64,000 bases of DNA from Candidatus Binatia bacterium (GTDB lineage: Bacteria > Desulfobacterota > Binatia > DP-6), in assembly GCA_036009625.1 (NCBI GenBank), contig DASYLJ010000166.1, forward strand, positions 1,703-65,702. Reading direction: 5' to 3'. Positions 1 through 64,000 of the stretch are shown piece after piece (position 1 is the first letter of the stretch; every line of letters begins with the position of its first letter). Made by a program: the position numbers and the translations under genes. Below the pieces are notes generated by a model that did no database searches, was not told where the DNA came from, and worked only from the letters and a program-made list of their open reading frames with translations.

Positions 1-298
1 GCGGACGCCGGAGCTGGGCGGTGCGTGTGGGATTGCCGAGGGCGTCGTACGGCGGCAGGCCGATCGCCTGGCCCATCGCGAAGCGATAGGCGCCGCGCGG
101 GTCTTCGCGCGTGCCGGCGAACACCGCGTCCGAGGAATACGCGGTGTGGACGTGCGTGTCCCCGAAGTACGGCTGGCGGAAGGTGTCGAAGCCGGCGCAG
201 GGCTCGCGCGTCTCGGTGCGTGCCCATGGCCCCGGTACGGCGTGCGCCGTCGCCGTCAGTGCGGCGAGCAGCAGGACGCCGGCGGACATCGATCGCAT
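1..298 (-). CDS. DUF3604-like secreted metal-dependent hydrolase, N-terminal part (gene runs off the window start)
   Basis: Not in the ORF track because it is truncated by the window edge. My minus-strand translation from the ATG at 296-298 gives MRSMSAGVLLLAALTATAHA (signal peptide) then ...FRQPYFGDTHVHTAYSSDAVFAGTREDPRGAYRFAMG. This matches my memory of the DUF3604 N-terminus. The ATG overlaps the TGA of the upstream TetR gene (ATGA). Confidence 0.6.
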   Translation of the reverse strand, partial: MRSMSAGVLLLAALTATAHAVPGPWARTETREPCAGFDTFRQPYFGDTHVHTAYSSDAVFAGTREDPRGAYRFAMGQAIGLPPYDALGNPTRTAQLRRP

Positions 299-918
299 CA
301 TCGGCTCTTCCCCCGTGTTCGTGTGGACGACAGCGTACCTTCGACGAAGCGTACGAAGAGGTCGACCGCGTGTCGTCGGTCGAGCGTGCCGTCGGCGATC
401 GTGTCGGACAGTCCCCAGGCCGCCGTGGTGAGCATCCAGGCGAGCGCGCTCGCCTCCGCATCGGATGCGCCGGTCTGCAGGCGGACGTAGGGGACCCAGA
501 TGCTCGCGATCCGGTTGCGCAGTCGCGTCCGCGCGCGTGCCATGGCGCGCCGTCCTGGATCGGCCTCGGTGGCGAGCGTGCGCAGCGCACGTCGCTCCTC
601 GGCGGGCAGGTCGAGGAACAGCGCGAAACTGGTGCGGATGGTCTGGTCGATGCTCGTCCCGGTCGTCACGACGGCGGCCTGGCTCGCCCAGGTGCGCTCG
701 AAGAGATGGGTGAGCGTCGCCAGGTAGAGCTCGTCGGCGCTCGCGAAGTGCTCGTAGACCAGCTGGCGGCTCACGCCCGCGGCAGCGGCGAGTCCCTGCA
801 TCGACAGCGCCGCCCATCCGCCCCGGCGCACGAGGCGCCCGGCCGCGTCGAGGAGGTGTCCCCGCCGCTGTGCCGCCGGCAGATAGGGACGTGGGGACTG
901 TCTGGGCTGGGTCGGCAC
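298..918 (-). CDS. TetR/AcrR family transcriptional regulator
   Basis: 206-aa ORF. The N-terminal HTH (RRGHLLDAAGRLVRRGGWAALSMQGLAAAAGVSRQLVYEHFASADELY) is typical of TetR_N. Confidence 0.85.
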   Translation of the reverse strand: MPTQPRQSPRPYLPAAQRRGHLLDAAGRLVRRGGWAALSMQGLAAAAGVSRQLVYEHFASADELYLATLTHLFERTWASQAAVVTTGTSIDQTIRTSFALFLDLPAEERRALRTLATEADPGRRAMARARTRLRNRIASIWVPYVRLQTGASDAEASALAWMLTTAAWGLSDTIADGTLDRRHAVDLFVRFVEGTLSSTRTRGKSR

Positions 919-993
919 GAGAACCTTACACGGTGTCTAGATTCGCGCGCGCTCCGGCGTCAAGGTTTATCTTGTGACGCGAAGCCCCGTGGG

Positions 994-1389
994 TCAGCGA
1001 TGGCTCGGTGCGTCGAGCGTGCGGGCGGCGGTGACGAGCACCAGGCCCGTGACGAGCTCGACGGCGATGAACGTCCCCGCGAAGGCGGCGCCGTGCAGCG
1101 CCCAGGCGAGCGTGCGCGTAATCGCCGCGCCGCCGATGAGGCCCGCCGGGACGTAGAGCAGTCGCGCGTTACCTGGACGGGAGCCGGCGAGCATGGTCGC
1201 GCCGGCGGTCAGGAAGAACGTGCTGAGATCACCGATCTGGGTGCTGCGTGCGATCCCGTCGAGCAGCGGCATGCCGAGCCCGGCGGCCGCCTGCGATGGG
1301 TTCAGCAGCCAGCCGATGCCCAGGAAGGTGAAGACGATGCCGAGCAGTCGCGTCGCTTTGATGAGCACGGCGGGCGACGATAGCGACAT
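994..1389 (-). CDS. small multi-pass membrane protein (DUF4345-like, uncertain family)
   Basis: 131-aa ORF with about four hydrophobic segments (LLGIVFTFLGIGWLL, LSTFFLTAGATMLAG, LIGGAAITRTLAWAL, FIAVELVTGLVLV). It lies upstream of the TetR gene on the same strand. Confidence 0.55.
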   Translation of the reverse strand: MSLSSPAVLIKATRLLGIVFTFLGIGWLLNPSQAAAGLGMPLLDGIARSTQIGDLSTFFLTAGATMLAGSRPGNARLLYVPAGLIGGAAITRTLAWALHGAAFAGTFIAVELVTGLVLVTAARTLDAPSHR

Positions 1390-1502
1390 GGCGGAACGGG
1401 TGTCAACGAATGCGACCGTCGGGGGATGTGGCCTGGCGTGTGGCGGGTGGTATGACGTCGCGTCCGCGCGCTCGTCGACGCGGGCGGACGGGGGAGCTGG
1501 CG

Positions 1503-2567
1503 ATGCGTCGATGGGTGATCGGGATCTGCGGCGTCGTGCTGCTGCTCGCCGTGCTGACCGGTGTCGGTCTCCAGATACCGGCGGTGCAGGATGCGGTGCT
1601 GCGGCGGGTCATCTCGGCGCGCATGAGCACGCCGCCGCGGCAGCTCTGGGGCGACGACGCGCTCCGCGTGCTGCTCTGCGGCACCTCGTCGCCGATGCCG
1701 CACGCGACGCGCGCGAAGGCGTGCGTCGCCATCTTCGCGGGCGGCCGATTCTGGGTGGTGGACACTGGGCTCGGGTCCTGGAATCACCTCGCCCTCTGGC
1801 AGGTCGACGGTCGAAACATCGGCGGCATCCTCCTCACCCACTTCCACTCCGACCACATCGCCGAGCTCGGCGAGTACAACCTGCAGACCTGGGTGGCCGG
1901 GCGCTCGGGCCCGCTCCGGGTGTTCGGTCCGACGGGGGTCGATCGGGTGGTGGCGGGCTTCGCCGAGGCCTACGCGCTCGACTCGGGCTACCGCACGGCG
2001 CATCACGGTGCGGCCCTGCTGTCGCCGGAGATCGGACGCATGGTCGCGTACCCGATCCCGGCGCCGGGCGTCGTCCTGCACGAGGGCGACCTCACGATCA
2101 CGGCCTTCCCGGTGACGCACGCACCGGTCCATCCCGCCTACGGCTATCGCTTCGACTACCGTGGCCGGTCCGTCGTCGTGAGCGGCGATACCGTGAAGGA
2201 CGCGGGCCTCGTGGCCGCGTCCCGCGATGCCGACGTGCTGGTCCACGAGGCGCAGGCGAACCATCTCGTCGCGCTGCTCCGCGACGAGGCCGACACGACC
2301 GGACGTCCGCGCATCGCGAAGGTCCTGAACGACATCCCGACGTACCACACGTCCCCCGTCGAGGCGGCCGAGGTGGCGAACGAGGCCGGCGTCCGGCTGC
2401 TCGTCATGTACCACCTGACGCCACCGCCCCCGGCCTGGCTGGTCGAGCGCGCGTTCGTGCGCGGCGTCGACGCGGTTCGTCCGAGCGGGTGGATCCTCGG
2501 TGACGACGGGCTGCTCGTGACGCTACCGATCGGCTCGCAGGCGATCGACGTGGGCCAGATCGAGTAG
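1503..2567 (+). CDS. MBL-fold metallo-hydrolase (RNase Z / beta-lactamase-like) with N-terminal membrane anchor
   Basis: HFHSDH metal motif and a downstream VSGDT...LVHEA block. Start moved to the ATG at 1503 (MRRWVIGICGVVLLLAVL), which precedes the hydrophobic anchor. Confidence 0.8.
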   Translation: MRRWVIGICGVVLLLAVLTGVGLQIPAVQDAVLRRVISARMSTPPRQLWGDDALRVLLCGTSSPMPHATRAKACVAIFAGGRFWVVDTGLGSWNHLALWQVDGRNIGGILLTHFHSDHIAELGEYNLQTWVAGRSGPLRVFGPTGVDRVVAGFAEAYALDSGYRTAHHGAALLSPEIGRMVAYPIPAPGVVLHEGDLTITAFPVTHAPVHPAYGYRFDYRGRSVVVSGDTVKDAGLVAASRDADVLVHEAQANHLVALLRDEADTTGRPRIAKVLNDIPTYHTSPVEAAEVANEAGVRLLVMYHLTPPPPAWLVERAFVRGVDAVRPSGWILGDDGLLVTLPIGSQAIDVGQIE

Positions 2568-2607
2568 TCGGGGAGCTACGCCCGCCTCGACGGCGCGCGT
2601 AGCTCCC
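2568..2607. terminator. GC-rich hairpin between convergent genes (possible bidirectional terminator)
   Basis: 11-bp perfect inverted repeat gggagctacgc / gcgtagctccc separated by a 15-nt loop. It lies between the MBL stop (2567) and the S53 stop (2615). No clear U-tract. Confidence 0.35.
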
Positions 2608-2614
2608 GCGTCGT

Positions 2615-5600
2615 TCACTGCGGCGCGAGGGCCGCGGGCAGGCACACCGTCGTCGGCTTCTTGGTGTCGACCTGGCCCGTGCCGAACTGGTTGTCGGTGT
2701 AGACCCCCGTGTGTGCGGTGGGCTTCGGCTGCTTCGGGCTGATCTTGGTGCCCTTGTCCTTGGGATTGGCGGCACCACAGCCGCTCTGCGCATACGTCTT
2801 CGTCGCCAGCTTGGCGTCGTAGCAGAGCAGCAGGGAGCTCGGGTTGCGCACGGTGGCGGGCGTGATCGAGAAGGGCTGGCCCTTGGCCGGGCCGGACTTG
2901 ACGGTGGGCGAACCGCTCTTGGCGACGGGGCTGCACACCAGCGTCAGCTTGCGGAGATCGTAGCGTCCGCTCTGCAGCTGATCGGTCACCTCCACCTGGG
3001 CGTGCTTCGCGAGGGCGACCTTGCCCTTCACCTTGGCACACAACAGGTGGTCGACGTTGTAGGCGTTCGGAACCAACGGATCGGCCGCCTGCGTGAGGCC
3101 CTTCGCCGTCGGCACGAGGAGGTTCGTGGGCTTCGATGTCGTCACGCTGGCGTTGGTGCACGCGCCGACGACGCGCGACGACTGCTTGCCGATCTTCGGG
3201 CCGCCCTTTGCGGGTTTCACGGCGTAGGAGAGCAGGTGCGTGGTCGGATCCCGGAGACCCGCATCGTCGATGTCGGCGGGAACGCCGAGCTCAGTGATCT
3301 TCTGGACGTCGAACGCGCCGGCGCCGAGCGTCACCGGTCCGAACTTCGGGAGGGTCGGGGTCTTCTTCGTGGTCTTGGCCTGATGCAGCATGAAGGCGCC
3401 GAGTGGCGCAGTGCTGCTGACGACGGTGAAGCCGACGGCGTCGCTCGACGGCAGCAGCACCTCTGCGCCGGCGAAGGTGGCGGCGAGGAGACTCGTACCG
3501 GGCGCTGGCAGCGTCACGATGCAGATGACCGTGCCCGCTGGGTCGGTGGTGCCCGCGCACTGCACGCCGCCGACGTCGAACGCGACGGGCTGTCCGGCGA
3601 GCGGTGCGGGCGGCTCGACCGACACGTCGGTGAGCGATGCGACGACGGTCACCGGCTGCGATGGGCGCGCCTGCGTCGGGCTCAGGTTCAGCGTGAGGGA
3701 CGTCACGTGCGGGCCGTCGGTCCATGTGATGGTCGCGGGGTTGGACGTGAGCGCCGTGCCCGCGATGGTGGCGGTGGCCGTGATCGTATCCTTGCCGGTG
3801 TTGACGGCGGTGTACGCGAAGACGGCGGCGCCCTCGGCGTTCGTGCGCACCATGCGCACCTGTGGGTTGGCGCCGGTCACCTGGAAGAAGATCGGCGTGT
3901 CGGCGGGGACGTCGACGTAGCGGAACGTCGCCGTGACTTCGCGAGTCGTGCCGCGCGCGGGGTCGGGCGTCACCTCGGCCGGTGTCAGGACGAGAGAGGG
4001 CAGCGGGGCCGTGGGAAGGAAATTGCAGCCACCGCTCGCGTTCGTGAGCTTGTAGACCGCGTCGTGCGACCCGATGTACTGGCAACCGTCGGGGCCGGTG
4101 GTGCCGGAGCCGATGTCGGTAGCGAGCACCGTGGTCGTGAACGGTGTCGTCGTGACGTCGACGAGGCTCAGATCGAAGGTGTCCTTCGGGAACACGAGGA
4201 ACGACTTCGCCTCGCCGTTCGGCAGCAGCTCGCCGATGGAGAGGGTGAAGAAGCTCGAGAGACCGGTCACGGGCGTGACGACTCCGGGCGTCGCCGAGTT
4301 GGTGCCGGTGATGCGAACGACGGGCGGGACCGGGGAATTGTAGCCGATGGCGACGTAGATGGTGCCGTCCGGCGTGAACGCGATGGCGCCGTTCGGCGAC
4401 GTCCCGAGATTGGCGTACGTGACCACCGTCGGCGTTGGACCAGCGGGGTCGAGGATGCGATGCAGCAGCACATCGTCCGCGCCGGCACCGAAGCAGGTGC
4501 CGGTGAAGAACAGGTCGCCGCTGATCGGATCGACGGCGAGCCCGCCGGGGCAGGTCTGGTTCTCGGCGACGTTGCGGATGAACGCGCCGGTGGCGGGATC
4601 GAGCTCGACCACGGTGCCGGTGGTGAAGTTGACGCCCGTCGAGCCGCGGGTGGCGTAGAGCTTGCCGTCCTTGCCGAAGACCGGCGATCCGAGCGTGGGG
4701 CCGATGACGTCGAGCAGGTTGGCGCTGGACACGGCGCCACCACCGAGGCCGAAGCCATAGAGGCCGCCGTCGGGGAACTGGGCGATGTACGTCGATGCGT
4801 CTTGGAACACCGGGTTGGACGCCCCCGGGCAGCCGCCCCAGTTGACGTTGCCGAAGTTGAAGTCCTGCGCCAGGAAGCCGGTCGCGAACGCCGTGACGAC
4901 GTAGCCGTTCTGCCCCACCGGCAGCACGACGGTGTTGCCGCACGCGGTGCCGGTGCCGTTCTCGAACGTGACCTGCGCGCTGCCTGGAACGGGCAGGTCG
5001 CCGTCGGTCACGTCGACGGCGGTGTAGGTGACGACTTCGTTCACGAGATTCGTGATGGTGAAGGCGATCTGGCCGTTGGCATCGGTGACGGCCGGGCTGG
5101 GTGTCGCGATGCGCGAGTGCCCGAGCCCCTGCGAGAGCGTCACCGTCTTGCCGGCGGCGCCACGCGCGAGCGCGTCCTGCAGCGTGACGGTGATCGTGGC
5201 CGATGCGATGCCGTCGGCGGTGACCGTGTTGGTGCTGGCCTGGATCGAGGCACTGGTCGCCGGCGGCACGACGAAGGGCAGCGTCGGATGGTTGCCGAGC
5301 TCGACGCCGTTGACGGTGACGGTGAACTCGACGTCTTCCGCGGTGAGGTTGGTCACCGCGAAGACGGCGAGGCCGTAGTCGTCGCTGACCATGCTGCCTG
5401 GCGTGATCACCGCGTCGGTACCAGGCGCACTGATCGCGACGGTCTGTCCCGGGATGGCGTGGCCAGCCGCGTCGAGTACCTGCACCGAGACGTAGCCGAC
5501 CGACGTGCCGTCGGCGGGGACCTCCACTGGGAGCTGGAAGCCGCCGACGACGTCCGTGTCGACGGCCGCCGTGGCGTACGACGCCAGCGGATCGGCCGCG

Positions 5601-7447
5601 CCCAGCGTGAGGTTTCCGAGGGCCACGATCAGCGCGTCGACGTTGGGCGAACCGAGGCCGACGTGCGCGAAGTCGCTGCCCAGGTCGGCGGCGTCGTTGA
5701 AGGCGCGCGTGCCGGCCAGCGGGTAGACCTCCTCGTTCAGGAAGCCGACGTTGCGGCCGATGGCCTCGTTGATGAGTGCCGTGTACGAGGCCAGCACCGG
5801 TGCCGTGAAGCTGGTGCCGCCGTAGATGCTGCCGGTGGGACAGCCGCCGGCGCTGGCCTGGCAGATCATGATGCCGCCGGCCGGATCGGCGCTGGCCACC
5901 AGATCGGGAACGGACCGCATCGCCGACGCGTTGAAGCCGTTCTGGTACGCGGGACGCGCGAAGAAGCGGCTCGTGCCGAAGCCGCCCTGACCGGTGGGGG
6001 GGACTGACGCGGTGCCGTCCCACCATGTCTCGGCCGCGCGCGCGCGGCCGCCGCCGGCCGTCACGGACGAGCCGCCCACCGCCGTCGCCGTCGGCGCGCT
6101 CGCGGGCACGGCCACCGTGTTCGGGCTGCCGTTGAGGCACGTGCTGCCGGAATCGCCCGAGGCGTTGAAGACGCTGACGTTCGATGCCGCGGCGCTCTGG
6201 AAGATGGCCTCGATGCCTTCGACGTCGGCGCGCGACGTCTGGTCCTCGCAATAGGCGAAGCTGTTGCTGATGACGGTGGCGCCGCCGTCGAGCGCGGCGT
6301 TGAAGAGCGCCTGGAAGCTCCCTTGACCCGTGAAGGGTGCGTGGAAGACCTTCACCTGCGCTCCCGGTGCGATCGTCATCGCGGTGGTGACGTCGAGGAG
6401 CAGCTCGTCCTGATCGGCACCCAGCGTGGCACCGCCGTTGACCGGGACGAGGGTGAGGTTACCGATGTTCGTCGCGGGAAAACCGACCAGCGTCAGGTAG
6501 TCGGCGACATCGCTCGGGAGCAGGGTGTCGAAGCCGATGATGCCGATGGTCTGACCCGTGCCGGCGGCACGTGGAGCGATGCCCTTCCGAACCGTCGGCT
6601 TGGGCGCGCTGGCGCTGCTCGCGGCCGCCGGTGATGACCCCGGAGGACAGGGTTCGTCGTTCCGGACGACGCGCAGGTACGAGTAGTATTGCCCGTATCC
6701 CGCGAAGTCGAAGACGGACTCGAGCGGGACGTTGTTCTCGGCGGAGGTTTTCGCCGCCGCCAGGCACACGTTGTACGGATTGGGGTCGCCGTTCGTGCAG
6801 AGCTTGAAGCCGATCGGGGGCGGGACCGGCGCCACGAGGATCGCGCACACGAGCTTGTTGAATCCGTAGTGCAGCGCCTTGAGCACGGGCTTCGGCTGCG
6901 CCAGGTCGCTCAGGCCCGTGACGCTCAGCACGTGCGACGCGAGCGCGCGCGGCAACGCGGGGTTGGTGTCGTTGGCGCGGAAGGTGCGATCGCCGATCCG
7001 GTAGTCGGCGATCCCGACGCGCATCGTGCGCTCGACGGCGGCGCGGGTGCCGCGCACCGTCAGCGTCAACCGGTTCTCCGCGCCCTGCACCAGCTCGAGG
7101 CCGTGTCCCGTGAGCCATCGTCGCAGCCGATCGTAGGTTCGCGGCGACGGTCCGAAGCGATCGGCCAGCGCGCGCTGGCTCGTGAACCGACGGTACGACG
7201 GTGACGTCTCGTCGCGCACCGCGCGCAGGAGCTCGGCGAAGCCCGCCGGGTCGTCGCGCCGCAGAACGAACGTGAGCGTGATCGGCTCGATCGCGGCGTC
7301 CGGCGCCGCCGCCACGCGCGTGGCCGTGGCGAGGGCAGGGAGGACGTGATCCGGGAGGCGTTCGGCGTGGGCCCCTCCGGAGGAGCCCACGATCGACCCG
7401 AGTTGGACGGCGAGAAGGAACGCGAACCCGGACCAGCGAAATCCCAT
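2615..7447 (-). CDS. giant secreted S53 (sedolisin/kumamolisin-type) serine peptidase with Ig-like and repeat domains
   Basis: 1610 aa. Signal peptide MGFRWSGFAFLLAVQLGSIVGSSGGAHA. Pro-kumamolisin-like activation region (ITLTFVLRRDDPAGFAELL...SYRRFTSQRALADRFGPS). S53 motifs DQDELLLDVTTAMTIAPGAQV and GGTSFTAPVLASY. Big_1-like Ig repeats (VSVQVLDAAGHAIPGQTV..., ITVTLQDALARGAAGKTVTL...). Lys-rich C-terminal repeats. Confidence 0.85.
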   Translation of the reverse strand: MGFRWSGFAFLLAVQLGSIVGSSGGAHAERLPDHVLPALATATRVAAAPDAAIEPITLTFVLRRDDPAGFAELLRAVRDETSPSYRRFTSQRALADRFGPSPRTYDRLRRWLTGHGLELVQGAENRLTLTVRGTRAAVERTMRVGIADYRIGDRTFRANDTNPALPRALASHVLSVTGLSDLAQPKPVLKALHYGFNKLVCAILVAPVPPPIGFKLCTNGDPNPYNVCLAAAKTSAENNVPLESVFDFAGYGQYYSYLRVVRNDEPCPPGSSPAAASSASAPKPTVRKGIAPRAAGTGQTIGIIGFDTLLPSDVADYLTLVGFPATNIGNLTLVPVNGGATLGADQDELLLDVTTAMTIAPGAQVKVFHAPFTGQGSFQALFNAALDGGATVISNSFAYCEDQTSRADVEGIEAIFQSAAASNVSVFNASGDSGSTCLNGSPNTVAVPASAPTATAVGGSSVTAGGGRARAAETWWDGTASVPPTGQGGFGTSRFFARPAYQNGFNASAMRSVPDLVASADPAGGIMICQASAGGCPTGSIYGGTSFTAPVLASYTALINEAIGRNVGFLNEEVYPLAGTRAFNDAADLGSDFAHVGLGSPNVDALIVALGNLTLGAADPLASYATAAVDTDVVGGFQLPVEVPADGTSVGYVSVQVLDAAGHAIPGQTVAISAPGTDAVITPGSMVSDDYGLAVFAVTNLTAEDVEFTVTVNGVELGNHPTLPFVVPPATSASIQASTNTVTADGIASATITVTLQDALARGAAGKTVTLSQGLGHSRIATPSPAVTDANGQIAFTITNLVNEVVTYTAVDVTDGDLPVPGSAQVTFENGTGTACGNTVVLPVGQNGYVVTAFATGFLAQDFNFGNVNWGGCPGASNPVFQDASTYIAQFPDGGLYGFGLGGGAVSSANLLDVIGPTLGSPVFGKDGKLYATRGSTGVNFTTGTVVELDPATGAFIRNVAENQTCPGGLAVDPISGDLFFTGTCFGAGADDVLLHRILDPAGPTPTVVTYANLGTSPNGAIAFTPDGTIYVAIGYNSPVPPVVRITGTNSATPGVVTPVTGLSSFFTLSIGELLPNGEAKSFLVFPKDTFDLSLVDVTTTPFTTTVLATDIGSGTTGPDGCQYIGSHDAVYKLTNASGGCNFLPTAPLPSLVLTPAEVTPDPARGTTREVTATFRYVDVPADTPIFFQVTGANPQVRMVRTNAEGAAVFAYTAVNTGKDTITATATIAGTALTSNPATITWTDGPHVTSLTLNLSPTQARPSQPVTVVASLTDVSVEPPAPLAGQPVAFDVGGVQCAGTTDPAGTVICIVTLPAPGTSLLAATFAGAEVLLPSSDAVGFTVVSSTAPLGAFMLHQAKTTKKTPTLPKFGPVTLGAGAFDVQKITELGVPADIDDAGLRDPTTHLLSYAVKPAKGGPKIGKQSSRVVGACTNASVTTSKPTNLLVPTAKGLTQAADPLVPNAYNVDHLLCAKVKGKVALAKHAQVEVTDQLQSGRYDLRKLTLVCSPVAKSGSPTVKSGPAKGQPFSITPATVRNPSSLLLCYDAKLATKTYAQSGCGAANPKDKGTKISPKQPKPTAHTGVYTDNQFGTGQVDTKKPTTVCLPAALAPQ

Positions 7448-7536
7448 CGTATCTCCTGAGCTGCGCCGCGACGGCGCGTAATCACAGAAGATACTCGGAT
7501 GCGATGACGCTTCAAGTCAATGAGAAATCAGCGCGA

Positions 7537-8310
7537 TCAGCGGCCCTTCCACTTCGGGGCACGCTTCTCGACGAACGCCGCCAGACCCTCGCCGAAGTCC
7601 TCGGTGCCGAACATCTTGCCGATCCCCTCACCCGACATGGTCCAGCCGACCTCGTCGGGCTGGTCGGTGGATTCGAGCATGATTCGGCGCGACTCCCGGA
7701 CCGCGAGCGGCGCGTTCTCGGCGACCTTGGCCGCCAGCTGCTTCGCCGTCGCGAGCGCCTCGCCCTCCTCGCACAGCACGTTCACCCAGCCGAAGTGGTG
7801 GGCGCGCTCGGCGGGAAAGTCGAGCCGGCCGGTCAGAGCGAGCTCCATGGCGATGTTGCGTGGGAGCTTGCGCGGTAGCCGGAAGAGCCCACCGGCGGCC
7901 GCCACCAGATTGCGCTTCACCTCGGGAATGCCGAAGACCGCCGTCTTCGACGCCACGACCAGGTCGCACGCCAGCACCAGCTCGGTGCCGCCCGCGAGCG
8001 CCGGTCCGTCGACGGCGGCGATGATGGGCTTGGTGCGCTCGCGGCGCACGAAGCCGCCGAATCCGCCGCGCGCCGTCATCATGCCGCCCGGGTCGACGCT
8101 CATCTGCTTCAGGTCGGCACCGGCGCAGAAGATGTAGCCCTTGGCGGTGCGGGCGCCCGTCAGGATGCCCACCCACACTTCGTCGTCGGCCTCGAGCGTG
8201 TCGACGGCCTCCTCGAGGCCGGTGGCCACGGCCGTGTTGACCGCGTTGCGGGCGTCGGGGCGATTGATGGTGATGACGGCGACGTTGCCGTCCTTCTGAT
8301 AGTCGATCAT
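7537..8310 (-). CDS. enoyl-CoA hydratase/isomerase (crotonase) family protein
   Basis: The ORF 7537..8844 was trimmed to the ATG at 8308-8310 (MIDYQKDGNVAVITINRPDARNAV...FCAGADLK...AAVDGPALAGGTELVLACDL), the classic crotonase signature. The upstream 178 codons look non-coding (Arg/Gly-rich). Confidence 0.9.
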   Translation of the reverse strand: MIDYQKDGNVAVITINRPDARNAVNTAVATGLEEAVDTLEADDEVWVGILTGARTAKGYIFCAGADLKQMSVDPGGMMTARGGFGGFVRRERTKPIIAAVDGPALAGGTELVLACDLVVASKTAVFGIPEVKRNLVAAAGGLFRLPRKLPRNIAMELALTGRLDFPAERAHHFGWVNVLCEEGEALATAKQLAAKVAENAPLAVRESRRIMLESTDQPDEVGWTMSGEGIGKMFGTEDFGEGLAAFVEKRAPKWKGR

Positions 8311-8394
8311 CCGACGGGTGTATGACCGACGGCGATTCGGGTCCAGCGCTGCGGATTGCTTGCTTCCCCTGGCATGCAGGCTACGGTGCCCGCC

Positions 8395-8904
8395 ATGAAT
8401 GCCGCCACGACGATCTCGCAGTTCTCCAAGATGCTCGACAACCTCGACCACTGGCTGGTGAAGGCGGTCGCGTTCGCGGAGGAGAAGAAGGTTCCGCCCG
8501 ACGTCCTCGCGCAGTCGCGCCTCGCGATCGATCAGTACGAGCTGGTGCGCCAGGTGCAGTCGGCGTGCGACTCCGCCAAGTTCGCCGCCGCCTACCTCGC
8601 GGGCCAGCAGCCGCCGTCGCACGCCGACACCGAGAAGACGATCGACGAGCTGCGGGCGCGTATCCGCACCTGCCGGACCTACCTCGCCAGCTTCGACGCG
8701 TCGGCCTTCGCGGCTGCGGCCGAGCGCCACGTGTCGCCGGGCTGGATGCAGGGCAAGTGGGCTCGAGGCGACGAGTACCTGACGGAGTTCGCGGTCCCGA
8801 ACTTCTACTTCCACGTCACCATGGCCTACGCGATCCTGCGCCACAACGGCGTCGCGATCGGCAAGATGGACTACGTCGGCTCCATCCCCATGCGCGACGC
8901 CTGA
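8395..8904 (+). CDS. DUF1993 domain protein
   Basis: MNAATTISQFSKMLDNLDHWLVKA...NFYFHVTMAYAILRHNGVAIGKMDYVG matches my memory of the DUF1993 family. Start taken at the ATG at 8395. Confidence 0.75.
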   Translation: MNAATTISQFSKMLDNLDHWLVKAVAFAEEKKVPPDVLAQSRLAIDQYELVRQVQSACDSAKFAAAYLAGQQPPSHADTEKTIDELRARIRTCRTYLASFDASAFAAAAERHVSPGWMQGKWARGDEYLTEFAVPNFYFHVTMAYAILRHNGVAIGKMDYVGSIPMRDA

Positions 8905-8916
8905 CCGGCGTCGCCG

Positions 8917-10233
8917 ATGCCGTTCGCCGCGCTGCCCGCCGTCGAACCGATGCCACCGCGCGCCGCGAGCGCGGTGCCGTGGGTTCGCGCCGGGCGCCGG
9001 CTGCTCGCGAATCCGACGGCGTTCTTCGCCGACACCCGCCGCCGGCTCGGCGACGCCTACGTCGTCGATGCCTTCGGCTTCCGCCTCTTCTGCGTGTTCT
9101 CACCGATGGGCGTGCGCGCCCTGTATGCGCTGCCCGAGCGCGAGGCCAGCTTCGGCCGGGCGACGTACGAGCTGCTCAGCCTGAAGCTGCCGCCCGAGCT
9201 GTTCGCGGGCCGGCGCGTGACGCCGCACAAGCTCTTCGCCGGCGACGACGTCGAGCGCTACCTGCGCACGCTGGACGACGCCGTGTCCGTCGAGCTCGAC
9301 GTCCTCGGCGACGCGGGACAGTTCGAGGTGTTCGCGGAGATGCGACGGCTCGGGCATCGGCTCGGCTTCGCGTCGTGGCTCGGACGCGAGGCGGCACAGC
9401 CGCGGTGGCTCGACCGCCTGATCCCGCTCTTCGACCGCATCGACAGCGCCGACGCGTTCGTGCGGCCGTCGGGCGCGTTCCTGACGGCGGCGACGCGCTT
9501 CCGGCGCGAGCGACGCGCGCTCGCCGCGATCGAGGCGACGGTGCGCGAGCTCTGGGCGGAGCGCCAGCGCGACGGCGTCGTGACGGGCGACTTTCTCGAA
9601 CAGATCCACGCCGCCTACGCCGATGTCCCGCCGGCGGCACGGCATGCCGGCGTGGCGCGCGACGTCGTGATGCTGCATCTCGGCTCGCAGTCGAACCTCT
9701 ATGCCGCGCTCGCGTGGACGTTCATCAACGTGGTGCTACGCCCGGAGCTGGTCGCGCGCGTGCGCGATGGCGACGACGGGCTGCTCGAGCGCTGTGCGAG
9801 CGAGTCGATCCGTCTGGCGCAGCGCTCGATCACGCTACGACGCGTGATGACGCCGCTCACCATCACCCTGGAGGACGGCCGTCACCACCTCGCGCCGGGC
9901 GTGCTCCTCGCCACCATGCTGTCGGTGAACAATACCACGGCGGCGCCCGGACTCGACGCGTTCGACCCGTCGCACTACGAAGGGCGCCGGCTCGCGAGCG
10001 ACGTGCCGATCGCGGCGCGCGAGCTGGTCAGCACCTTCGGGCATGGGGTGCATGCGTGCCCGGCGCAGCGCTTCGCGGTGTCGGCGATCCGCGTCGCGGT
10101 GGGGCGTCTGCTCGAGCGCTTCGACGTCACGCCCGCGTTCGCGACCGCGCTCGCGCGGCCACGGCAGCTCGGTGCCGTGGCGCGCGCGGCGCATCCGTGT
10201 GTGGTGACCTATCGCCGGCGTGTCACGGCGTGA
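8917..10233 (+). CDS. cytochrome P450 family protein
   Basis: 438 aa with the heme-thiolate loop FGHGVHACPAQRFA near the C-terminus and an ExxR-like ESIRL. The size is typical for a P450. Confidence 0.8.
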   Translation: MPFAALPAVEPMPPRAASAVPWVRAGRRLLANPTAFFADTRRRLGDAYVVDAFGFRLFCVFSPMGVRALYALPEREASFGRATYELLSLKLPPELFAGRRVTPHKLFAGDDVERYLRTLDDAVSVELDVLGDAGQFEVFAEMRRLGHRLGFASWLGREAAQPRWLDRLIPLFDRIDSADAFVRPSGAFLTAATRFRRERRALAAIEATVRELWAERQRDGVVTGDFLEQIHAAYADVPPAARHAGVARDVVMLHLGSQSNLYAALAWTFINVVLRPELVARVRDGDDGLLERCASESIRLAQRSITLRRVMTPLTITLEDGRHHLAPGVLLATMLSVNNTTAAPGLDAFDPSHYEGRRLASDVPIAARELVSTFGHGVHACPAQRFAVSAIRVAVGRLLERFDVTPAFATALARPRQLGAVARAAHPCVVTYRRRVTA

Positions 10234-11548
10234 GGAACGCGCCGTTCGGCGAGCCCGTCTTCGACTTGAACTGCGTCGCCGTGTTGGCGGTGGCGGTCTG
10301 GTGCTCCGACTGCCAGCACTCGCCCGTGGCCGCCTGCAGCTGCACCAGGACCGGTGACGACAGGTCGAGCGGCAGCGGCGGCAGCACCACACCGTTGCCT
10401 TTCGCCTTGACGAGGATCTTGGTCTTGCCGGCGACGCCGGCCTTCAGGACCGCCACGCGTACGGCGCCCGTCTTGCTCTTGTACTTGTAGCCGCTCGACG
10501 TCGCCGTCCATCCCGCCCCGGACGGAAGCGTCAGGCCGAGGAGGGCATGGTCGTACGCGGCCCCGGTCGACTTGTCGTAGACGCACAGGGTGTAGTCGGT
10601 GGTGGCGTTGGGCGTCCCGAAGTCGGCGACGGTGGTGGCACCGCCCGGCGCGAATTTCCACTTCGCCTGATCGGAGGCGGTGGACGGCGCGTTCTTCAGC
10701 TGGAGCTGCGCCTTCGGTAGCGTGGGACGCACGCACGACGTGGCCACGAGCCCGGCGGCCGAGCAGCCCGAGCCCGGGTCGCACGCCATGCAGGGCCCGC
10801 AGTCGAGATCACCCGCCGCGACGCAGGCGCCGGCATTGCAGGCATCGTTCGGAGTGCAGGCGTCGCCGTCGTCGCAGGGGGTGCCGGTGGGCAGGAAGGC
10901 GCCGTGGCAGGAGCCGCCGCCGCAGGTGTCGCCCGTGGTGCAGGGGAGGCCGTCGCTGCACGCCGCCGTGTTGTTGGGGTGCGTGCAGGCGCCTCCGGCG
11001 TCGCACACGTCGCTGGTGCAGGCGTTGGTGTCTGCGGTGCAGGCGGCGCCGGGGGCGGCGAGCTGACAGGTGGCGTTGCAGCAGTCGCCGTTGGTCCAGT
11101 TGCCGTCCTCGCAGGTCTCACCGGCGTCGAACGTCCCGTTGCCGCAGCGGCTGCCGACCACCGAGCCCGCGAGCGGCACGACGCCGCCGCTGCAGGTGAG
11201 GAAGCCGGTGAAGCTGTAGCTGTTCTGCGCCGCGAGGCCCGTGATCGACAGCGTCGGACAGACGACCGGCACGCTGCCCGAGACCGAGAACAGTCCGGTG
11301 AGCGTGCTGATGGTGCCGGTGAAAGGCAGCGGCGGCAGGATGCTGCAGGTGGCGGTGCCATCGAGCGTCCCACCGGTCTGCGTGAACTCGAAGCTGCAGG
11401 GCAGCGTCGCGTCGGGTACGAGCGGGGTGGTCAGCTCGGTGCGGAAGGTGCCGGTGAGGTTCACCGCGGCGCTCGCCGGCGCGGGGCCGAAGAGGGCGAG
11501 GGCGGTCACGAGGAGTCCGATCGCGGTCGTCACGCGAGGTGGGCGCAT
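10223..11548 (-). CDS. secreted protein with Myxococcus-type cysteine-rich repeats
   Basis: Start at the ATG at 11546-11548 gives signal peptide MRPPRVTTAIGLLVTALALFGPAPASA. The central region CGNGTFDAGETCEDGN...CTSDVCDAGGACTH...CSDGLPCTTGDTCGGGSC...CDDGDACTPNDACNAGAC is the disulfide-rich repeat common in myxobacteria. The C-terminal domain is Lys-rich. Confidence 0.8.
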   Translation of the reverse strand: MRPPRVTTAIGLLVTALALFGPAPASAAVNLTGTFRTELTTPLVPDATLPCSFEFTQTGGTLDGTATCSILPPLPFTGTISTLTGLFSVSGSVPVVCPTLSITGLAAQNSYSFTGFLTCSGGVVPLAGSVVGSRCGNGTFDAGETCEDGNWTNGDCCNATCQLAAPGAACTADTNACTSDVCDAGGACTHPNNTAACSDGLPCTTGDTCGGGSCHGAFLPTGTPCDDGDACTPNDACNAGACVAAGDLDCGPCMACDPGSGCSAAGLVATSCVRPTLPKAQLQLKNAPSTASDQAKWKFAPGGATTVADFGTPNATTDYTLCVYDKSTGAAYDHALLGLTLPSGAGWTATSSGYKYKSKTGAVRVAVLKAGVAGKTKILVKAKGNGVVLPPLPLDLSSPVLVQLQAATGECWQSEHQTATANTATQFKSKTGSPNGAFLTP

Positions 11549-11637
11549 GGGGGAGGCGTACCGCACCGGGCCTCCCGGGCGCAATGAAATCGTCGCCGGC
11601 GTGGCATCGTTCTGGGAAAGCAGGTTTGATCCGGCCC

Positions 11638-12471
11638 ATGGCAGAAAAGCAGCAGGTCGCGCTGGTGACGGGCGCGAACACCGGCATCGGACGGGCGACG
11701 GCTCTGGCGCTGGCGAAGCGTCGCATGCACGTGGTGGTCGCCTGTCGCAGTGAGGAGAAGGGGCGCGCCGCCGTCGCCGACATCCGGCGCGAGGCGTCGT
11801 CGGACGCGGTCGACCTGCTGCCGCTCGACCTCGGCTCGCTGGCGTCGGTACGTCGTGGCGCGGCGGCGTTCCTCGCGCGTGGGCTCCCGCTGACGCTCCT
11901 CGTCAACAACGCCGGCGTCGCCGGGCAGCGTGGTCGCACCGCCGACGGCTTCGAGCTGCACTTCGGTACCAATCACCTCGGGCACTTCCTCCTGACGCAG
12001 CTGCTGCTCGACCGCATCACGACGTCCGCCCCGGCGCGCATCGTCAACGTCGCCAGCAAGGCCCACCTCGACGCCAAGCCGATCGAGTGGACGTCGCTGC
12101 AGGGCTCGACGCGCAGCTTCACCGGCCTGCCGGAGTACGCCGTCTCGAAGCTCGCCAACATCCTCTTCACGAAAGAGCTGGCGCGACGGCTCGCGGGCAC
12201 CGGGGTGACGGTGTACGCGCTCCACCCCGGCGTGGTCGCGTCGGACGCGTGGCGGCGGATCCCGTGGCCGATCCGCCCGCTCATCACGCGCAACATGCTG
12301 TCGAACGACGACGGGGCGCTGACGACGCTGCATTGTGCGACGTCGGTCGAGGCGGGGAACGAGACCGGTCTCTACTATGATCACTCGACGGTGCGGGAGC
12401 CGCTGCCACTGGCGAACGACGCCGCACTGGCGCGCGAGCTGTGGGAGCGGAGCGAGCGCTGGGTGGCGTGA
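11638..12471 (+). CDS. short-chain dehydrogenase/reductase (retinol-dehydrogenase-like SDR)
   Basis: MAEKQQVALVTGANTGIGRATA (TGxxxGxG), NNAG, and YAVSK (YxxxK). Start at the ATG at 11638. Confidence 0.9.
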   Translation: MAEKQQVALVTGANTGIGRATALALAKRRMHVVVACRSEEKGRAAVADIRREASSDAVDLLPLDLGSLASVRRGAAAFLARGLPLTLLVNNAGVAGQRGRTADGFELHFGTNHLGHFLLTQLLLDRITTSAPARIVNVASKAHLDAKPIEWTSLQGSTRSFTGLPEYAVSKLANILFTKELARRLAGTGVTVYALHPGVVASDAWRRIPWPIRPLITRNMLSNDDGALTTLHCATSVEAGNETGLYYDHSTVREPLPLANDAALARELWERSERWVA

Positions 12472-12472
12472 G

Positions 12473-13894
12473 CTAGGGCGCGTCCGGCAGCTGCGAGATG
12501 TCCCAGCCGCCGCCGAGCGCCTGGATCAACCGGACACTGGCTTCGAGCCGCCGGCCGCGGATGTCGGCGTAGGTCTGCCGGTTGCTGAGCGCGGCGGCCT
12601 GCACGATGACGACGCTGAGATAGCTGATCGTGCCGGCCGTGTACTGGTTCGTGGTGATCTTCACCGACTCCTCGGCCGCCGCGACCGCCCGTGCCTGCAC
12701 GCGGTCCTCCTCCGCGAGGAGGCGCAGCGACGAGAGCGCGTCCTCCACCTCCTGGAAGCCGGTGAGCACGCTCTGCCGGTAGTCGGCGACGGTGGCGTCG
12801 AAGGTGGCGCGGGCCTGATCGCTCTGCGAGGCGCGGAGGCCGCCGTCGTAGACCGTCTGCGTGACGGCGGGGCCCACCGAGAAGAATCGGCTCGGCCACA
12901 CCAGCCACTTCGCGATGTCGCCGCTCTGGAATCCGCCCGTGGCACTCAGCGTGACCGTCGGGTAGTAGGCGGCGGTCGCGACGCCGATCTCGGCGTTGGC
13001 CGATGCCACGCGCCGCTCGGCGGCGGCGATGTCGGGGCGGCGCTCGAGCAGCTCCGACGGCAGTCCGACCGGCACCGGCGGCGGCTCACCGTGGAGCGGA
13101 GCGAACGGGATCGAGAACGTCGACGCCGGCTCGCCCACCAGCACGGCGATGGCGTGCTCGAGCTGCGCGCGCTGCACGCCGACGTCGATGGACTGGGCGC
13201 GCGTCGATTCGAGCTGCGTCTCCGCCTGCACGACGTCGGCGCGCGAGACGACGCCGCTGGCGAGCCGGTTCCGCGTCAGCGTGAGCGTGCGCTCGTAGAC
13301 CTTCACCGTCTCGTCGAGGAGCTGACGCTGGGAGTCGAGGGTGCGCAGCGTGAACCAGTCGATGGCGAGCTCGGACTGCAGGCTCAGCTGCGTCGACGCC
13401 AGGTCGGCGGCGGTGGCGGCCGCAGTGTCCTCGCTCGACTCGACGGCGCGGCGGATACGCCCCCAGACGTCGGCCTCCCAGGAGATGCTGAGCGGCATGA
13501 CGAGGTCGGTGTCGTAGCGACCGCCGCCGAACTGGCTGCTGCCGAGATTGGACGACTGCTTCGAGCGGCTCGCCGACACGCCGACGGTGACGTTCGGGTA
13601 CCAGCTCGACCGCGACGCGCCGACGAGCGCGCGCGCCTGCCGCAGCTGCGCCTCGGCCGCGGCGAGCGTCTGGTTCGACACCACGACCCGCTCCTCGAGC
13701 GCGCTCAGATCGGGGTCGTCGTAGCGTTCCCACCACGCGCCGCGCAGGACGTCGTCCTGCGGCTCCGCCACCTTCCAGCCGTCGAGCTCCTTGTAGGCCG
13801 GCGCCTCGGGGGCCGTCGGCCGCACGTAGTCTGGGCCGACGCTGCAGCCCGCGAGCACGGCGAGCAGGATGACGACGAGCGCGCGCATGCTCAT
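12473..13894 (-). CDS. RND efflux outer-membrane lipoprotein, NodT family
   Basis: [26 protein letters not shown] gives a lipobox plus the NodT N-terminal motif. The ATG at 13892-13894 overlaps the TGA of mdtC (ATGA). Confidence 0.9.
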
Positions 13895-16800
13895 GCCGGC
13901 CGCACCGCATAGGTCTGGGGGCGACGTGTGGCCCAGAGACGCAGGCGGTCGAGATAGAGGTAGACGACGGGTGTCGTGTAGAGCGTCAGCGCCTGGCTGA
14001 CGATGAGACCGCCGACGATGGCGATGCCGAGCGGCCGCCGCATCTCGGCGCCAGCCCCGACGCTCAGCGCGAGGGGCAGGGCGCCGAGCAGCGCCGCCAT
14101 CGTCGTCATCATGATGGGGCGGAAGCGCAGGACGCAGGCCTGGCGGATGGCCTCGGCGGGCGGGAGATCGTGGCTGCGCTCGGCCTCGAGCGCGAAGTCC
14201 ACCATCATGATGGCGTTCTTCTTGACGATGCCGATCAGCAGCAGGATGCCGATCAGCGCCATCACGTTCAGGTCGACGCCGCAGGCGAGCAGCGCCAGCA
14301 GCGCGCCGACGCCCGCCGACGGCAGCGTGGAGAGGATGGTGATCGGGTGAATGTAGCTCTCGTAGAGGATGCCGAGCACGAGGTAGACCGTCACCAGCGC
14401 CGCGATGATGAGCAGCCACTGGTTCGCGAGCGACGACTGGAACGCCTGTGCGGTGCCCTGGAAGCTGCCGCGGATCGTGCTCGGCATGCCGATGTCGTGC
14501 GTCGCCTGCTCGACCGCGGTCACCGCATCGCCGAGTGCGACGTTCGGCGCCAGGTTGAACGACAGCGTCACCGACGGGAACTGGCTCTGGTGGTTCACCG
14601 CCAGCGTCGTCGGGTTCACGGCCCAATGCGTGAAGGCGGCGAGCGGTACGCGCGCACCGTCGGTGGACACGACGTAGAGCTGCTGCAGCGTCTCGGGCCG
14701 CTGCCAGTACTGCGGCGCCACCTCCATCACGACGTGGTACTGGTTGAGCGGCGTGTAGGTGATCGCCACCTGGCGCTGCCCGAAGGCGTCATAGAGCGTG
14801 TCGTCGATCAACGACGGCGACAGGCCGAGGCGCGACGCGGTGTCGCGGTCGATGTCGAGCGTCGCCTCGAGGCCCTTGTCCTGCTGATCGCTGGTGACGT
14901 CGGCGATGAGCGGCAGGCGGCGTAGCACCTCCGCCACCCGTGGCGCCCAGGTGGCGAGCTCGTCGACGCTCTCGCCCTGGAGCGTGTACTGGTACTGCGC
15001 GCCGCCCACGCGCCCGCCGATGCGCAGGTCCTGCACCGCCTGCAGGAACGTGGGCGCCCCCGGGATCGCCGACAGCGGGCCGCGCAGCCGCGCGATCACC
15101 TGGTCGGCGGTGACGTCACGCTGGTCGGACGGCTTGAGCGCGATGAACATGCGCCCGGTGTTGCGCGCGCTGCCGCCACCACCACCGCCGCCGGTGAAGG
15201 CGAGCACGTTGTCGACCGCCGGATCGCGGCGGATGACGTCGACGACCGCGGCGAGCTTGTCGCGCATGGACTGGAACGACACGTCCTGCGACGCCTGGAT
15301 GGTACCGCCGAGGCGTCCGGTGTCCTGCTGCGGGAAGAAGCCCTTCGGGATGTAGGCGAAGAGCTGGATGTTGAGCGCGACGGTCGCCAGCGTGAGCACC
15401 AGCATCGTGCGCGGATGGCGCAACGCCCAGCCCAGGCTGCGCTCGTAGCCGCGGCCCATGGCGGCGATGGCGCGCGCCAGCCGGTTCGGGGTGTGGCTCG
15501 TCGGATGCGGACGGAGCAGCGCGCCGCACATCATGGGCGTGGTGGTGAGCGACACCACGAGCGAGATCGCGATCGCCACCGACAGCGTCACCGCGAACTC
15601 GCGGAAGAGCCGGCCGATGATGCCGCCCATGAGCAGGATGGGGATGAACACCGCCACCAGCGAGACGCTCATCGAGAGCACGGTGAAACCGATCTCGCGG
15701 GCGCCGAGCAGCGCGGCGTCGCGCGGCGCCATGCCGGCCTCGACGTGGCGCGAGACGTTTTCGAGCACCACGATGGCGTCGTCGACGACGAAGCCGGTGG
15801 CGATGGCGAGCGCCATCAGCGACAGGTTGTCGAGGCTGAAGTCGAAGAGGTACATCACGCCGAAGGTGCCGATCAGCGACACCGGCACCGCCACCGTCGG
15901 GATCAGCGTCGCGCGCGGGCTCTGCAGGAACGCGAACACGACGAGGATGACGAGGACCACCGACGCCACCAGTGTCAGCTCGACGTCGCGCAGCGAGGCG
16001 CGGATGGGCGGCGTGCGGTCGAGTGCCACCGTCATGTCGATCGACGCCGGCAGCGCCGCGCGCATCGCCGGCAGCTCGGCGCGGACGCGGTCGACGGTCT
16101 CGATGATGTTGGCGCCGGGGCTGCGGAAGACGATGACCATGATCGCAGGACGGCCGTTCGCCAGCCCCGTCGTGCGCACGTCCTCCACGGAGTCCACCAC
16201 GCTGGCGACGTCGTCGAGGTGGAGGGCAGCGCCGTTGGCGTAGGCCACGACCACCGGACGGTAGTCGGCGGCGTGACGGAGCTGATCGTTGGTCTCGATC
16301 TCCCAGGTGCGGTCGCCGTCGGTGAGCTGCCCCTTCGGACGTCGCACCGTGGTGGTGGCGATGGCGCGACGGACGTCTTCGAGGCCGACGCCGTAGCGGC
16401 TGAGCGCCGACGGATCGAGCTCGACGCGCACGGCGGGCAGCGAGCTGCCGCCGACGTTCACCTGGCCGACGCCCTCGACCCGTGCCAGCTGCTGCTGCAG
16501 GACCGACGACGCGATGTCGTAGATCTCGCCGGTGCCGAGGACGTCGGAGGTGAGGGCGAGGATCAGGATCGGCGCGTCGGCCGGATTGACCTTGCGGTAC
16601 GTCGGATTGCTCGGGAGGTTGGCGGGCAGATAGCCGCGGGCGGCATTGATGGCGGCCTGTACGTCGCGCGCGGCGCCGTCGATGTCGCGGCTCAGGTCGA
16701 ACTGCAGCACGATGCCCGTCGAGCCGAGGAAGCTCGTCGACGTCATCTCGGTGACGCCGGCGATGCGACCGAACTGGCGCTCGAGCGGTGCCGCCACCGA

Positions 16801-16983
16801 CGTGGCCATGGTGCCGGGGCTGGCGCCCGGGAGACCAGCCGACACCTGGATGGTCGGGAAGTCGACCTGCGGCAGCGAGGCCACCGGAAGCAGGCGGAAG
16901 CCCGCCGCACCGGCGAGCGCCAGCCCGATCGTGAGGAGCGTGGTGGCGACGGGACGCGTGACGAAGGGCGCCGAGACGTTCAT
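13891..16983 (-). CDS. mdtC: RND multidrug efflux permease, MdtC-like
   Basis: [77 protein letters not shown] closely tracks E. coli MdtC as I remember it. The 1841-aa track ORF is trimmed at the ATG at 16981-16983, which overlaps the upstream TGA. Confidence 0.9.
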
Positions 16984-19900
16984 GGCGCTCCCGGCTCCAG
17001 CGCGGGGTCGTGTGGTCGCGACAGCACGCGGCGGCTGCGCTTCGCCAGCCGATCGAACGCCAGGTAGATGACGGGCGTCGTGTAGAGCGTCAGCACCTGG
17101 CTGACGATGAGGCCGCCGACGATGGCGATGCCGAGCGGGCGTCGCAGCTCGGCACCGACGCCGCTGCTGAGCGCCAGCGGCAGCGCGCCGAGCAGCGCCG
17201 CCATCGTCGTCATCATGATCGGCCGGAAGCGCAGCAGGCACGCCTGATAGATGGCGTCGGCCGCCGACTTGCCCTCGGTGCGCTCCGCGTCGAGCGCGAA
17301 GTCGATCATCATGATGGCGTTTTTCTTGACGATGCCGATCAGCAGGATGATGCCGATCAGCGCGATCACGTCGAACTCGGTGTTGCAGAGGATCAGGGCC
17401 AGGATGGCGCCGACGCCGGCCGAGGGCAGGGTGGAGAGGATCGTGATCGGGTGGATGTAGCTCTCGTAGAGCACGCCCAGCACGATGTAGACGGTGACCA
17501 ACGCGGCGAGGATCAGCACGGGCTCGTTCGCGAGCGAGGCGCGGAAGGCCTGCGCCGTGCCCTGGAAGCTGCCGCGGATGCTCGGCGGCATGCCGAGGTC
17601 GCGTGCGGTGGCCTCCACCGCGTCCACCGCCGCGCCGAGCGACACGCCCGGTGCCACGTCGAACGACAACGTCACGGCGGGGAACTGCGCCTGGTGGCTC
17701 ACGACCAGCGGCGCCGTGCGCTCCTCGAGCTGGGTGACGGCGCGCAACGGCACCTGCGCACCGTCCGTGCCCTCGACGTAGAGGTCGCGCAGCCCGTCGG
17801 GGTGACGCTGGAACTCGGGCGCGACCTCGAGCACGACGCGGTACTGGTTCAGCTGCGTGAACATGGTCGAGATCTGGCGCTGGCCGAAGGCGTCGTAGAG
17901 CGTGTCGTCGATCGCCTGCGGCGTGATGCCGAGCCGCGACGCGGTGGTGCGGTCGATCTGCAACGACGCCTGCAGGCCGAGATCCTGCTGGTCGCTGCTG
18001 ACGTCGCGCAGCTCGGGGCGCGCACGCAGCGCCTCCACCAGGCGCGGCGCCCAGGTGCGCAGCTCGGCGGCGTCGGGATCCTCGAGGCTGTACTGGTACT
18101 GCGTGCGGCTGACGCGGTCCTCGACGGTGAGGTCCTGCACGGGCTGCAGGAAGAGCTGGATGCCGTGTACGTCGGCCAGCTTCGGCTGCAGCCGATGCAT
18201 GACGTCGACCGCCCCGTCGTCGCGCTGGTCGTGCTCCTTCAGGTTGATGAGGATGCGGCCGCTGTTGATCGTGGTGTTGGTGCCGTCGACGCCGATGAAC
18301 GACGACACGCTCTCCACGGCCGGGTCCTGCAGAATCACGCGCACCAGCGCCTGCTGCCGAACCGCCATGGCCGGGAACGAGATCGCCTGGGGCGCCTCGG
18401 AGATGCCGAGCAGGACGCCGGTGTCCTGCACCGGGAAGAAACCCTTCGGCACGATCACGAAGAGGACGATCGTCAGCACGAGGACGCCGGCGGCGACCAG
18501 CAGCGTCGCGCCCTGGCGCGCCAGCACCCAACGGAGCGAGGTGGCGTAGCCGTCGATGACGCGCTCGAGGGCGCGCTCCGAGACGCGGTAGAAGCGGCCC
18601 TGGCGCTCGGGCGGCGTGTGGCGGAGCAGGCGTGCGCACATCATCGGCGTCAGCGTCAGCGACACGACGGCCGAGATGAGGATGGTGACGCCGAGCGTGA
18701 TCGCGAACTCGCGGAAGAGGCGGCCGACGACGTCGCCCATGAAGAGCAGCGGGATCAGCACGGCGATGAGCGACACCGTGAGCGAGAGGATGGTGAAGCC
18801 GATCTGCTCCGCGCCCTTCAACGCGGCGGCCAGCGGCGGCTCGCCGGCTTCGACGTAGCGCGCGACGTTCTCGATCATGACGATGGCGTCGTCGACGACG
18901 AAGCCGGTGGCGATGGTGAGCGCCATCAGCGACAGGTTGTTCAGGCTGAAGCCGAGCAGGTACATGACGCCGAACGTGCCGACGAGCGACAGCGGCACCG
19001 CCACCGCAGGAATGACGGTACCCGCGAGGTTGCGCAGGAAGAGGAAGATCACGACGACGACCAGCGCCACCGACAGCAGCAGCTCGAGCTGCACGTCCTC
19101 GACCGAGGCGCGGATGGTGCTGGTGCGGTCGGTGAGCACCGTCATGTGCACCGCCTGCGGCAGGGTGTGCTCGAGCTGCGGCAGCAGAGCGCGGATGCGG
19201 TCGACGACCTCGATGACGTTGGCGCCGGGCTGGCGCTGCACGTTCACGATCACCGCCGGCGTGTCGTTCATCCACGCCGCCTGCTTCACGTTCTCGGCGT
19301 CGTCGACGACGGCGGCGACGTCGGACAATCGCACCGGCGCGTTGTTGCGGTAGGCGATGACGAGCGGCCCGTAGGAGGCGCTCGTCAGCAGCTGGTCGTT
19401 TGCGCCGATCACCCACGACTGGTGCGGGCCGTCGAAGCCGCCCTTCGCCTGGTTGACGTTCGCGGCGGCGACGGCGGTGCGCACGTCCTCGAGCGACAGC
19501 CCGTAAGCGGCGAGCGCCGTGGGATTGGCGCGGATGCGCACGGCGGGACGCTGTCCGCCGCTGATGGAGACGAGGCCGACGCCGGGAATCTCGGCGAGTT
19601 TCTGGACGAGCCGCGTATCGGCGAGATCCTCGACCGCCGGCAGCGGCAGCGTGTCGGAGCTGAGCGCCAGGGTCAGGATCGGTGCGTCGGCCGGGTTCAC
19701 CTTGCTGTAGATCGGCGGGTTCGGGAGGTCGCGCGGCAGGTACGTGAAGGCCGCGTTGATGGCCGCCTGCACCTCCTGCTCGGCGACGTCGAGGCTCAGA
19801 TCGAGCGCGAACTGCAGGGTGATGACGGAGCTGCCGCTCGAGCTGGTGGACGTCATCTGGCCGAGCCCAGGCATCTGTCCGAGCTGGCGCTCGAGCGGCG

Positions 19901-20093
19901 CGGTCACCGACGAGGCCATGACGTCGGGGCTGGCCCCCGGATAGAAGGTGAGCACCTGGATCGTCGGGTAGTCGACCTGGGGCAGGGCGGCGACGGGCAG
20001 CTGGCGATAGGCGACGATGCCGGCCAGCAGCAGCGCCGCCATGAGGAGCGTGGTGGCGACGGGCCGTAGGATGAACGGCCGCGAGAGGTTCAT
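16980..20093 (-). CDS. mdtB: RND multidrug efflux permease, MdtB-like
   Basis: [77 protein letters not shown] closely tracks E. coli MdtB. The ATG at 20091-20093 overlaps the TGA of mdtA. Confidence 0.9.
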
Positions 20094-21217
20094 GCGTGCG
20101 GCGCCTTCACCGCTACGGTGCTGCCGTCGCGCAGCCCTTCGGCGCCATCGACCACCACCGTCTCGCCCGGCTCGAGCCCCTGATCGATCGAGGTATCGTC
20201 GCCTGCGCCGATGCCGACCGTGACGGGCCGCATGCTCACCGTCTGCTCGGGGCCGACGACGTAGACGAAGGTGCCCTTGGTGCCGCGCTGCACGGCGGCG
20301 GTGGGGACCAGCGTCGCGTCGTGCTGGACGTCGAGCCGCAGCCGCGCGTTGACGAACTGATTCGGGAAGAGGGCGTCGTCCGTGTTGGGGAACTCGGCCT
20401 TCAGGCGCACCGTGCCGGTGGTGGGATCGATGCTGTTGTCGACGGTCAGCAGTGTCCCGGTGGTGAGCAGATGGGTCTGGGCACGATCCCACGCCTCCAC
20501 CGGCAACGGCTTGCCGTCGTGCAGCGCCCGCATGACGGGCGGCAGTGCGTCCTCGGGGATGGTGAACACCACGGCGATGGGCTGCATCTGCGTCAGCACG
20601 ACGAGCCCACCGGTATCGGTGGCGTGCACCATGTTGCCGGGGTCGACGAGGCGGAGGCCGAGGCGTCCGCTCACGGGGGCGGTGATGCGCGCGTAGGTGA
20701 GGTTCAGGCTCGCGTCGTCGACCTGCGCCTGGTCGATCTTCACCGCGGCCTCGTACTGCGCGACCAGCGATACCTGCGTGTCGCGCTGCTGCGTCGGCGC
20801 CGAGTCCTGTGCGACGAGCGTGCGGTAGCGCTGCAGATCGACGCGGGCGTTGGCGAGCAGGGCCTGGTCGCGCGCGAGCTGGCCCTGCGCCTGGGCGCGC
20901 TGCACCTCGAACGGACGGGGGTCGATCTCGGCGAGCAGGTCGCCGGCGTGGACGGTCTGGCCCTCGGTGAAGTGCACGGCCATCAGCTGGCCGTCGACGC
21001 GGGAGCGGACGGTGACGGTGGCGAGCGGGGTGACGCTGCCGATCCCGCCCACGTACACCGGCAGGTCACCGCGCCGCGCGGTGGCGACCGCGACCGGCAC
21101 GGCACGCGCCGCAGGGCGCGCCGCCGTGTCGGCGCCGGTGCCCGGATGCCACAGACGCCAGGCGACGACGACCACCAGGAGCAGGACGGCGAGGAGAACG
21201 ATCCGTCGTCGCGTCAT
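20090..21217 (-). CDS. mdtA: RND efflux periplasmic adaptor (membrane fusion protein), MdtA-like
   Basis: 375 aa with an N-terminal anchor, then [44 protein letters not shown]...(coiled coil)...[10 protein letters not shown]. Confidence 0.9.
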
Positions 21218-21855
21218 GCGCGCCTCCGTGGTCGTGGGCGCAGCCCGGCGACGGCGCCCAACGTGAAGCGCGTCACGTGGTCGGCGATGCGGGGAATCTC
21301 GCTGGTGGGCGCGAGCTCGGGATAGATGCGGGTGACGACGGCGGCGCTGTTACGGAAGAAGGCGCACTGCGCGACGACGCTGATGGTGCACAGGCGCACC
21401 GTCTCGTCGGACGCTCCCGGGCCGAGCAGCTCGCGGATGATGGTGCCGAGGCGCTCGTGGGTGGCGCGCCATCGCCGGCGCACCAGCCGGTCGAGCACCG
21501 GCGTGGGGTCGATCATCTCGCGCGCCATGAGCTTCGCGGTCCAGGCGGGCCGGCCGCTGTCGAGAAGTCGGGTCAGGAACGAGGTGATGTTCTCCCGGAG
21601 GCGATCCTCGGCGGTGGTGTCCGCGGCGTTGCTCGGCGTCGGGTCGGGACGGGCGTGATGCTCGGCATAGTCGAAGACGGCCGAGTACAGGCCGTCCTTG
21701 TCACCGAAGTGGTAGTGGACCGCGGCGATGTTGGCGCGGGCGCGCCGGCAGATCGCCTGGATCGTGGCATCGCGATAGCCGTGCTCGGCGAACATGTCGG
21801 CGGCCGCTTCGAGCAGACGCTGCCGGGTGGCAGCCGAGCGTTCGGCCTGAGTCAT
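21214..21855 (-). CDS. TetR/AcrR family regulator (first gene of the efflux operon)
   Basis: TRQRLLEAAADMFAEHGYRDATIQAICRRARANIAAVHYHFGDKDGLY is a TetR HTH. Its stop overlaps the mdtA start by 4 nt. Confidence 0.85.
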   Translation of the reverse strand: MTQAERSAATRQRLLEAAADMFAEHGYRDATIQAICRRARANIAAVHYHFGDKDGLYSAVFDYAEHHARPDPTPSNAADTTAEDRLRENITSFLTRLLDSGRPAWTAKLMAREMIDPTPVLDRLVRRRWRATHERLGTIIRELLGPGASDETVRLCTISVVAQCAFFRNSAAVVTRIYPELAPTSEIPRIADHVTRFTLGAVAGLRPRPRRRA

Positions 21856-21858
21856 TGA

Positions 21859-21881
21859 AATGAGCTTTTGAATTGCTCATT
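21859..21881. promoter_or_regulatory. AT-rich palindrome just upstream of the TetR start (candidate operator/promoter element, or tgt terminator)
   Basis: aatgagc-ttttgaatt-gctcatt is a 7-bp perfect inverted repeat with a 9-nt AT-rich spacer. It sits in the 33-bp gap between the TetR ATG (21855) and the tgt stop (21889), and the AT-richness stands out against the GC-rich surroundings. Confidence 0.4.
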
Positions 21882-21888
21882 GGATATG

Positions 21889-23913
<2,025 letters not shown>

Positions 23914-23964
23914 TCACATAGCGCATCCGCCCGGCGGGGCCACGCCGGTCCGCCGGTCCGGGAC

Positions 23965-25881
23965 CTACTGCACGCGTGCCAGCGTGAGATCGACGGCCGA
24001 GCGCTCGCCGCGGCCCACGCTGACGGCAGTGCGGGCGAAGAGCTCGCCGGCATCGTCGATGGCGCCGTCGCCATCGCGATCCGAGCCGGCGATGAGCCCG
24101 TACTCGCCGGCGGTGACCTCGCCGAAGTCGAAGCGGCCCTCGACGTCCGCGTCCACCGTGGCCGTCACGGTACCGTTCGACGGGTCGATGAGGCGCACGA
24201 CGACGCGGTCCTGCGCGGGCGGGAGCGGCGGAGTCGGCGCCTCCGCGTCGCGCGCCGCCGCGGCGAGCACCGCCTTGTGCGCATCGATGAGTCCGTCGGC
24301 ATCGGTGAGCGCCCCCGCGCGCAGCAGCGCATCGAGTGCATCCGGCGACAGGCGCGCGCCGCCATGCGTCTCCATGAACGCTGCCTGCATGAGGGCGACG
24401 ACGCCCGTCACGTGCGGTGCCGCCATCGAGGTCCCCTGCAGGAAGCCGAAGACGAAGGTGACGGCGTTGCCGGTGTCGTCGCCGAGCGTCGAGAGGACAC
24501 CGTCGGCGAAGCCGTCGCGGTCGGTATCGGCGCGGGTGTCGCCGCCGGGAGCGGCCACGTCCACCACGGTACCGAAGTTCGAGTAGAAGGCGCGTGCCCC
24601 GCTCGGATCGACTGCGCTCACGCAGACGACCTCGGAGAAGGCTGCCGGCGTGAAGCCGGACGCATCGACCGCGTCGTTGCCGGCGGCGACGACGACGATC
24701 GTGCCGGCCGCACGCGCGTCCTGGATCGCCTCGTGCATCGCCGGCGACTGTCCGGGGCCGCCGAGGCTCATGTTGACGACGTCGGCGCGCTGGGCGGGCA
24801 GGGTACCGGAGACGTTCGCCAGGCCGGCGGCGAAGCGGATCGCCTGTGCGATGTCGAAGTCGGTGCCACCGCCGCGGCCGAGCGCACGCAGCGGCATGAT
24901 GCGCGCGTTCCAGTCGATGCCGGCGACGCCGACGCCGTTGTCGGTCGAGGCCCCGATGGTGCCGGCGACGTGTGTGCCGTGGAACGACGACGGCGTGCCT
25001 GGCCCGCCGTCGCCGACGTCGAACGGATCGGCGTCGATGCCGTCACCGTCGCCGGCGATCGCGGGGTCGGAGATGAAGTCGAAGCCGGGGACGAGGCGCG
25101 TCGGGGCGATGTCGGGATGGGTCGTCAGCAACCCGGTGTCGATCACGGCGACGACGACGTCGGGCGATCCGATCGTCACGTCCCACGCTGCCGGGAGCGA
25201 GATCATCGGGTAGTGCCACTGCAGGGGAAGGAACGGGTCGTTCGGGATGCGGAGCGCGTGGCGCCGGTAGTTCGGCTGTGCCCAGAGGACCTCGGGACGT
25301 TCGCGCACGGTGCGGACGGTGTCGAGCACCGCGGCTCCCGGTGGGACGGCGTACAGCGCTCCGCCACGGCCGTGCGGATCGCCCCAGAGCTTCGCGGCGG
25401 CGAGATCGCTCGTGGACGGCGCGCCGTCGCGCAGTCGCACGATCATCTCGCCGGTGACGACGTCGGCGCCGGGCTCGTCGGTGGGGGCGGGGAGGATCAC
25501 GCGGCCCGCGAGCGATCCGGTCGCGGCGGCGACGAACGACGTGCGGCGCCCGGCGCGTCGGGCGCGGAGCACGCCCGTCACGGTGGTGCAGTCGGACGGG
25601 TTCGCGGTGACGACGACGCGGACCCGGCCCGTGATCCGCGTGCAGGCGCGGAAGACGGCCTTCACCCGGGCACGAGCCCCACGCGCCGTGGCGGTGCCGC
25701 AGCCGTCGAGCGCGACGGTGCCGTCGGCGATCGTCACGTGCTCGGGAGCAGCCGCGGCGCCGAGGGCCATACCCGTGACACGGTACGTGCCGGGGCACGG
25801 AAATGCGGCGTGCGCAGTGGTCGTCATGACGGCGACCAGCCCGATCGCCGCAAGGAGCATCCCCAGTCCGGTCCGTCGCAT
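23965..25881 (-). CDS. secreted S8 (subtilisin-family) serine peptidase
   Basis: Catalytic triad motifs VAVIDTGL (Asp), HGTHVAGTIGA (His) and GTSMAAPHVTGVVALM (Ser). Start at the ATG at 25879-25881 gives signal peptide MRRTGLGMLLAAIGLVAVMTTTAHA. Confidence 0.9.
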   Translation of the reverse strand: MRRTGLGMLLAAIGLVAVMTTTAHAAFPCPGTYRVTGMALGAAAAPEHVTIADGTVALDGCGTATARGARARVKAVFRACTRITGRVRVVVTANPSDCTTVTGVLRARRAGRRTSFVAAATGSLAGRVILPAPTDEPGADVVTGEMIVRLRDGAPSTSDLAAAKLWGDPHGRGGALYAVPPGAAVLDTVRTVRERPEVLWAQPNYRRHALRIPNDPFLPLQWHYPMISLPAAWDVTIGSPDVVVAVIDTGLLTTHPDIAPTRLVPGFDFISDPAIAGDGDGIDADPFDVGDGGPGTPSSFHGTHVAGTIGASTDNGVGVAGIDWNARIMPLRALGRGGGTDFDIAQAIRFAAGLANVSGTLPAQRADVVNMSLGGPGQSPAMHEAIQDARAAGTIVVVAAGNDAVDASGFTPAAFSEVVCVSAVDPSGARAFYSNFGTVVDVAAPGGDTRADTDRDGFADGVLSTLGDDTGNAVTFVFGFLQGTSMAAPHVTGVVALMQAAFMETHGGARLSPDALDALLRAGALTDADGLIDAHKAVLAAAARDAEAPTPPLPPAQDRVVVRLIDPSNGTVTATVDADVEGRFDFGEVTAGEYGLIAGSDRDGDGAIDDAGELFARTAVSVGRGERSAVDLTLARVQ

Positions 25882-26000
25882 GTCGGCCTCCCCTGGGACC
25901 GCTTCGGTCCCGCTGTCCTGGGGTACGCGCGACTCGTCGGGGCGGATGCAGGATCGCCCGTACGGTGGCATCGGCTCGCGCGTGCGCGCCAGGTGACGAC

Positions 26001-27134
26001 GTGACCACCGAGCGCAACGACGCCATCGACGTCCTTCGAGGCAGCGTGATGATCCTCATGGCGCTCGACCACACGCGCATGTTCTTCGGCACCGAGGTCG
26101 ATCTGCAGACGGCGCCGCCCGTGCTCTTCCTCACGCGCTGGATCACCCATTTCTGCGCCCCCGTCTTCGTGCTGCTCGCCGGCATGGCGGCGTATCTGCA
26201 CGGACGCCGGCACGATTCCACGCGTGCCCTGTCGTGGTACCTGCTGACGCGCGGCCTCTGGCTCGTCCTCCTCGAGATGACCGTCGTGAAGGCGGCGTGG
26301 ATCTTCTACCTCGGCCCGGAGATCATGGTGCTGCAGGTGATCTGGGCGATCGGCATGTCGATGGTGGTGTTGGCAGGGCTGGTGTGGCTGCCGCGTGCCG
26401 TCGTCGCCCTGTTCGCGGTCGTGCTCGTCGTCGGCCACAACCTGCTCGATGCCGTGCCCGCGGACGCGTTCGGATCGTTGGGCTGGCTCTGGACGCTGCT
26501 GCACGCGCCGGGACGGCTGGCGCCGTTCGACGGCGCGCGCTGGCTCGTGATCTACCCGCTCGTACCGTGGATCGCGGTGATGGCGGCGGGGTACCTGCTC
26601 GGCCCGTGGGCGGCGCGTCCCCGTGCCGAACGACGGGCGCGCTTTCTCCGCACCGGCGCGCTGCTCCTCGTCGGCTTCGTCGTGCTGCGGGCGACGAATC
26701 TCTACGGTGACCCGCATCCCTGGACGACGGCGAGCGGGCCGGTCCGCGCGCTGCTCGCCTTCGTCGACTGCCAGAAATATCCGCCCTCGTTGCTCTTCCT
26801 CGCGATGACGCTCGGGCCCGCGCTCTGCGTGCTCGCCTGGCTGGATCGCCCGCTCGGACGGTGGGCGCGCGCCGTCGCCGTCTACGGGCGCGTCCCGCTC
26901 TTCTACTACGTGATGCACCTGCTCGTGCTGCACCTGCTCGCGGTCGCGCTCGCGTGGCCCGAGTCGGGCGTCGGTGCCATTTCGCGTGGCTTCATCGTCG
27001 GCGAGTCGCTGGCGTACCCACTGCCCGCGATCTATGCGCTCTGGCTCATGGTCGTGCTCACGCTCTATCCCGCCTGCCGCTGGTTCGCCGACGTCAAACG
27101 AGGCAGTCAGTCCCCCTGGATGAGCTACCTGTGA
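26001..27134 (+). CDS. DUF1624 / heparan-alpha-glucosaminide N-acetyltransferase-like membrane protein
   Basis: ERNDAIDVLRGSVMILMALDHTRMFF is the typical N-terminus of this acyltransferase-like multi-pass membrane family, and many hydrophobic segments follow. The start is uncertain: GTG at 26001 or GTG at 25965. Confidence 0.75.
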   Translation: MTTERNDAIDVLRGSVMILMALDHTRMFFGTEVDLQTAPPVLFLTRWITHFCAPVFVLLAGMAAYLHGRRHDSTRALSWYLLTRGLWLVLLEMTVVKAAWIFYLGPEIMVLQVIWAIGMSMVVLAGLVWLPRAVVALFAVVLVVGHNLLDAVPADAFGSLGWLWTLLHAPGRLAPFDGARWLVIYPLVPWIAVMAAGYLLGPWAARPRAERRARFLRTGALLLVGFVVLRATNLYGDPHPWTTASGPVRALLAFVDCQKYPPSLLFLAMTLGPALCVLAWLDRPLGRWARAVAVYGRVPLFYYVMHLLVLHLLAVALAWPESGVGAISRGFIVGESLAYPLPAIYALWLMVVLTLYPACRWFADVKRGSQSPWMSYL

Positions 27135-28492
27135 GGCGCGCGCTGGTCGCCGTCGCCGCCGTCTTCTGCGCCTGCGGCACGCATCGTCCGCCGCCGCCCC
27201 TCGTCTCCGAGCCCGTCGCCGCGGCGGCAGCGCAGATCGCGGCCGCATCGGAGCGCACGCCCGACGACGCCTGGACGCGGCTCGAGGCGCTGGTCGACGG
27301 CTACGGGCACCGCATCACGGGCTCGGCGGCGCTCGAGGCGTCGCTGCGCTGGGCGGCGGGCCAGATGCGCGACATCGGGCTCACCGACGTGCGTCTCGAG
27401 CCGGTCGACGTCGCACACTGGGGGCGCGGCGAGGAACGCGCCCGCATCGTGCAGCCCGTCGATCGTCCGATGGTGCTGCTCGGGCTCGGCGGCAGCGTCG
27501 GCACGCGGGGCACGGTGCGCGCACCGGTGACGGCGTTCGACAGTCTGGATGCGCTCCGCGCCAGCACCGATCGGCTCGACGGCCGGATCGCCTTCGTCGA
27601 TCACCACATGCCGGCGTACGACGAGGCGACCGCGAACCCGGGCTATCGGCAGGGCGTGCAGGCGCGGCTGCATGCTGCGTCCGAAGCGGGCCGACGGGGC
27701 GCCGTCGCCGTCCTCGTCCGCTCGGTGACGGCGACGAGCCTACGCACGCCCCACACCGGTGCGCTCGCGTACGACGAGGGCGTGCCGAAGATTCCCGCCG
27801 CGGCGATCACGCTCGAAGACGCCGATCTCCTGGCGCGGCTGGCGCGTCGCGGTCCGGTCGACGTCGAGCTGTTCCTCGGCGCGCGCACGCTGCCCGATGC
27901 CCCGAGCGGCAACGTCGTCGGCGAGCTGCGCGGACGCGAGCGGCCCGACGAGATCGTGCTCCTGGGTGCGCACATCGACTCGTGGGACGTAGGGCAGGGT
28001 GCCTCCGACGACGGCGCGGGCTGCATTGCCGTGATGGAGGCCGTCCGGCTCCTGCGCGCGGCGGGGCTCGCCCCACGCCGGACCATTCGCGTCGTGCTCT
28101 TCACCGGCGAGGAGTACGGCCTGTCGGGGGCGCGCGCGTATCACGCACGGCACGGTGGCGAGCGCCACACGGCGGCGTTCGAGACCGACTACGGCATGGC
28201 AGCACCCGAGGCGATCGGCGTCGGCAGCGACGTGCGCGTGCAGGCGATGGCGCCACTCCTGCCGGCGTTCGCGCGCTTCGGCATCCGCGAATTCCGCCCG
28301 CACGGGTTCGGGTCCGACGTGCAACCGCTCGTCGATGGTGGTGCAGCGGCCTACGACCTCGAGCCCGACGGGCGGCACTACTTCGACATCCATCACACGC
28401 CGGCGGACACGCTCGACAAGATCCGTCCAGAGGATCTGCGTCGGAACGCGGCGGCGATCGCGCTGCTGGCGTGGGTGCTGGCGGAGGAGTGA
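27131..28492 (+). CDS. M28 family metallopeptidase lipoprotein (with PA-like insert)
   Basis: The GTG at 27131 overlaps the previous stop (GTGA). VRRALVAVAAVFCACG is a lipobox. M28 metal-ligand motifs are LLGAHIDSWDVGQGASDDGAG and FTGEEYGLSGA. Confidence 0.85.
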   Translation: MRRALVAVAAVFCACGTHRPPPPLVSEPVAAAAAQIAAASERTPDDAWTRLEALVDGYGHRITGSAALEASLRWAAGQMRDIGLTDVRLEPVDVAHWGRGEERARIVQPVDRPMVLLGLGGSVGTRGTVRAPVTAFDSLDALRASTDRLDGRIAFVDHHMPAYDEATANPGYRQGVQARLHAASEAGRRGAVAVLVRSVTATSLRTPHTGALAYDEGVPKIPAAAITLEDADLLARLARRGPVDVELFLGARTLPDAPSGNVVGELRGRERPDEIVLLGAHIDSWDVGQGASDDGAGCIAVMEAVRLLRAAGLAPRRTIRVVLFTGEEYGLSGARAYHARHGGERHTAAFETDYGMAAPEAIGVGSDVRVQAMAPLLPAFARFGIREFRPHGFGSDVQPLVDGGAAAYDLEPDGRHYFDIHHTPADTLDKIRPEDLRRNAAAIALLAWVLAEE

Positions 28493-28594
28493 GTCGCGGT
28501 GGCTGGGACGGGCTCGAGTGTCCGGTAGCTGACGGCGCGACGCACATTGCAAGTGTCATTCGCAGCGCGCTAGAACGCCGGGCCCAGAGGCCGT

Positions 28595-29031
28595 ATGCCG
28601 GACCCACGCGCCAGCCGATCCCTCCCGTCGATCGCGTTCGGCCCGTTCGTGCTCGATGTCGCCGCCGAGCGTCTGCGCAAGGGGCGCGACGTGGTGCGGC
28701 TGCGCCGCAAGGCGTGGGAGACCCTGCGCTATCTCGTCGCGCGCCCGGGCGTCCTGGTGTCGAACGACGAGCTCCTCGATGCGGTGTGGGGTGGCACGTC
28801 GGTCACATCGCAGACGCTGACGATCAGGCCGAGCGCGAGCGGCAATGTGAGCATGAGGGCCACCTCGGAGCGTGGCGTAGCATGCTGGTCTCGCGGCAAT
28901 CCTCACGAGAACGACACATTCGGTGGAGGGTTTCCGTGGAGCCCGGCACCGAAGAGACCCTCGACGACGTCGTCGTCGAAGGGACCGTGGCTCGTCCGCG
29001 CCGCGAAGACCGCGGCTACGCGCAGATCTGA
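28595..29031 (+). pseudogene. probable remnant of a CadC/OmpR-type winged-helix regulator (truncated, possibly frameshifted)
   Basis: IAFGPFVLDVAAERLRKGRDVVRLRRKAWETLRYLVARPGVLVSNDELLDAVWGGTSVTSQTLT matches trans_reg_C up to the recognition helix, then homology is lost near 28810. A different frame ends ...LDDVVVEGTVARPRREDRGYAQI*, reminiscent of the TolB_N-like module found in such regulators. The region abuts the 3' end of the opposite-strand response regulator. Confidence 0.35.
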
Positions 29032-29420
29032 CGCACGACGCCGACGAGGCTGTCGAGGTTGCTCTTGTCGACCACCGCGGCGGCGCGGAGCTCGCGTGCG
29101 TGGCGTTGTGCTTCCCCGTCGGCACTGAGGACGACGACCGGCACGGTGGCGAGGTTGTGATCCGCCATCTGGGCGCGCCGGAACGCGAAGCCGTCCATCA
29201 CCGGCATGTGCAGATCGAGGACGATCATGCACGGCGTGGTGCCGGCGTCGCGCAACCGGTGCAGGGCCTCCGCGCCATTGGCGGCGGTCAGGACCTTGAA
29301 GCGCTCCATCTCGAGCATGAGGGTGACGGCGTCCCGCATGTCCTCGTTGTCCTCGACGAGAAGGACGAGATGGTTCTCGGGGGCGGCCACGTCATCGGAG
29401 TGTACACCTCGCGCAGCCAC
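29016..29420 (-). CDS. single-domain response regulator (CheY-like receiver)
   Basis: LVLLVEDNEDMRDAVTLMLEMERFKVLTAANGAEALHRL...MIVLDLHMPVMDGFAF...VVVLSA carries the DD...D...K receiver signature. The start is uncertain: GTG at 29420 or GTG at 29390. The track ORF extension to 29600 overlaps the upstream gene. Confidence 0.8.
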   Translation of the reverse strand: MAARGVHSDDVAAPENHLVLLVEDNEDMRDAVTLMLEMERFKVLTAANGAEALHRLRDAGTTPCMIVLDLHMPVMDGFAFRRAQMADHNLATVPVVVLSADGEAQRHARELRAAAVVDKSNLDSLVGVVRQICA

Positions 29421-29433
29421 GAGCGAGCCCGGT

Positions 29434-30198
29434 CTACGATGAAATTTCGGCGAGGAGGCGTTCGAGATCGTGCATCTCGTCGCGCGCCCGTCCGATCGCG
29501 TCCTCGGCGGCGCGCACCTCGCGCTGCAGCGCGGACAGTGCCCGCTCGTGCTTCTCGAGCGAGGTCCGAGCGGTGCGGAGCTTCGTCCGTAGTCGATCAC
29601 GCTCTGCGTCGCGACGTGCCTGCTCGGCTTCCTGTCGCTGCTGCGCCGCGTGTCGCTCCGCCTCGGCGCGCGCCGTCGCGAGATCCTCGCGTTTGCGTGG
29701 GGCCGGTGGTGCCGAACCCTTGCGCGCGACGGGCTCCCACGATGCGCCGAGCGCCTCGAAGCCGGGAGGGTCGCGATCCGTCACGAGTGCGCCCGGCGGG
29801 TCCGGGTCGAAGCCGCCCCCAGCCGCGATGGCGGCGAGTGTCGTGCTCACGCGCCGCAGCGTCGTGTCGACCGATCCGTGGCCGGCCTCCGCCAGGATGC
29901 CCGCGGCGCGCTTTCGCAGCGTCGCGAGGGTGTCCCGGTGCTCGGTCGTCGCGCTCAGGTCGCCGCTGCGCAATCGCGTCGCGGCTGCGAGCAGATGGTC
30001 GAAGGCGTCGCGGGCGTGCCAGTAGAGCTGGTTGACGGTCCACGCCGAGATGGTCGGACGACGGCGCTTCGCCAGGTCGGTGGCGGCGGCTTTGTCGCCG
30101 CCGTCACGCAACTCCTTGGCGAGGCGCGTACGCTCCGCGACGAAGTCGGCGAGCGGGGCGCGGTACAGGGCTTCGAGGGCGCGCTCGTGAGCGGTCAT
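29434..30198 (-). CDS. hypothetical protein with C-terminal coiled coil
   Basis: 254-aa ORF with coding-like composition. The C-terminal ~90 aa are Arg/Glu/Ala-rich heptad-like (AEAERHAAQQRQEAEQARRDAERDRLRTKLRTARTSLEKHERALSALQREV). It lies directly upstream of the response regulator. Confidence 0.6.
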   Translation of the reverse strand: MTAHERALEALYRAPLADFVAERTRLAKELRDGGDKAAATDLAKRRRPTISAWTVNQLYWHARDAFDHLLAAATRLRSGDLSATTEHRDTLATLRKRAAGILAEAGHGSVDTTLRRVSTTLAAIAAGGGFDPDPPGALVTDRDPPGFEALGASWEPVARKGSAPPAPRKREDLATARAEAERHAAQQRQEAEQARRDAERDRLRTKLRTARTSLEKHERALSALQREVRAAEDAIGRARDEMHDLERLLAEISS

Positions 30199-30269
30199 GC
30201 CGCATCCTTACCCGACTCGCTAGGTCCTTGCTTCCGATATGCGGTACGGTGCCTCGAGGAGGGTTCCGG

Positions 30270-30845
30270 ATGCGCAGGAATCTGATCGTCGTGATCGTGG
30301 TGGCCGTGGCCGTTGCATCGTCCGTGGACGCGTCCGTCCTGTGCCAGCGCAGGTCGGGGGCGCTCTTCGTCCGTGACGCCTGCAAGAAGAAGGAGGTCGC
30401 GGTGAATGCCTCCGCGCTCGGTCTCGTGGGGCCGGCGGGGGACGCGGGGACGCCAGGGACCCCCGGGACCCCCGGGGCTCCTGGCGAGGCGCGCGCGTAT
30501 GCCTGCAGCGACGTATCGTTCGACGGGACGCTCGTCGCCGCGTGCGTCGGGCGTCCGAGCAAGAACGTCGTCAGCATCATTGCCAACCCACTGGCGGAGA
30601 ACGTCACCTGCTTCGTGTTGGATCCGTCGATCGACGCGGCGTCGTCGATCGCGGTCGCCAGCTTTGCCGACGCCGGCATCACCTCCAGCGTGAACATCAT
30701 CCTCAACGTCATCGGGACGAACGATCAGGTCGGTTGTCCCGCGAACTCGGTCGTGGTGCGGACCGGACGCTTCCGACAGGCCGATGCGGGAAACGGGATG
30801 CTCCTCGAGGCGGCCCGGCTCGCGGTGAACGTGGCGGTCATGTGA
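30270..30845 (+). CDS. secreted protein with short collagen-like G-X-Y tract
   Basis: The ATG at 30270 is preceded by gaggaggg. Signal peptide MRRNLIVVIVVAVAVASSVDA, then GLVGPAGDAGTPGTPGTPGAPGEA (7-8 G-X-Y triplets), then a ~120-aa C-terminal domain. Confidence 0.7.
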   Translation: MRRNLIVVIVVAVAVASSVDASVLCQRRSGALFVRDACKKKEVAVNASALGLVGPAGDAGTPGTPGTPGAPGEARAYACSDVSFDGTLVAACVGRPSKNVVSIIANPLAENVTCFVLDPSIDAASSIAVASFADAGITSSVNIILNVIGTNDQVGCPANSVVVRTGRFRQADAGNGMLLEAARLAVNVAVM

Positions 30846-30917
30846 TCCGATCCCGCGAGCGACGCACCATACCGCAACGTATTGTCTCCATACGTTTGGG
30901 TATGGTACCGACGCCCG

Positions 30918-31544
30918 ATGTCGCCTGGCCGCCGTCCCGTCGCTCGACGTCCGCCGGCGGTGGCGCGTCGGTCGGCCGACGCGTGGATCGCCGCCGCCCT
31001 GCGCCGCCTCGTACGCGACGGCGTGACGGGCGTGCGGATCGACCGGCTCGCGGACGACCTCGGTGTCACCAAGGGGAGCTTCTACTGGCACTTCGCCGAT
31101 CGGGGCGCGTTCCTGCGCGCGATCGCGACGTCGTGGGCGGACGAGCAGGTGCCGTCACACCTCGGTGCGGGGGACGCACTCGTCGCGCCGACACCGCGGG
31201 ACCGGCTGCGCCGCGTCCTCGAGCGCTTCGCCGGTGAAGGCATCGGGCGAACGGCGCACGCCATGCGCGACTGGGGGCGCCAGGATGCGCATGTCCGGCG
31301 CGCGGTGGATCGCGCCGATCGGGTGGTGCTCGCCGAGCTGACGCAGATCTTCGCGGATCTCGGGATGAGTGCGGGGGAAGCCGCGCTTCGGGCGCGGGTG
31401 ATCTTCTGGGCGGGTATCGGTTGGCACGTCGTCGAGCCGTCGCCGGCGGCCGCCAGCGTACGCGACCTCGACCAGGTGCTCGACCTCTTCATCGGGCCGC
31501 GCCCCCCGCCCCGCGTGCGAAAGGCGCCGGGTCGCCGGAAATGA
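30918..31544 (+). CDS. TetR family transcriptional regulator
   Basis: WIAAALRRLVRDGVTGVRIDRLADDLGVTKGSFYWHFADRGAFL is a TetR HTH. The stop overlaps the start of the downstream MMPL gene (ATGA at 31541). Confidence 0.85.
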   Translation: MSPGRRPVARRPPAVARRSADAWIAAALRRLVRDGVTGVRIDRLADDLGVTKGSFYWHFADRGAFLRAIATSWADEQVPSHLGAGDALVAPTPRDRLRRVLERFAGEGIGRTAHAMRDWGRQDAHVRRAVDRADRVVLAELTQIFADLGMSAGEAALRARVIFWAGIGWHVVEPSPAAASVRDLDQVLDLFIGPRPPPRVRKAPGRRK

Positions 31545-33859
31545 ACCGATGGGCGGCGTGGCTGGTTGCCCACGGGCGGGGCTTCACGCTGCTCGTGCTG
31601 CTCATCTCCGTGGTGCTGGGCGTGATCGGATCGCAGCTCCGCTTCGATTTCCGCACCGCCGATCTGCTGCCGCAGGGCCACCCGTTCATCGCGGTCCACA
31701 ACCGCTTCCACAAGAACTTCAGCGAGGCGAACGTCCTCACGGTGATGATCGAGTCGCCGGACGGATCGATCTTCACGCCGGAACGCCTCGCCCTCGTCTG
31801 GGACATCACCAACGCCGTCGAGGCGCTTCCCGGCGTCAACCACGATCAGGTCGAGTCGATCGCGCATCGCGACACACGCTGGATACGCTCCCTGGCCGGT
31901 GGCCGTATGGAGGGCGGCCCGGTGATGATGGTCCGCCCGACGACCGTAGCCGAGGCGCGCGACATCGAGCGGACCGCGCTGTCCACCGGCTACCTGCTCG
32001 GCAACCTCATCTCGCTCGATCGCCACGCAGTGATCGTGCGGGCCGGGCTGATCGAATCGAAGCTCGACTTCCGGCGCCTGTTCGAGGCCGTGAACCAGAC
32101 CGTGCTCCCGCTGGCGACGGACGGTCTCCGCATCTACGTCAGCGGTGCGCCGCGACTCGATGGGTGGATCCTGGCGCTCGAGTGGCAGGTCGCGGCCGCA
32201 TTCGGTGCGGCGATCGTCGTGACCTGGATCCTGCTGTGGCTCTATTTCCGCGACTGGCGGGGGGCGCTCCGGCCGACGATCTCCGGTGGTCTGGCCGCGC
32301 TGTGGGGCCTAGGCGTGATGTATCTGTCCGGGTTCACGCTCAACCCGCTGATTCTCGTCATCCCCTTCCTGATCACGGCGCGCGCGGTGAGCCACTCCGC
32401 ACAGATGCACGACCGCTACTACGAGGAACTGGCGGCGGGGCGGGAGCAGTCGGTGGCCGTCCACGGTGCCTTCGACGGGCTGTGGGCACCGACCCTCGCC
32501 GGCATCCTCACCGATGCGCTCGGCGTGCTGGCGATCGGACTGGTGGCCATTCCCGCACTCCGCGCGCTGGCGCTGGCGGCCACCGCGTGGCTGCTCTCGC
32601 TCGTCGTCACCGAGCTGCTGTTGAACCCGATCATCTACAGCCGGCTGCGGCCGCCGGACCTCGCACGGATTCGGGCTCGTGAGACGGACGGGCTGACGCG
32701 GCTCTGCCGGCGGCTGGCGGCGATGATCGTCGATCCGCGCCGGCGTCGCCGGCTCCTCGTGGGGACGGCGGTCGCGTGTGCGGTGGCGATCGGATTCGTC
32801 GCCGGGATCGACATCGGCGACCCGTCCGCCTCTCGCGTCCTCGATCGGGATTCGGCGTACAACGAGGCTGCACGCGCGACGGAGGACAAATTCGGCGGCA
32901 CCGAGCGCTTCATGGTGGTCGTCGAGGGCGACGGGCCGCGCGCGCTCTATCAGCCCGAGGTGCTGCGCACGATCGAGAAGCTCCAGACCACGCTGGGCCG
33001 GCTCCCCGTCGTTGCCGCCAGCATCTCGCTCGTCGACATGCTGAAGGGCATGCGCGAACGCTTCCACGAGTCCGATCCGAAGTGGGGGGCGATTCCGAGC
33101 ACCGCGCAGGACGTGGCGTCGGAGTTCTTCCTGTACTGGGGATCGGTCTACCCCTCGACCAGCGCGCGGTTCTTCACGCCGGACTTCTCGTCCGCCCCGA
33201 TCACGTTCTTCTGTCGCGATCACACGGTCGCGCACGTGCGCGGGCTCGTGACGGCGGCCGAGGAGTTCATTGCCGCGCATCCGATGCCGGGAGCGCACTT
33301 CCTCCTCGCCGGCGGCTTCGTCGGCACCCTGGCGGCGGTGTACGACGAGATCCTGCGCAGCGACGCGCTCATGACGTTCGCGTCGTTCGCCGTGATCCTG
33401 TTCATCGTCGGGACGACGTATCGCTCGCTCGTGGCGGCGTTGCTGCTCACGCTGCCGCTCGTCGTCGCCAATCTCCTGGTCAACGCGTACATGGCGGCGC
33501 GGGGGATCGGCGTCGATCTCGATACCCTGCCGGTGATCGCCGTCGGTGTGGGGTTCGGGATCGACTACGGCATCTACCTGGTCAGCCGGATCCAGGAGGT
33601 GCTCGCGGACGGGAGCACCCTCGAGCAGGCCGTCGAACGCGCCATCGCCGGATCGGGACGGACCATCGCCTTCACGGCGATCACGATGACGGCCGGCGTG
33701 CTCTGCTTCACGCTGACCGAGATCCGATTCGTGAGCGAGATGGCGGCGCTGCTGGCGCTGTGGATGTGTGCCAGCGCGGTGACGTCGCTGGTCGTCCTGC
33801 CGGCGTTGCTCCTGACGCTGCGGCCGCGCTTCCTCACCGCGATGCGTCCGCTATCGTGA
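31541..33859 (+). CDS. MMPL / RND-superfamily exporter (HpnN-like)
   Basis: 772 aa from the ATG at 31541 ([27 protein letters not shown]). Two blocks of ~6 TM helices are each followed by a large periplasmic loop, the typical MMPL duplication. Confidence 0.8.
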
Positions 33860-34792
33860 CCGCGCGGCTTCGGTCCAGGCGACGGTGCGACGCAGCCCCT
33901 CCGCGAACGTCGTGCGTGCGACGAAGCCGAAGCGCTCTCGCGCGCGGCTGACGTCCAGACGTCGACGGGGTTGGCCGTTCGGTTGGGTCGCATCCCACCG
34001 GATGTCCCCCGCGAAGCCCGTTTCGCGGGCGATGGCGTCGGCCAGCTCGCGGATCGAGATGTCGACGCCCGAGCCCAGGTTCACGGGCTCGGGATCGTCG
34101 TATCGCTCCGTCGCCAGCACGATGCCCTCGGCGGCGTCCTCGACGTACAGGAACTCGCGCGTGGCGGAGCCGTCGCCCCAGCAGACGATCGACGGGGCGC
34201 CGGCGTCGCGCGCATCGCAGCACTTGCGGATGAGCGCCGGAATCACGTGCGACGTCTCGGGATCGGAGCGATCGTGCGGACCGTAGAGATTCACCGGCAG
34301 GAGATAGATGCCGGGGAGGCCGTACTGTTGTCGGTACGCCTGCAGCTGGACGAGGAGCATCTTCTTGGCGAGACCGTACGGCGCGTTCGTCTCCTCCGGA
34401 TAGCCGTTCCACAGGTCGTCCTCGCGAAACGGTACCGGCGTGTGTTTCGGATAGGCGCACACCGTCCCCACGCACGTGATCTTGCGGATGCCCGCCAGCC
34501 GACCCTGCTCGACCAGATGAAGACCCATGAGGGCGTTGTCGTAGAAGAAGGACCCGGGATGGGAGCGGTTGGCGCCGATGCCGCCGACGACGGCGGCGAG
34601 ATGGATCAACACCGTGGGGCGCGTCTCGACGTATAGGCGCGCGGTGGCGGCGGCATCGCGCAGATCGTACTCGGTGCGACGGGGCACGATCACGTCGCGA
34701 CAGCCGTGCTGCTCGAGGGCGGCGACGACGTGGCGGCCGAGGAAGCCCGCGCCGCCGGTGACGCACACCCGTTCGCTGGCGAGGTCGATCAT
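33851..34792 (-). CDS. fcl: GDP-L-fucose synthase (GDP-4-keto-6-deoxymannose 3,5-epimerase/4-reductase)
   Basis: Trimmed to the ATG at 34790-34792. [22 protein letters not shown]...[11 protein letters not shown]...[11 protein letters not shown]...[10 protein letters not shown]...[17 protein letters not shown] tracks E. coli Fcl/WcaG throughout. Confidence 0.88.
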
Positions 34793-35544
34793 GCGAGCGC
34801 GGCGCCCATGCGGATGTCGCCGTCGATGCGCTCGACGTCCACCGGCGGCGCGATGCCGAGCCGCGCCATGCTGGCGGCGCAGGCCGAGAGCAGGCGGCCG
34901 TCGTCGGTGCTCTCGCCGAAGACGGCGAGGTTCCGCGCCGTGACGTACCGGATCTCGTCCGCCGGAACCTTCCAGACGTCGCCGTGGCCGGGCTCCTGCC
35001 CGGTCCACTCGTCGAGCTGTTTGGCACGGATGGGCTCGTGCGGGAATCGGCGGAACGCGTCACGCAGGACGCGCACGCGCACGTACTGGTGGATCCAGAA
35101 CTGGTGGACGTCGAGGCGGCGGAGGAGCACCTCGCCGTCGGGTGTCGTCGTGCCGCCGTCGCTGCTGACGTGCCCGTCGACGAGGAGCTTACGACAGCGG
35201 CAGAAGATGAGCCCGGTAACGGTAGGGTCGTCCAACCCGACGAGCCACGCGTGCAGTCGCGAGACGGCCGCGACGTCGACATCGATCAGCCACTTGTCGT
35301 CGATGCACCAGTAGACCCACTCGTCGTCGGGAAGATCGCGCAGCAGGGTCTCGACGGTCGCGATGATGGGACCCGGCGACGGAACGAGCTCGATCGCAGG
35401 GTCGGACCACTCGTCCGGCCAGCGTGCGTGCTGGAAGGGGATGCGAAAGACGAACGGATGATCGGGCCAGCGCGTGCGGTAGGTGCGCACCATGTGCGCC
35501 GCCATCGGCGCGTAGCGGTCGCAGCTCAGTACGATGGCGCGCAT
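34789..35544 (-). CDS. hypothetical protein translationally coupled to fcl
   Basis: Start at the ATG at 35542-35544 ([38 protein letters not shown]...). Its stop overlaps the fcl ATG (ATGA). It is Trp/His-rich, cytoplasmic-looking, and I recognise no family. Confidence 0.6.
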
Positions 35545-35642
35545 GCGGCGGTTTCGTATCAGGGGGAGGATGGGGCTGCGAGCTTCGCTGCTCGCGATCC
35601 AGCGCATGCTGGTGTACGCGACAGAGTGGAGACGGAGGTCGG

Positions 35643-36041
35643 ATGATGGGTCGAGGCATGACGTGGGTCGCGCTGCTCGTCGTGCTGTGCGGGACGCCGG
35701 GGATGGCCACGGAGTCCAGCGAGGTCGAGCCGAACGACGCCGCGGGGCAGGCGACCGCGCTCGGCGACCCCACGACCGGGCTCCTGGTGGAGGGCAACGT
35801 CTTCCCCGCTGACGACGTCGGCTACTGGTCGTTCACGGCGCAGGCGGACGATCGGGTCTCGGTGGCGGCCATCACCGCGTCATCGGCGGGAAACAGCGAC
35901 AGCCAGATCGAGGTGCTCGCCGCCAATGGCATCACGGTCCTCGAGGGGAAGCAGGCGTCGGGCGCGATCGAGGCGGCGGCGCGACAGGCGCTACGCGACG
36001 CCGTCACGGCAGCGCAGGGCGATCTGTGTGGAGCGACGTGA
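35643..36041 (+). CDS. small secreted protein with pre-peptidase C-terminal (PPC)-like domain
   Basis: The ATG at 35643 gives MMGRGMTWVALLVVLCGTPGMA. It is followed by ESSEVEPNDAAGQATALG...GNVFPADDVGYWSFTAQADDRVSV, which resembles the EPND...D.D.Y.F pattern of PPC domains. Confidence 0.6.
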   Translation: MMGRGMTWVALLVVLCGTPGMATESSEVEPNDAAGQATALGDPTTGLLVEGNVFPADDVGYWSFTAQADDRVSVAAITASSAGNSDSQIEVLAANGITVLEGKQASGAIEAAARQALRDAVTAAQGDLCGAT

Positions 36042-36442
36042 TGCGTCCCGTCTTCCATCTGGCGTTCCCGGTCTCGAGCCTGGCGGAGTCGGAGCGCTTC
36101 TACGTGACCACGTTGGGTGCAACCGCGGGACGACGCAGTCGCACGTCGTTGGACCTGCTGCTCTTCGGGCATCAGCTCACGATCCACGAGCGCCCCGCCG
36201 AGGTGCTCACGCCAGAGCAGACGGGCGTCCGTCACTTCGGCGTCATCCTGGGATGGGACGAATGGGACATCCTGTGCGCCAGGCTACGCGAAGAGGGAGT
36301 CCAGTTCGTGCGTGAGCCGTCGGTGGTCCATCAGGGAACGCCGCGCGAAGAGGGCAAGATGCTTCTTCTCGACCCGAGCGGGAACCTGATCGAGCTGAAG
36401 ACCTATCGCGACCCACGAGCTGCGCTCGGTCTCGACGTCTAG
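36041..36442 (+). CDS. VOC (glyoxalase/bleomycin-resistance/dioxygenase) family protein
   Basis: MRPVFHLAFPVSSLAESERFYVTTLG...VRHFGVIL...LLLDPSGNLIELK is the typical VOC fold signature. The ATG overlaps the previous TGA (TGATG). Confidence 0.8.
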   Translation: MRPVFHLAFPVSSLAESERFYVTTLGATAGRRSRTSLDLLLFGHQLTIHERPAEVLTPEQTGVRHFGVILGWDEWDILCARLREEGVQFVREPSVVHQGTPREEGKMLLLDPSGNLIELKTYRDPRAALGLDV

Positions 36443-36497
36443 ACCGGCGACGTCGCGGAGGGCTGGCCGTCGCTGGCGACTGCGGGTACAGGGAGCC

Positions 36498-37310
36498 ATG
36501 CGACTCGGCCTCTACGTCCGCAACATGGGTCCGCAGTCGGCGCCCGACACGGTGGTGGCGTGTGCCCGCGCGGTGGAGGAGGTGGGGCTCGACCATCTCT
36601 GGGTCGGCGATCACATCGCCATCCCGCCCGACGATGCGGAGGGCTCGAACGGCCGCTACCTCGATCCCCTGGCGACGCTGGCGTTCCTCGCCGGCTGCAC
36701 GTCGCGCGTCCAGCTCGGGCTCGGCGTGCTGGTGCTGCCGTATCGCCCGCCGCTGCCGACGGCGAAGTGGATCGCGACCATCCAGGAGCTGTCGCGCGGT
36801 CGGCTGCTCTTCGGCGTGGGGTCGGGATGGATGAAGCCCGAGTTCCGCGCGGTCGGCGTGGACTACACGCGCCGCGGGAAGATCACCGATGCCACCCTCG
36901 AGTTCCTGCAGCGCTGCTTCACGGACGACGTCGTCGAGGAGAATGGCCAGCCGTTTCTATTCCGCCCGCGTCCGCCACGTCCGCCGATCCTCGTCGGCGG
37001 CGCGCCGGAGTACGCCTTCCCGCGCATCGTGCGCTTCGGTGACGGCTGGATGCCGTTCGGCGTCGAGGTCGACGATCTCGCGCCGCAGATCGCCGAGCTG
37101 CGCCGCCAGATGAGGGCGGCGGGCAAGCCCGATCCAGAGATCGTCGCGGTCACACGGCTCGACTTGGACGACCCACCAGCAGCGTCGGCTCGTGCGAACG
37201 CCTTCGCTGCGGCCGGCGCCACTGCGCTGGTGCACGGGTGGCGCTACACGGGTTACGACGACTTTCGCGTCGGCGCCGACGCGATGGCCGCGCTCGATAT
37301 CGCGCGGTAG
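36498..37310 (+). CDS. LLM-class (luciferase-like) F420-dependent oxidoreductase
   Basis: MRLGLYVRNMG...EEVGLDHLWVGDHIAIP...LDPLATLAFLAGCTSRVQLGLGVLVLPYRPPLPTAKWIATIQELSRGRLLFGVGSGW matches the TIGR03619-type LLM pattern from memory. Confidence 0.8.
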   Translation: MRLGLYVRNMGPQSAPDTVVACARAVEEVGLDHLWVGDHIAIPPDDAEGSNGRYLDPLATLAFLAGCTSRVQLGLGVLVLPYRPPLPTAKWIATIQELSRGRLLFGVGSGWMKPEFRAVGVDYTRRGKITDATLEFLQRCFTDDVVEENGQPFLFRPRPPRPPILVGGAPEYAFPRIVRFGDGWMPFGVEVDDLAPQIAELRRQMRAAGKPDPEIVAVTRLDLDDPPAASARANAFAAAGATALVHGWRYTGYDDFRVGADAMAALDIAR

Positions 37311-37315
37311 TCGTC

Positions 37316-38428
37316 CTACTGGGACGGCGCGAGGCAGGCGATGTCGGCCTGCGCGCGGTCGAGGACGTCGCCGAGTGCCGTGCCGCACGGCGCGGAGAGG
37401 CGACGGCGCGCCGCCTTGTCCACCTTGGCGCTCGCCGCCCGCAGACGCTTCCGGGCGCGGTTCAGGAACCGACTCGCCTTCGCGCCGGGCGCTGCCGCGC
37501 GCTGCAGGAATCCGTCCGCCTGCTGGAAGAGCTTGCCGATGGCGGCGGGCACGTCGTCGGCGGTGCATTCCGGGACGCTCACGCTGCCGAGGAAGCCGGC
37601 ACCGACGTCCGTCAGCGCCGTCGCCTCCGACACGCAGCCCGCGTCGGCTGCACACCGATCACGCGTGCACGCATTGCCGTCATCGCAAGCGGAGGTGACG
37701 GTGTCGACGTGCTCGCACGTGCCGTAGGCGGAGCAGCGATCGGTGGTGCACGGGCTACCGTCGTCGCACTGCGGGTCGGTCGTACAGTCGGTGGTGGCGC
37801 CGGCTCGGATCGAGATGTCGGCACAGTGGTGGTAGAAGCACGGCGCCGGGTGGTCCGACATGAACTCCAGGACCTGCAGCGTGCAACGCGTGCAGGTGAC
37901 GTCGGAGGGCAGGGTCACCTCGAACGACACCGTGTCATCGAAAGCGCTCGTGTGCGGCAGCTTGCCGTCGGCGAGCACCGGGAACTGCGGCGGATCGATG
38001 ACGTCGACGCTGCCGCAGTCGGTCACGCCGGGCGCGACGAGCGGATTCGTGGGGAGCTCGCTCTGGTCGTTCACGGCGAGCGCCACACGGTAGTGCCCGG
38101 GGTGGTAGATCGTCTCGTCGAGCGTGATGGTGATGGTCTGGCCGGGGGTGAAGGACGTCACCACGCCCGTTGCTGCGACGTCGCCCTCGTTGCCGCAGGG
38201 GCCGATCTTCTGCGGCGAACCGATGAAATCCTGGGTGCGCCAGGAGCCGGGGGAATGCAGCGTGAAGTGCGCGACCGCGCTGCGCGGGAAAACTGCGGCG
38301 ACGAGGAGCGCGCCGAGGACGAGGGGCAACGCAGGAATGACGATGGGATACTCTCCGTCCGGAGATCGGGCAACGGCACGCGCTGCGTCGAAATCGATTG
38401 ACACGCGCGGACGGGTGATGCGAGCCAT
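37316..38428 (-). CDS. secreted His1 (histidine-brace-like, polysaccharide-monooxygenase-like) protein with Myxococcus-type Cys-rich repeats
   Basis: The hydrophobic signal region IVIPALPLVLGALLVAAVFPRSAVA is followed directly by HFTLHSPGSW... Further features are HPGHYRV, FYHHCADI, then CTTDPQCDDGSPCTTDRCSAYGTCEH and CDDGNACTRDRCAADAGC. The start is uncertain: ATG at 38428 or GTG at 38404. Confidence 0.7.
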   Translation of the reverse strand: MARITRPRVSIDFDAARAVARSPDGEYPIVIPALPLVLGALLVAAVFPRSAVAHFTLHSPGSWRTQDFIGSPQKIGPCGNEGDVAATGVVTSFTPGQTITITLDETIYHPGHYRVALAVNDQSELPTNPLVAPGVTDCGSVDVIDPPQFPVLADGKLPHTSAFDDTVSFEVTLPSDVTCTRCTLQVLEFMSDHPAPCFYHHCADISIRAGATTDCTTDPQCDDGSPCTTDRCSAYGTCEHVDTVTSACDDGNACTRDRCAADAGCVSEATALTDVGAGFLGSVSVPECTADDVPAAIGKLFQQADGFLQRAAAPGAKASRFLNRARKRLRAASAKVDKAARRRLSAPCGTALGDVLDRAQADIACLAPSQ

Positions 38429-38430
38429 CC

Positions 38431-41400
38431 ATGATGTCCCGCTTCTTCGCAGTCCCGCTGGCTCTCGCGCTCTCGACCTGCCTGGTCGTTCCCGCGTCCG
38501 CCGCCACGGTCGTCGACCTCGGCTCGTTCCTTCCGATCGGGATCAACCGCCACGGCGTCGTGGTCGGCGACATCCTCGACTTCAACGCCGACGACGCCGT
38601 CGGGCACGCCGGCATGTGGGCCAACGGCGTGCTGACGCCACTGCCCGAGCGTCCTGGCGTGGTGCTCACCGACGCCCTGGCGATCAGCGACACCGGGCGG
38701 ATCGTGGGACTGGAGTACGTCGACGGCAACAACGTGCATGCCATCTTCTGGGATGGCGCCGTCCTGCCGACGCAGATCGGTCCGCTCAGCAATGGCTACG
38801 ACTTCAGTCAGGCGGTCGACGTCGATGCCCTCGGCAACGTCGTCGGCTCGACGACGGTCGATGGGCCGCCGCACTACCTCTTCGGCTTCTATGCCCCGGC
38901 CGGAGGGGGGCCGATACCCGTGGGGGTCGGAGACCTCGATGCCGATCAGGGCAACAGTCGCGTGGGAGCGATCAGCGGCGACGGCGCGACGCTGCTCGGC
39001 GAGGTCACCGGAACGGACAGCGCGGACGGGTACTACCTCTGGTCGACGGCCACTCCCGCCGCACCCGGCATCAAGCTCGACATCACGCCCGACCGCAATG
39101 CGTTCTCCCTGTTCGGGGGATCGATCTACAGCCCGCTGCTGATCCAGAACACGCTGGCGAACGATGGTGCGGTGTTCGGCTTCAAGGAGGCCGGTGAGGT
39201 CAGGACCTGGTTCCTGCGCACGCCGGACGGGACCGAAACCCCGATCGTCGGGCTGGCGGCCCACAACGGGATCAACGCGCGGCACCTGGTCGTCGGCACC
39301 CTGTTCACCGGCAACATGATGGACCCGGTGCGTGCGGCGAAGTGGGACCCGACGACGAAGACCGTCACCGACCTGAACACGCTGCTGCCACCGAGCTCTG
39401 GGTTCGTCCTCTACGATGCACTGGCGATCTCCGACACCGGCGATATCGTCGGGCTCGGGGTTCACGACGGTGTCGAGGTCGGGTTCCTGCTGCGATCGCC
39501 GGCGCTGACGGCGCAGGCGGTGGCGTCGCCCGCGCAGGTGAAGATCGATCCCAACATCAATGACGCGATCCAGGTCGTCGTGACGCTGCTCAACAGCACG
39601 GAGCAGACCCTCGCCGGCGTTGCCGCCACTGGCGCGCCGACGGTGGCGGGCACGGGTGCGGTCGAGGCCGTCGGCGCGCCGGTACCGCCGTCCGTCGATC
39701 TCGCGCCCGGGCAGAGCGGCACGATCACGTACACGTTCAAGCCCACCAAGGCCGGGAAGGTGACGCTCACGTTCCCTGGTTTCGCCGACGCCTCGGGGAC
39801 GGTGCAGAACGACGAGGGATCCGTCTCGACGGGCGAGGTGAAGATCGTCGATGTGACCGTCGAGGTGACGGTGACGCCGTCGTCGCTCGCCAGCGACAGC
39901 AGCCGCAACTCGTTCGGTGTCGTGCGCATCAAGGTGATCGATTCGAAGGGCCAGCCGATCGTCGGGCAGCGCGTGCGCCTCAAGGTGCCGCGCTGGTTCG
40001 GTGCGCTCCGCGATCGTACCCCGTCGCTGCTCGTCTGCGACGACGCCGGTGCGCGCATCTATCCGCCGGGCGAGAATCCGATCCTCGACAACGTGCGCAT
40101 CGCGACGACGGGGAGCAGCGGCGAGCTCGTCTATGGTCTGTGGCTCGGGACCGACCGGACCGCACCTCCGTCGACGCAGCTGTTCGTGCCGGCGGAGGCG
40201 ATCGACGACGCCGGCGCGCTGATCTCGGAAGGGGGCAAGCTCGTCGACATCGCCACCCCGACCCAAGGGCCGGCGCCCGGTGTCGATCTCGCGAAGCGGC
40301 AGCTCGACGAGCGGCAGACGAGTGAGCTGCCGCCGGGGCAGCGCCAGGATCCTGCGGGCGTCACCGGTCGTGGCGCGCCGACGGCGGTGCTGCAGTCGCT
40401 GATCCGCTGGCTCGAGAGCGAGCGCGAGAGAGGTTTCCCTGCGCTGCAGAACGTCGACTTCGGACCCATCACGACGATCGACGGAACGCAGGCTGGTGTC
40501 GTGTTCTTCCCCCGCGGGCAGGGGGCGCTGGTGCTCGAGCATCTTCGCAGTGAGGCGGGCGCGAATCCGCCCGGCGGGGCGTTCGTGCTGCAGATGGAGG
40601 TCAGTCAGCTCGACCCGCGCGGTCGTCACGAAGTGCAGTGGACGCGCGACCTGATGTCGCTCGCCACCTGGGAGACGACGCGACCGCTCAACGCCTTGGG
40701 GATCGAGAACGCGGCGAAGCCCATCCGTGGTCGCGCCGTCGCGGCGACCGGCGTCGTGACGAGCGATCCGAACGCGTTCTTCGGCTTTCCGTATGCGACG
40801 GCGTCGCCGACCGGAGGGTACGCTGGGAGCTGCCTGCCGGTGATGAACGGTGTCGGTGTGGACGTGCACTCGCCGGTGACGCTGCTCGTGAAGGATGCCG
40901 CGGGTGGTGGTGTCGGATTCGATGCGGCCGGTGCGTACACCAACGAGCTCGAGGGTGGGACGTACGCGGGCGGTGAGCCGAGCCAGTATCTGCTGCCGCC
41001 GGGCACGTTCACGGCCGACATCAACGGGACCGATTCGGGGAAGGCGACGATCGTGCTGACGGCGTCGGGGGCGAGCGGGGTCACGGCGAAGACCGTCGCG
41101 TTGAAGGCGAAGGCGGGGAAGACCGGGACGCTCGAGTTCGACGATAGCCTCGCGGCGCCACGGGGGACGTTCAACAAGCGCAGGCTCAAGGTGAAGGGCG
41201 GGGTGCCGCTGGCGATCAGCGGGCTCAAGCGGCGCGTGAAGGTGCAACGCGGGGATGAGCTGACGCTGAGCGTGCGTGATGCGTTCGGATCGCCGGTGCA
41301 GGGAGCGCGCGTGCACGCGACAGGAAAGGGCTTCGACGCGAGCACCGTCACGGCGACGGACGGGTCGGCAGCGATGCCGCTGCTGCTGACGAAGTCGGTG

Positions 41401-41475
41401 CGGATGACCGTGGAGGTGAGTGGAGCGGGGTTGGAGACGAAGAAGGTGAAGGTGGCGGTGAAGGTGCGGAAGTGA
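38431..41475 (+). CDS. large secreted protein with HAF-type extracellular repeats and Ig-like C-terminal domains
   Basis: Signal peptide MMSRFFAVPLALALSTCLVVPASA. Repeats of the type GINRHGVVVGD...HAGMWANG, ALAISDTGRIVG...HAIFWDG and ALAISDTGDIVGLG resemble HAF repeats. The C-terminal half is rich in beta-strand, Ig-like segments. Confidence 0.75.
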   Translation: MMSRFFAVPLALALSTCLVVPASAATVVDLGSFLPIGINRHGVVVGDILDFNADDAVGHAGMWANGVLTPLPERPGVVLTDALAISDTGRIVGLEYVDGNNVHAIFWDGAVLPTQIGPLSNGYDFSQAVDVDALGNVVGSTTVDGPPHYLFGFYAPAGGGPIPVGVGDLDADQGNSRVGAISGDGATLLGEVTGTDSADGYYLWSTATPAAPGIKLDITPDRNAFSLFGGSIYSPLLIQNTLANDGAVFGFKEAGEVRTWFLRTPDGTETPIVGLAAHNGINARHLVVGTLFTGNMMDPVRAAKWDPTTKTVTDLNTLLPPSSGFVLYDALAISDTGDIVGLGVHDGVEVGFLLRSPALTAQAVASPAQVKIDPNINDAIQVVVTLLNSTEQTLAGVAATGAPTVAGTGAVEAVGAPVPPSVDLAPGQSGTITYTFKPTKAGKVTLTFPGFADASGTVQNDEGSVSTGEVKIVDVTVEVTVTPSSLASDSSRNSFGVVRIKVIDSKGQPIVGQRVRLKVPRWFGALRDRTPSLLVCDDAGARIYPPGENPILDNVRIATTGSSGELVYGLWLGTDRTAPPSTQLFVPAEAIDDAGALISEGGKLVDIATPTQGPAPGVDLAKRQLDERQTSELPPGQRQDPAGVTGRGAPTAVLQSLIRWLESERERGFPALQNVDFGPITTIDGTQAGVVFFPRGQGALVLEHLRSEAGANPPGGAFVLQMEVSQLDPRGRHEVQWTRDLMSLATWETTRPLNALGIENAAKPIRGRAVAATGVVTSDPNAFFGFPYATASPTGGYAGSCLPVMNGVGVDVHSPVTLLVKDAAGGGVGFDAAGAYTNELEGGTYAGGEPSQYLLPPGTFTADINGTDSGKATIVLTASGASGVTAKTVALKAKAGKTGTLEFDDSLAAPRGTFNKRRLKVKGGVPLAISGLKRRVKVQRGDELTLSVRDAFGSPVQGARVHATGKGFDASTVTATDGSAAMPLLLTKSVRMTVEVSGAGLETKKVKVAVKVRK

Positions 41476-41578
41476 GGTAGGGCGCTCGGTGCGCGAGTCC
41501 GTTGGCAGGCAGATGCCCAGCGCGGTGACACGTCATCGAGGTGATCGAGCACGCAACGCGATGTGGACGGACGTCACA

Positions 41579-42322
41579 TCATGAAGGATCGCCACGCTGC
41601 TCCGAAAGCTGGGCTCGTAGCGCACGCAGCTCAGCCCGAAGACCGGCGAGATCGGATTCCAGCTTCCTTTCCTCAGGCTCGAGAAACCACGCAGCGATGA
41701 AACCGGTGAAGGTGCCGAACAATCCGACGCCGACGGCCATCAACGCGACGCCGATCACCCGCCCTTCCGATGTCACTGGAAACTTGTCGCCGTAGCCGAC
41801 GGTCGTGATGGTGACGGCCGCCCACCAGAGTGCGTCCTCCGGGCTTTTGATGTTCGACGCTTCGGTGGTCTCCACCTGGAGGATCGCGATGCTGGAGAAC
41901 AACACCATGAGCATCGAGACCAGAGCCACGGCGAGGAACGTACCCTCCGCACGTCGCTCCAGGATGTAGCGCGTCAGCACTTTCGTCGATCGGACGCCGC
42001 GCATGACGCGCAGGAGGCGGACGATTCGCGCCGCGCGACCGACCCGCAGGACGTCGACCATCGGGATACTCGATGCAAGGTCGATCCAACCCCACTTCAG
42101 GTAGTGGAGCGGCTTCTCGGCGCGGACGAGGTCGCGGAAGAAGTCGGCGATGAAGACGAGGCAGACGCCCGTATCGGCGTATCCCAGGAGCGTCTTGGTG
42201 TCTTCCGACAAGGGTAAGAACGTCTCCGCCGCGAGGGCCACCAGCACGTAGGCGCAGAGGACCAGCATGAAGGGCTCGTACGGACCAGGGTGTCGGGCGA
42301 TGGCGCCCGCCGAGCGCGCCAT
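41579..42322 (-). CDS. voltage-gated-type potassium channel (6-TM ion transport protein)
   Basis: Selectivity filter TITTVGYGD. S4-like segment RVGRAARIVRLLRVMRGVRSTK. C-terminal coiled coil. Start taken at the ATG at 42320-42322; the track ORF extends to 42685, and the true start could be an upstream alternative codon. Confidence 0.85.
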   Translation of the reverse strand: MARSAGAIARHPGPYEPFMLVLCAYVLVALAAETFLPLSEDTKTLLGYADTGVCLVFIADFFRDLVRAEKPLHYLKWGWIDLASSIPMVDVLRVGRAARIVRLLRVMRGVRSTKVLTRYILERRAEGTFLAVALVSMLMVLFSSIAILQVETTEASNIKSPEDALWWAAVTITTVGYGDKFPVTSEGRVIGVALMAVGVGLFGTFTGFIAAWFLEPEERKLESDLAGLRAELRALRAQLSEQRGDPS

Positions 42323-43162
42323 CAGAAATGCCGGGGACTGTCGGTATGAGGCACCCGATCGGCCTTCGCGCCACCGCGTTGCTCGGTCTCGATGTCCCCA
42401 GACGTCGTGCACTGACTCACCCAGCCGGCGGTCGTGCCAATCCTGCTCGGCACCCGGGCGCGTCCAACCGCGTCGGTGCGCACGTAGCGACGAGGGTCCG
42501 TACGAGCGGTTGGGGCGAAGCAGCGTGGCGCGAGCGCCGCGCTGGCGATGAGCGGGGGGAGCTGGTTCGACATGGCGTCGTGATACCGCACTCCGCCAGA
42601 TATCCGTCAAGCTGCGCATGCGTAGTGGTGGGGCCGTCGTGTGGACCACCCGCGGTCGGGTCACGAGGTCGGTCGGGCGGCGCACAGGAGCGAGGTCGTC
42701 ACGGTACGTGGGCGAGGGCTCGACGGTTAGAAAAGCGTAGACGTACCGTCACGGTCGCAGCGTCGGAGCCGGTGTTACCAACGGAGGTATGCGCGTGATC
42801 TTCGCTGGGGAGTACGTGGTGGGACGACCGGGGAGCCCCGGCGTGTTGCGACCACAAGCCACGACGGCGGGGCCGCGAAACGGCGGGGCTCCCGAGCGGC
42901 TCCGGCAGCTTGAACACTGCCAACCGATGGCCTGACGACGGAGGCCGAGTATCAGGGGCGTCACCAGCGGATCATTGACGGACGCTGATCGAGAACGAAG
43001 AGAGCGTCGTCGGTCGGAAGGTTCTCCACGTGCGCGTGTCGTGCCAGCCCGACGTTGGTCTTGCGGGATGCGCGCGTCGATTCGAAGGCACTGCTTCGCC
43101 TGGTTCTCACGGATCGCCCAATGGCGCGGATCGTGCCAGGACTCGAGATCAGCGGAGGCTGA

Positions 43163-43217
43163 GTGCCGAGGAGGGGATTCGAACCCCTACGCCCTTTCGG
43201 ACTGCGGATTTTGAGTC
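43163..43217 (-). repeat. att core copy: orphan 3' half of tRNA-Leu(CAA)
   Basis: gtgccgaggaggggattcgaacccctacgccctttcggactgcggattttgagtc is identical to 62039-62093 except for one T-loop base (43178 t versus 62054 a). It lacks the tRNA 5' half: the sequence diverges immediately after gagtc. Confidence 0.9.
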
Positions 43218-43310
43218 TGAATACGGCGCTCTCAGTGCAACGAATGCAACTCATCATCGAGGAAGTTCGCTCAGTTATGTCGCAATCGAATGCCTGATTG
43301 TTGCATGCGG

Positions 43311-43340
43311 TTGCATGACAATCCGCTCAAAACCCACACA
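43311..43340 (+). repeat. 30-bp direct repeat, candidate integrase arm-type site (int-proximal)
   Basis: ttgcatgacaatccgctcaaaacccacaca matches 61948-61977 at 29/30 positions. It lies 93 nt inside the left att core, upstream of int. Confidence 0.6.
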
Positions 43341-43435
43341 TAAACCCTTTAGCGACAATGGGTTGACGATACGTATGCCGCGAAATGTCAGTAAATCGAT
43401 TGTGCGGGTTAATCCGCTCTGCCATATCGAGGTGC

Positions 43436-44539
43436 ATGACGGCACGAGCGTATGGGGACGGACGGGTCATTCTGCGAGGCAGCGTTTACCACTACGACTT
43501 CTGGTTGGAGGGGAAGAACTATCGGGGGAGCGCGAAGACGGGCGACCGAGACGCGGCCGAGCGCTACCTGGCGCGGGAGCGAGAGAGAGCGCACAAGGTC
43601 GACTACCTCGCCCCCCGAACGAAGACGGTGACTCTCGAAACCCTGCGCGAGATTGTTGCCGCCGACTACAAGCGAAAAGAGAACAAGTCCCTCCGCCGGG
43701 TCGCCGAGTGTTACGCCCGCCTCGCGGATGTCTTCTCCAGGGTGAAGGCCACTCAGATAACAACCGAACGGTTGGAGCGCTACACCGCTGGACGCATCGA
43801 CGAGAAGGCCAAGCCCGCGACGATTAACTATGAACTGGCGTTGCTTCGTCGCGGCTTCCGACTTGCCGTGCGCAACAAGCGCCTCCCCCAAGCCGCTATA
43901 CCGTTCTTTCCCATGCTCGCGGTCAACAACGTCCGAACCGGATTCATCGATGCGGCCGACTTCGACGCCTTGATTGCGGAGCTACGCACCAAGAGGCCCG
44001 TCATCGCGGACGCGTGCGAATTTGCCTATGCGACGTTGGCACGCCGAGAGAACACCTTGGGGGCGCAGTGGACGTGGTTCGATTTGGATATCGTGAAGGG
44101 CCAGGTCGTCGGCGGATGCGTCAGGATACCTGGGGTGGAAACCAAGAACGGGAGTCCCCTCGACATTCCCTTGGGACCGGCGGTGCTCCCGGTCATTCAG
44201 CGCCGCTGGGTCGAGCGCATTCCCGAGTGCCCCTATGTGTTCCATCGTCAGGGGAAGCGCATCACGCATTTTAAGCAGCGGTGGAGCGCGGCGTGCGAGG
44301 CCATCGGCTTTCCTGGGCTCCTATTCCACGACTTCCGTCGCTCCGGGGCGAGGAATCTCCGGAGGGCGGGGGTGCCGGAAACCGTCATTATGGCAATGGG
44401 CGGATGGAAGACCCGCGCCATGTTCATTCGATACGGCATCGTAGACACGGAGGAGTTGTCGGACGCGCAGGCGCAACTTGCTACCTTCCTCGTTGCGGCG
44501 CGTGCGAAGGGCCGCAAGGTCGTCTCAGCCCGCCTTTAG
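43436..44539 (+). CDS. int: tyrosine-type site-specific recombinase (phage integrase family)
   Basis: The C-terminal catalytic region is LLFHDFRRSGARNLRRAGVPETVIMAMGGWKTRAMFIRYGIV (HxxR...Y). The N-terminal SAM-like region is GKNYRGSAKTGDRDAAERYL. The ATG at 43436 has a gaggtg SD; an alternative ATG is at 43385. Confidence 0.9.
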   Translation: MTARAYGDGRVILRGSVYHYDFWLEGKNYRGSAKTGDRDAAERYLARERERAHKVDYLAPRTKTVTLETLREIVAADYKRKENKSLRRVAECYARLADVFSRVKATQITTERLERYTAGRIDEKAKPATINYELALLRRGFRLAVRNKRLPQAAIPFFPMLAVNNVRTGFIDAADFDALIAELRTKRPVIADACEFAYATLARRENTLGAQWTWFDLDIVKGQVVGGCVRIPGVETKNGSPLDIPLGPAVLPVIQRRWVERIPECPYVFHRQGKRITHFKQRWSAACEAIGFPGLLFHDFRRSGARNLRRAGVPETVIMAMGGWKTRAMFIRYGIVDTEELSDAQAQLATFLVAARAKGRKVVSARL

Positions 44540-44800
44540 GAACCTCTCAAACTTCGACTCCACGACCATCGTGCGTCCACCAATGGTCTTAAAAAAGGGG
44601 AGGGTGCCCGCATGGGCATGCCGTCCCAGGGTCGAGCGATGCACCCCCATCCGCCGGGCGGCTTCAGCGATACTTAAACAGCGCTCAGGACGTGGAGCGG
44701 GCGGGATGGGGTGTTCCTCTCGATGTCCTGCCAACTGCGCCTGAGCGACCGCCCCAAGGGCTATCAACTGGCGTAGTGTCGTCTCGTCGAAGGACGGCAC
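44525..44800 (-). CDS. xis: excisionase-family / MerR-like helix-turn-helix DNA-binding protein
   Basis: LSIAEAARRMGVHRSTLGRHAHAGTLPFFKTIGGRTMVVESKFERFL resembles the excisionase-type HTH (TIGR01764-like). It is convergent with and overlaps the 3' end of int by 15 nt. Confidence 0.7.
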   Translation of the reverse strand: MPSFDETTLRQLIALGAVAQAQLAGHREEHPIPPAPRPERCLSIAEAARRMGVHRSTLGRHAHAGTLPFFKTIGGRTMVVESKFERFLKAG

Positions 44801-44899
44801 GTCTTCGATTGCTGGCAGGGTAAGCGAACGCGGTTGGGGCTGGGCTCGCGTTAAGCCCGGATGTGTTGGCGATGCATCTTGGGTACCTCCGATACCATC

Positions 44900-45388
44900 C
44901 TAGACGGCCTGCGGAACGCGGCGCCGGCCTTGGGGGAACGGACTGCCCGTCGAGCGCGGGGGCAGGTCCATGGCGCGGGCGACGGAGGGCAGTCGCACGG
45001 GTATGGCTGCTACGCCATCGCCCATCACGACCGCGTAAAAGTGACCCTCCGGGGGCGGCGTCGCGTCGTTGCGCGCGGGGTCGGTCAAGTTCTTCAGGAT
45101 GGGCCACGTAATCGGCAAGAGGAGACACCGCTTGCCGTCGCGCACCTCATAGACGCTGTCGACGTCGGCTTGCACCTCACGCGCCAGCACCAACGTCGTA
45201 TCCTGATACCCCGTGCCGAGGGAGGTATCCGGGGGCACAACCGCCACCCCAATCACGTCCTCGTCTTCCTCGCGGGCCTCCACGAACATCGCGACCATGC
45301 GGGGGAACCACGTCTTCAACGTCTTCTGCGACCACGCCTTGCGAGGGTTCCTGGTCCGCTCCGCTGCCCGCCGCTGTCGCCGGTTCAT
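44900..45388 (-). CDS. hypothetical protein (element leftward operon)
   Basis: Trimmed to the ATG at 45386-45388 (MNRRQRRAAERTRNPRKAWSQKTLKTWFPRMVAMFVEAREEDEDV...). Coding-like composition. No family recognised. Confidence 0.5.
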   Translation of the reverse strand: MNRRQRRAAERTRNPRKAWSQKTLKTWFPRMVAMFVEAREEDEDVIGVAVVPPDTSLGTGYQDTTLVLAREVQADVDSVYEVRDGKRCLLLPITWPILKNLTDPARNDATPPPEGHFYAVVMGDGVAAIPVRLPSVARAMDLPPRSTGSPFPQGRRRVPQAV

Positions 45389-45417
45389 CCCACCACCATC
45401 CCGCCGTCGGAGGGACC

Positions 45418-45762
45418 TTACTGAATCGAGGGCATCGGCCAGCCGATGACCCCCACCAACTCCCAGCGGTCGAACACGAGTTGAACGAACCGGTTCGGCA
45501 CCTCCAGGGGAAGGTACGGATGCCGATTGCGGAAACTGCTGGGGAACCACGTCGCAGTCCACATTTCCGGACCCTTCAACTGCATGTGAACCAGCTCACC
45601 GTCCTCCATGTTGGTTTCAACGACCTGGGGCACCGCGCCGTGAAACACGCTCTGCCCCCCCGCGACCAACTCGGCCATGTCATCGTACATCTCGGCCAGC
45701 TCCGGGTGCGTGTGAATATCTTCCGCATCCACCTCGACGTACTGCACTTCGTCCATTTGCAT
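45418..45762 (-). CDS. hypothetical acidic protein
   Basis: Start at the ATG at 45760-45762 (MQMDEVQYVEVDAEDIHTHPELAEMYDDMAELVAGGQ...). No family recognised. Confidence 0.5.
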   Translation of the reverse strand: MQMDEVQYVEVDAEDIHTHPELAEMYDDMAELVAGGQSVFHGAVPQVVETNMEDGELVHMQLKGPEMWTATWFPSSFRNRHPYLPLEVPNRFVQLVFDRWELVGVIGWPMPSIQ

Positions 45763-46014
45763 CCCCTTTCGACGTCGGGCCTCCTCAGACGCCCGACGCT
45801 CTGCGATTGCTCCGCACCACCCCACTCCTCTCCATGGGCGCGACCCAATCAGAGGCCTTCCCGCTCGTCAAGTAGGGTCATTTCTGGCTGTCAGCGCCTA
45901 TTTCTTTAGCGCATCATAGCGTCTAGGTGCGAGACTACGCGGCACGTCGAGTCGCGGAGGTGGCTCCAAAGTCAGCTATTGCCCGCGGCTCGCAATAGCT
46001 TTCTGGTGCTACAC

Positions 46015-46440
46015 CTACGGGACTTCGAACAGGACATGCGAGGGGAACGCCCCTGGGACGAAGGGCAGGCCGCACACCGCATCACCCCCGACGAATACGG
46101 GTCCAGGCCATCGCCGGGGGAATGCCGTCATGCCGGCCGGGAGGACGCACCGCCCGCCATGGGCGAATCCACATCCGGTGGACCACTCGCCATCACGGGC
46201 GCGACCGCTGGCGCCTCCTTCCAGCGTTCCGTCCAACTGGCACTCGCCCCTTATGCGCCCCCGGACGACGCCGCCGGTACATGTCTCCGGCTTGCACCGA
46301 AAATGCCCCTTGAACTTCCCGTACCGGAATCGAACGCGAAACGTCGCCACCCCACCAGCAAAGATGCCCGGGCGGCGCACGGCCTCCGCCGTCCCTGCGG
46401 AGAGGAGCACCAGAGCAAGCAAAGCCAGCGCGGTCCGCAT
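46015..46440 (-). CDS. hypothetical secreted protein
   Basis: Start at the ATG at 46438-46440 gives signal peptide MRTALALLALVLLSAGTAEA. The mature part has 6 Cys (FRCKPETCTGG...GECQLDG...TGCGF...GRCVL...AVCGL). Confidence 0.55.
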   Translation of the reverse strand: MRTALALLALVLLSAGTAEAVRRPGIFAGGVATFRVRFRYGKFKGHFRCKPETCTGGVVRGRIRGECQLDGTLEGGASGRARDGEWSTGCGFAHGGRCVLPAGMTAFPRRWPGPVFVGGDAVCGLPFVPGAFPSHVLFEVP

Positions 46441-46473
46441 CGAGCGCACGCTATCAATGTCGTTCGCCACTGC

Positions 46474-46668
46474 TCAACACCTTTTGTTCACCACGCAGAA
46501 ATGAGCCCGGTAGCGGACGTTTCGCACGTAGATTCGCCCCCGCGTGTCGGGTTCGGTTTCGACGACAATCGGGATGCCGTGCCGGAGGTAGAGATGTACC
46601 ACCGGGCGGCCACATCGCACGCACGGGTCGGCGGTGAACGGCGGACTCAGGGGCTTGGGTGCCATCAT
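46474..46668 (-). CDS. small hypothetical protein
   Basis: 64-aa ORF. Its ATG overlaps the stop of the upstream ORF (ATGA at 46665-46668), which suggests translational coupling. Confidence 0.45.
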   Translation of the reverse strand: MMAPKPLSPPFTADPCVRCGRPVVHLYLRHGIPIVVETEPDTRGRIYVRNVRYRAHFCVVNKRC

Positions 46669-46979
46669 CGAGCGACCCGGCGAGGAGGAGTGCAGGAATG
46701 CACCTCCTCGGCTTTAACCATCGCGGCATCGACCGCGAGGCCGACGATATCGAGGATGGCGGGTAGGACCGACGTCGGGAGGACGATGGTGGTTGGTGTA
46801 ACGCCTTGGGGCGTCGTGAAGGTCACGGTGAGGTTGGGGCCGCCTGATGCGGGGTCCCAGGTGAGGTCGGCTCGTGCGCCCGTGCTGTACGTGACGGTCG
46901 CGGAATAGGAACTGATGTCGAGGAGCATACTCGTGCCTTCAGTGGATGGTTTCGGCGTCGCCGTCATCGCACCACTCAC
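46665..46979 (-). CDS. small hypothetical protein
   Basis: 104-aa ORF. The GTG at 46977-46979 overlaps the primase-helicase stop (GTGA); an alternative ATG is at 46967. Confidence 0.45.
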   Translation of the reverse strand: MSGAMTATPKPSTEGTSMLLDISSYSATVTYSTGARADLTWDPASGGPNLTVTFTTPQGVTPTTIVLPTSVLPAILDIVGLAVDAAMVKAEEVHSCTPPRRVAR

Positions 46980-48820
46980 AGAGCGGGAACGACGGGTCGC
47001 GGCGGTTGAAATTGCAGTCTGGACAGAGGGGGCCGTTCGGAGGTCCGTCCGGTCCCGTGAGACTGATGTCCAAGATACGTCTCGGGATGCGACTCACGTC
47101 TCACCCCTAAGGGGTGTGAGACGTGTGAGACGCTCAATCCAACCGTCTCATGCGTCTCATGAGACGCATATGAGACGCGAGACGCATTGTGGGGGAGTGA
47201 CCACACCATGGCTTTGGGCGGTCCGGTGTGGAGCGCGCCGAGTTCCTTGGCCGCGCGGTTTACGGTCGCACGGGAGCCGCCAATCGCGGCTTGGACCTGG
47301 CTCGTGGTGCGCCCTTCTGGATGGGTGCGGAGGAGGTCACGGAACCTGCCCGCGTAGCCTACGGGCTCCCGGTCAACGGGCAGGCCATCGACGAGAACGG
47401 CCGACGAGATTTCCTCACCGCGACTATTCGCCCCAAGCTCTTGCGTGAAGAGCTTCAGACCGATGGCAGGGAACCCCTCCGCGTTCTTCTGTTTGGTGCA
47501 AGTGATGGTGACGTTGCGGTCGGCCTTCGTCACCTTGAACATGGTGTCAGCCGCGCCCGCCAGCGCGGTCGAGCCGCGAAGTTCACCGCTCTTCCCCGCG
47601 TGGTGGACGATAAGAACTGAGGCCCCGTATTGCTTCCGCAGGGTGTCCGCGGCGGCGACCGCCACGCCCATATCCGTTGCGCCGTTCTCCTCTCCTCCGA
47701 CCATCGAGCGCGCCAACGTATCCACGACGATGAGTTGCGGCGGTACCGGGAGGTCGGCAACTGCATCCACGATGCCTGACACGTCCCCCGTGTCGAGGAG
47801 ATTAACGGCGTCCCGCACGAACGCGACGTTTGCCTTCGCGATGCCGTGCCTCCGCTTCCACGCGTTCACGCGGAGCTTGATACCGCCCATGCCCTCGCCC
47901 GCGATGTAGACCACCGGCCCTTGCGCGACTGCGTGACCGTGCCAGGGAATCCCCGACCCGATGCAGAGCGCCATATCGAGCGCGACGAACGATTTCCCGA
48001 CGCCCGGCGCACCGAAGCACACCCCAAAGCTATCCCGCGCGAGGATGTTACCGACCAACGGCTCCGGCTCGGGTGTCGACTCCATGCCGTCATCCCAGAG
48101 CAGGCGATACTTGCACGGCTTGCTGACCAGGGCGCGTAGCTCGGCATCTGTGCAGAGACAGTTCGCCGCATCGCCGGCCTTTGGCGCATCTGGCCACACG
48201 ACAATGCGCGACCGACCACCCAGTGCCGTGAGCCTGTCGGCAATCCTACCCATATGCTTGCGGCCGGGTTCATCGTTGTCAGGCCACAGCGCCACGTCGA
48301 AGCCCAACAGCACCCGCAGGGAGTCGTCATTGGGAATCGATGCCGCGCCCGTTACCGTTCCCACCGCGAGGACGCCCCGTGCGGTTAAGGCGTCGCAGGC
48401 GGGCTCGCCCTCCGTGACAACCACCGTTGCCCCAGGTCGTGCGGTGGCGAGCGCTTCCGCGTGGTAGAGCGGCAGAGCGGTCGTGACCGTGCCGGTAGGC
48501 CAGTAGACTTTCTTGTGGATATTGGGGTTGGCGTAGTCGAGCCGCGTGTGCAGGACGGTGCCCACGGGCCATAGCCGCTCGCGAATAGGGTTATCGAGCG
48601 CGTCGGGGGACGCTAAGTCCTTCCAATCGCCGCCCCATGCCTTAAGAATGGCGGGGTATCGACACCCCGCTCGACAGAAGAGCGTAATGCCCCCATTGTT
48701 ACCTGCATCGATTTTGAGGGATGGCGTCGTGTCGTCATGGGCAGGACACAGGACCACGTACCCGTCCCCTTCCGGCTTGGCGCCTTGGAATGTTGCGGCG
48801 ATTTGTGCTACAGTCTTCAT
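46976..48820 (-). CDS. bifunctional primase (zinc-finger + Toprim) / RepA-DnaB-like helicase (AAA_25-type)
   Basis: MKTVAQIAATFQGAKPEGDGYVVLCPAHDDTTPSLKI...FCRAGC (zinc finger). VVVTEGEPACDAL...ALWPDNDEPGRKH (Toprim E...DxD). FGAPGVGKSFVALDMAL (Walker A). LIVVDTLAR (Walker B-like). SVLIVHHAGK. Confidence 0.85.
   Translation of the reverse strand: MKTVAQIAATFQGAKPEGDGYVVLCPAHDDTTPSLKIDAGNNGGITLFCRAGCRYPAILKAWGGDWKDLASPDALDNPIRERLWPVGTVLHTRLDYANPNIHKKVYWPTGTVTTALPLYHAEALATARPGATVVVTEGEPACDALTARGVLAVGTVTGAASIPNDDSLRVLLGFDVALWPDNDEPGRKHMGRIADRLTALGGRSRIVVWPDAPKAGDAANCLCTDAELRALVSKPCKYRLLWDDGMESTPEPEPLVGNILARDSFGVCFGAPGVGKSFVALDMALCIGSGIPWHGHAVAQGPVVYIAGEGMGGIKLRVNAWKRRHGIAKANVAFVRDAVNLLDTGDVSGIVDAVADLPVPPQLIVVDTLARSMVGGEENGATDMGVAVAAADTLRKQYGASVLIVHHAGKSGELRGSTALAGAADTMFKVTKADRNVTITCTKQKNAEGFPAIGLKLFTQELGANSRGEEISSAVLVDGLPVDREPVGYAGRFRDLLRTHPEGRTTSQVQAAIGGSRATVNRAAKELGALHTGPPKAMVWSLPHNASRVSYASHETHETVGLSVSHVSHPLGVRRESHPETYLGHQSHGTGRTSERPPLSRLQFQPPRPVVPAL
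47078..47185. repeat. iteron cluster: at least 9 copies of (T)GAGACG(C)/CGTCTC(A) in both orientations, candidate replication origin
   Basis: cgtctc at 47078 and 47097. tgagacg at 47117 and 47126. cgtctca at 47144 and 47153 (the 8-mer gcgtctca begins at 47152). tgagacgc at 47160 and 47171. gagacgc at 47179. The cluster includes the perfect 16-bp palindrome gcgtctcatgagacgc (47152-47167). It lies within the 3' tail of the primase-helicase ORF. Confidence 0.6.
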
Positions 48821-48939
48821 TGTAAGTATCTCACTTGCCCGACTTCGTCCTCGGGCCTCTCTCATCCGCTGACTACCTCGTGGCGCCCTCCAGCCCGCGG
48901 GGTAGTTGAGTTTTGAGCGTTATGGGTTGATGTGTGGGG

Positions 48940-49353
48940 CTACGATTGAGGCGCGTCGAGGCAGTAGAGGTCATAGAGCGCCGCGCGGATGTCCTTGTAG
49001 GTCGGGGGCCGTAGGGTGACACCGAAGCGCATGCGTGAATGCGTGACCCGCTCGCCACACTCCAACCGCTTTCGGTCGAATCGGTGACAGCGGTTCGGGT
49101 CGGGAAAGCCCTCGACTAGGATGAGCTTCGGGGTGCGCGCCACAATCCGATGCGCGTCCCCATCGGCCTCGAAGACGTGGGACCCACGACCCATCGAGGC
49201 AGATGCCTTCCGCCGAAGCCGCGCCTCTGCGTCGAGCACTCGCGCACAGAGCCTCCGCTCTAGCGCTAGCTCCTCGGGCGTCATGCTCTGCGAAAGGGCC
49301 AGCCCTTCAGCGGGGTCGGACCTCTCGGACGTGTGGTCGGGTGTCACTGGCAT
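48940..49353 (-). CDS. hypothetical protein
   Basis: 137-aa ORF that overlaps the stop of the upstream RHH gene by 10 nt. No family recognised. Confidence 0.5.
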   Translation of the reverse strand: MPVTPDHTSERSDPAEGLALSQSMTPEELALERRLCARVLDAEARLRRKASASMGRGSHVFEADGDAHRIVARTPKLILVEGFPDPNRCHRFDRKRLECGERVTHSRMRFGVTLRPPTYKDIRAALYDLYCLDAPQS

Positions 49354-49541
49354 CGCTCCTCGTTGGGGTTTGGGGTCAGGGTTTCCGCCACGAGACGGGC
49401 CACGGCTTCTCGAATCAGGACACTCGGCGGCTGCCCCCGCCGCATCGATGCGGCCTGGAGTAGCGCGAGGTCTTGAGGCAGGAGGCCAAAGGACGTCGTC
49501 ACAAGGCGGGGCTTATTGCTGTAGCGTGCGTGAGTGTTCAT
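49344..49541 (-). CDS. ribbon-helix-helix (CopG/Arc-like) DNA-binding protein, candidate element regulator
   Basis: 65 aa. RLVTTSFGLLPQDLALLQAASMRRGQPPSVLIREAVARLV fits the beta-strand, helix, helix RHH pattern. It is the first gene of the leftward operon. Confidence 0.6.
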   Translation of the reverse strand: MNTHARYSNKPRLVTTSFGLLPQDLALLQAASMRRGQPPSVLIREAVARLVAETLTPNPNEERCQ

Positions 49542-49563
49542 TGCTTGTTAACTTAATCATGGG

Positions 49564-49642
49564 CGGATTCGCGGGTGACAGTAAAGGCCCATGAATCGGC
49601 CCGCCCGTGCCGGGCGCAGTTGACTGTCACCCCCCGAATCCG
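49564..49642. promoter_or_regulatory. long imperfect inverted repeat in the divergent control region
   Basis: cggattcgcgggtgacagt (49564-49582) pairs with actgtcaccccccgaatccg (49623-49642). The perfect half-blocks are cggattcg and gggtgacagt, separated by a 40-nt spacer containing a small gcccg/cgggc hairpin. It lies between the RHH gene (minus strand) and the 49749 gene (plus strand). Confidence 0.5.
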
Positions 49643-49748
49643 GAACCATGATGTTTCGCGGATGACGTTGGCGCGGAAGGGGTATCGGTGGGAGCATGCG
49701 GACGCCTGCGGTTCGCAGCGCGACTCCGTGTCCTGCTAACAGGGCGCC

Positions 49749-50381
49749 ATGTCATGGCATGAACGGTGGCAGGACTACCGCGACCGTTACCGCGAACGGG
49801 TGACGGCGCGGCGCACTCTTGGTGCGACTGAACGCTACTACCGCCAACAGATACGGGAGGGCGAAACGGCGAAGAGAGAGGCCATTGCCGAGTATGAAGC
49901 CAAGCGCGCGTCTCTGGCGGGGCCAGAACACCACGACGCACGGAGCCACACATATGTCGCGGAACTCGCCGACTGTCGTTGGCGGGACGACGACATCGCA
50001 GCTTCACGCACTTCGATACTCGAAGCCCGCGCCCGGCATTGGGAGGTGCCGCTTCCGCTCGGAGCGCCTCACTACAGGAACCCATCCATGGACGGAATGG
50101 GTATCGGGCGGATTCTTACAGAGGACGGCGTTGCCGAACTGAGGCGGCGGATTCGTACCGAACAGAACGCGCGCTACTGGGAGCCCATACGCAATGCGAC
50201 GCCCCTGGTAGTCGGCCTTTTGGGATTCGTCGTCGCCATCGCATCACAGTGCAAGCCGCCGCCACAGGTCATCATTCCGAGCACCATCACCGTAGCCTTG
50301 GCGCCATCCACTCTGCCCATCACCACGACGTCATCGACGACCACCACGACCACAACCAGCACCCTCACGCCGCCCGACTAG
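49749..50381 (+). CDS. hypothetical protein with one TM helix and Thr-rich C-terminal tail
   Basis: 210 aa. The N-terminal half is charged and helical. The TM segment is ATPLVVGLLGFVVAIASQC. The tail is ITVALAPSTLPITTTSSTTTTTTTSTLTPPD. Confidence 0.6.
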   Translation: MSWHERWQDYRDRYRERVTARRTLGATERYYRQQIREGETAKREAIAEYEAKRASLAGPEHHDARSHTYVAELADCRWRDDDIAASRTSILEARARHWEVPLPLGAPHYRNPSMDGMGIGRILTEDGVAELRRRIRTEQNARYWEPIRNATPLVVGLLGFVVAIASQCKPPPQVIIPSTITVALAPSTLPITTTSSTTTTTTTSTLTPPD

Positions 50382-50397
50382 CGCACTCCACCTGAAG

Positions 50398-50646
50398 GTG
50401 CAGCCGACATCTTCACCCCTCGATGCCTCGATGCTACGAGGGCGCATGCCGTTGCGCGTGACTGCCATGCCGGGCCAGAACGACCCGACCCCGTGCAAGG
50501 TCTGCCGCGACGTCAACGAAACGTCCGTCGTCCTCTTCGGCTTTGTGTGGTGCTACCGCCGACCCTGCGGACACAACGCGCACATCAATGGCGGCGGCGA
50601 CCCACGCGCGGCACTGCGCATCACGCCCTGTACCTGTATTGAGTAG
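50398..50646 (+). CDS. possible small Cys/His-rich (zinc-ribbon-like) protein
   Basis: 82-aa ORF with CKVC...(20 residues)...CYRRPCGHNAH...CTC. The start is uncertain and there is no obvious SD. Confidence 0.3.
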   Translation: MQPTSSPLDASMLRGRMPLRVTAMPGQNDPTPCKVCRDVNETSVVLFGFVWCYRRPCGHNAHINGGGDPRAALRITPCTCIE

Positions 50647-50777
50647 GCGCATGCTCCTCCCCACCCAGCTCGCCACTCTGATACTCGTCGTCGTGTGCGT
50701 CGTCGCGTACGTGTGAACCGACGTGACCACGCGAAGGACGGACCGCCGACAATGACGTTGCCACCCGTGGAGGGCTC

Positions 50778-51068
50778 ATGGACGAATTACAGTGGCTTCA
50801 GCGGTGGTACGCGGCCCAGTGCAACGGCGATTGGGAGCATCAGCACGGCGTCAGGATAGACACTCTCGACAATCCGGGGTGGTCCGTCGCAGTCCAGCTT
50901 GAGGACACGGCGATTGCGGACCTATCCTTTGAACGCGTCGCAATAGAGCGCGCCCCGAATGATTGGATGCACTGCTGGGTCGAGAATCAGACGTTTGAAG
51001 GCAGGTGCGGGCCGCAGAACTTGGGCGACATGCTGGGCGTGTTCCGGAGTTGGGTCGAGAGCAGATGA
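50778..51068 (+). CDS. Imm53 family immunity protein (polymorphic-toxin immunity family)
   Basis: MDELQWLQRWYAAQCNGDWEHQHGVRIDTLDNPGWSVAVQLEDT...ERAPNDWMHCWVENQTFEGRCGPQNLGDMLGVFRSWV matches the Imm53 consensus I remember nearly motif for motif (W..QCNGDWEH.yG.kIdTLDNPGW...dW..C.ve...F.G.g....L). A ggaggg SD lies 4 nt upstream of the ATG. Confidence 0.8.
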   Translation: MDELQWLQRWYAAQCNGDWEHQHGVRIDTLDNPGWSVAVQLEDTAIADLSFERVAIERAPNDWMHCWVENQTFEGRCGPQNLGDMLGVFRSWVESR

Positions 51069-51090
51069 GTCCTGCCCCGTTCCACCGGCC

Positions 51091-51381
51091 ATGACGCTGC
51101 CGCCCTGGGATGCCTGGCACGCCATCGTGTCTCACGCGCTCGATTGCTTGGAGTCGAGGCCCCTCACCGTGGACGTCGCAACGCGCGAAGCGGATGCGCG
51201 CTACTTCATTCTTACGCGCGAGGGGGCAGACCTCTTCCTGGTCCTACCTAACGCCTTTGCCGATGCGGATGCCTTCGCAGGCGGGAAGCACCACGCGTTG
51301 ACGCGTGCGCTCGCGTGGCTGGCGACGGCTGAGACGGGAGCGCGGGTCGTGCTGCACCTCGAGCCGCACCCAGCCGTCTAG
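51091..51381 (+). CDS. hypothetical protein (follows Imm53; possible second immunity-like protein)
   Basis: ATG at 51091 (MTLPPWDAWHAIVSHALDCLESRPLTVDVATREADARYFILTREGADLFLVL...). 96 aa. No family recognised. Confidence 0.5.
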   Translation: MTLPPWDAWHAIVSHALDCLESRPLTVDVATREADARYFILTREGADLFLVLPNAFADADAFAGGKHHALTRALAWLATAETGARVVLHLEPHPAV

Positions 51382-51571
51382 ATATTGCAGACTGTGGGTT
51401 TCGCGCGAAGATTAGGCCAAACGCCCGCCCTTGTAGCAGGTTCTCGGCGCCTGTCACTCGGCAGAGTCCATGAACAACCGCCCGGCCGAAGTTGACTCCC
51501 GCGCCGACCGCACGCTACCGTCCGCGCATCGAAGACATGGAGTCTTCGACTCCTAGCAAGGAGGTGCGGGG

Positions 51572-51760
51572 ATGTTCGTAGCAGTGGAAACCGCGCGGGG
51601 GCCGGTCGCACTGAACCGGTTCTTGATAACGCGGGTACGGAAGCGGGACGACGGCAACTCTCGCGTCTATATGCTTGACGGTCGCTTCGTGGACGTCTGG
51701 CACACATGGCGCGAACTACAGGCCATCCTTAACGGCAACGACGGAGGGTGTTGCCAGTAG
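51572..51760 (+). CDS. small hypothetical protein
   Basis: 62 aa. A strong SD (aaggaggtgcgggg) precedes the ATG. The sequence is MFVAVETARGPVALNRFLITRVRKRDDGNSRVYMLDGRFVDVWHTWRELQAIL. Confidence 0.6.
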   Translation: MFVAVETARGPVALNRFLITRVRKRDDGNSRVYMLDGRFVDVWHTWRELQAILNGNDGGCCQ

Positions 51761-52305
51761 TCATCGGTAACACCGAGCGGGGACGCGGCAGGACGCGAGC
51801 CTGTACACTGTCCGGTAACAGCGGGCACGCGGGTAATTGGGGGCCGTCCCCACGGTGTTCCATCTCTTGTAGTACGCGGGACGTGGGCGGCGTGTGTTCA
51901 TCCGGTGTTCAACGGCCGGTCGGCGGCTCTCCCCACTCACCATGCGCCGCACGCCTACGATGATTGCAGCAACGTTCAACTCGCGGCGGTCGACCGAGTC
52001 GCCTTGCACTTGCGACCCAACCCGTGCCGTAACCGCCCTACGTCGACCCCTCCCATAGAGCCGGAGCCCGTCTCGTTCACCGACTTGGGTGACGCATTCG
52101 CCTTGCCGGAAATTCCGGACCACTGGCCGTCGCTCACCCGCTTCCACCACGACGTGGGGGCAGGCGTCCGACCGACCGATAGCCACTCTAACACTTCTCG
52201 TGGACGCCAGACGTCGAGGGGCATGAAGCTCAGAAACTCCCCGCGCGGTGTCGCCTGACACGTCACCGACTCCTGCGACGGTCCTCGATGGTGTAGTGTC
52301 TGTTC

Positions 52306-52704
52306 ATGCGTCGTGTGTTCGCCGTGGCAGTGGTGTTGTGGGTCACGTCCGCGACAGCCGGAGTGCGGACGCTCACCAGTTCGACATGCGGCGCCCGCTG
52401 CACCTTCGCGCTCTGCGTCGCCGCGACGGGTTACTATGAGGAATGCGCCAATGCTTGTGAGGCGGACATCGTAGTCCGCCCCGACGGGCGCGTGGACGTC
52501 GGCAAGATAGCTGATGGCCTCGTGGTGCTGTCTCGCGGCAAGAAACGCACTCGCCTACGCTGTCACCTTTCAACCGCTCCCTGCACTATCTGCGAAACCG
52601 ACGCCGACTGTACGGATACCCGCAATCCCGCCGCGCGTGGTATCTGCGCAGGGCTCACCTGTAGTTACGTGTGTCCCTCCGGAGCGGTCATCGACTATCA
52701 GTAA
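52306..52704 (+). CDS. small secreted 12-Cys protein, paralog A
   Basis: Signal peptide MRRVFAVAVVLWVTSATAG. The mature part has 12 Cys and is alignable with 53043..53423 (CG..CTF.LCV...GY.E.C...C.A..VV...RG.KKT.L.C....PC..C...D...G.C....C...C). Confidence 0.7.
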   Translation: MRRVFAVAVVLWVTSATAGVRTLTSSTCGARCTFALCVAATGYYEECANACEADIVVRPDGRVDVGKIADGLVVLSRGKKRTRLRCHLSTAPCTICETDADCTDTRNPAARGICAGLTCSYVCPSGAVIDYQ

Positions 52705-52713
52705 GTGTCTGCC

Positions 52714-53052
52714 ATGCGACTCGGACCCATTCTCGTCTGCCTGCTCGCCACAACCGCTTGGGGCGCTACCCTCGTGTGCGTTGACGGACAGCCGACGGGC
52801 GCGCTGACGTTCCGTGGAACGCGAACCACTCCGACGGTATGCGACACGGTGCGGGATGGCGTCTGCACCCTGCACCTCGGCCCTACCTGTACGCGCGTTG
52901 ACCCGCCGGGATGCCCGTGGGACCCGATGGTTGTGCCGGTCGGTAAGACGCGCCGGGCTCCCTTCTATGCGCGCGTGCGGGTGCGATGTCTCGAATGCCG
53001 CGCGCCGAGCGATTGCGGTACCGGGGTGTGTCGGGCGGGGCGATGTCGCTAG
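52714..53052 (+). CDS. small secreted 10-Cys protein
   Basis: ATG at 52714 (the track uses the GTG at 52705). Signal peptide MRLGPILVCLLATTAWG. The C-terminus is CLECRAPSDCGTGVCRAGRCR. Confidence 0.65.
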   Translation: MRLGPILVCLLATTAWGATLVCVDGQPTGALTFRGTRTTPTVCDTVRDGVCTLHLGPTCTRVDPPGCPWDPMVVPVGKTRRAPFYARVRVRCLECRAPSDCGTGVCRAGRCR

Positions 53053-53423
53053 CCCGCCGTTCGCTCGTGGTCCTCGCCATGGTCGTCGCGACCACCCCCG
53101 CGATGGCCGGCATCCGTTCTGTCTTCGAACGCCATGCTCCGTGCGGCCACGTCTGCACGTTTACATTGTGCGTTGGAACGTCGGGATATTGGGAGGCATG
53201 CACGTCGCCCTGTGACGCGAGCATGGTTGTCACGGCGGCTGACACCACGATTGTCCGACGCGGCAGCAAAAAGACCAAGCTAACCTGTGGCCCAAACTTG
53301 TCGCCGTGCGACCTGTGTACCGCGTGCGAGGATGATGACCCCGCCACACAGGGAGTGTGCTTGGAACAGACGACATGCGTCCAACTCTGCACTGACACGG
53401 GCGCCTCGTTCATCGAGCCATAG
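53043..53423 (+). CDS. small secreted 12-Cys protein, paralog B
   Basis: ATG at 53043, overlapping the previous gene by 10 nt. Signal peptide MSLARRSLVVLAMVVATTPAMAG. The 12 Cys sit at positions matching paralog A. Confidence 0.7.
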   Translation: MSLARRSLVVLAMVVATTPAMAGIRSVFERHAPCGHVCTFTLCVGTSGYWEACTSPCDASMVVTAADTTIVRRGSKKTKLTCGPNLSPCDLCTACEDDDPATQGVCLEQTTCVQLCTDTGASFIEP

Positions 53424-53516
53424 CAAGCCATTCCGAGACTCCGCGCCTGTGGAACAGACCCAGGTTCACTAGCCTGCCAGATTGACGGCGCCATGGCGCT
53501 GGAATACGGGGACGCC

Positions 53517-53963
53517 ATGGGGCGATGGCTAGCAGTCCTGTTCCTCGCGCTCGCGGTACATCCAACGAATGCCGAACTGCCTCCGCTGCCTGCCGGGACG
53601 CGACTGCTCGTGACGCTGACGGAGGCAGATGGCGCGGTCTCCAACGTGAAGCTTCGTTCGCGCCGCTGCTACACACTACGTGGGCTGCGATTTTGTGCAG
53701 GGCGTAGCCGGCCCTGCACGCCACGCGGCTGCACCGTCCTGATGTACCCGAGACGATGGACTGTCGAGGTCATGGGGGCTGCTACTCCAATCATGCTCAT
53801 CGACCGGAATGGGGTTCGGTGTCATCTGGCTTTTGACCCCGGCCAACACGGCGATGTCCAGGTGGGAACCTTTGCGTGTTATGATTTGGACGGTGGCGGC
53901 ATCGTCAACCCCGACTACGAAGGCACGTTCGTTCTGACACGATTGGGTAGAGGTCCGCGCTAG
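53517..53963 (+). CDS. hypothetical secreted protein (6 Cys)
   Basis: The ATG at 53517 gives signal peptide MGRWLAVLFLALAVHPTNA (the track start is 53493). No family recognised. Confidence 0.6.
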   Translation: MGRWLAVLFLALAVHPTNAELPPLPAGTRLLVTLTEADGAVSNVKLRSRRCYTLRGLRFCAGRSRPCTPRGCTVLMYPRRWTVEVMGAATPIMLIDRNGVRCHLAFDPGQHGDVQVGTFACYDLDGGGIVNPDYEGTFVLTRLGRGPR

Positions 53964-53977
53964 TCACTCTCGGAAGT

Positions 53978-54598
53978 ATGTTGAACATGCAATTTCGGCG
54001 GCTTGCTGCTGGCCTCGCCCTCGCCCTCGCGCTTGGTATGGGTGTGGCGCTCGGTCAGGATAACACCACGACCACGACGTCATCGACGAGCACGACAACG
54101 TATACGTTGCCGCCCGAACAGGTGGCGTGTGGCACCCACTACCACTGCATGCTGAGGGCATGTCGCAAGGCGTGCGATACCAACGCATACTGCCGGGCAC
54201 GTTGCTTTGAACGTTGGGATGCATGCCTCCATGCCAATGGGTGTGACTTCGCGTTTCCGTTTTGCATCACCGGTGTCGGCTATGGCGAGTGTAACGTCAC
54301 GGTGCCTGGTGAAACCTACGGCTGTGCCGTTGTCCGTCTGGTGAACCGCACCGCCGACGTGTTGTCGAATGTCGCTATCAACGGTCAGGCCACCGGAGTG
54401 ACCGTGCCACCGCACAGTGCGATGCAGGTGCTGATACCGCCGTCACTCAGCGGGGTGACGGTCACCGCTGACTCCATGACATCGGTGGATGCGTCCGGTG
54501 GTCCATGTGCGTGGACGTTCACGCGCGCCAGGTGTTTGGACGAAGTGGAGAAGCAACGAGTCACATTTCGTCGCGGGAATTCCTCGTGCGCTCAGTGA
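53978..54598 (+). CDS. hypothetical secreted protein with Thr/Ser-rich linker and 14 Cys
   Basis: Signal peptide MLNMQFRRLAAGLALALALGMGVALG. Then QDNTTTTTSSTSTTTYTLPP, followed by a Cys-rich helical-looking block (CGTHYHCMLRACRKACDTNAYCRARCFERWDAC). Confidence 0.65.
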   Translation: MLNMQFRRLAAGLALALALGMGVALGQDNTTTTTSSTSTTTYTLPPEQVACGTHYHCMLRACRKACDTNAYCRARCFERWDACLHANGCDFAFPFCITGVGYGECNVTVPGETYGCAVVRLVNRTADVLSNVAINGQATGVTVPPHSAMQVLIPPSLSGVTVTADSMTSVDASGGPCAWTFTRARCLDEVEKQRVTFRRGNSSCAQ

Positions 54599-54821
54599 CG
54601 ACTACTGCGTCGGTCGCAGTTCGCATGACGCGTTTGTCGTGACGGCGGTCGCCGTCCCAACCGACACCACGGTGTCACAGCAAGCACGCGGCCAACCGCA
54701 GGTCCCGCCGTGGACGTCACGCACAAGAAGTCGCCCGCGCACTCAACGCCACGGTGACCACACACTACTCGGCCTGCGAGATTCCTTGCCGGCGCCGCAT
54801 GCCGCGTGGTGCCGCCAATCC

Positions 54822-55667
54822 ATGCTGACTCGCGCCCTTGCCGGCCTGGTCTTCCTCACGGTGGCGACCGCCCACGCAACGGACATCGTCGTCCCCGATG
54901 ACTACCCGACCATCCAAGCCGCCGTTGATGCCGCCGCATCCGCAGGCGACCGGGTACTCGTGCGACAGGGCGAGTATCCGGAGTCCGTGAAGGTCGAAGC
55001 CAAGACGCTCACCATCGAGGGACTCGACGGTACTCCAACCTTGCTGCCCGGCCCTAAGCGTCCCGGAGTGTTTCAGCGGAAGCGAGGAACGCCTTCCCGG
55101 CTGACCTTGCAAGGGGTCGCAATCACCGGCGGGAGCACCGCTATCGACTGCGACAACTGCTCCGTCTACCTGAGCGCTATCACAGACAGCCGCGACGGAA
55201 TTCGAATTCGCGGTGCGGGATACGGCGGAAACACGGTGCTCGTGGGCAATGCGCTAACGAACATTGCCACAGGATATGGCATCCACCTGCGGCGCCATCC
55301 GCTTGGGCAGAGCGTCGACATCGAGGAGAACGTCATCGTTGGATGCGGCAAGGATGGCATCCACGCGAGTGGAAAGAGCGTCCGCAACGTCGAATTCAAC
55401 AACGTGACGAATTGCCGGCGCAACGGCATCGTCCTGAAGACGGCTGCGTACACCGTTACCGACAATCGTGCCACGACCAATGGCGCGGCAGGCATCGTGA
55501 CGAAGCAGGAGACGGACCCGGCCTACTTCCTCTACAACTGGGCAACTGACAACGGCACTTACGGCCTCGACCTCAAATCAACGTATGACCCGTCTGCGTT
55601 CGACTTCCTGAACCCCGCGATGGGCAACGGCGTGGCGAATATTCGGACCTCAGTCGGAGTGCTGTAG
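54822..55667 (+). CDS. secreted right-handed parallel beta-helix repeat protein (NosD/pectate-lyase-fold-like)
   Basis: The ATG at 54822 gives signal peptide MLTRALAGLVFLTVATAHA. TDIVVPDDYPTIQAAVDAAASAGDRVLVRQGEYPESV is the typical N-terminus of beta-helix proteins. Repeated N..GI/G.GI units follow (GYGIHL, KDGIHASG, RNGIVL, AAGIVT). Confidence 0.7.
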   Translation: MLTRALAGLVFLTVATAHATDIVVPDDYPTIQAAVDAAASAGDRVLVRQGEYPESVKVEAKTLTIEGLDGTPTLLPGPKRPGVFQRKRGTPSRLTLQGVAITGGSTAIDCDNCSVYLSAITDSRDGIRIRGAGYGGNTVLVGNALTNIATGYGIHLRRHPLGQSVDIEENVIVGCGKDGIHASGKSVRNVEFNNVTNCRRNGIVLKTAAYTVTDNRATTNGAAGIVTKQETDPAYFLYNWATDNGTYGLDLKSTYDPSAFDFLNPAMGNGVANIRTSVGVL

Positions 55668-55669
55668 GA

Positions 55670-56557
55670 ATGACCATGCTCGTGCGACTCGTCATCACTG
55701 CTCTTGTGACTTTCCTCGCGGCGCAGTCTGCCCACGCGCTCGACATCACGACGTGCGGCACGGTCGTGCCTGAGCGGACCGTGGGCGTCCTCGTCGCTGA
55801 CCTTGAGTGTATCGGCTCTGGTCCGTCAATAACGGTGGAACGAGCCGCATCGCTGAACCTCGATGGCCACACACTTCGCGTTCTCAATCCTCCGCCTCCT
55901 CCCTTCGTGACCACGGCCGTGGGTGTCCAGTGCAGCGGTCCTGGTCCGTGCGTGATTCAGGGACCTGGGACGATAGAGGCCGACCATGTTGCGGTAAACC
56001 TCTTGGAGCGCGCCGCCCTACGCATGTCGGCCGGCGTAACTCTGCGGGCGCCTGTCGGTATCTACGCGTTGAGAGAGCGTCTCGCCGTTCGTCTGTCCGA
56101 CGTCGTCATCGAGTATGGTGCGTCGGCTATCTATGCGGCCGCAGGCGGCGACTCCCGCTATCGATATGCACCTCGGGTGCTCGTGGAGGATGTGCTGCTC
56201 ACGTTTGCGCCGGAACTTGGTTCGCGCAACTACACGACGCTCTCGGCCAAAACGCTGAAGGGCACGGGGCTAACGTTTGTGGGGCCCCGCGAGGAAACGG
56301 GGAATCGGGCGATAGAGGCCAAGGCCGTATCTCTAGTCAACCTGACGATGGTGGATGTGACGGCCTTGGGATGCGGCGTGACCGCTGAACGTGTGACGCT
56401 TCGGGATTCCGTGGTCACGGGGAACTACGAATTTCCGTCGCGGCCATGTGATATCGCGGCTATCCGGATGCCGCGTCTCATAGGCACAACGTGCGACCAC
56501 AGTGCCCGGCAAACTCCTCCGTTTCCGTTCGACTGGGATGTCTGCCTCAGCGACTAG
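55670..56557 (+). CDS. hypothetical secreted protein (8 Cys), possibly beta-helical
   Basis: The ATG at 55670 follows aggaa. Signal peptide MTMLVRLVITALVTFLAAQSAHA. The beta-rich periodicity looks repetitive. No family recognised. Confidence 0.6.
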   Translation: MTMLVRLVITALVTFLAAQSAHALDITTCGTVVPERTVGVLVADLECIGSGPSITVERAASLNLDGHTLRVLNPPPPPFVTTAVGVQCSGPGPCVIQGPGTIEADHVAVNLLERAALRMSAGVTLRAPVGIYALRERLAVRLSDVVIEYGASAIYAAAGGDSRYRYAPRVLVEDVLLTFAPELGSRNYTTLSAKTLKGTGLTFVGPREETGNRAIEAKAVSLVNLTMVDVTALGCGVTAERVTLRDSVVTGNYEFPSRPCDIAAIRMPRLIGTTCDHSARQTPPFPFDWDVCLSD

Positions 56558-56681
56558 AGTGCATGGCGCCTCCTGTGGCGAGGCACCCGCCCGTTGTGCG
56601 CGATGGCGGCCACACACCATCGGGGGGACGGCGCCCGCACTTCTAGGCCCCGAGTTGTCGGAAACGAGCGCCGCCCTGGGA

Positions 56682-56909
56682 TTACCCGTCGAGTTTCCTC
56701 AGTAGCTCTAGAACGAAGGGGCCAGCGTGGGCGGGGTCGCGCCAGACGTTGTCGCGCCGCAGGTAGAGCAAAAGCGACCGCACGACGTCGGCCAGGACGT
56801 CGTGTGATGGGACGTTCGGGCGACGTGGTGCCGGCGTTGGCGGGAAGTCGCGGACGGTCCGCTCGATGAATCCGGTATCCTTCGTGAGGAATTTGAGCTT
56901 ACTGAGCAT
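56682..56909 (-). CDS. small hypothetical protein
   Basis: 75-aa ORF that overlaps the stop of the upstream 394-aa gene by 11 nt. It is the last gene of the leftward packaging-side operon. Confidence 0.45.
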   Translation of the reverse strand: MLSKLKFLTKDTGFIERTVRDFPPTPAPRRPNVPSHDVLADVVRSLLLYLRRDNVWRDPAHAGPFVLELLRKLDG

Positions 56910-58083
56910 TGGTCATTCTCTTGATGACGTCATCGGCGACGAGACGGCGGTTAGCGTTGGTATCGGGTAGATTCCGTGCGGCGAGGCACTCCCGGAAGAG
57001 CGCGGGCACGTCGAAAGGTTCGGCGCACTGCACGACGTCACCAGCGGGTGGGTAGCTCACGAGGTCGGGACGCATCTTTGCGACCGCCGCATGGGCTTGG
57101 CGGGAATCGCCGTCACGGAACGTCAGGGCATTCTTGCAACGGTAGAGTAAGACCGCCTCAGCAAACGTCCGCGCCGACGCAACGGACGCGCCCTCGCTCG
57201 CAATGCGTTCAAGAGCGACTTGGCGCATGGCTGCAAAACGGTCCGTGGGCTCGCTGAGTCGGAGCTTCTGTGCCTTCGCGATGGCTTCGTACCTGTCGAA
57301 GTTCCGCCGTTCCCCAGCCGACACGTTGTCGCCGAGTGTGAGCGCGACATCCACGTCTGCACTCGCGTACAAGCCTGGCTTGAATGCGGAGGTGTCACCA
57401 GTGATGCCCGCGCTCGTGAACCCTCCCGATGCGTGCGACGCCTTTCGATACTCTGCATACGTGTTGGGCGTGCCTGAGGTGCGCGTCCCAAAGCGCTGCC
57501 ACGGGGCAGGGTCGGCATGCGGCACCGTCGGCGTGCGGGTGTATTCGAGATACCGTGCCCGCGCCGTCTCGGGGTCGCTGAACGCGTCGAAGGGCTCGCT
57601 CGATTGAATGCATGCGGGCCCGATGACTTCGGGGGCTTTCCGCCCCACGATGGGCGCGACGGCGCGCGGTTTCGCAGCGGCCAAGATGTCGTCGGCGCTC
57701 AAGCCTTGGACAAGGTCGGGGCTCTCGTTCGTCACCGCGACGACGGCCTTGTAGCGGTCGGTGGGGATGTCCTGGTCTAGCCCTAGCTCCTGAATCTTTG
57801 AGTCAACGGCGGCGAGGAACGTTTGATAGAAGTTGGTGTCTGGGGGCGTTGGCATTTCGGTCGGTGTTTCCAAAGTTGACGTTGGTTCGGGGTCGGGTTG
57901 CACGTGTGCGCCGGGCCAGCCCGACTTATCCATCGAGGCAAGCGAGCCAGGGGCGAGTGAGGGAATGTCCACGCCACCCGCCATGAGTTCATCCGGCGTC
58001 CACGCGGCGCTCTCTTCGGGGTCGGAGGGTTTCGGGTAGACGGGCGCGACCATCATTAACGGGAGCGGAGCAACGCGTTTCAT
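56899..58083 (-). CDS. hypothetical protein downstream of HNH-terminase (function unknown; not recognisably portal or capsid)
   Basis: The ATG at 58081-58083 overlaps the HNH stop (ATGA). 394 aa with a Pro/Asp/Glu-rich N-terminal third. No motif recognised. Confidence 0.6.
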   Translation of the reverse strand: MKRVAPLPLMMVAPVYPKPSDPEESAAWTPDELMAGGVDIPSLAPGSLASMDKSGWPGAHVQPDPEPTSTLETPTEMPTPPDTNFYQTFLAAVDSKIQELGLDQDIPTDRYKAVVAVTNESPDLVQGLSADDILAAAKPRAVAPIVGRKAPEVIGPACIQSSEPFDAFSDPETARARYLEYTRTPTVPHADPAPWQRFGTRTSGTPNTYAEYRKASHASGGFTSAGITGDTSAFKPGLYASADVDVALTLGDNVSAGERRNFDRYEAIAKAQKLRLSEPTDRFAAMRQVALERIASEGASVASARTFAEAVLLYRCKNALTFRDGDSRQAHAAVAKMRPDLVSYPPAGDVVQCAEPFDVPALFRECLAARNLPDTNANRRLVADDVIKRMTNAQ

Positions 58084-58385
58084 TGCTGGGCCTCGTGGTG
58101 GGCAGGGGAAATGCAACCGCGATACCCGCACGTGTTCTTGAGCCGCTTGGGCATGCGGCCGGTGTCGAGCGCGAAGGCCACGCGATGGGCGAAATGGACG
58201 ACGTCACCCACCTTGAACGCCGGGTATCCGCGACGGTGCCAGCCGCCCCAAAGGATGTGGCCATTCGCCTGCGGACGCGCGAACGCGTGCAATCGGGCGC
58301 GCACGGCGTCAGAGATAGAAGAACCCCCGCCCGCCGTGGAACTAGCAGGGACGACGACGGACGGGGATGGCCTAGACGTAACCAT
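58080..58385 (-). CDS. HNH endonuclease-like protein (packaging-associated type)
   Basis: NGHILWGGWHRRGYPAFKVGDVVHFAHRVAFALDTGRMPKRLKNTCGYRGCISPAHH resembles the GCW.W.G....GYG.......AHR.....G.ip.g..v.H.C....C.NP.HL pattern. It lies adjacent to the terminase genes. Confidence 0.6.
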   Translation of the reverse strand: MVTSRPSPSVVVPASSTAGGGSSISDAVRARLHAFARPQANGHILWGGWHRRGYPAFKVGDVVHFAHRVAFALDTGRMPKRLKNTCGYRGCISPAHHEAQQ

Positions 58386-58494
58386 ACGGAAGATTATTCC
58401 GTGGATACGTCCGGGCGGTCAAACTAGCTAGTGCGACGTCGGCCGCTCCGCAACAGCGCGGTCAGCCACCCCTCATATGAGTCTTCAAACGCAT

Positions 58495-60144
58495 TCATGC
58501 GATGAGCCTTCCGGGTATCCCAAACTCTTCATCGTGCCGGCTCTGGAAGCGGTCGCGGATGAGTTGTTCGTCTTGGTGCGTGGAGATAATCGGCCCGTCA
58601 TCGGACAGGGAGAGCTTGAGCCGTGTTGCATCGCGGCCCAGGTTCCGTGCCTCGATGATGGCGCCGCAGGGTTGGGACGCGAGAAGCAACGCGCCACAGC
58701 AGGAATTCGCGATGTCGTCATGAAGCCCACGGCGCACCCCCACGGATTCACGGCCGGTCTTCGATAGACTCCGCTCCAGACTCCCGAGTTGCGCGAGCAG
58801 CTTGGGAAGGTTCGGAAGCAGCACGCGCCCGCTCGTGAAGAGCGGAAGGGCGTTGGCCATAATGTCGGCCTTCGAGCCCAACTTCGTGTCGTCCGCTGCG
58901 GTCCCCGTGACGACGTACTCAATCCCGAACTTGGCGAAGGTCTGCGGGGTGTGCGTGCCGCCCCACCGGTCGCCGTAGCAACGAGGTACGCCGTATTCCG
59001 TGAGCAACTGACAAAAGCGCTCTATGGTCTGCTCGGCATCGAAGGGCGGCAACACTTCCCGCACCACGTCGAGCACCACCGTCCCGTCGTCCTCCGCGTG
59101 CGCGATGGCAAGGCATGCGCTGTCACTTGTCCCCCCGCTGCCATCGAAGAATCCGTGGTACTGGACGCCGTATCGCGGGGGCAGTTCGTCTTGTCTGCTC
59201 TGGTCTACCGACGCTTCAAGTAGGTCGTGGGAGTAGAGCCGGGCGACGTCGCTTCGAAACTCGGCGTACCACTCCGCTCTCCCTGCGTGCGGGTCGAGGG
59301 CAATGGCCGCCTCGATGACGTCGTCGGGAATCGTGCCGTTCATGAGTTTCGACGGCGATTGCCATACGAGCTTGCTCCCTGGCTTCCCGAAGTGGTCACG
59401 GTAGGCTTCCCACAACGCGCCACTGCGACCGTAGGGAGAGGAGAGACAGAGGAGCATGCCCTTCGTTGTGGCGAGCGCAGGACGAATGGCCTTTATCAAC
59501 TCATGGTCTGGCTCTGCGGATTCGGAGCCACGCATCATTGCCAATTCGTCAAGACAGCACGCAATCAACGTGTGCCCTCTGATTTTGCGGAAGCTCGCGG
59601 TATGGACGGCGATACGGATGCCGTTGTCGAGCGTGACCGAGTTGGCCGTTTCGCGGATGACCTTGTCGGAGAGCAATGGCGAGAGGCGCAATAAGCCCTT
59701 CACGTAGTCGCAAATGACGGCGGCTTGGGACCGGTCGGGTGCGATGATGGCGCACACCCCACGCTCACCAGGACTCAGGACGGTCGAGTAGTCAACGAAG
59801 CATGCGAGGAACACGGCGAGGATTGCCGTTGCGTAGGACTTGCCCGCACGTCGGCCGCACACCAACCACGACTCTTTCGCTTGCTCGGTGGGTGGGTCGA
59901 CGCGGTTTGTGCAGGCGCGATAGGTCGCGAGCATGTCTTGCGTCATGGGCAACCCGAACAACGACGCGAAGTAGCTGCGCCACGCGGAGAAGTCGCCCCG
60001 CTTCACGGCCAAGCCCAAGAGCGCGTCATCGTCGAGCGCGTCGAGGATAGTGACCCCAGAAAAAATATTGGCGCGTGGGACCGTATGGCCCGCGAGGGAT
60101 GGGACTCCGGCGTCTAACTCCGTTGGCGGGGGGGTCTTACTCAC
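58495..60144 (-). CDS. terL: phage terminase large subunit
   Basis: Walker A is WLVCGRRAGKSY. Walker B-like is LIACCLDELA. The C-terminal nuclease region is YHGFFDGSGGTSDSACLAIAH...GLHDDIANS. The start is proposed at the GTG at 60142-60144, overlapping the TerS-like stop; the track ORF extends to 60249. Confidence 0.8.
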   Translation of the reverse strand: MSKTPPPTELDAGVPSLAGHTVPRANIFSGVTILDALDDDALLGLAVKRGDFSAWRSYFASLFGLPMTQDMLATYRACTNRVDPPTEQAKESWLVCGRRAGKSYATAILAVFLACFVDYSTVLSPGERGVCAIIAPDRSQAAVICDYVKGLLRLSPLLSDKVIRETANSVTLDNGIRIAVHTASFRKIRGHTLIACCLDELAMMRGSESAEPDHELIKAIRPALATTKGMLLCLSSPYGRSGALWEAYRDHFGKPGSKLVWQSPSKLMNGTIPDDVIEAAIALDPHAGRAEWYAEFRSDVARLYSHDLLEASVDQSRQDELPPRYGVQYHGFFDGSGGTSDSACLAIAHAEDDGTVVLDVVREVLPPFDAEQTIERFCQLLTEYGVPRCYGDRWGGTHTPQTFAKFGIEYVVTGTAADDTKLGSKADIMANALPLFTSGRVLLPNLPKLLAQLGSLERSLSKTGRESVGVRRGLHDDIANSCCGALLLASQPCGAIIEARNLGRDATRLKLSLSDDGPIISTHQDEQLIRDRFQSRHDEEFGIPGRLIA

Positions 60145-60535
60145 GGGCGGTCCTGACCTTGGCCGCCAAGTACGCCTCAAGCCCACCCCGCTCTTCCGCC
60201 ACGCGGTCGAGGCCCAACTGTCCGAGGAGTCTGGCCAGCCCATCCGCAATGGTCTGCCGGCTACGCACGATGGGCAGGATTTCCCGCTTCCGCTTATTGA
60301 CGATGGACGCCTGTCCGAGGAGCCAGGAATCCACTTGGTCGAGCAACCACCGTTGGCGGCACGCTAGCTCTACGAGGGTGCTACGCTGCGCCGATAGGTC
60401 ATCCCCCAGGTCGGCGACAAGCTCGGCTCGCCACAGGGCCAGGGCGTCAGCGGCGGGGCCTGTCAGGGGCAGTCCTGCGCGGCCCTTCAGGGCAGGGGAT
60501 AGACCGTGCTGGGTGCGCTCGCGATATCTCGACAC
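60137..60535 (-). CDS. putative terminase small subunit
   Basis: 132 aa with a GTG start at 60533-60535. It lies immediately upstream of and overlaps terL. The protein is helical and basic (P27-like pattern ...ALWRAELVADLGDDLSAQRSTLVELACRQRWLLD...). The assignment rests mainly on position. Confidence 0.5.
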   Translation of the reverse strand: MSRYRERTQHGLSPALKGRAGLPLTGPAADALALWRAELVADLGDDLSAQRSTLVELACRQRWLLDQVDSWLLGQASIVNKRKREILPIVRSRQTIADGLARLLGQLGLDRVAEERGGLEAYLAAKVRTARE

Positions 60536-60803
60536 GCCACTAGAATAGCATGATAGCGCGACGCAGTCCCGTCAGGTTCCGGGCGCCTTGAGGAACGCCG
60601 AAGCTTAATCCGCACAACATCCACTCAGGCTGGGAAGGCGTTGCGGGACAGGGGTTTGCGAGCACGGCGCGGATTAGATATCCGCTGCGTTTCCGTGGGG
60701 CAGGGCGCGCGTCACGGACGATTGTGGCAGGGCGGCTACGCGGCCCAGTGAATCCCGAATAGGGTTCGCTCCATCCGCGTGCTTTCGCTAGATAGTCTCG
60801 GCG

Positions 60804-61388
60804 ATGACTGACGAGAACTGGTTTTCACTGGCCAACTCGCTGATAGCGGCTGCGGCGGGTGTTGGCGGCGTGGCAGTTGGTGCGTTCATGACGGCATGGG
60901 AGCAGAGACGGGAGGCGAGGCGTGCTTTCGTGCGTCAGCAGCTGAGTGAGTTTTATTCGCCGATGCTCGCGCGTCGTGGGCAACTCATTGCTGCCCTCGT
61001 TGTGGAAGGTGCGGCGGGCGGCTCCGGCGGGGAGGGTGCGGGTGGACCGCTCGACCGGACGGCCATGGCGGCCCGCTGGCTCTACGAGAGCGCTCCGGCC
61101 CGATTCGACGCGGCCGTCTATCCACTTCTGGTGTCGCTGTTGGACGCGTTCATTGCAAATCTCTGGTTGGCCCAGTCGAGCACGCGCAAGCATCTCGAAG
61201 CGGTTGCTTTACAGGTCGCGACGATTCAGAGCGACCAGGCAAGAGGGGGTCCGAGACGAGGGGGGCGCGTACACTTGGACCATCTCTACGACTTTCTGGC
61301 GGATATCGATGAGCAGTTCGTGGTGCTTCAAACGGCTCTCAGGGATAGTGAATACGACGGGTGGCGGTGGCCATGGATAGCACGATAG
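60804..61388 (+). CDS. membrane-anchored hypothetical protein, tandem paralog 1
   Basis: N-terminal TM segment LANSLIAAAAGVGGVAVGAFMTAW. It shares FVRQQLSEFYSPMLA and NLWLAQSSTRKHLEAV blocks with the next gene. Confidence 0.6.
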   Translation: MTDENWFSLANSLIAAAAGVGGVAVGAFMTAWEQRREARRAFVRQQLSEFYSPMLARRGQLIAALVVEGAAGGSGGEGAGGPLDRTAMAARWLYESAPARFDAAVYPLLVSLLDAFIANLWLAQSSTRKHLEAVALQVATIQSDQARGGPRRGGRVHLDHLYDFLADIDEQFVVLQTALRDSEYDGWRWPWIAR

Positions 61389-62038
61389 GTGCCGCGCTCA
61401 TTGGCGCCGTAGTCGCCGTGATTGTAGCCCTGGTGGGCTTTGGTGGCGTGGCGCTTGGTTCGTGGGCGACGATTCGAGACTTGAAAGAGCAGAGGCGGTT
61501 GGAGTTCGTCCGCACGCAACTCAGCGAGTTGTATTCGCCCCTTCTCGCGTTCGGGCCCCAGCTTGGCGTCGCGGAGCAAATCTATCTTAGCATGCGCGAC
61601 CTCGGCCTTGCTCCGGCTGGCGTGGGTGGGACGACCGGCGAGGTGTACGCGGAGCGATACGTGGCCACGGTGCTTCCGCTCTATCAAGACATGCTGGCCG
61701 TCTTCAGGAAGGGTCTATGGCTTGCGGAGCCCAGTACGCGGGCGTGTTTCGCAAAGCTCGTGGGCCAAGTGAGCCTCTTAGAGCAGGCCCTGGCCGCCTA
61801 TGCCCCGCGCGTGGTGATTGAAGAGGTGTGCTCGGTCGCGCACAACGCTGTGCTGCGGGATGACATCGAATCTCACTTCGGTCGGCTGCAAGCGCTCCTG
61901 CGACCCGCGCCCCCGTCCATCATGCGCCGCATGCAACAAAGGGTGTGTTGCATGACAATCCGCTCAACACCCACACAAGGGGGCAAATCCGCGCAGGGTG
62001 GGGCAGGGAGCGACACGCGGAAACGCATGGGGGAGTAG
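61361..62038 (+). CDS. membrane-anchored hypothetical protein, tandem paralog 2
   Basis: N-terminal TM segment IGAALIGAVVAVIVALVGFGGVALGSW. It carries FVRTQLSELYSPLLA and GLWLAEPSTRACFAKLV. An alternative ATG is at 61373. The ORF reads through the 30-bp arm repeat and stops 1 nt before the tRNA 3' end. Confidence 0.55.
   Translation: MAVAMDSTIGAALIGAVVAVIVALVGFGGVALGSWATIRDLKEQRRLEFVRTQLSELYSPLLAFGPQLGVAEQIYLSMRDLGLAPAGVGGTTGEVYAERYVATVLPLYQDMLAVFRKGLWLAEPSTRACFAKLVGQVSLLEQALAAYAPRVVIEEVCSVAHNAVLRDDIESHFGRLQALLRPAPPSIMRRMQQRVCCMTIRSTPTQGGKSAQGGAGSDTRKRMGE
61948..61977 (+). repeat. 30-bp direct repeat, candidate integrase arm-type site (tRNA-proximal)
   Basis: ttgcatgacaatccgctcaacacccacaca matches 43311-43340 at 29/30 positions. 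It lies 61 nt inside the right att core. Confidence 0.6.
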
Positions 62039-62093
62039 GTGCCGAGGAGGGGAATCGAACCCCTACGCCCTTTCGGACTGCGGATTTTGAGTC
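62039..62093 (-). repeat. att core copy within the intact tRNA-Leu gene
   Basis: 54/55 identical to 43163-43217. It covers the tRNA from the last bases of the 5' strand of the anticodon stem through the anticodon loop to the discriminator base, plus one 3' base. Confidence 0.9.
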
Positions 62094-62123
62094 CGCCGCG
62101 TCTGCCAGTTCCGCCACCTCGGC
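62040..62123 (-). tRNA. tRNA-Leu (anticodon CAA), class II with long variable arm
   Basis: The reverse complement folds by eye. Acceptor GCCGAGG/CCUCGGC. D-arm GCGG...CGC. Anticodon stem GCGGA/UCCGC with loop CUCAAAA. Variable arm GUCC-GAAA-GGGC. T-arm AGGGG-UUCGAUU-CCCCU. Discriminator A. CCA is not fully encoded. Confidence 0.9.
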
Positions 62124-62570
62124 GCGGTGGGATTTCCGCTACTTACGTGCTCCGACCATCGCGTGCAACGCCGTTAACGGGTTGGTTGCGCCCAAAGTGT
62201 GTCCGTGGACATCGCTGCGAGTGCTTCACCGCGCCGCGCTCCAGACGGCGGGGCGCCTCACGCGGGCCGGCTTCTGACGACGCTCGCAAGGCGCACGACC
62301 CCGCTTCGGTCTCCCGAGCGCCTCCACGGGGGCGTGCGCCAGGCGGCGTGACGCTGGCTCGCAGGCACAGTGGTTGAACGCATCGTGGCGCCGACGGCCT
62401 GGGGTGGGGGCAGCAGCATGAAGCCGGAGAATGGTGGGACATCCCCACTCTCGACGATCGGCTTGGCGAGCCTAGCTGATCGCGGCGGCTTCTTGCGCGA
62501 CTAGCCATGGCCCAGTATGCCACCCGAGCAATCAACCAAGCGCGAAACGAACGAAGGCGTGTAGTTCCAC

Positions 62571-63479
62571 ATGATCCCCGCGACGATTCACGATCACCGT
62601 TGGTTCGAGCGCATGCTCCAATGTCCCGACTGTGCGGTGGCGCTTCTGCCCAGCGGGGCGGACTTCTCTTGCGGTCGATGTGGACGTCGCTTCCCGTGGG
62701 AGATGGGGCAGCGGCGATGTTTCATTTCAGACGGACAGACGCGGGACCTTCGGTTTACCGTACGGCAGCGAGACGTGACGCGGCCGTCCGATGCGATTCC
62801 CCCGCCTGACGATGCCTACGTCGGACCGATCACGGAGCGGACCAGTCGGCGACACATGGGCGTGCTCGCGATGCGGACTCCCCCGCTCGATGTGTTGGAC
62901 TGGGGCTGTGGCAGTGCCGAATACCGCCCACTGATCGAGCGTCTGGGCCATCGATATGTTGGCCTGGACTCGGAAGGCGCCGCCGCAGACATTCTCGCGG
63001 ACGTGCACGCGCTTCCCTTCGAGGATGGCGCGTTCGACCACATCATCACCAACGCGGTACTCGAGCATGTCGCGAACCCGTTTCTCGCGGTGTGCGAGCT
63101 CGCGCGCGTCATGAAGCCCGGCGCGGTGTTCTCCGGCAGCGTCGCGTTCATGGAGCCGCACCACTATCGGTCGCGATTCCATCTCACGGCAGACGCCGTG
63201 ATGGATGTCCTCACCTACGCCGGCCTCCGCGTGCAGGCCATCTGGCCGTCGGAGACGTGGCTCGTCTTCGACAGTCTCGCCCGCATGCACGGGCCGATCT
63301 CTGGGCCGAGTCGTCAGCTCTTTCGCCTTGCGGGTGCGCTGGAGCGCGTGATCCGACAACGGCACCTGCACCCGCGCGAGCTGAGAAACGGTCGATGGCT
63401 CCGCCGCAAGAGCGCCGAGGAGTATGCCGACGAGTTGCTCGTCGTCACTGGGCAGGTCGATTTCCTGGCCAGTCGCTAG
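62571..63479 (+). CDS. class I SAM-dependent methyltransferase (Methyltransf_11-like) with N-terminal zinc-ribbon
   Basis: CPDC...(14 residues)...CGRC zinc ribbon. VLDWGCGSAEY (motif I). LPFEDGAFDHIITNAVLEHV and MKPGAVF are typical of type 11 methyltransferases. Confidence 0.8.
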   Translation: MIPATIHDHRWFERMLQCPDCAVALLPSGADFSCGRCGRRFPWEMGQRRCFISDGQTRDLRFTVRQRDVTRPSDAIPPPDDAYVGPITERTSRRHMGVLAMRTPPLDVLDWGCGSAEYRPLIERLGHRYVGLDSEGAAADILADVHALPFEDGAFDHIITNAVLEHVANPFLAVCELARVMKPGAVFSGSVAFMEPHHYRSRFHLTADAVMDVLTYAGLRVQAIWPSETWLVFDSLARMHGPISGPSRQLFRLAGALERVIRQRHLHPRELRNGRWLRRKSAEEYADELLVVTGQVDFLASR

Positions 63480-63491
63480 GGCCAGGTGAGC

Positions 63492-64000
63492 CTACCGACG
63501 CAACCCCGTCGCGACGTCGTCTCGGAACCGCTCCAACACCGTCCGCAGCCCGACGCTGAGCGCCTCCGCCACGTCCTTCGGCCGCCGCGACGTCGCCGGC
63601 ACGGTCTCCTCGTAGACCTTCTCGACGACGATGTCCCCGCCGCGCGTCGCGCGCAACGCCAGCGACAGCGACCCCGACGCGTCCTTCCCGCTCTCGAGCG
63701 CCTCGAGTCGTCGCACCACGCCATCGACCTCGATCGGCGTCCCATCCCCCGAGGACACCAGCGCATCGCGCACCGCGCCCGCCACCAGCGCACGCGGCGG
63801 CGAGGCCCACCGGTGGTACTGGTAGTAGTCGAGCTGGTACGGCGAGGTCCGATACGCGAACCGCGAGCTGCCGTACGCCTGCTCCGCGACGAACGACCCG
63901 ACGCGCACCGGCACCGGCATGACGATCGGCGCGCCGGGGACGACGAGCAGATACCAGCTCGTCGACGGCGTCGTCCGCGCCAACGAGCATCCCGCCACCA
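63492..64000 (-). CDS. ABC-transport auxiliary lipoprotein (PqiC / DUF330-like), N-terminus cut by the window end
   Basis: ...AGCSLARTTPSTSWYLLV...VRVGSFVAEQAYGSSRFAYRTSPYQLDYYQYHRWASPPRALVAGAVRDAL matches the ABC_trans_aux pattern (lipobox, YYLL, yh.Wa.pl). The signal peptide probably lies beyond 64000. Confidence 0.7.
   Translation of the reverse strand, partial: VAGCSLARTTPSTSWYLLVVPGAPIVMPVPVRVGSFVAEQAYGSSRFAYRTSPYQLDYYQYHRWASPPRALVAGAVRDALVSSGDGTPIEVDGVVRRLEALESGKDASGSLSLALRATRGGDIVVEKVYEETVPATSRRPKDVAEALSVGLRTVLERFRDDVATGLRR

Follow-up and report, generated by a model that had tools for sequence, protein, structure and literature searches.

A candidate phage-satellite-like integrative island with its own terminase in the tRNA-Leu(CAA) gene of a Candidatus Binatia bacterium

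The window analysed here, a stretch of 64,000 nucleotides from an uncultured Candidatus Binatia bacterium, holds a single tRNA gene, an intact tRNA-Leu(CAA) (boundary at 62038 or 62040 in the ARAGORN and Rfam calls), and the 3' part of this gene recurs at the far end of an island of about 18.9 kb (43163-62093; element unit size, 18,876 bp):

62038-62123, minus strand: intact tRNA-Leu(CAA) (ARAGORN; Rfam RF00005, 58.2 bits), positions 31-85 of which are the second att core copy (62039-62093).
43163-43217, no strand assigned: displaced 3' part of tRNA-Leu, the att core at the distal junction, 54/55 identical to 62039-62093.

The repeat finder recovered the 55-nt direct repeat of the original prediction together with its single T-loop substitution (TTCGAAT in the left copy, TTCGATT in the tRNA), and ARAGORN and Rfam agree that the left copy lacks the tRNA 5' half. 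The repeat begins with the last 2 nt of the 5' anticodon-stem strand, takes in the entire anticodon loop, and spans the variable arm, the T arm, the 3' acceptor strand and the discriminator plus one extra base. It is not a chance match, because two of its sub-patterns (20-22 nt, 3 mismatches allowed) are present solely at the two cores, with 0.00 expected in shuffles. This identity block from the anticodon stem-loop to the tRNA 3' end bears out the predicted placement in the anticodon-loop sublocation class of tRNA-targeting integrases, a class reportedly described by Williams in 2002.

Base composition changes at the same places. GC content is 0.633 between the cores (43218-62038) and 0.703 in the host flank (1-41500), and the drop of ~7 points is abrupt and coincides with the two repeat copies; the values of 1-kb windows from the two regions do not overlap, as the element reaches at most 0.658 and the host falls to no less than 0.677. 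The lower GC than in the flanks, near half A+T at the left end, had been predicted as well (0.523 GC at 43150-43449). It might be argued that nothing mobile lies here, but rather a native region beside a tRNA gene, in which a fragment of the tRNA arose by chance or by duplication. An empty site is not shown, and the immediate flanks of the element are also intermediate in GC, both of which would suit this idea. However, a repeat with zero chance expectation, a GC step that matches the repeat copies, the integrase, Xis, primase and terminase genes inside, and relatives of the large terminase (TerL) that have unrelated genomic surroundings in other phyla make it scarcely credible. An integrative element in tRNA-Leu(CAA) is supported by every sequence-level prediction (repeat, GC step, int/Xis and phage-type genes), and identical element junctions are present in two metagenome samples.

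The genes and sites for recombination lie at the two ends:

43385-44539, plus strand: tyrosine integrase, 384 aa (PF00589, 1e-11; phrog_1, 2.4e-47).
44525-44800, minus strand: Xis/AlpA-like HTH_17 protein, 91 aa (PF12728 HTH_17, 1.5e-10, 41.6 bits; cutoff 27 bits).
43300-43340, plus strand: arm-type repeat cluster at the left core, GTTGCATG twice and then GACAATCCGCTCAAAACCCACACA (repeat finder, motif counts, alignment).
61930-61977, plus strand: arm-type repeat cluster at the right core, GTTGCATG once inverted and once direct, plus the 31-nt copy.
60597-60627, plus strand: third, diverged copy (65%) of the arm motif, in the intergenic region from which the terminase operon and the gene at 60804 diverge.

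These profile matches substantiate the tyrosine integrase and the Xis-like HTH protein that had been proposed. The integrase gene, 168 nt from one core copy, encodes a complete catalytic set as read from its motifs (R220/221, K254, H315, R318, W341 and Y350), and the Xis-like gene is convergent with it and overlaps its end. The integrase has no PDB match, is at most 44% identical, over short stretches, to sequences in IMG/VR, and is without the Arm-DNA-bind_3 N-terminal domain that the P4-type integrases of related islands have. The window contains four GTTGCATG octamers, every one of them no more than ~150 nt from one or the other core, as are both copies of a 31-nt direct repeat (43310-43340 and 61947-61977; 30/31 identical), and AATCCGCNCAA occurs three times against 0.06 expected. 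In a circular attP, these repeats would flank the core on both sides, like arm-type sites.

The layout suggests that recombination by the tyrosine integrase took place between the tRNA gene and an attP core whose sequence is identical to it between the anticodon stem-loop and the 3' end. The element would have supplied the sequence that makes the tRNA functional again, and the part displaced in this way would have ended up at the far junction; the core at 43163-43217 probably represents the 3' half that the host tRNA had before integration. Strand exchange may have occurred in the anticodon-loop region, and the T-loop mismatch between the cores fits a crossover 5' of the mismatch. The element may also be excisable, as judged from the intact int, Xis and cores: with the arm-type repeats as their sites of action, the integrase and the Xis-like protein (HTH_17) could release a circle. 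An empty site, an attP junction and a circular form were each absent from the sequence collections searched, which leaves mobility as a prediction; no close relative keeping synteny at the tRNA-Leu locus was found there either.

Next to the recombination genes lie a replication gene and several small orphans:

46976-48865, minus strand: primase-helicase (PF13481, 4e-38; phrog_906, 5e-53).
48940-49541, minus strand: 137-aa orphan and 65-aa RHH-like protein (RHH_1, E=0.017; GC3 bias).
44900-45825, minus strand: two orphan ORFs of 220 aa and 135 aa, starts uncertain (GC3 bias), without Pfam, PHROG or PADLOC match.

The proposed Toprim-helicase proves to be a primase-helicase, with an N-terminal Zn-finger, the Toprim motifs TEGE and DNDEPG and an AAA_25 helicase domain; it also matches the primase profiles phrog_6088, phrog_239, phrog_849 and phrog_47. 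If the element circularizes, this enzyme could copy the circle. The 137-aa orphan and the RHH-like protein, encoded upstream of the primase gene, form a putative regulator pair; the RHH assignment of the latter keeps a weak match to RHH_1, which falls under the Pfam cutoff.

The element also has a terminase operon, in which the genes follow one another in the order TerS-like, TerL, HNH_3-like remnant, 385-aa orphan and 75-aa orphan:

60137-60535, minus strand: TerS-like protein, directly upstream of TerL (phrog_1496, E=0.033; family alignment).
58495-60081, minus strand: intact TerL, start somewhere in 60012-60081 (phrog_2, 4e-23; T4 gp17 structures, 2e-4; 469 homologues).
58080-58385, minus strand: HNH_3-like small protein, with a counterpart after TerL in L067, a related island (39% identity to 1605-1832).
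56682-58056, minus strand: 385-aa and 75-aa orphans at the end of the operon, without Pfam or PHROG match.

TerL, as predicted, is confirmed by its profile match, and it keeps Walker A (GRRAGKS), Walker B (DE) and the Asp residues of the nuclease domain, all invariant alignment columns. For the predicted TerS-like protein, position and alignment with the products of genes upstream of TerL in five related islands argue for the assignment; its match to the 'terminase small subunit' profile phrog_1496 covers nearly the whole profile and is weak, and a single-sequence AF2 model consists of long helices only and is not informative. The HNH nuclease of the original prediction fares worse, as HMM support is absent (no Pfam match at E<=1) and sequence comparison shows KNTC in place of H-x-C, leaving an HNH_3-like remnant without the catalytic His. 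The 385-aa orphan, for which eight relatives were found among 1.84e9 representatives, is 46-50% identical to P0122; it is predicted to be all-alpha and partly disordered (AF2 model of helices only, pLDDT 54).

No capsid, portal, tail or lysis gene was detected with Pfam and PHROG in 30 scanned ORFs of the element; the element therefore cannot make virions, and a prophage as such was rejected in favor of a satellite-like island. As a control, PHROGs detected portal, major capsid protein, protease, tape-measure and hub genes beside related TerLs in at least 33 of 51 IMG/VR loci. A very divergent structural protein among the orphan ORFs is conceivable but unlikely. Taken further, this would make the element a complete small temperate virus with capsid proteins too divergent to recognize, as might be suggested by more than 20 ORFs without detectable homologue and a TerL that is ~26% identical to its closest counterpart in any isolated phage. 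We regard this as highly improbable, because PHROGs readily recognize the structural proteins of TerL-related phages, the terminase operon has no space for a set of portal, protease, capsid and connector, and only three orphans are of capsid or portal size: the all-alpha 385-aa protein and two (281 aa and 295 aa) with signal-peptide-like N-termini, one of them a beta-helix.

TerL relatives in cellular contigs point in the same direction, as all six that were examined (L060, L062 from Bradyrhizobium, L064, L065, L066 and L067) sit in islands without structural genes. These small islands combine a recombinase, a replication gene and TerS-TerL, frequently with defence cargo; the full order of integrase, replication gene, TerS-like and TerL is found in L060, L064, L065 and L066, and L060 terminates at a tRNA-Ser gene and has its int at the opposite end, the same arrangement as in the window. 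L067, a partial contig, shows only TerL, the HNH-like gene and the 385-aa homologue, kept as a block at 39-50% identity with different cargo, and this conservation of the block despite different cargo argues for purifying selection.

The main rival reading is that of a decayed prophage, a temperate phage of the order int, rep, TerS, TerL and structural genes that entered tRNA-Leu, later lost its head, tail and lysis modules, is now immobile or merely excisable, and retains terminase genes without function. TerL relatives also occur in complete (pro)phages, in some (L099, L081 and L100) with int, primase-helicase, TerS and TerL ordered as in the element and tail genes after them, so the islands could be prophage deletion derivatives; the HNH-like gene without catalytic His and the orphans that make up most ORFs would be expected of decay too. 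However, TerL keeps every invariant catalytic residue, its block is maintained in L067, and there is no damage to Int, Xis, the two cores or the arm repeats. Moreover, random decay would leave some portal, capsid or tail fragments, but neither the element nor the six related islands gave a tblastn match to any of 97 proteins, structural or adjacent to TerL, from viral contigs with a related TerL. We consider decay possible, if doubtful, and favor, with a probability of about 0.6, the reading of 43163-62093 as a phage-satellite-like integrative island carrying its own terminase. Because the intact TerS-like/TerL pair, the HNH_3-like protein and two conserved orphans have been kept without virion genes, the island's own terminase might load island DNA into procapsids of a postulated helper phage. 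A satellite TerL without its own portal must then dock on a foreign one, and no such family was found among the described satellites.

The remaining genes would be accessory cargo of this satellite-like island:

50778-51068, plus strand: homologue of the Imm53 immunity protein (PF15580, 1.6e-36).
52306-56557, plus strand: seven consecutive genes, the 295-aa orphan included, whose translations have signal-peptide-like N-termini; no PADLOC match.
54822-55667, plus strand: one of these seven, a right-handed beta-helix protein (Beta_helix, 2.9e-13; NosD, 7.7e-11).
60804-62038, plus strand: two paralogous orphans of 194 aa and 221 aa (33% identity, E 9e-13), the cargo nearest the tRNA, with N-terminal transmembrane-like segments and no Pfam, PHROG or PADLOC match.

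Five of the seven predicted secreted proteins are small and Cys-rich, among them two paralogues (52306-52704 and 52986-53423; 34% identity, E 2.5e-17). The related islands have defence-type genes beside TerL (HEPN, SMODS with SLATT, TIR and AAA_15/21 genes), with ThiF and Multi_ubiq also among their cargo, and known satellites interfere with helper packaging (PMC10085698). It would be tempting to infer that the terminase was co-opted for a non-packaging role, blocking phage packaging or serving as a nuclease/ATPase effector, in a defence or accessory island that is moved otherwise. This seems improbable, since 10 cargo and orphan proteins of the element have no PADLOC match, TerS-like and TerL stay an adjacent pair, which is a hallmark of a working packaging enzyme, and Pfam scans revealed no conjugation or mobilisation genes.

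To our knowledge, no satellites are known from Binatota, the host phylum, and the combination of TerS and TerL without capsid genes appears to match none of the described satellite families compared. PICIs (SaPIs and the EcCICFT073 type) resemble the element in a size of 10-20 kb, a tyrosine integrase at one end, a specific chromosomal att site, an excisionase/AlpA-type HTH protein, their own primase-replicase, a packaging gene of the small-terminase type, accessory cargo and the absence of tail, lysis and capsid genes. However, they encode no TerL and redirect that of the helper through TerS or Rpp (PMC10085698), whereas the element carries an intact TerL and has no recognised Stl/AlpA-type master-repressor module or capsid-remodelling gene. 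The cfPICIs, which need a helper only for some virion parts, do combine TerL, TerS and an HNH-type protein with int and primase (PMC10085698). What defines cfPICIs is a set of their own genes for major capsid, portal, protease, head-tail adaptor and connector, and the element has none of these; unlike them, it would need to steal whole procapsids, portal included. P4-like satellites share with the element, as read here, an integrase, a Toprim primase and helicase, integration in tRNA-Leu and dependence on helper capsids, but the element has no Psu, Delta, Sid, Ash/epsilon or cos-only strategy. P4 itself lacks terminase genes and relies on the terminase of P2. Taken simply as a tRNA island, the element is ordinary: as in other islands and prophages of the anticodon-loop class, of which P4-type and P22-type integrases are examples, element sequence restores an intact tRNA, the repeat extends from the anticodon stem-loop as far as the 3' end, the integrase adjoins the core and arm-type repeats flank it, and nothing is unusual except that the integrase has no close relative.

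The ~18.9-kb segment at 43163-62093 is almost certainly an element integrated in tRNA-Leu(CAA), the sole tRNA gene of the window (ARAGORN, Rfam), as an intact tRNA stands at one junction, a direct repeat of the tRNA 3' part at the other, and a change in base composition coincides with the repeats. The features on which the argument draws are the following.

41579-42685: ion channel, left flank gene
43385-44539, + strand: tyrosine integrase (PF00589, 1e-11; phrog_1, 2.4e-47)
44525-44800, - strand: HTH_17 protein of 91 aa with an excisionase/AlpA-type fold (1.5e-10, above the Pfam cutoff)
46976-48865, - strand: primase-helicase with N-terminal Zn-finger, Toprim domain and AAA_25 (4e-38)
52306-56557, + strand: seven consecutive genes with signal-peptide-like N-termini
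58080-58385, - strand: HNH-like gene downstream of TerL, resembling HNH_3 proteins
58495-60081, - strand: TerL (phrog_2, 4e-23; T4 gp17 structures, 2e-4)
60137-60535, - strand: TerS-like gene, by its position upstream of TerL and a small-terminase PHROG match (E=0.033)
62038-62123, - strand: tRNA-Leu(CAA) (ARAGORN; Rfam, 58.2 bits)
62571-63479: methyltransferase, right flank gene

The two copies of the 55-nt direct repeat returned by the repeat finder (43163-43217 and 62039-62093) are identical at 54/55 positions and correspond to tRNA positions 31-85, a stretch that begins with the last two 5' anticodon-stem bases, takes in the anticodon loop, variable arm, T arm and acceptor strand, and ends one base beyond the discriminator; the only difference between them is in the T-loop (left copy TTCGAAT, tRNA TTCGATT). 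Core sub-patterns of 20-22 nt, searched with up to three mismatches, were found at both cores only (expectation from shuffles, 0.00), and the same search gave no third, older core copy in the window. GC content is 0.633 between the core copies versus 0.703 in the left 41.5 kb, the GC values of 1-kb windows from element and host form separate ranges, and GC drops to 0.52 immediately inside the left junction. The original prediction had proposed the tRNA-Leu repeat with its T-loop substitution, a lower GC content than in the flanks, and an AT-rich left junction, and all of this is reproduced here, down to the coordinates of the repeat. The tRNA-Leu(CAA) island is thus real, precisely delimited and ordinary in its mode of integration.

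The integrase gene lies next to an att site, beginning at a distance of 168 nt from the left core, and its product carries the complete catalytic set R-K-H-R-H/W-Y, read from the sequence as R220/221, K254, H315, R318, W341 and Y350; the HTH_17 gene is convergent with it. The primase-helicase has the Toprim motifs TEGE and DNDEPG, in agreement with its PHROG primase matches, and is preceded on the same strand by genes for a 137-aa orphan and an RHH-like protein. Earlier assignments of a tyrosine integrase, an Xis-like HTH protein and a Toprim-helicase are therefore borne out by family matches and motifs, while for the proposed RHH protein only a weak resemblance stands (E=0.017, below the cutoff). 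An IMG/VR scan with the integrase gave short, weak matches only. No Pfam family for a relaxase, oriT, type IV coupling protein or type IV secretion system was found among the ORFs scanned, which sets the element apart from integrative conjugative or mobilisable elements.

The predicted attP junction reads ...GGGGGAGTAG + 55-nt core + TGAATACGGCGC..., and the predicted attB junction ...CAGCGGAGGCTGA + core + CGCCGCGTCTGCC.... Near the ends of the element lies a second, 31-nt direct repeat (43310-43340 and 61947-61977, 30/31 identical), in which the motif AATCCGCNCAA is embedded (three occurrences versus 0.06 expected); also, the octamer GTTGCATG occurs four times in the 64-kb window, each time within ~150 nt of one of the two cores. 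In a circularised element the 31-nt repeats would flank the core on both sides, as arm-type sites do, and we infer from this arrangement that they are candidate binding sites for the integrase or Xis. With att cores, candidate arm sites, int and xis all defined, excision is directly testable. A third, diverged copy of the arm motif (TTAATCCGCACAACATCCACTCA) is found at 60597-60627, some 1.4 kb away from the core, in the divergent promoter/intergenic region upstream of the terminase operon. The same region holds a short repeat, GTGGGGCAGGG.GCG (60695-60718), that occurs also at 61998-62021. The repeats at 60597-60627 and 60695-60718 may be regulatory binding sites. A promoter and terminator scan gave a signal no higher than chance.

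In two JGI metagenome contigs (samples 3300035667 and 3300041409), which overlap with the window at 100% identity, the element occupies the same site. These contigs were the only records returned by exact-protein look-ups of the methyltransferase and TerL, and the look-up of the integrase returned none. Neither the exact attB pattern, searched in metagenome contigs, nor the exact attP pattern, searched in viral contigs, had a match. With the ion channel of the left flank as query, the best matches in GTDB genomes and metagenomes reached at most 61% identity, none with tRNA synteny, and the closest relatives, at 86% and 66% identity, were reached via the nearby MlaE. In the two MlaE relatives with DNA, similarity stops after the Mla operon at window position 63506, and the tRNA is not present there; in the closest of them (L127), the similarity thus ends before the methyltransferase and tRNA. 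The first 1.4-1.7 kb on each side (41501-43162 and 62124-63480) are of intermediate GC content (~0.66), and the ion channel and methyltransferase have an island-like GC3 of 0.77 versus 0.88-0.93 in neighbouring host genes, so the whole neighbourhood of tRNA-Leu may be variable and hold earlier acquisitions. Elsewhere in the window, an AT-skew dip at 26-27 kb (-0.35), considered as a feature, was discarded because it is a polytopic membrane-protein gene (25965-27134), which a subtilisin-like protease gene adjoins (23965-25971, - strand).

What is unusual about the element is that it has a terminase that looks complete but no head genes. TerL keeps all residues that are invariant in an alignment of 24 homologues, including those of Walker A (GRRAGKS) and Walker B (DE) as well as the aspartates of the nuclease domain, which, together with the profile and structure matches, substantiates its original identification. 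The JGI call of this gene (505 aa, start 60012) omits a conserved N-terminal segment, TILDALDDDALLG, that can be aligned to homologues, and translation probably begins close to 60081. The protein encoded upstream aligns with the product of the gene directly preceding TerL in five related islands, and its match to the small-terminase PHROG is marginal yet spans nearly the full profile. We call it TerS-like on position and weak homology, which is as far as the earlier TerS-like assignment carries. Its AF2 model, built from a single sequence, consists of long helices only and is uninformative, and the family profile gave no significant match among PDB sequences.

Downstream of TerL, the predicted HNH nuclease is represented by an HNH-like protein. 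It has the motif WGGW...GYP...AHRVAF...C..GC..P.H, with N in place of the expected catalytic His; it ends prematurely and has no Pfam match even at E<=1, so an active HNH nuclease is not supported. It is followed by a 385-aa and a 75-aa orphan, the former identical to a protein that NCBI assigns to a 'Candidatus Binatia bacterium' MAG. The 385-aa protein has eight relatives among 1.84 billion representatives and none in an IMG/VR scan, and Pfam had no matches in its remote relatives or in the post-TerL ORFs of related islands. Its AF2 model from a two-sequence alignment (pLDDT 54) is all-helical with long disordered stretches; it is too poor for a fold search, and what it shows is at odds with an HK97 capsid or portal. 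The same gene order is kept in L067, a related island on a partial contig (TerL, 47% identity; HNH-like, 39%; 385-aa, 46-50%), despite a different cargo of TIR and AAA_15/21 genes. The TerL/HNH-like/385-aa block hence appears, from this conservation of order and sequence, to be under selection.

Thirty ORFs of the element were scanned against both Pfam and PHROGs, and five further small ORFs against one library. Capsid, portal, protease, connector, tail and lysis families were found in none of them, the sole exception being a weak tail-spike match (2.7e-5) of the secreted beta-helix protein; the major capsid, portal, tail and lysis genes of a complete tailed prophage are accordingly missing from this set. 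We consider this a meaningful absence, because PHROGs readily finds such genes beside related TerLs. An IMG/VR profile scan returned 58 loci, and in at least 33 of the 51 with clear TerL relatives that were analysed the TerL-adjacent genes were identifiable, with matches to portal (3.6e-74 to 5e-116) and major head protein (2.5e-80) and to protease, tape-measure protein and baseplate hub. Moreover, when the element and six related islands were searched by tblastn, with 97 proteins (structural, or encoded beside TerL) from viral contigs with related TerLs as queries, there were no matches.

TerL has at least 469 homologues at 42-49% identity, compared with only 26% to that of any isolated phage. 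An IMG/VR scan with this TerL alone gave no relatives, and the element as a whole had no megablast match in phage and plasmid collections. All six TerL homologues examined on cellular contigs lie in islands without structural genes, as follows.

L060: Int, AlpA, Toprim/AAA_25 primase-helicase, TerS-like, TerL, two small ORFs and cargo, ending at a tRNA-Ser
L060, 13003-17783: cargo of CbiA/AAA_31 + HEPN (RiboL-PSP), ThiF + Multi_ubiq and Xre-MbcA
L062 (Bradyrhizobium), 14223-15696: SMODS + SLATT_4 beside TerS-like and TerL
L064, L065 and L066: Int, various primases, TerS-like and TerL, then host genes
L067, 3017-9480: cargo of TIR_2 and AAA_15/21

A long direct repeat of the tRNA-Ser was not found in L060 at a seed length of 12. 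PHROGs assigned primases, one HNH endonuclease and excisionase-type regulators among 37 uncharacterised ORFs of these islands, and no head or tail families among them. The likeness of the six islands indicates that a TerS-like/TerL pair with a recombinase and a replication gene, and without virion genes, is a recurrent arrangement in which the recombinase and the replication gene can be swapped from island to island. Taken as a whole, the TerL lineage is also that of ordinary phages. Four IMG/VR loci with related TerLs (L072, L081, L099 and L113) have baseplate-hub and tape-measure genes no more than a few kb after TerS-TerL, and no recognisable portal/major-capsid cluster in between; they may represent another reduced or unusual architecture.

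We favor, with a probability of roughly 60%, the reading that the element is a phage-satellite-like island, which would be excised by Int and Xis and replicated by its own primase-helicase, and whose own terminase would load procapsids built by a helper phage. Its main rival, a prophage that has lost its structural genes, could descend from complete phages such as L099, in which int, primase, TerS and TerL are arranged as in the element. However, the intact TerL, the conservation of the TerL/HNH-like/385-aa block across elements with different cargo, and the lack of structural-gene debris in all seven islands speak against simple decay, and we regard this rival as rather unlikely.

The satellite-like island fully matches none of the classes with which we compared it (PMC10085698, PMC9618062 and the list of satellite classes in PMC12822802). 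It resembles PICIs in having int, an Xis-like HTH and an RHH-like protein, a primase-helicase and a TerS-like protein, and in lacking structural genes, although the RHH-like and TerS-like matches are weak and PICIs, which are not defined by a TerL, have none (PMC10085698). Besides TerS, TerL and HNH, cfPICIs, with 11 core components, have a capsid, portal, protease, head-tail adaptor and connector of their own (PMC10085698); the element shares TerL and, by weak matches, the TerS-like and HNH-like proteins, but has no capsid, portal, protease or connectors. P4-like elements are without a terminase, and the likeness ends with the integrase and Toprim/AAA_25 primase-helicase, as the set of Psu, Delta, Sid, AlpA and alpha primase-helicase is not present, and no element ORF had a PHROG or Pfam match to P4 capsid-size or transactivation genes. 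PICMIs, VEIMEs and tycheposons are reported to have small terminases at most. In the literature, incompletely covered, we found no description of satellites with TerS and TerL and no head genes, which is absence of evidence only.

The capsid-less TerS-like/TerL layout, recurrent in unrelated bacteria with defence cargo, suggests a packaging-hijack strategy, which would lie outside current satellite finders, since TerL is missing from PICI models, and those for cfPICIs need capsid genes. We tentatively raise the possibility that the element and the six islands form an undescribed satellite class with a complete terminase of its own (TerS, TerL and small accessory proteins) and no capsid or portal, in which the satellite motor would dock on the portal of the helper phage and fill stolen procapsids with satellite DNA. 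If true, this would be a hijack strategy between those of PICIs (TerS only) and cfPICIs (whole head), in a class that extends over widely separated phyla (Binatota, Bradyrhizobium and other soil bacteria), often ferrying defence systems. Large terminases of satellites acting on foreign portals would widen the transduction routes for defence and accessory genes, and could provide a natural system for studying terminase-portal specificity. Apart from its class, the element is a well-delimited, apparently intact mobile element of Binatota, an uncultured soil phylum for which, to our knowledge, no mobile elements or phages are known.

The cargo of the element includes Imm53 (1.6e-36), and PADLOC recognised no defence system among ten of its cargo and orphan proteins, with no match for any of the seven secreted proteins. 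The latter, encoded by the seven-gene run, comprise five small Cys-rich proteins, one NosD/beta-helix protein and one 295-aa orphan, a cargo that is unusual for a phage-like island. Two of the Cys-rich proteins are paralogues with 33-34% identity (52306-52704 and 52986-53423), as are two membrane-anchored orphans, also with 33-34% identity, whose genes adjoin the tRNA (60804-61388 and 61373-62038).

Follow-up and report, generated by a model that had tools for sequence, protein, structure and literature searches.

An integrative phage-related element at a tRNA-Leu gene

We analyzed a window of 64,000 nucleotides from the genome of a Candidatus Binatia bacterium, an uncultured soil organism with a genomic GC content of ~70%. 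An island of 18.9 kb and 63% GC was identified in this window, flanked by a 55-bp tRNA-Leu(CAA) repeat whose two copies are 98% identical and share an exact 39-bp core. The GC content drops from ~0.70 to ~0.63 at the left island end (attL). The features of the island are listed in Table 1; for the large terminase (TerL), the JGI gene call uses an alternative start that yields a 505-aa protein (58495-60012). No capsid, portal or tail genes were recognized in the island, and none of its genes belonged to a recognized secretion family or encoded a recognized metal transporter, metal regulator or known metallochaperone. The island is an ~18.9-kb integrative phage-related element at tRNA-Leu that lacks recognizable virion genes and is thus satellite-like or defective. 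A related element in a 903-kb contig comprises a minimal unit of integrase, primase and TerL.

Table 1. Features of the island, with positions in the window
Feature	Position	Strand	Description and evidence
attL	43163..43217	.	Displaced copy of the tRNA-Leu 3' part, left island end; 55-bp repeat of 62039-62093, GC drop
Tyrosine integrase	43385..44539	+	phrog_1 integrase, E 2.4e-47
Excisionase / transcriptional regulator-like protein	44525..44800	-	phrog_66, E 4e-8
Primase-helicase (AAA_25)	46976..48865	-	PF13481, E 4e-38; phrog_906 and phrog_239 primase/helicase
Imm53 immunity-family protein	50778..51068	+	In a separate upstream gene block (49749-51760); PF15580, E 1.6e-36
P1	52306..52704	+	132 aa, signal peptide and 12-Cys domain; founding member of the P1/P3 family
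P2	52714..53052	+	112 aa, signal peptide and 10 Cys; probable gene
P3	53043..53423	+	126 aa, paralog of P1
P4	53517..53963	+	148 aa, signal peptide and 6 Cys, basic; probable gene
P5	53978..54598	+	206 aa, signal peptide, Thr-rich linker, 14-Cys domain
P6	54822..55667	+	281 aa, signal peptide and right-handed parallel beta-helix
P7	55670..56557	+	295 aa, signal peptide and probable divergent beta-helix, 8 Cys
Distant large terminase (TerL)	58495..60249	-	phrog_2, E 4e-23; 26% identity with Synechococcus phage S-CBS4 terL
tRNA-Leu(CAA) with attR (62039-62093)	62038..62123	-	Right island end; ARAGORN; Rfam 58.2 bits; repeat

A block of seven co-oriented genes

Seven co-oriented open reading frames on the + strand, P1 to P7, occupy positions 52306-56557, and all were found where an earlier note on this DNA had placed them. 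From P1 to P7, successive genes are separated by 9 nt, overlap by 10 nt, and are then separated by 93, 14, 223 and 2 nt. P2, P3 and P4 are absent from the JGI gene calls for the identical contig. Judged from its sequence, P3 is certainly coding despite this omission, because it is clearly paralogous to P1. P2 and P4 had no family match above cut-off in Pfam or NCBIfam and no relative in the loci examined. When codon usage was scored in six frames, the proposed frame was best for both, with weak margins (0.014 log-odds per codon for P2 and 0.046 for P4).

It is unlikely that P2, P4 or both are not real genes, a situation that would leave a block of five or six genes and is compatible with the cargo reading developed below. 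Their omission by the JGI pipeline, the missing relatives and family matches, the small margin of P2 and the frequency of long spurious open reading frames in high-GC DNA all point that way; however, the same pipeline also missed P3. Both frames also combine the best of six scores with a full n/h/c signal peptide and an even number of Cys residues, and their loss would leave 1.2 kb of non-coding DNA within a compact block. We consider P2 and P4 probable genes on these sequence features.

Signal peptides and cysteine content

Signal peptides were judged by our own von-Heijne-style rule, under which the n-region must carry a net positive charge, the hydrophobic core must span >= 8 residues and an AXA-type site must be present. 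All seven proteins satisfied this rule, with likely cleavage sites (slash), from P1 to P7, at ATA/G, AWG/A, AMA/G, TNA/E, ALG/Q, AHA/T and AHA/L. As a chance control, a stricter rule with the start free to vary was applied to open reading frames of >= 100 aa in six frames; 27 of 222 passed. P1 to P7 account for seven of these 27, so that chance falls far short of explaining seven adjacent genes in one orientation that all pass. Nearly every homolog of P1/P3, P5 and P7 also retained the signal peptide. The rule, the control and this conservation bear out the earlier claim of Sec-type signal peptides on all seven.

The Cys counts of the mature proteins were exactly as previously claimed (12, 10, 12, 6, 14, 4 and 8 from P1 to P7), and thus even in every case; an 11th Cys of P2 lies in its signal peptide. 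Cys content is 5.2% in P1-P7, compared with 1.8% in the rest of the element's proteins; it ranges from 5 to 11% in five of the seven and reaches 10-11% in mature P1-P3. Many CxxC, Cx3C and Cx4C spacings are present. P2 and P4 are basic (pI 9.1 and 9.3), and P1, P3 and P5 are neutral or acidic. The description of these products as exported, disulfide-rich proteins is supported as far as their appearance goes, and the sequences suggest that export and disulfide formation do take place.

The small Cys-rich proteins P1 to P5

Homology between P1 and P3 extends from end to end (34% identity, E 6e-20), with 12 of 12 Cys residues aligned. The family comprises signal-peptide proteins of ~130 aa, with 14 representatives among 1.84 billion proteins; seven Cys columns were invariant and four nearly invariant in a 15-sequence alignment. 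Searching a 5.8-billion-protein database with P3 returned nothing at E <= 0.01, P3 itself included. The closest relative of P1 stands alone on a chromosome, in DNA of 70% GC, flanked by genes for an aldehyde dehydrogenase and a biotin carboxylase. An AlphaFold (AF2) model of P1 (pLDDT 82.7) had no structural neighbor, viral structures included. A C-terminal motif had been described as common to the first three proteins; the relationship holds for P1 and P3, but P2 is not detectably related (E 0.21). P2 matched the Myxo_Cys_RPT model TIGR04201 weakly (17.1 bits, under the cut-off of 25; E 0.0045). P5 has one homolog, P0007, with 54% identity by BLASTP, conservation of 14 of 14 Cys residues and a dN/dS of 0.24.

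The beta-helix protein P6 and the probable beta-helix protein P7

P6 exceeded the Pfam cut-offs of both PF13229 (51.3 bits versus a cut-off of 25.9, E 1.3e-13) and PF05048 (E 3.4e-11). By sequence, P6 is classed as a right-handed beta-helix, as the earlier note had stated. No catalytic family was recognizable in P6: it scored 23.8 bits against the NosD subfamily TIGR04247 (cut-off 300) and had no sequence match in the PDB. No match to P6 was found among phage or plasmid records (tblastn for the 50,697 phage records). The suggestion that P7 may share this fold is probably correct. P7 has five homologs with a conserved N-terminus (AHA/LDITTCG), one family member matched PF13229 at 4.5e-6, and the AF2 model of P7 (pLDDT 72.7, pTM 0.72) has short strands throughout. 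The top Foldseek matches of this model were almost all beta-helices, the P22, HK620 and CBA120 tailspikes among them, although none was significant.

Distribution of the cargo

Among 80 loci that carry a related TerL, none held a homolog of any of P1-P7, which supports the proposal that these genes are cargo of a phage-related integrated element. Scans of IMG/VR, based on conserved peptide patterns that for the single proteins P6 and P7 catch close relatives only, revealed no relatives of P1, P5, P6 or P7. The idea of a conserved cassette, or of a coherent novel system, was not supported: where P1, P5 or P7 has relatives, these occur one at a time and in other surroundings, and the seven proteins need not act together. 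Nothing pointed to a novel secretion or toxin system. We read P1-P7 as accessory cargo of an ordinary kind, drawn from rare, uncharacterized protein families.

Interpretation of the block

We propose with moderate confidence that P1-P7 form an accessory (moron-type) cargo block whose products are exported to the periplasm or beyond and probably act on the envelope or on glycans. The seven products would leave the cytoplasm by the Sec pathway and be cleaved by signal peptidase I; disulfide bonds would then form in the periplasm, a step consistent with the even number of Cys residues in every one of the seven. The mature proteins would act in the periplasm, at the cell surface or outside the carrier cell. 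Many right-handed beta-helix proteins are exported glycan-active enzymes, and P6 and P7 would most likely bind or cut a polysaccharide, with the five small Cys-rich proteins serving as stable modules of a binding or inhibitor type. Overall, the envelope or exopolysaccharide of the carrier would be altered, a lysogenic conversion that, if true, could affect phage adsorption or competition. We infer both the glycan target and a benefit to the host.

An improbable alternative is that P1-P7 are a periplasmic array of orphan immunity or inhibitor proteins that extend the cytoplasmic Imm53 by neutralizing toxins or enzymes acting in the periplasm (T6SS or CDI effectors, lysozymes, phage depolymerases). 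Small disulfide-stabilized periplasmic proteins are typical inhibitors, as exemplified by Ivy, PliC/MliC and the Tsi proteins, and the Imm53 gene lies 1.2 kb upstream of the block on the same strand. The layout matches that of polyimmunity loci, where small proteins unrelated to each other are encoded in tandem, in one orientation and with little spacing, near a recombinase, and the content varies between relatives (PMC3482391). However, neither Pfam nor NCBIfam assigned any of P1-P7 to an immunity family, Imm or otherwise, and P1 and P4-P7 matched no PADLOC model; no immunity type is known that consists of ~270-aa beta-helix proteins, and the lone closest relative of P1 has no toxin nearby.

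We regard as somewhat less probable again a secreted bacteriocin- or effector-like arsenal against competitors, with Imm53 and neighboring genes as self-immunity. The proteins are small, Cys-rich and predicted to be exported, two are basic, and the element does hold an immunity-family gene. The earlier note had placed Imm53 and P1-P7 in one operon as immunity and toxin, but a 545-nt non-coding gap (51761 to 52305) separates the two blocks and two more genes also intervene. In addition, the partners listed for Imm53 by Zhang et al. 2012 (PMC3482391) are two toxin domains of polymorphic toxin systems, Ntox24 and Ntox10, rather than small Sec-exported proteins, and neither toxin is present here. 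P1-P7 matched no toxin, defense or virion family (Pfam and NCBIfam for all, PADLOC for P1 and P4-P7). P1, P3 and P5 lack a basic character, the homologs are solitary and without immunity partners, and in a diderm secretion would take one more step, for which the element has no recognized gene.

It is very unlikely that the conserved Cys residues bind periplasmic metal (Cu, Zn or Cd) instead of forming disulfides and that the block is metal-handling or resistance cargo. The Cys spacings would suit such a role, PF05048 (NosD) is named copper-binding by Pfam, and metal resistance is frequent cargo of mobile elements; however, P6 falls below the cut-off for the true NosD subfamily, the element has no recognized metal-related gene of the kinds noted above, and the even Cys counts fit pairing. 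Least credible is a virion-associated or helper-directed role, in which P6 and P7 would bind receptors in the manner of tailspikes or depolymerases and the small proteins would be parts of the particle: P6 matches phrog_7458 "tail spike" (E 7.7e-6), tailspikes appear in the P7 list and TerL adjoins the block, but the P6 and P7 matches cover generic beta-helix only, all seven proteins have predicted cleavable signal peptides, the block and the packaging genes lie on opposite strands, the phage-record and IMG/VR searches found no relatives, the P1 model has no viral neighbor and related TerL elements lack the block.

Comparison with known systems

The last 20 residues of P2 (CLECRAPSDCGTGVCRAGRC) resemble the 22-residue Myxococcales Cys-rich repeat (TIGR04201), and a similar C-x2-C...D-C-D-D-G...C segment occurs in the P1/P3 family. 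In contrast to that repeat, P2 scores below the curated cut-off and carries a single copy rather than an array, and P1 and P3 do not match at all. Compared with beta-helix proteins at large (PF13229 and PF05048; polysaccharide lyases/hydrolases, C5-epimerases and tailspikes), P6 passes the Pfam thresholds and the P7 family and model suggest the same fold class, but neither protein has an assignable catalytic family and P6 stays under the NosD subfamily cut-off. Unlike tailspikes, both lack an N-terminal particle-binding domain and are short, with ~265 aa in the mature form; P7 also has 8 Cys. With polyimmunity loci (Zhang et al. 2012, PMC3482391) and acquired interbacterial defense gene clusters the element shares tandem genes for unrelated small proteins, a recombinase, variable content and a nearby Imm53, whereas P1-P7 lie outside known immunity families, are all predicted to be exported and include two proteins assigned to the beta-helix fold.

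At the level of the whole element, TerL is present without recognized TerS, capsid-morphogenesis or capsid genes, and therefore none of the four SatelliteFinder families fits, as far as tested. SaPI superantigens and the S. aureus immune-evasion cluster (sak-chp-scn, on converting phages) are examples of secreted-protein cargo. The earlier view that no satellite cargo of this kind had been described is thus not supported: satellites and prophages are well known to carry secreted-protein genes, and phage satellites carry toxin and virulence cargo, including the toxins of PICIs (PMC10085698). P1-P7 differ from the cargo of PICIs/SaPIs and prophage morons in having no sequence or fold relation to it, in their host, which is not a pathogen, and in comprising seven genes, five of them for Cys-rich products. 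The likeness lies in the arrangement: in an integrated phage-related element, genes for putatively Sec-exported proteins sit as non-essential cargo between the modules for replication and packaging, and related elements lack them.

A phage-related island carries seven consecutive ORFs with predicted signal peptides

The source, a metagenome-assembled Candidatus Binatia genome, has a GC content of ~70%, which drops to ~63% across about 43.2-62.1 kb of the window. Besides a tyrosine integrase, the backbone of this island was found to encode an AAA_25 primase-helicase and an excisionase-like protein, together with a distant large terminase (TerL), which matched phrog_2 (E 4e-23) and was 26% identical to terL of Synechococcus phage S-CBS4. 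About 15 ORFs could be placed in no family. With Pfam and PHROGs, no gene for a capsid, portal or tail and none for lysis was recognised in the island, and a complete virion module is unlikely because no unassigned ORF was longer than 410 aa; on these two grounds we infer that the element is satellite-like or defective. Between the replication genes and the packaging genes, which occupy the - strand, lies a + strand block (49749-56557). A repeat search of 49400-57000 detected no cassette-like flanking repeats, and a promoter and terminator scan and an Rfam search were uninformative. Two ORFs adjoining attR, at 60804-61388 (+) and 61361-62038 (+), were mutual paralogs (~32% identity, E 1.6e-7) with no family assignment. 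In the host DNA just beyond the island, the product of 38431-41475 (+), 1014 aa long, has an N-terminus resembling a signal peptide (MMSRFFAVPLALALSTCLVVPASA...).

Coordinates of the ORF run, the terminase gene and the boundaries of the island
Feature	Position	Strand	Description
Left direct repeat	43163-43217		55-bp, island-bounding; the two copies 98% identical
P1	52306-52704	+	ORF in window
P2	52714-53052	+	ORF in window
P3	53043-53423	+	ORF in window
P4	53517-53963	+	ORF in window
P5	53978-54598	+	ORF in window
P6	54822-55667	+	ORF in window
P7	55670-56557	+	ORF in window
TerL	58495-60249	-	large terminase
Right direct repeat	62039-62093		55-bp, island-bounding
tRNA-Leu(CAA)	62038-62123		3' part is the 55-bp direct repeat of the island

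An earlier note, made from the sequence alone, had described P1-P7 as seven signal-peptide proteins of a candidate novel secreted system. All seven + strand ORFs were present as it gave them, with intergenic distances, in order, of 9 nt, a 10-nt overlap, 93, 14, 223 and 2 nt, and its counts of Cys residues in the mature proteins (12, 10, 12, 6, 14, 4 and 8 for P1-P7) agreed with ours. Cys made up 10-11% of mature P1-P3 compared with 1.8% of the other proteins of the element. Signal peptides were assessed by a rule-based scan for a positive n-region, a hydrophobic stretch (h-region, ~8-15 residues) and a cleavage site whose -3 and -1 positions are occupied by small residues. Each of the seven proteins showed these Sec-type (signal peptidase I) features: its n-region carried a net positive charge and was followed by a hydrophobic core and an AXA-type site. 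When a stricter rule with a flexible start was applied to the ORFs of at least 100 aa in all six frames of the window, 27 of 222 passed (12%), and the uninterrupted P1-P7 run supplied seven of those 27. The N-terminal signal was retained in nearly all homologs, and direct reading of the seven N-termini found the lipoprotein lipobox [LVI][ASTVI][GAS]C in none. An eighth signal-peptide-like N-terminus was identified in the replication module, on the strand opposite to P1-P7, in a JGI-called protein of 151 aa with several Cys residues (46015-46470, -; MANDIDSVRSMRTALALLALVLLSAGTAEA...).

Standard gene calling missed part of the run

On a contig 100% identical to this DNA, JGI had called P1, P5, P6 and P7 as genes; P2, P3 and P4 were missing. 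The corresponding 1.27 kb (52705-53963) is empty in these calls, yet it contains P3, a clear paralog of the called P1 (34% identical at E 6e-20, with all 12 Cys in register), and the JGI pipeline therefore missed at least one real gene. The blank reflects an oversight of gene calling in DNA that is rich in GC and has overlapping antisense ORFs. A query with P3 against a database of 5.8 billion proteins returned nothing at E ≤ 0.01, P3 itself included, so P3 was never called as a gene there. P2 and P4 had no family match above cut-off and no relative at any of the loci fetched. By codon-usage log-odds, with the confident genes of the element as the training set, their frames scored best of six by a small margin, and the 545-nt spacer 5' of P1 scored negative in every frame. 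P2 and P4 are probably genes, and it is rather unlikely that one of the two is not. With both counted, three of the seven genes of the block were overlooked by standard gene calling.

P1 and P3 define a small family of Cys-rich proteins

Searches of P1-P7 against Pfam, PHROGs and NCBIfam gave real matches for P6 only. An exhaustive search of 1.84 billion representatives with a P1/P3 profile identified 14 matches, all of 98-281 aa and nearly all with a signal peptide. Seven Cys columns were invariant and four nearly invariant in this family, which has the motifs ADPCxExCTFxLC and CxSDADCDDGxPATxDxC...CxHxCP in common; none of its members matched Pfam. The AlphaFold model of P1 was fairly confident and mostly beta (pLDDT 82.7, pTM 0.67). 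The earlier note had proposed AlphaFold and Foldseek as a route to a known fold, and for P1 this led to no neighbour (best E 1.2 in PDB and 0.25 in BFVD). If exported as predicted, P1 and its relatives would make up a new and small family of secreted 12-Cys proteins, one for which the structure is predicted with confidence and structural neighbours are not known.

The last 20 residues of P2 aligned with the myxobacterial Cys-rich repeat TIGR04201 (Myxo_Cys_RPT) at 17.1 bits (E 0.0045), below the cut-off of 25; this model had no match in P1 or P3, and kinship of P2 with either was undetectable by sequence comparison. In P5, a Thr-rich linker joins the signal peptide to a 14-Cys domain. A P5 search returned two proteins at E ≤ 0.001, one of them its own product, and the single homolog (P0007) was 54% identical by BLASTP, kept every Cys and gave a dN/dS of about 0.24. 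PDB sequence searches with P5, the P1 family and the query o385 yielded nothing meaningful. Upstream of P1-P7, 49749-50381 (+) encodes a 210-aa protein that ends in a hydrophobic segment and then a Thr-rich tail. Over 50317-50350, the DNA of this tail is 85% identical to that of the P5 Thr-rich linker (54066-54099), and the linker is conserved in P0007 too.

P6 is a right-handed beta-helix protein and P7 may be one

The assignment of P6 to the right-handed beta-helix proteins was borne out above Pfam thresholds (PF13229, 51.3 bits versus 25.9; PF05048, 43.4 versus 23.6). Against the NosD subfamily model TIGR04247, P6 scored 23.8 bits, below the curated cut-off of 300, and no nosZ, nosF or nosY family was found among the element proteins scanned, a set comprising all but the smallest ORFs. 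P6 was therefore rejected as a true NosD of nitrous-oxide reductase maturation. Searches of PDB sequences and of phage and plasmid records found nothing that matched it.

A search with P7 returned five proteins at E ≤ 0.001, including its own product in an NCBI MAG record. The family conserves an AHA/LDITTCG junction, with predicted cleavage between AHA and LDITTCG. P7 itself had no direct match in Pfam, PHROGs or NCBIfam; one of its four homologs matched PF13229 (E 4.5e-6). Comparison of the P7 family with P6 by hhalign gave an alignment confined to the signal peptides, and a PDB sequence search with the P7 family found nothing meaningful. The AF2 model of P7 contained many short strands (pLDDT 72.7, pTM 0.72). 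Its best 50 PDB matches were almost all beta-helices, among them polygalacturonases, tailspikes, alginate lyases and RbmB, none of them significant (E ≥ 0.017, TM ≤ 0.39).

P1-P7 are accessory to the integrase-primase-TerL backbone

An alignment-based scan for TerL relatives, which were 38-54% identical, identified 97 in JGI metagenomes and a single one in GTDB genomes. The 97, all confirmed, came from soil and sediment metagenomes; only two TerL relatives were found in IMG/VR. Eighty of the metagenome loci were fetched (L014-L093). A related integrase was present at seven and a related primase at six. The earlier note had proposed checking whether the cassette moves with the integrase/terminase backbone: none of the 80 had a homolog of P1-P7 or of the other unknown ORFs of the element, and the one TerL locus in genome contigs had none of the P1-P7 cargo. 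A 903-kb contig (L082) contained a small integrase-primase-TerL unit at 4677-12462, followed by host genes, with no recognisable capsid or portal; in several other long contigs, too, a related integrase or primase lay near TerL. Because P1-P7 were absent from all 80 loci and this minimal unit occurs in the 903-kb contig, P1-P7 are accessory to the backbone.

The relatives of P1, P5 and P7 likewise speak against a coherent travelling system, as they sit singly in other neighbourhoods. The closest relative of P1 (P0008, 48% identity) stands alone in chromosomal DNA of 70% GC, between genes for an aldehyde dehydrogenase and a biotin carboxylase. The neighbourhood of the sole P5 homolog differs from the P1-P7 block. 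Of the P7 homologs, one has two integrases next to it and another comes from an unrelated short contig.

Pfam searches of the proteins 3' of TerL in its relatives gave no matches except a tape-measure-like protein in one contig (L035, 8552-11734). This 1060-aa protein lies directly after TerL and combines tape-measure (PF06791) and GH108 domains, and some members of the TerL family thus occur in fuller phage-like contexts. The family may represent an undescribed group of TerL-bearing satellite-like elements, and these small integrative elements are perhaps of wider interest than the P1-P7 cargo itself.

Possible roles of P1-P7

The best-supported reading is that P1-P7 are accessory cargo. We infer export and disulfide bonds from sequence features and their conservation: the proteins would leave the cytoplasm of the carrier cell by Sec, acquire disulfides and work in its periplasm, at its surface or beyond it. 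P6 and the putative beta-helix protein P7 would probably bind or cleave polysaccharide, and the small proteins may be stable binders or inhibitors; a glycan target and a benefit to the host are speculative. A much fuller proposal is that P1-P7 form a new exported unit, in which two glycan-active beta-helix proteins and disulfide-knotted partners, including a 12-Cys P1/P3 domain with a new fold, remodel the Binatia surface against phage adsorption or antagonise neighbours, spread by undescribed minimal TerL-bearing satellite-like elements common in soil metagenomes. Taken as a whole, we regard this as a long shot.

An attractive rival is a periplasmic poly-immunity or inhibitor array, since the architecture of P1-P7 agrees with published polyimmunity loci (PMC3482391). 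P1-P7 share the tandem co-oriented genes of such loci but lack known immunity families, with none of the seven matching one in Pfam or NCBIfam.

A virion role is unlikely for P1-P7, given the signal peptides on all seven, the strand opposite to the packaging genes and the lack of relatives in phage records and in the IMG/VR scans. The whole block had no match in phage DNA, nor did P6 in a tblastn search of phage records, and IMG/VR scans for conserved peptide patterns of P7, P5, the P1 family and P6 found no relatives, the P6 and P7 scans being able to find close relatives only. The P6 match to phrog_7458 spans the generic helix only, and the P1 model had no neighbour in BFVD.

The earlier note had also suggested a toxin arsenal linked by operon to an upstream Imm53 gene, a family listed with the toxin domains Ntox24 and Ntox10 by Zhang et al. 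(PMC3482391). Imm53 belongs to another block further upstream and is set apart from P1 by two more genes and the 545-nt spacer, and no toxin or defence model matched P1-P7 (Pfam and NCBIfam; PADLOC on P1 and P4-P7). PADLOC had no match among the ten proteins submitted, namely P1, P4-P7 and five upstream genes. These results do not support a polymorphic toxin/immunity pair: Imm53 is present, yet no toxin family occurs in P1-P7 or their neighbours and the gap separates the blocks. The Imm53 neighbour should not be taken as a toxin-immunity pairing.

Comparison with known systems

As an observation the P1-P7 run is tidy and real, but nothing indicates that its genes form a coherent system. Binatia are an abundant, uncultured soil lineage, and if exported as predicted these proteins would provide one of the earliest views of lysogenic-conversion-type cargo in this group. 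Metagenome assemblies are the sole source for the uncultured carrier, and the identical contigs L001-L003 offered no polymorphism on which to test selection. Among the secreted-protein cargo of satellites and prophages are SaPI superantigens and the immune-evasion cluster of S. aureus. Satellite carriage of secreted-protein genes is well known (PMC10085698), and this kind of cargo is thus already known; the novelty lies in the set of uncharacterised, rare protein families that this uncultured lineage carries. A comparable module was not described in the literature searched. With Pfam and PHROGs, the capsid, portal and adaptors of the cfPICI core and psu/delta/sid of the P4 core were unrecognised in the element, as were terS and the capsid morphogenesis genes specific to PICIs, leaving TerL only. 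In contrast, the integrase and replication/primase module within att sites is common to the element and to phage satellites of the PICI, cfPICI, P4-like and PLE types.
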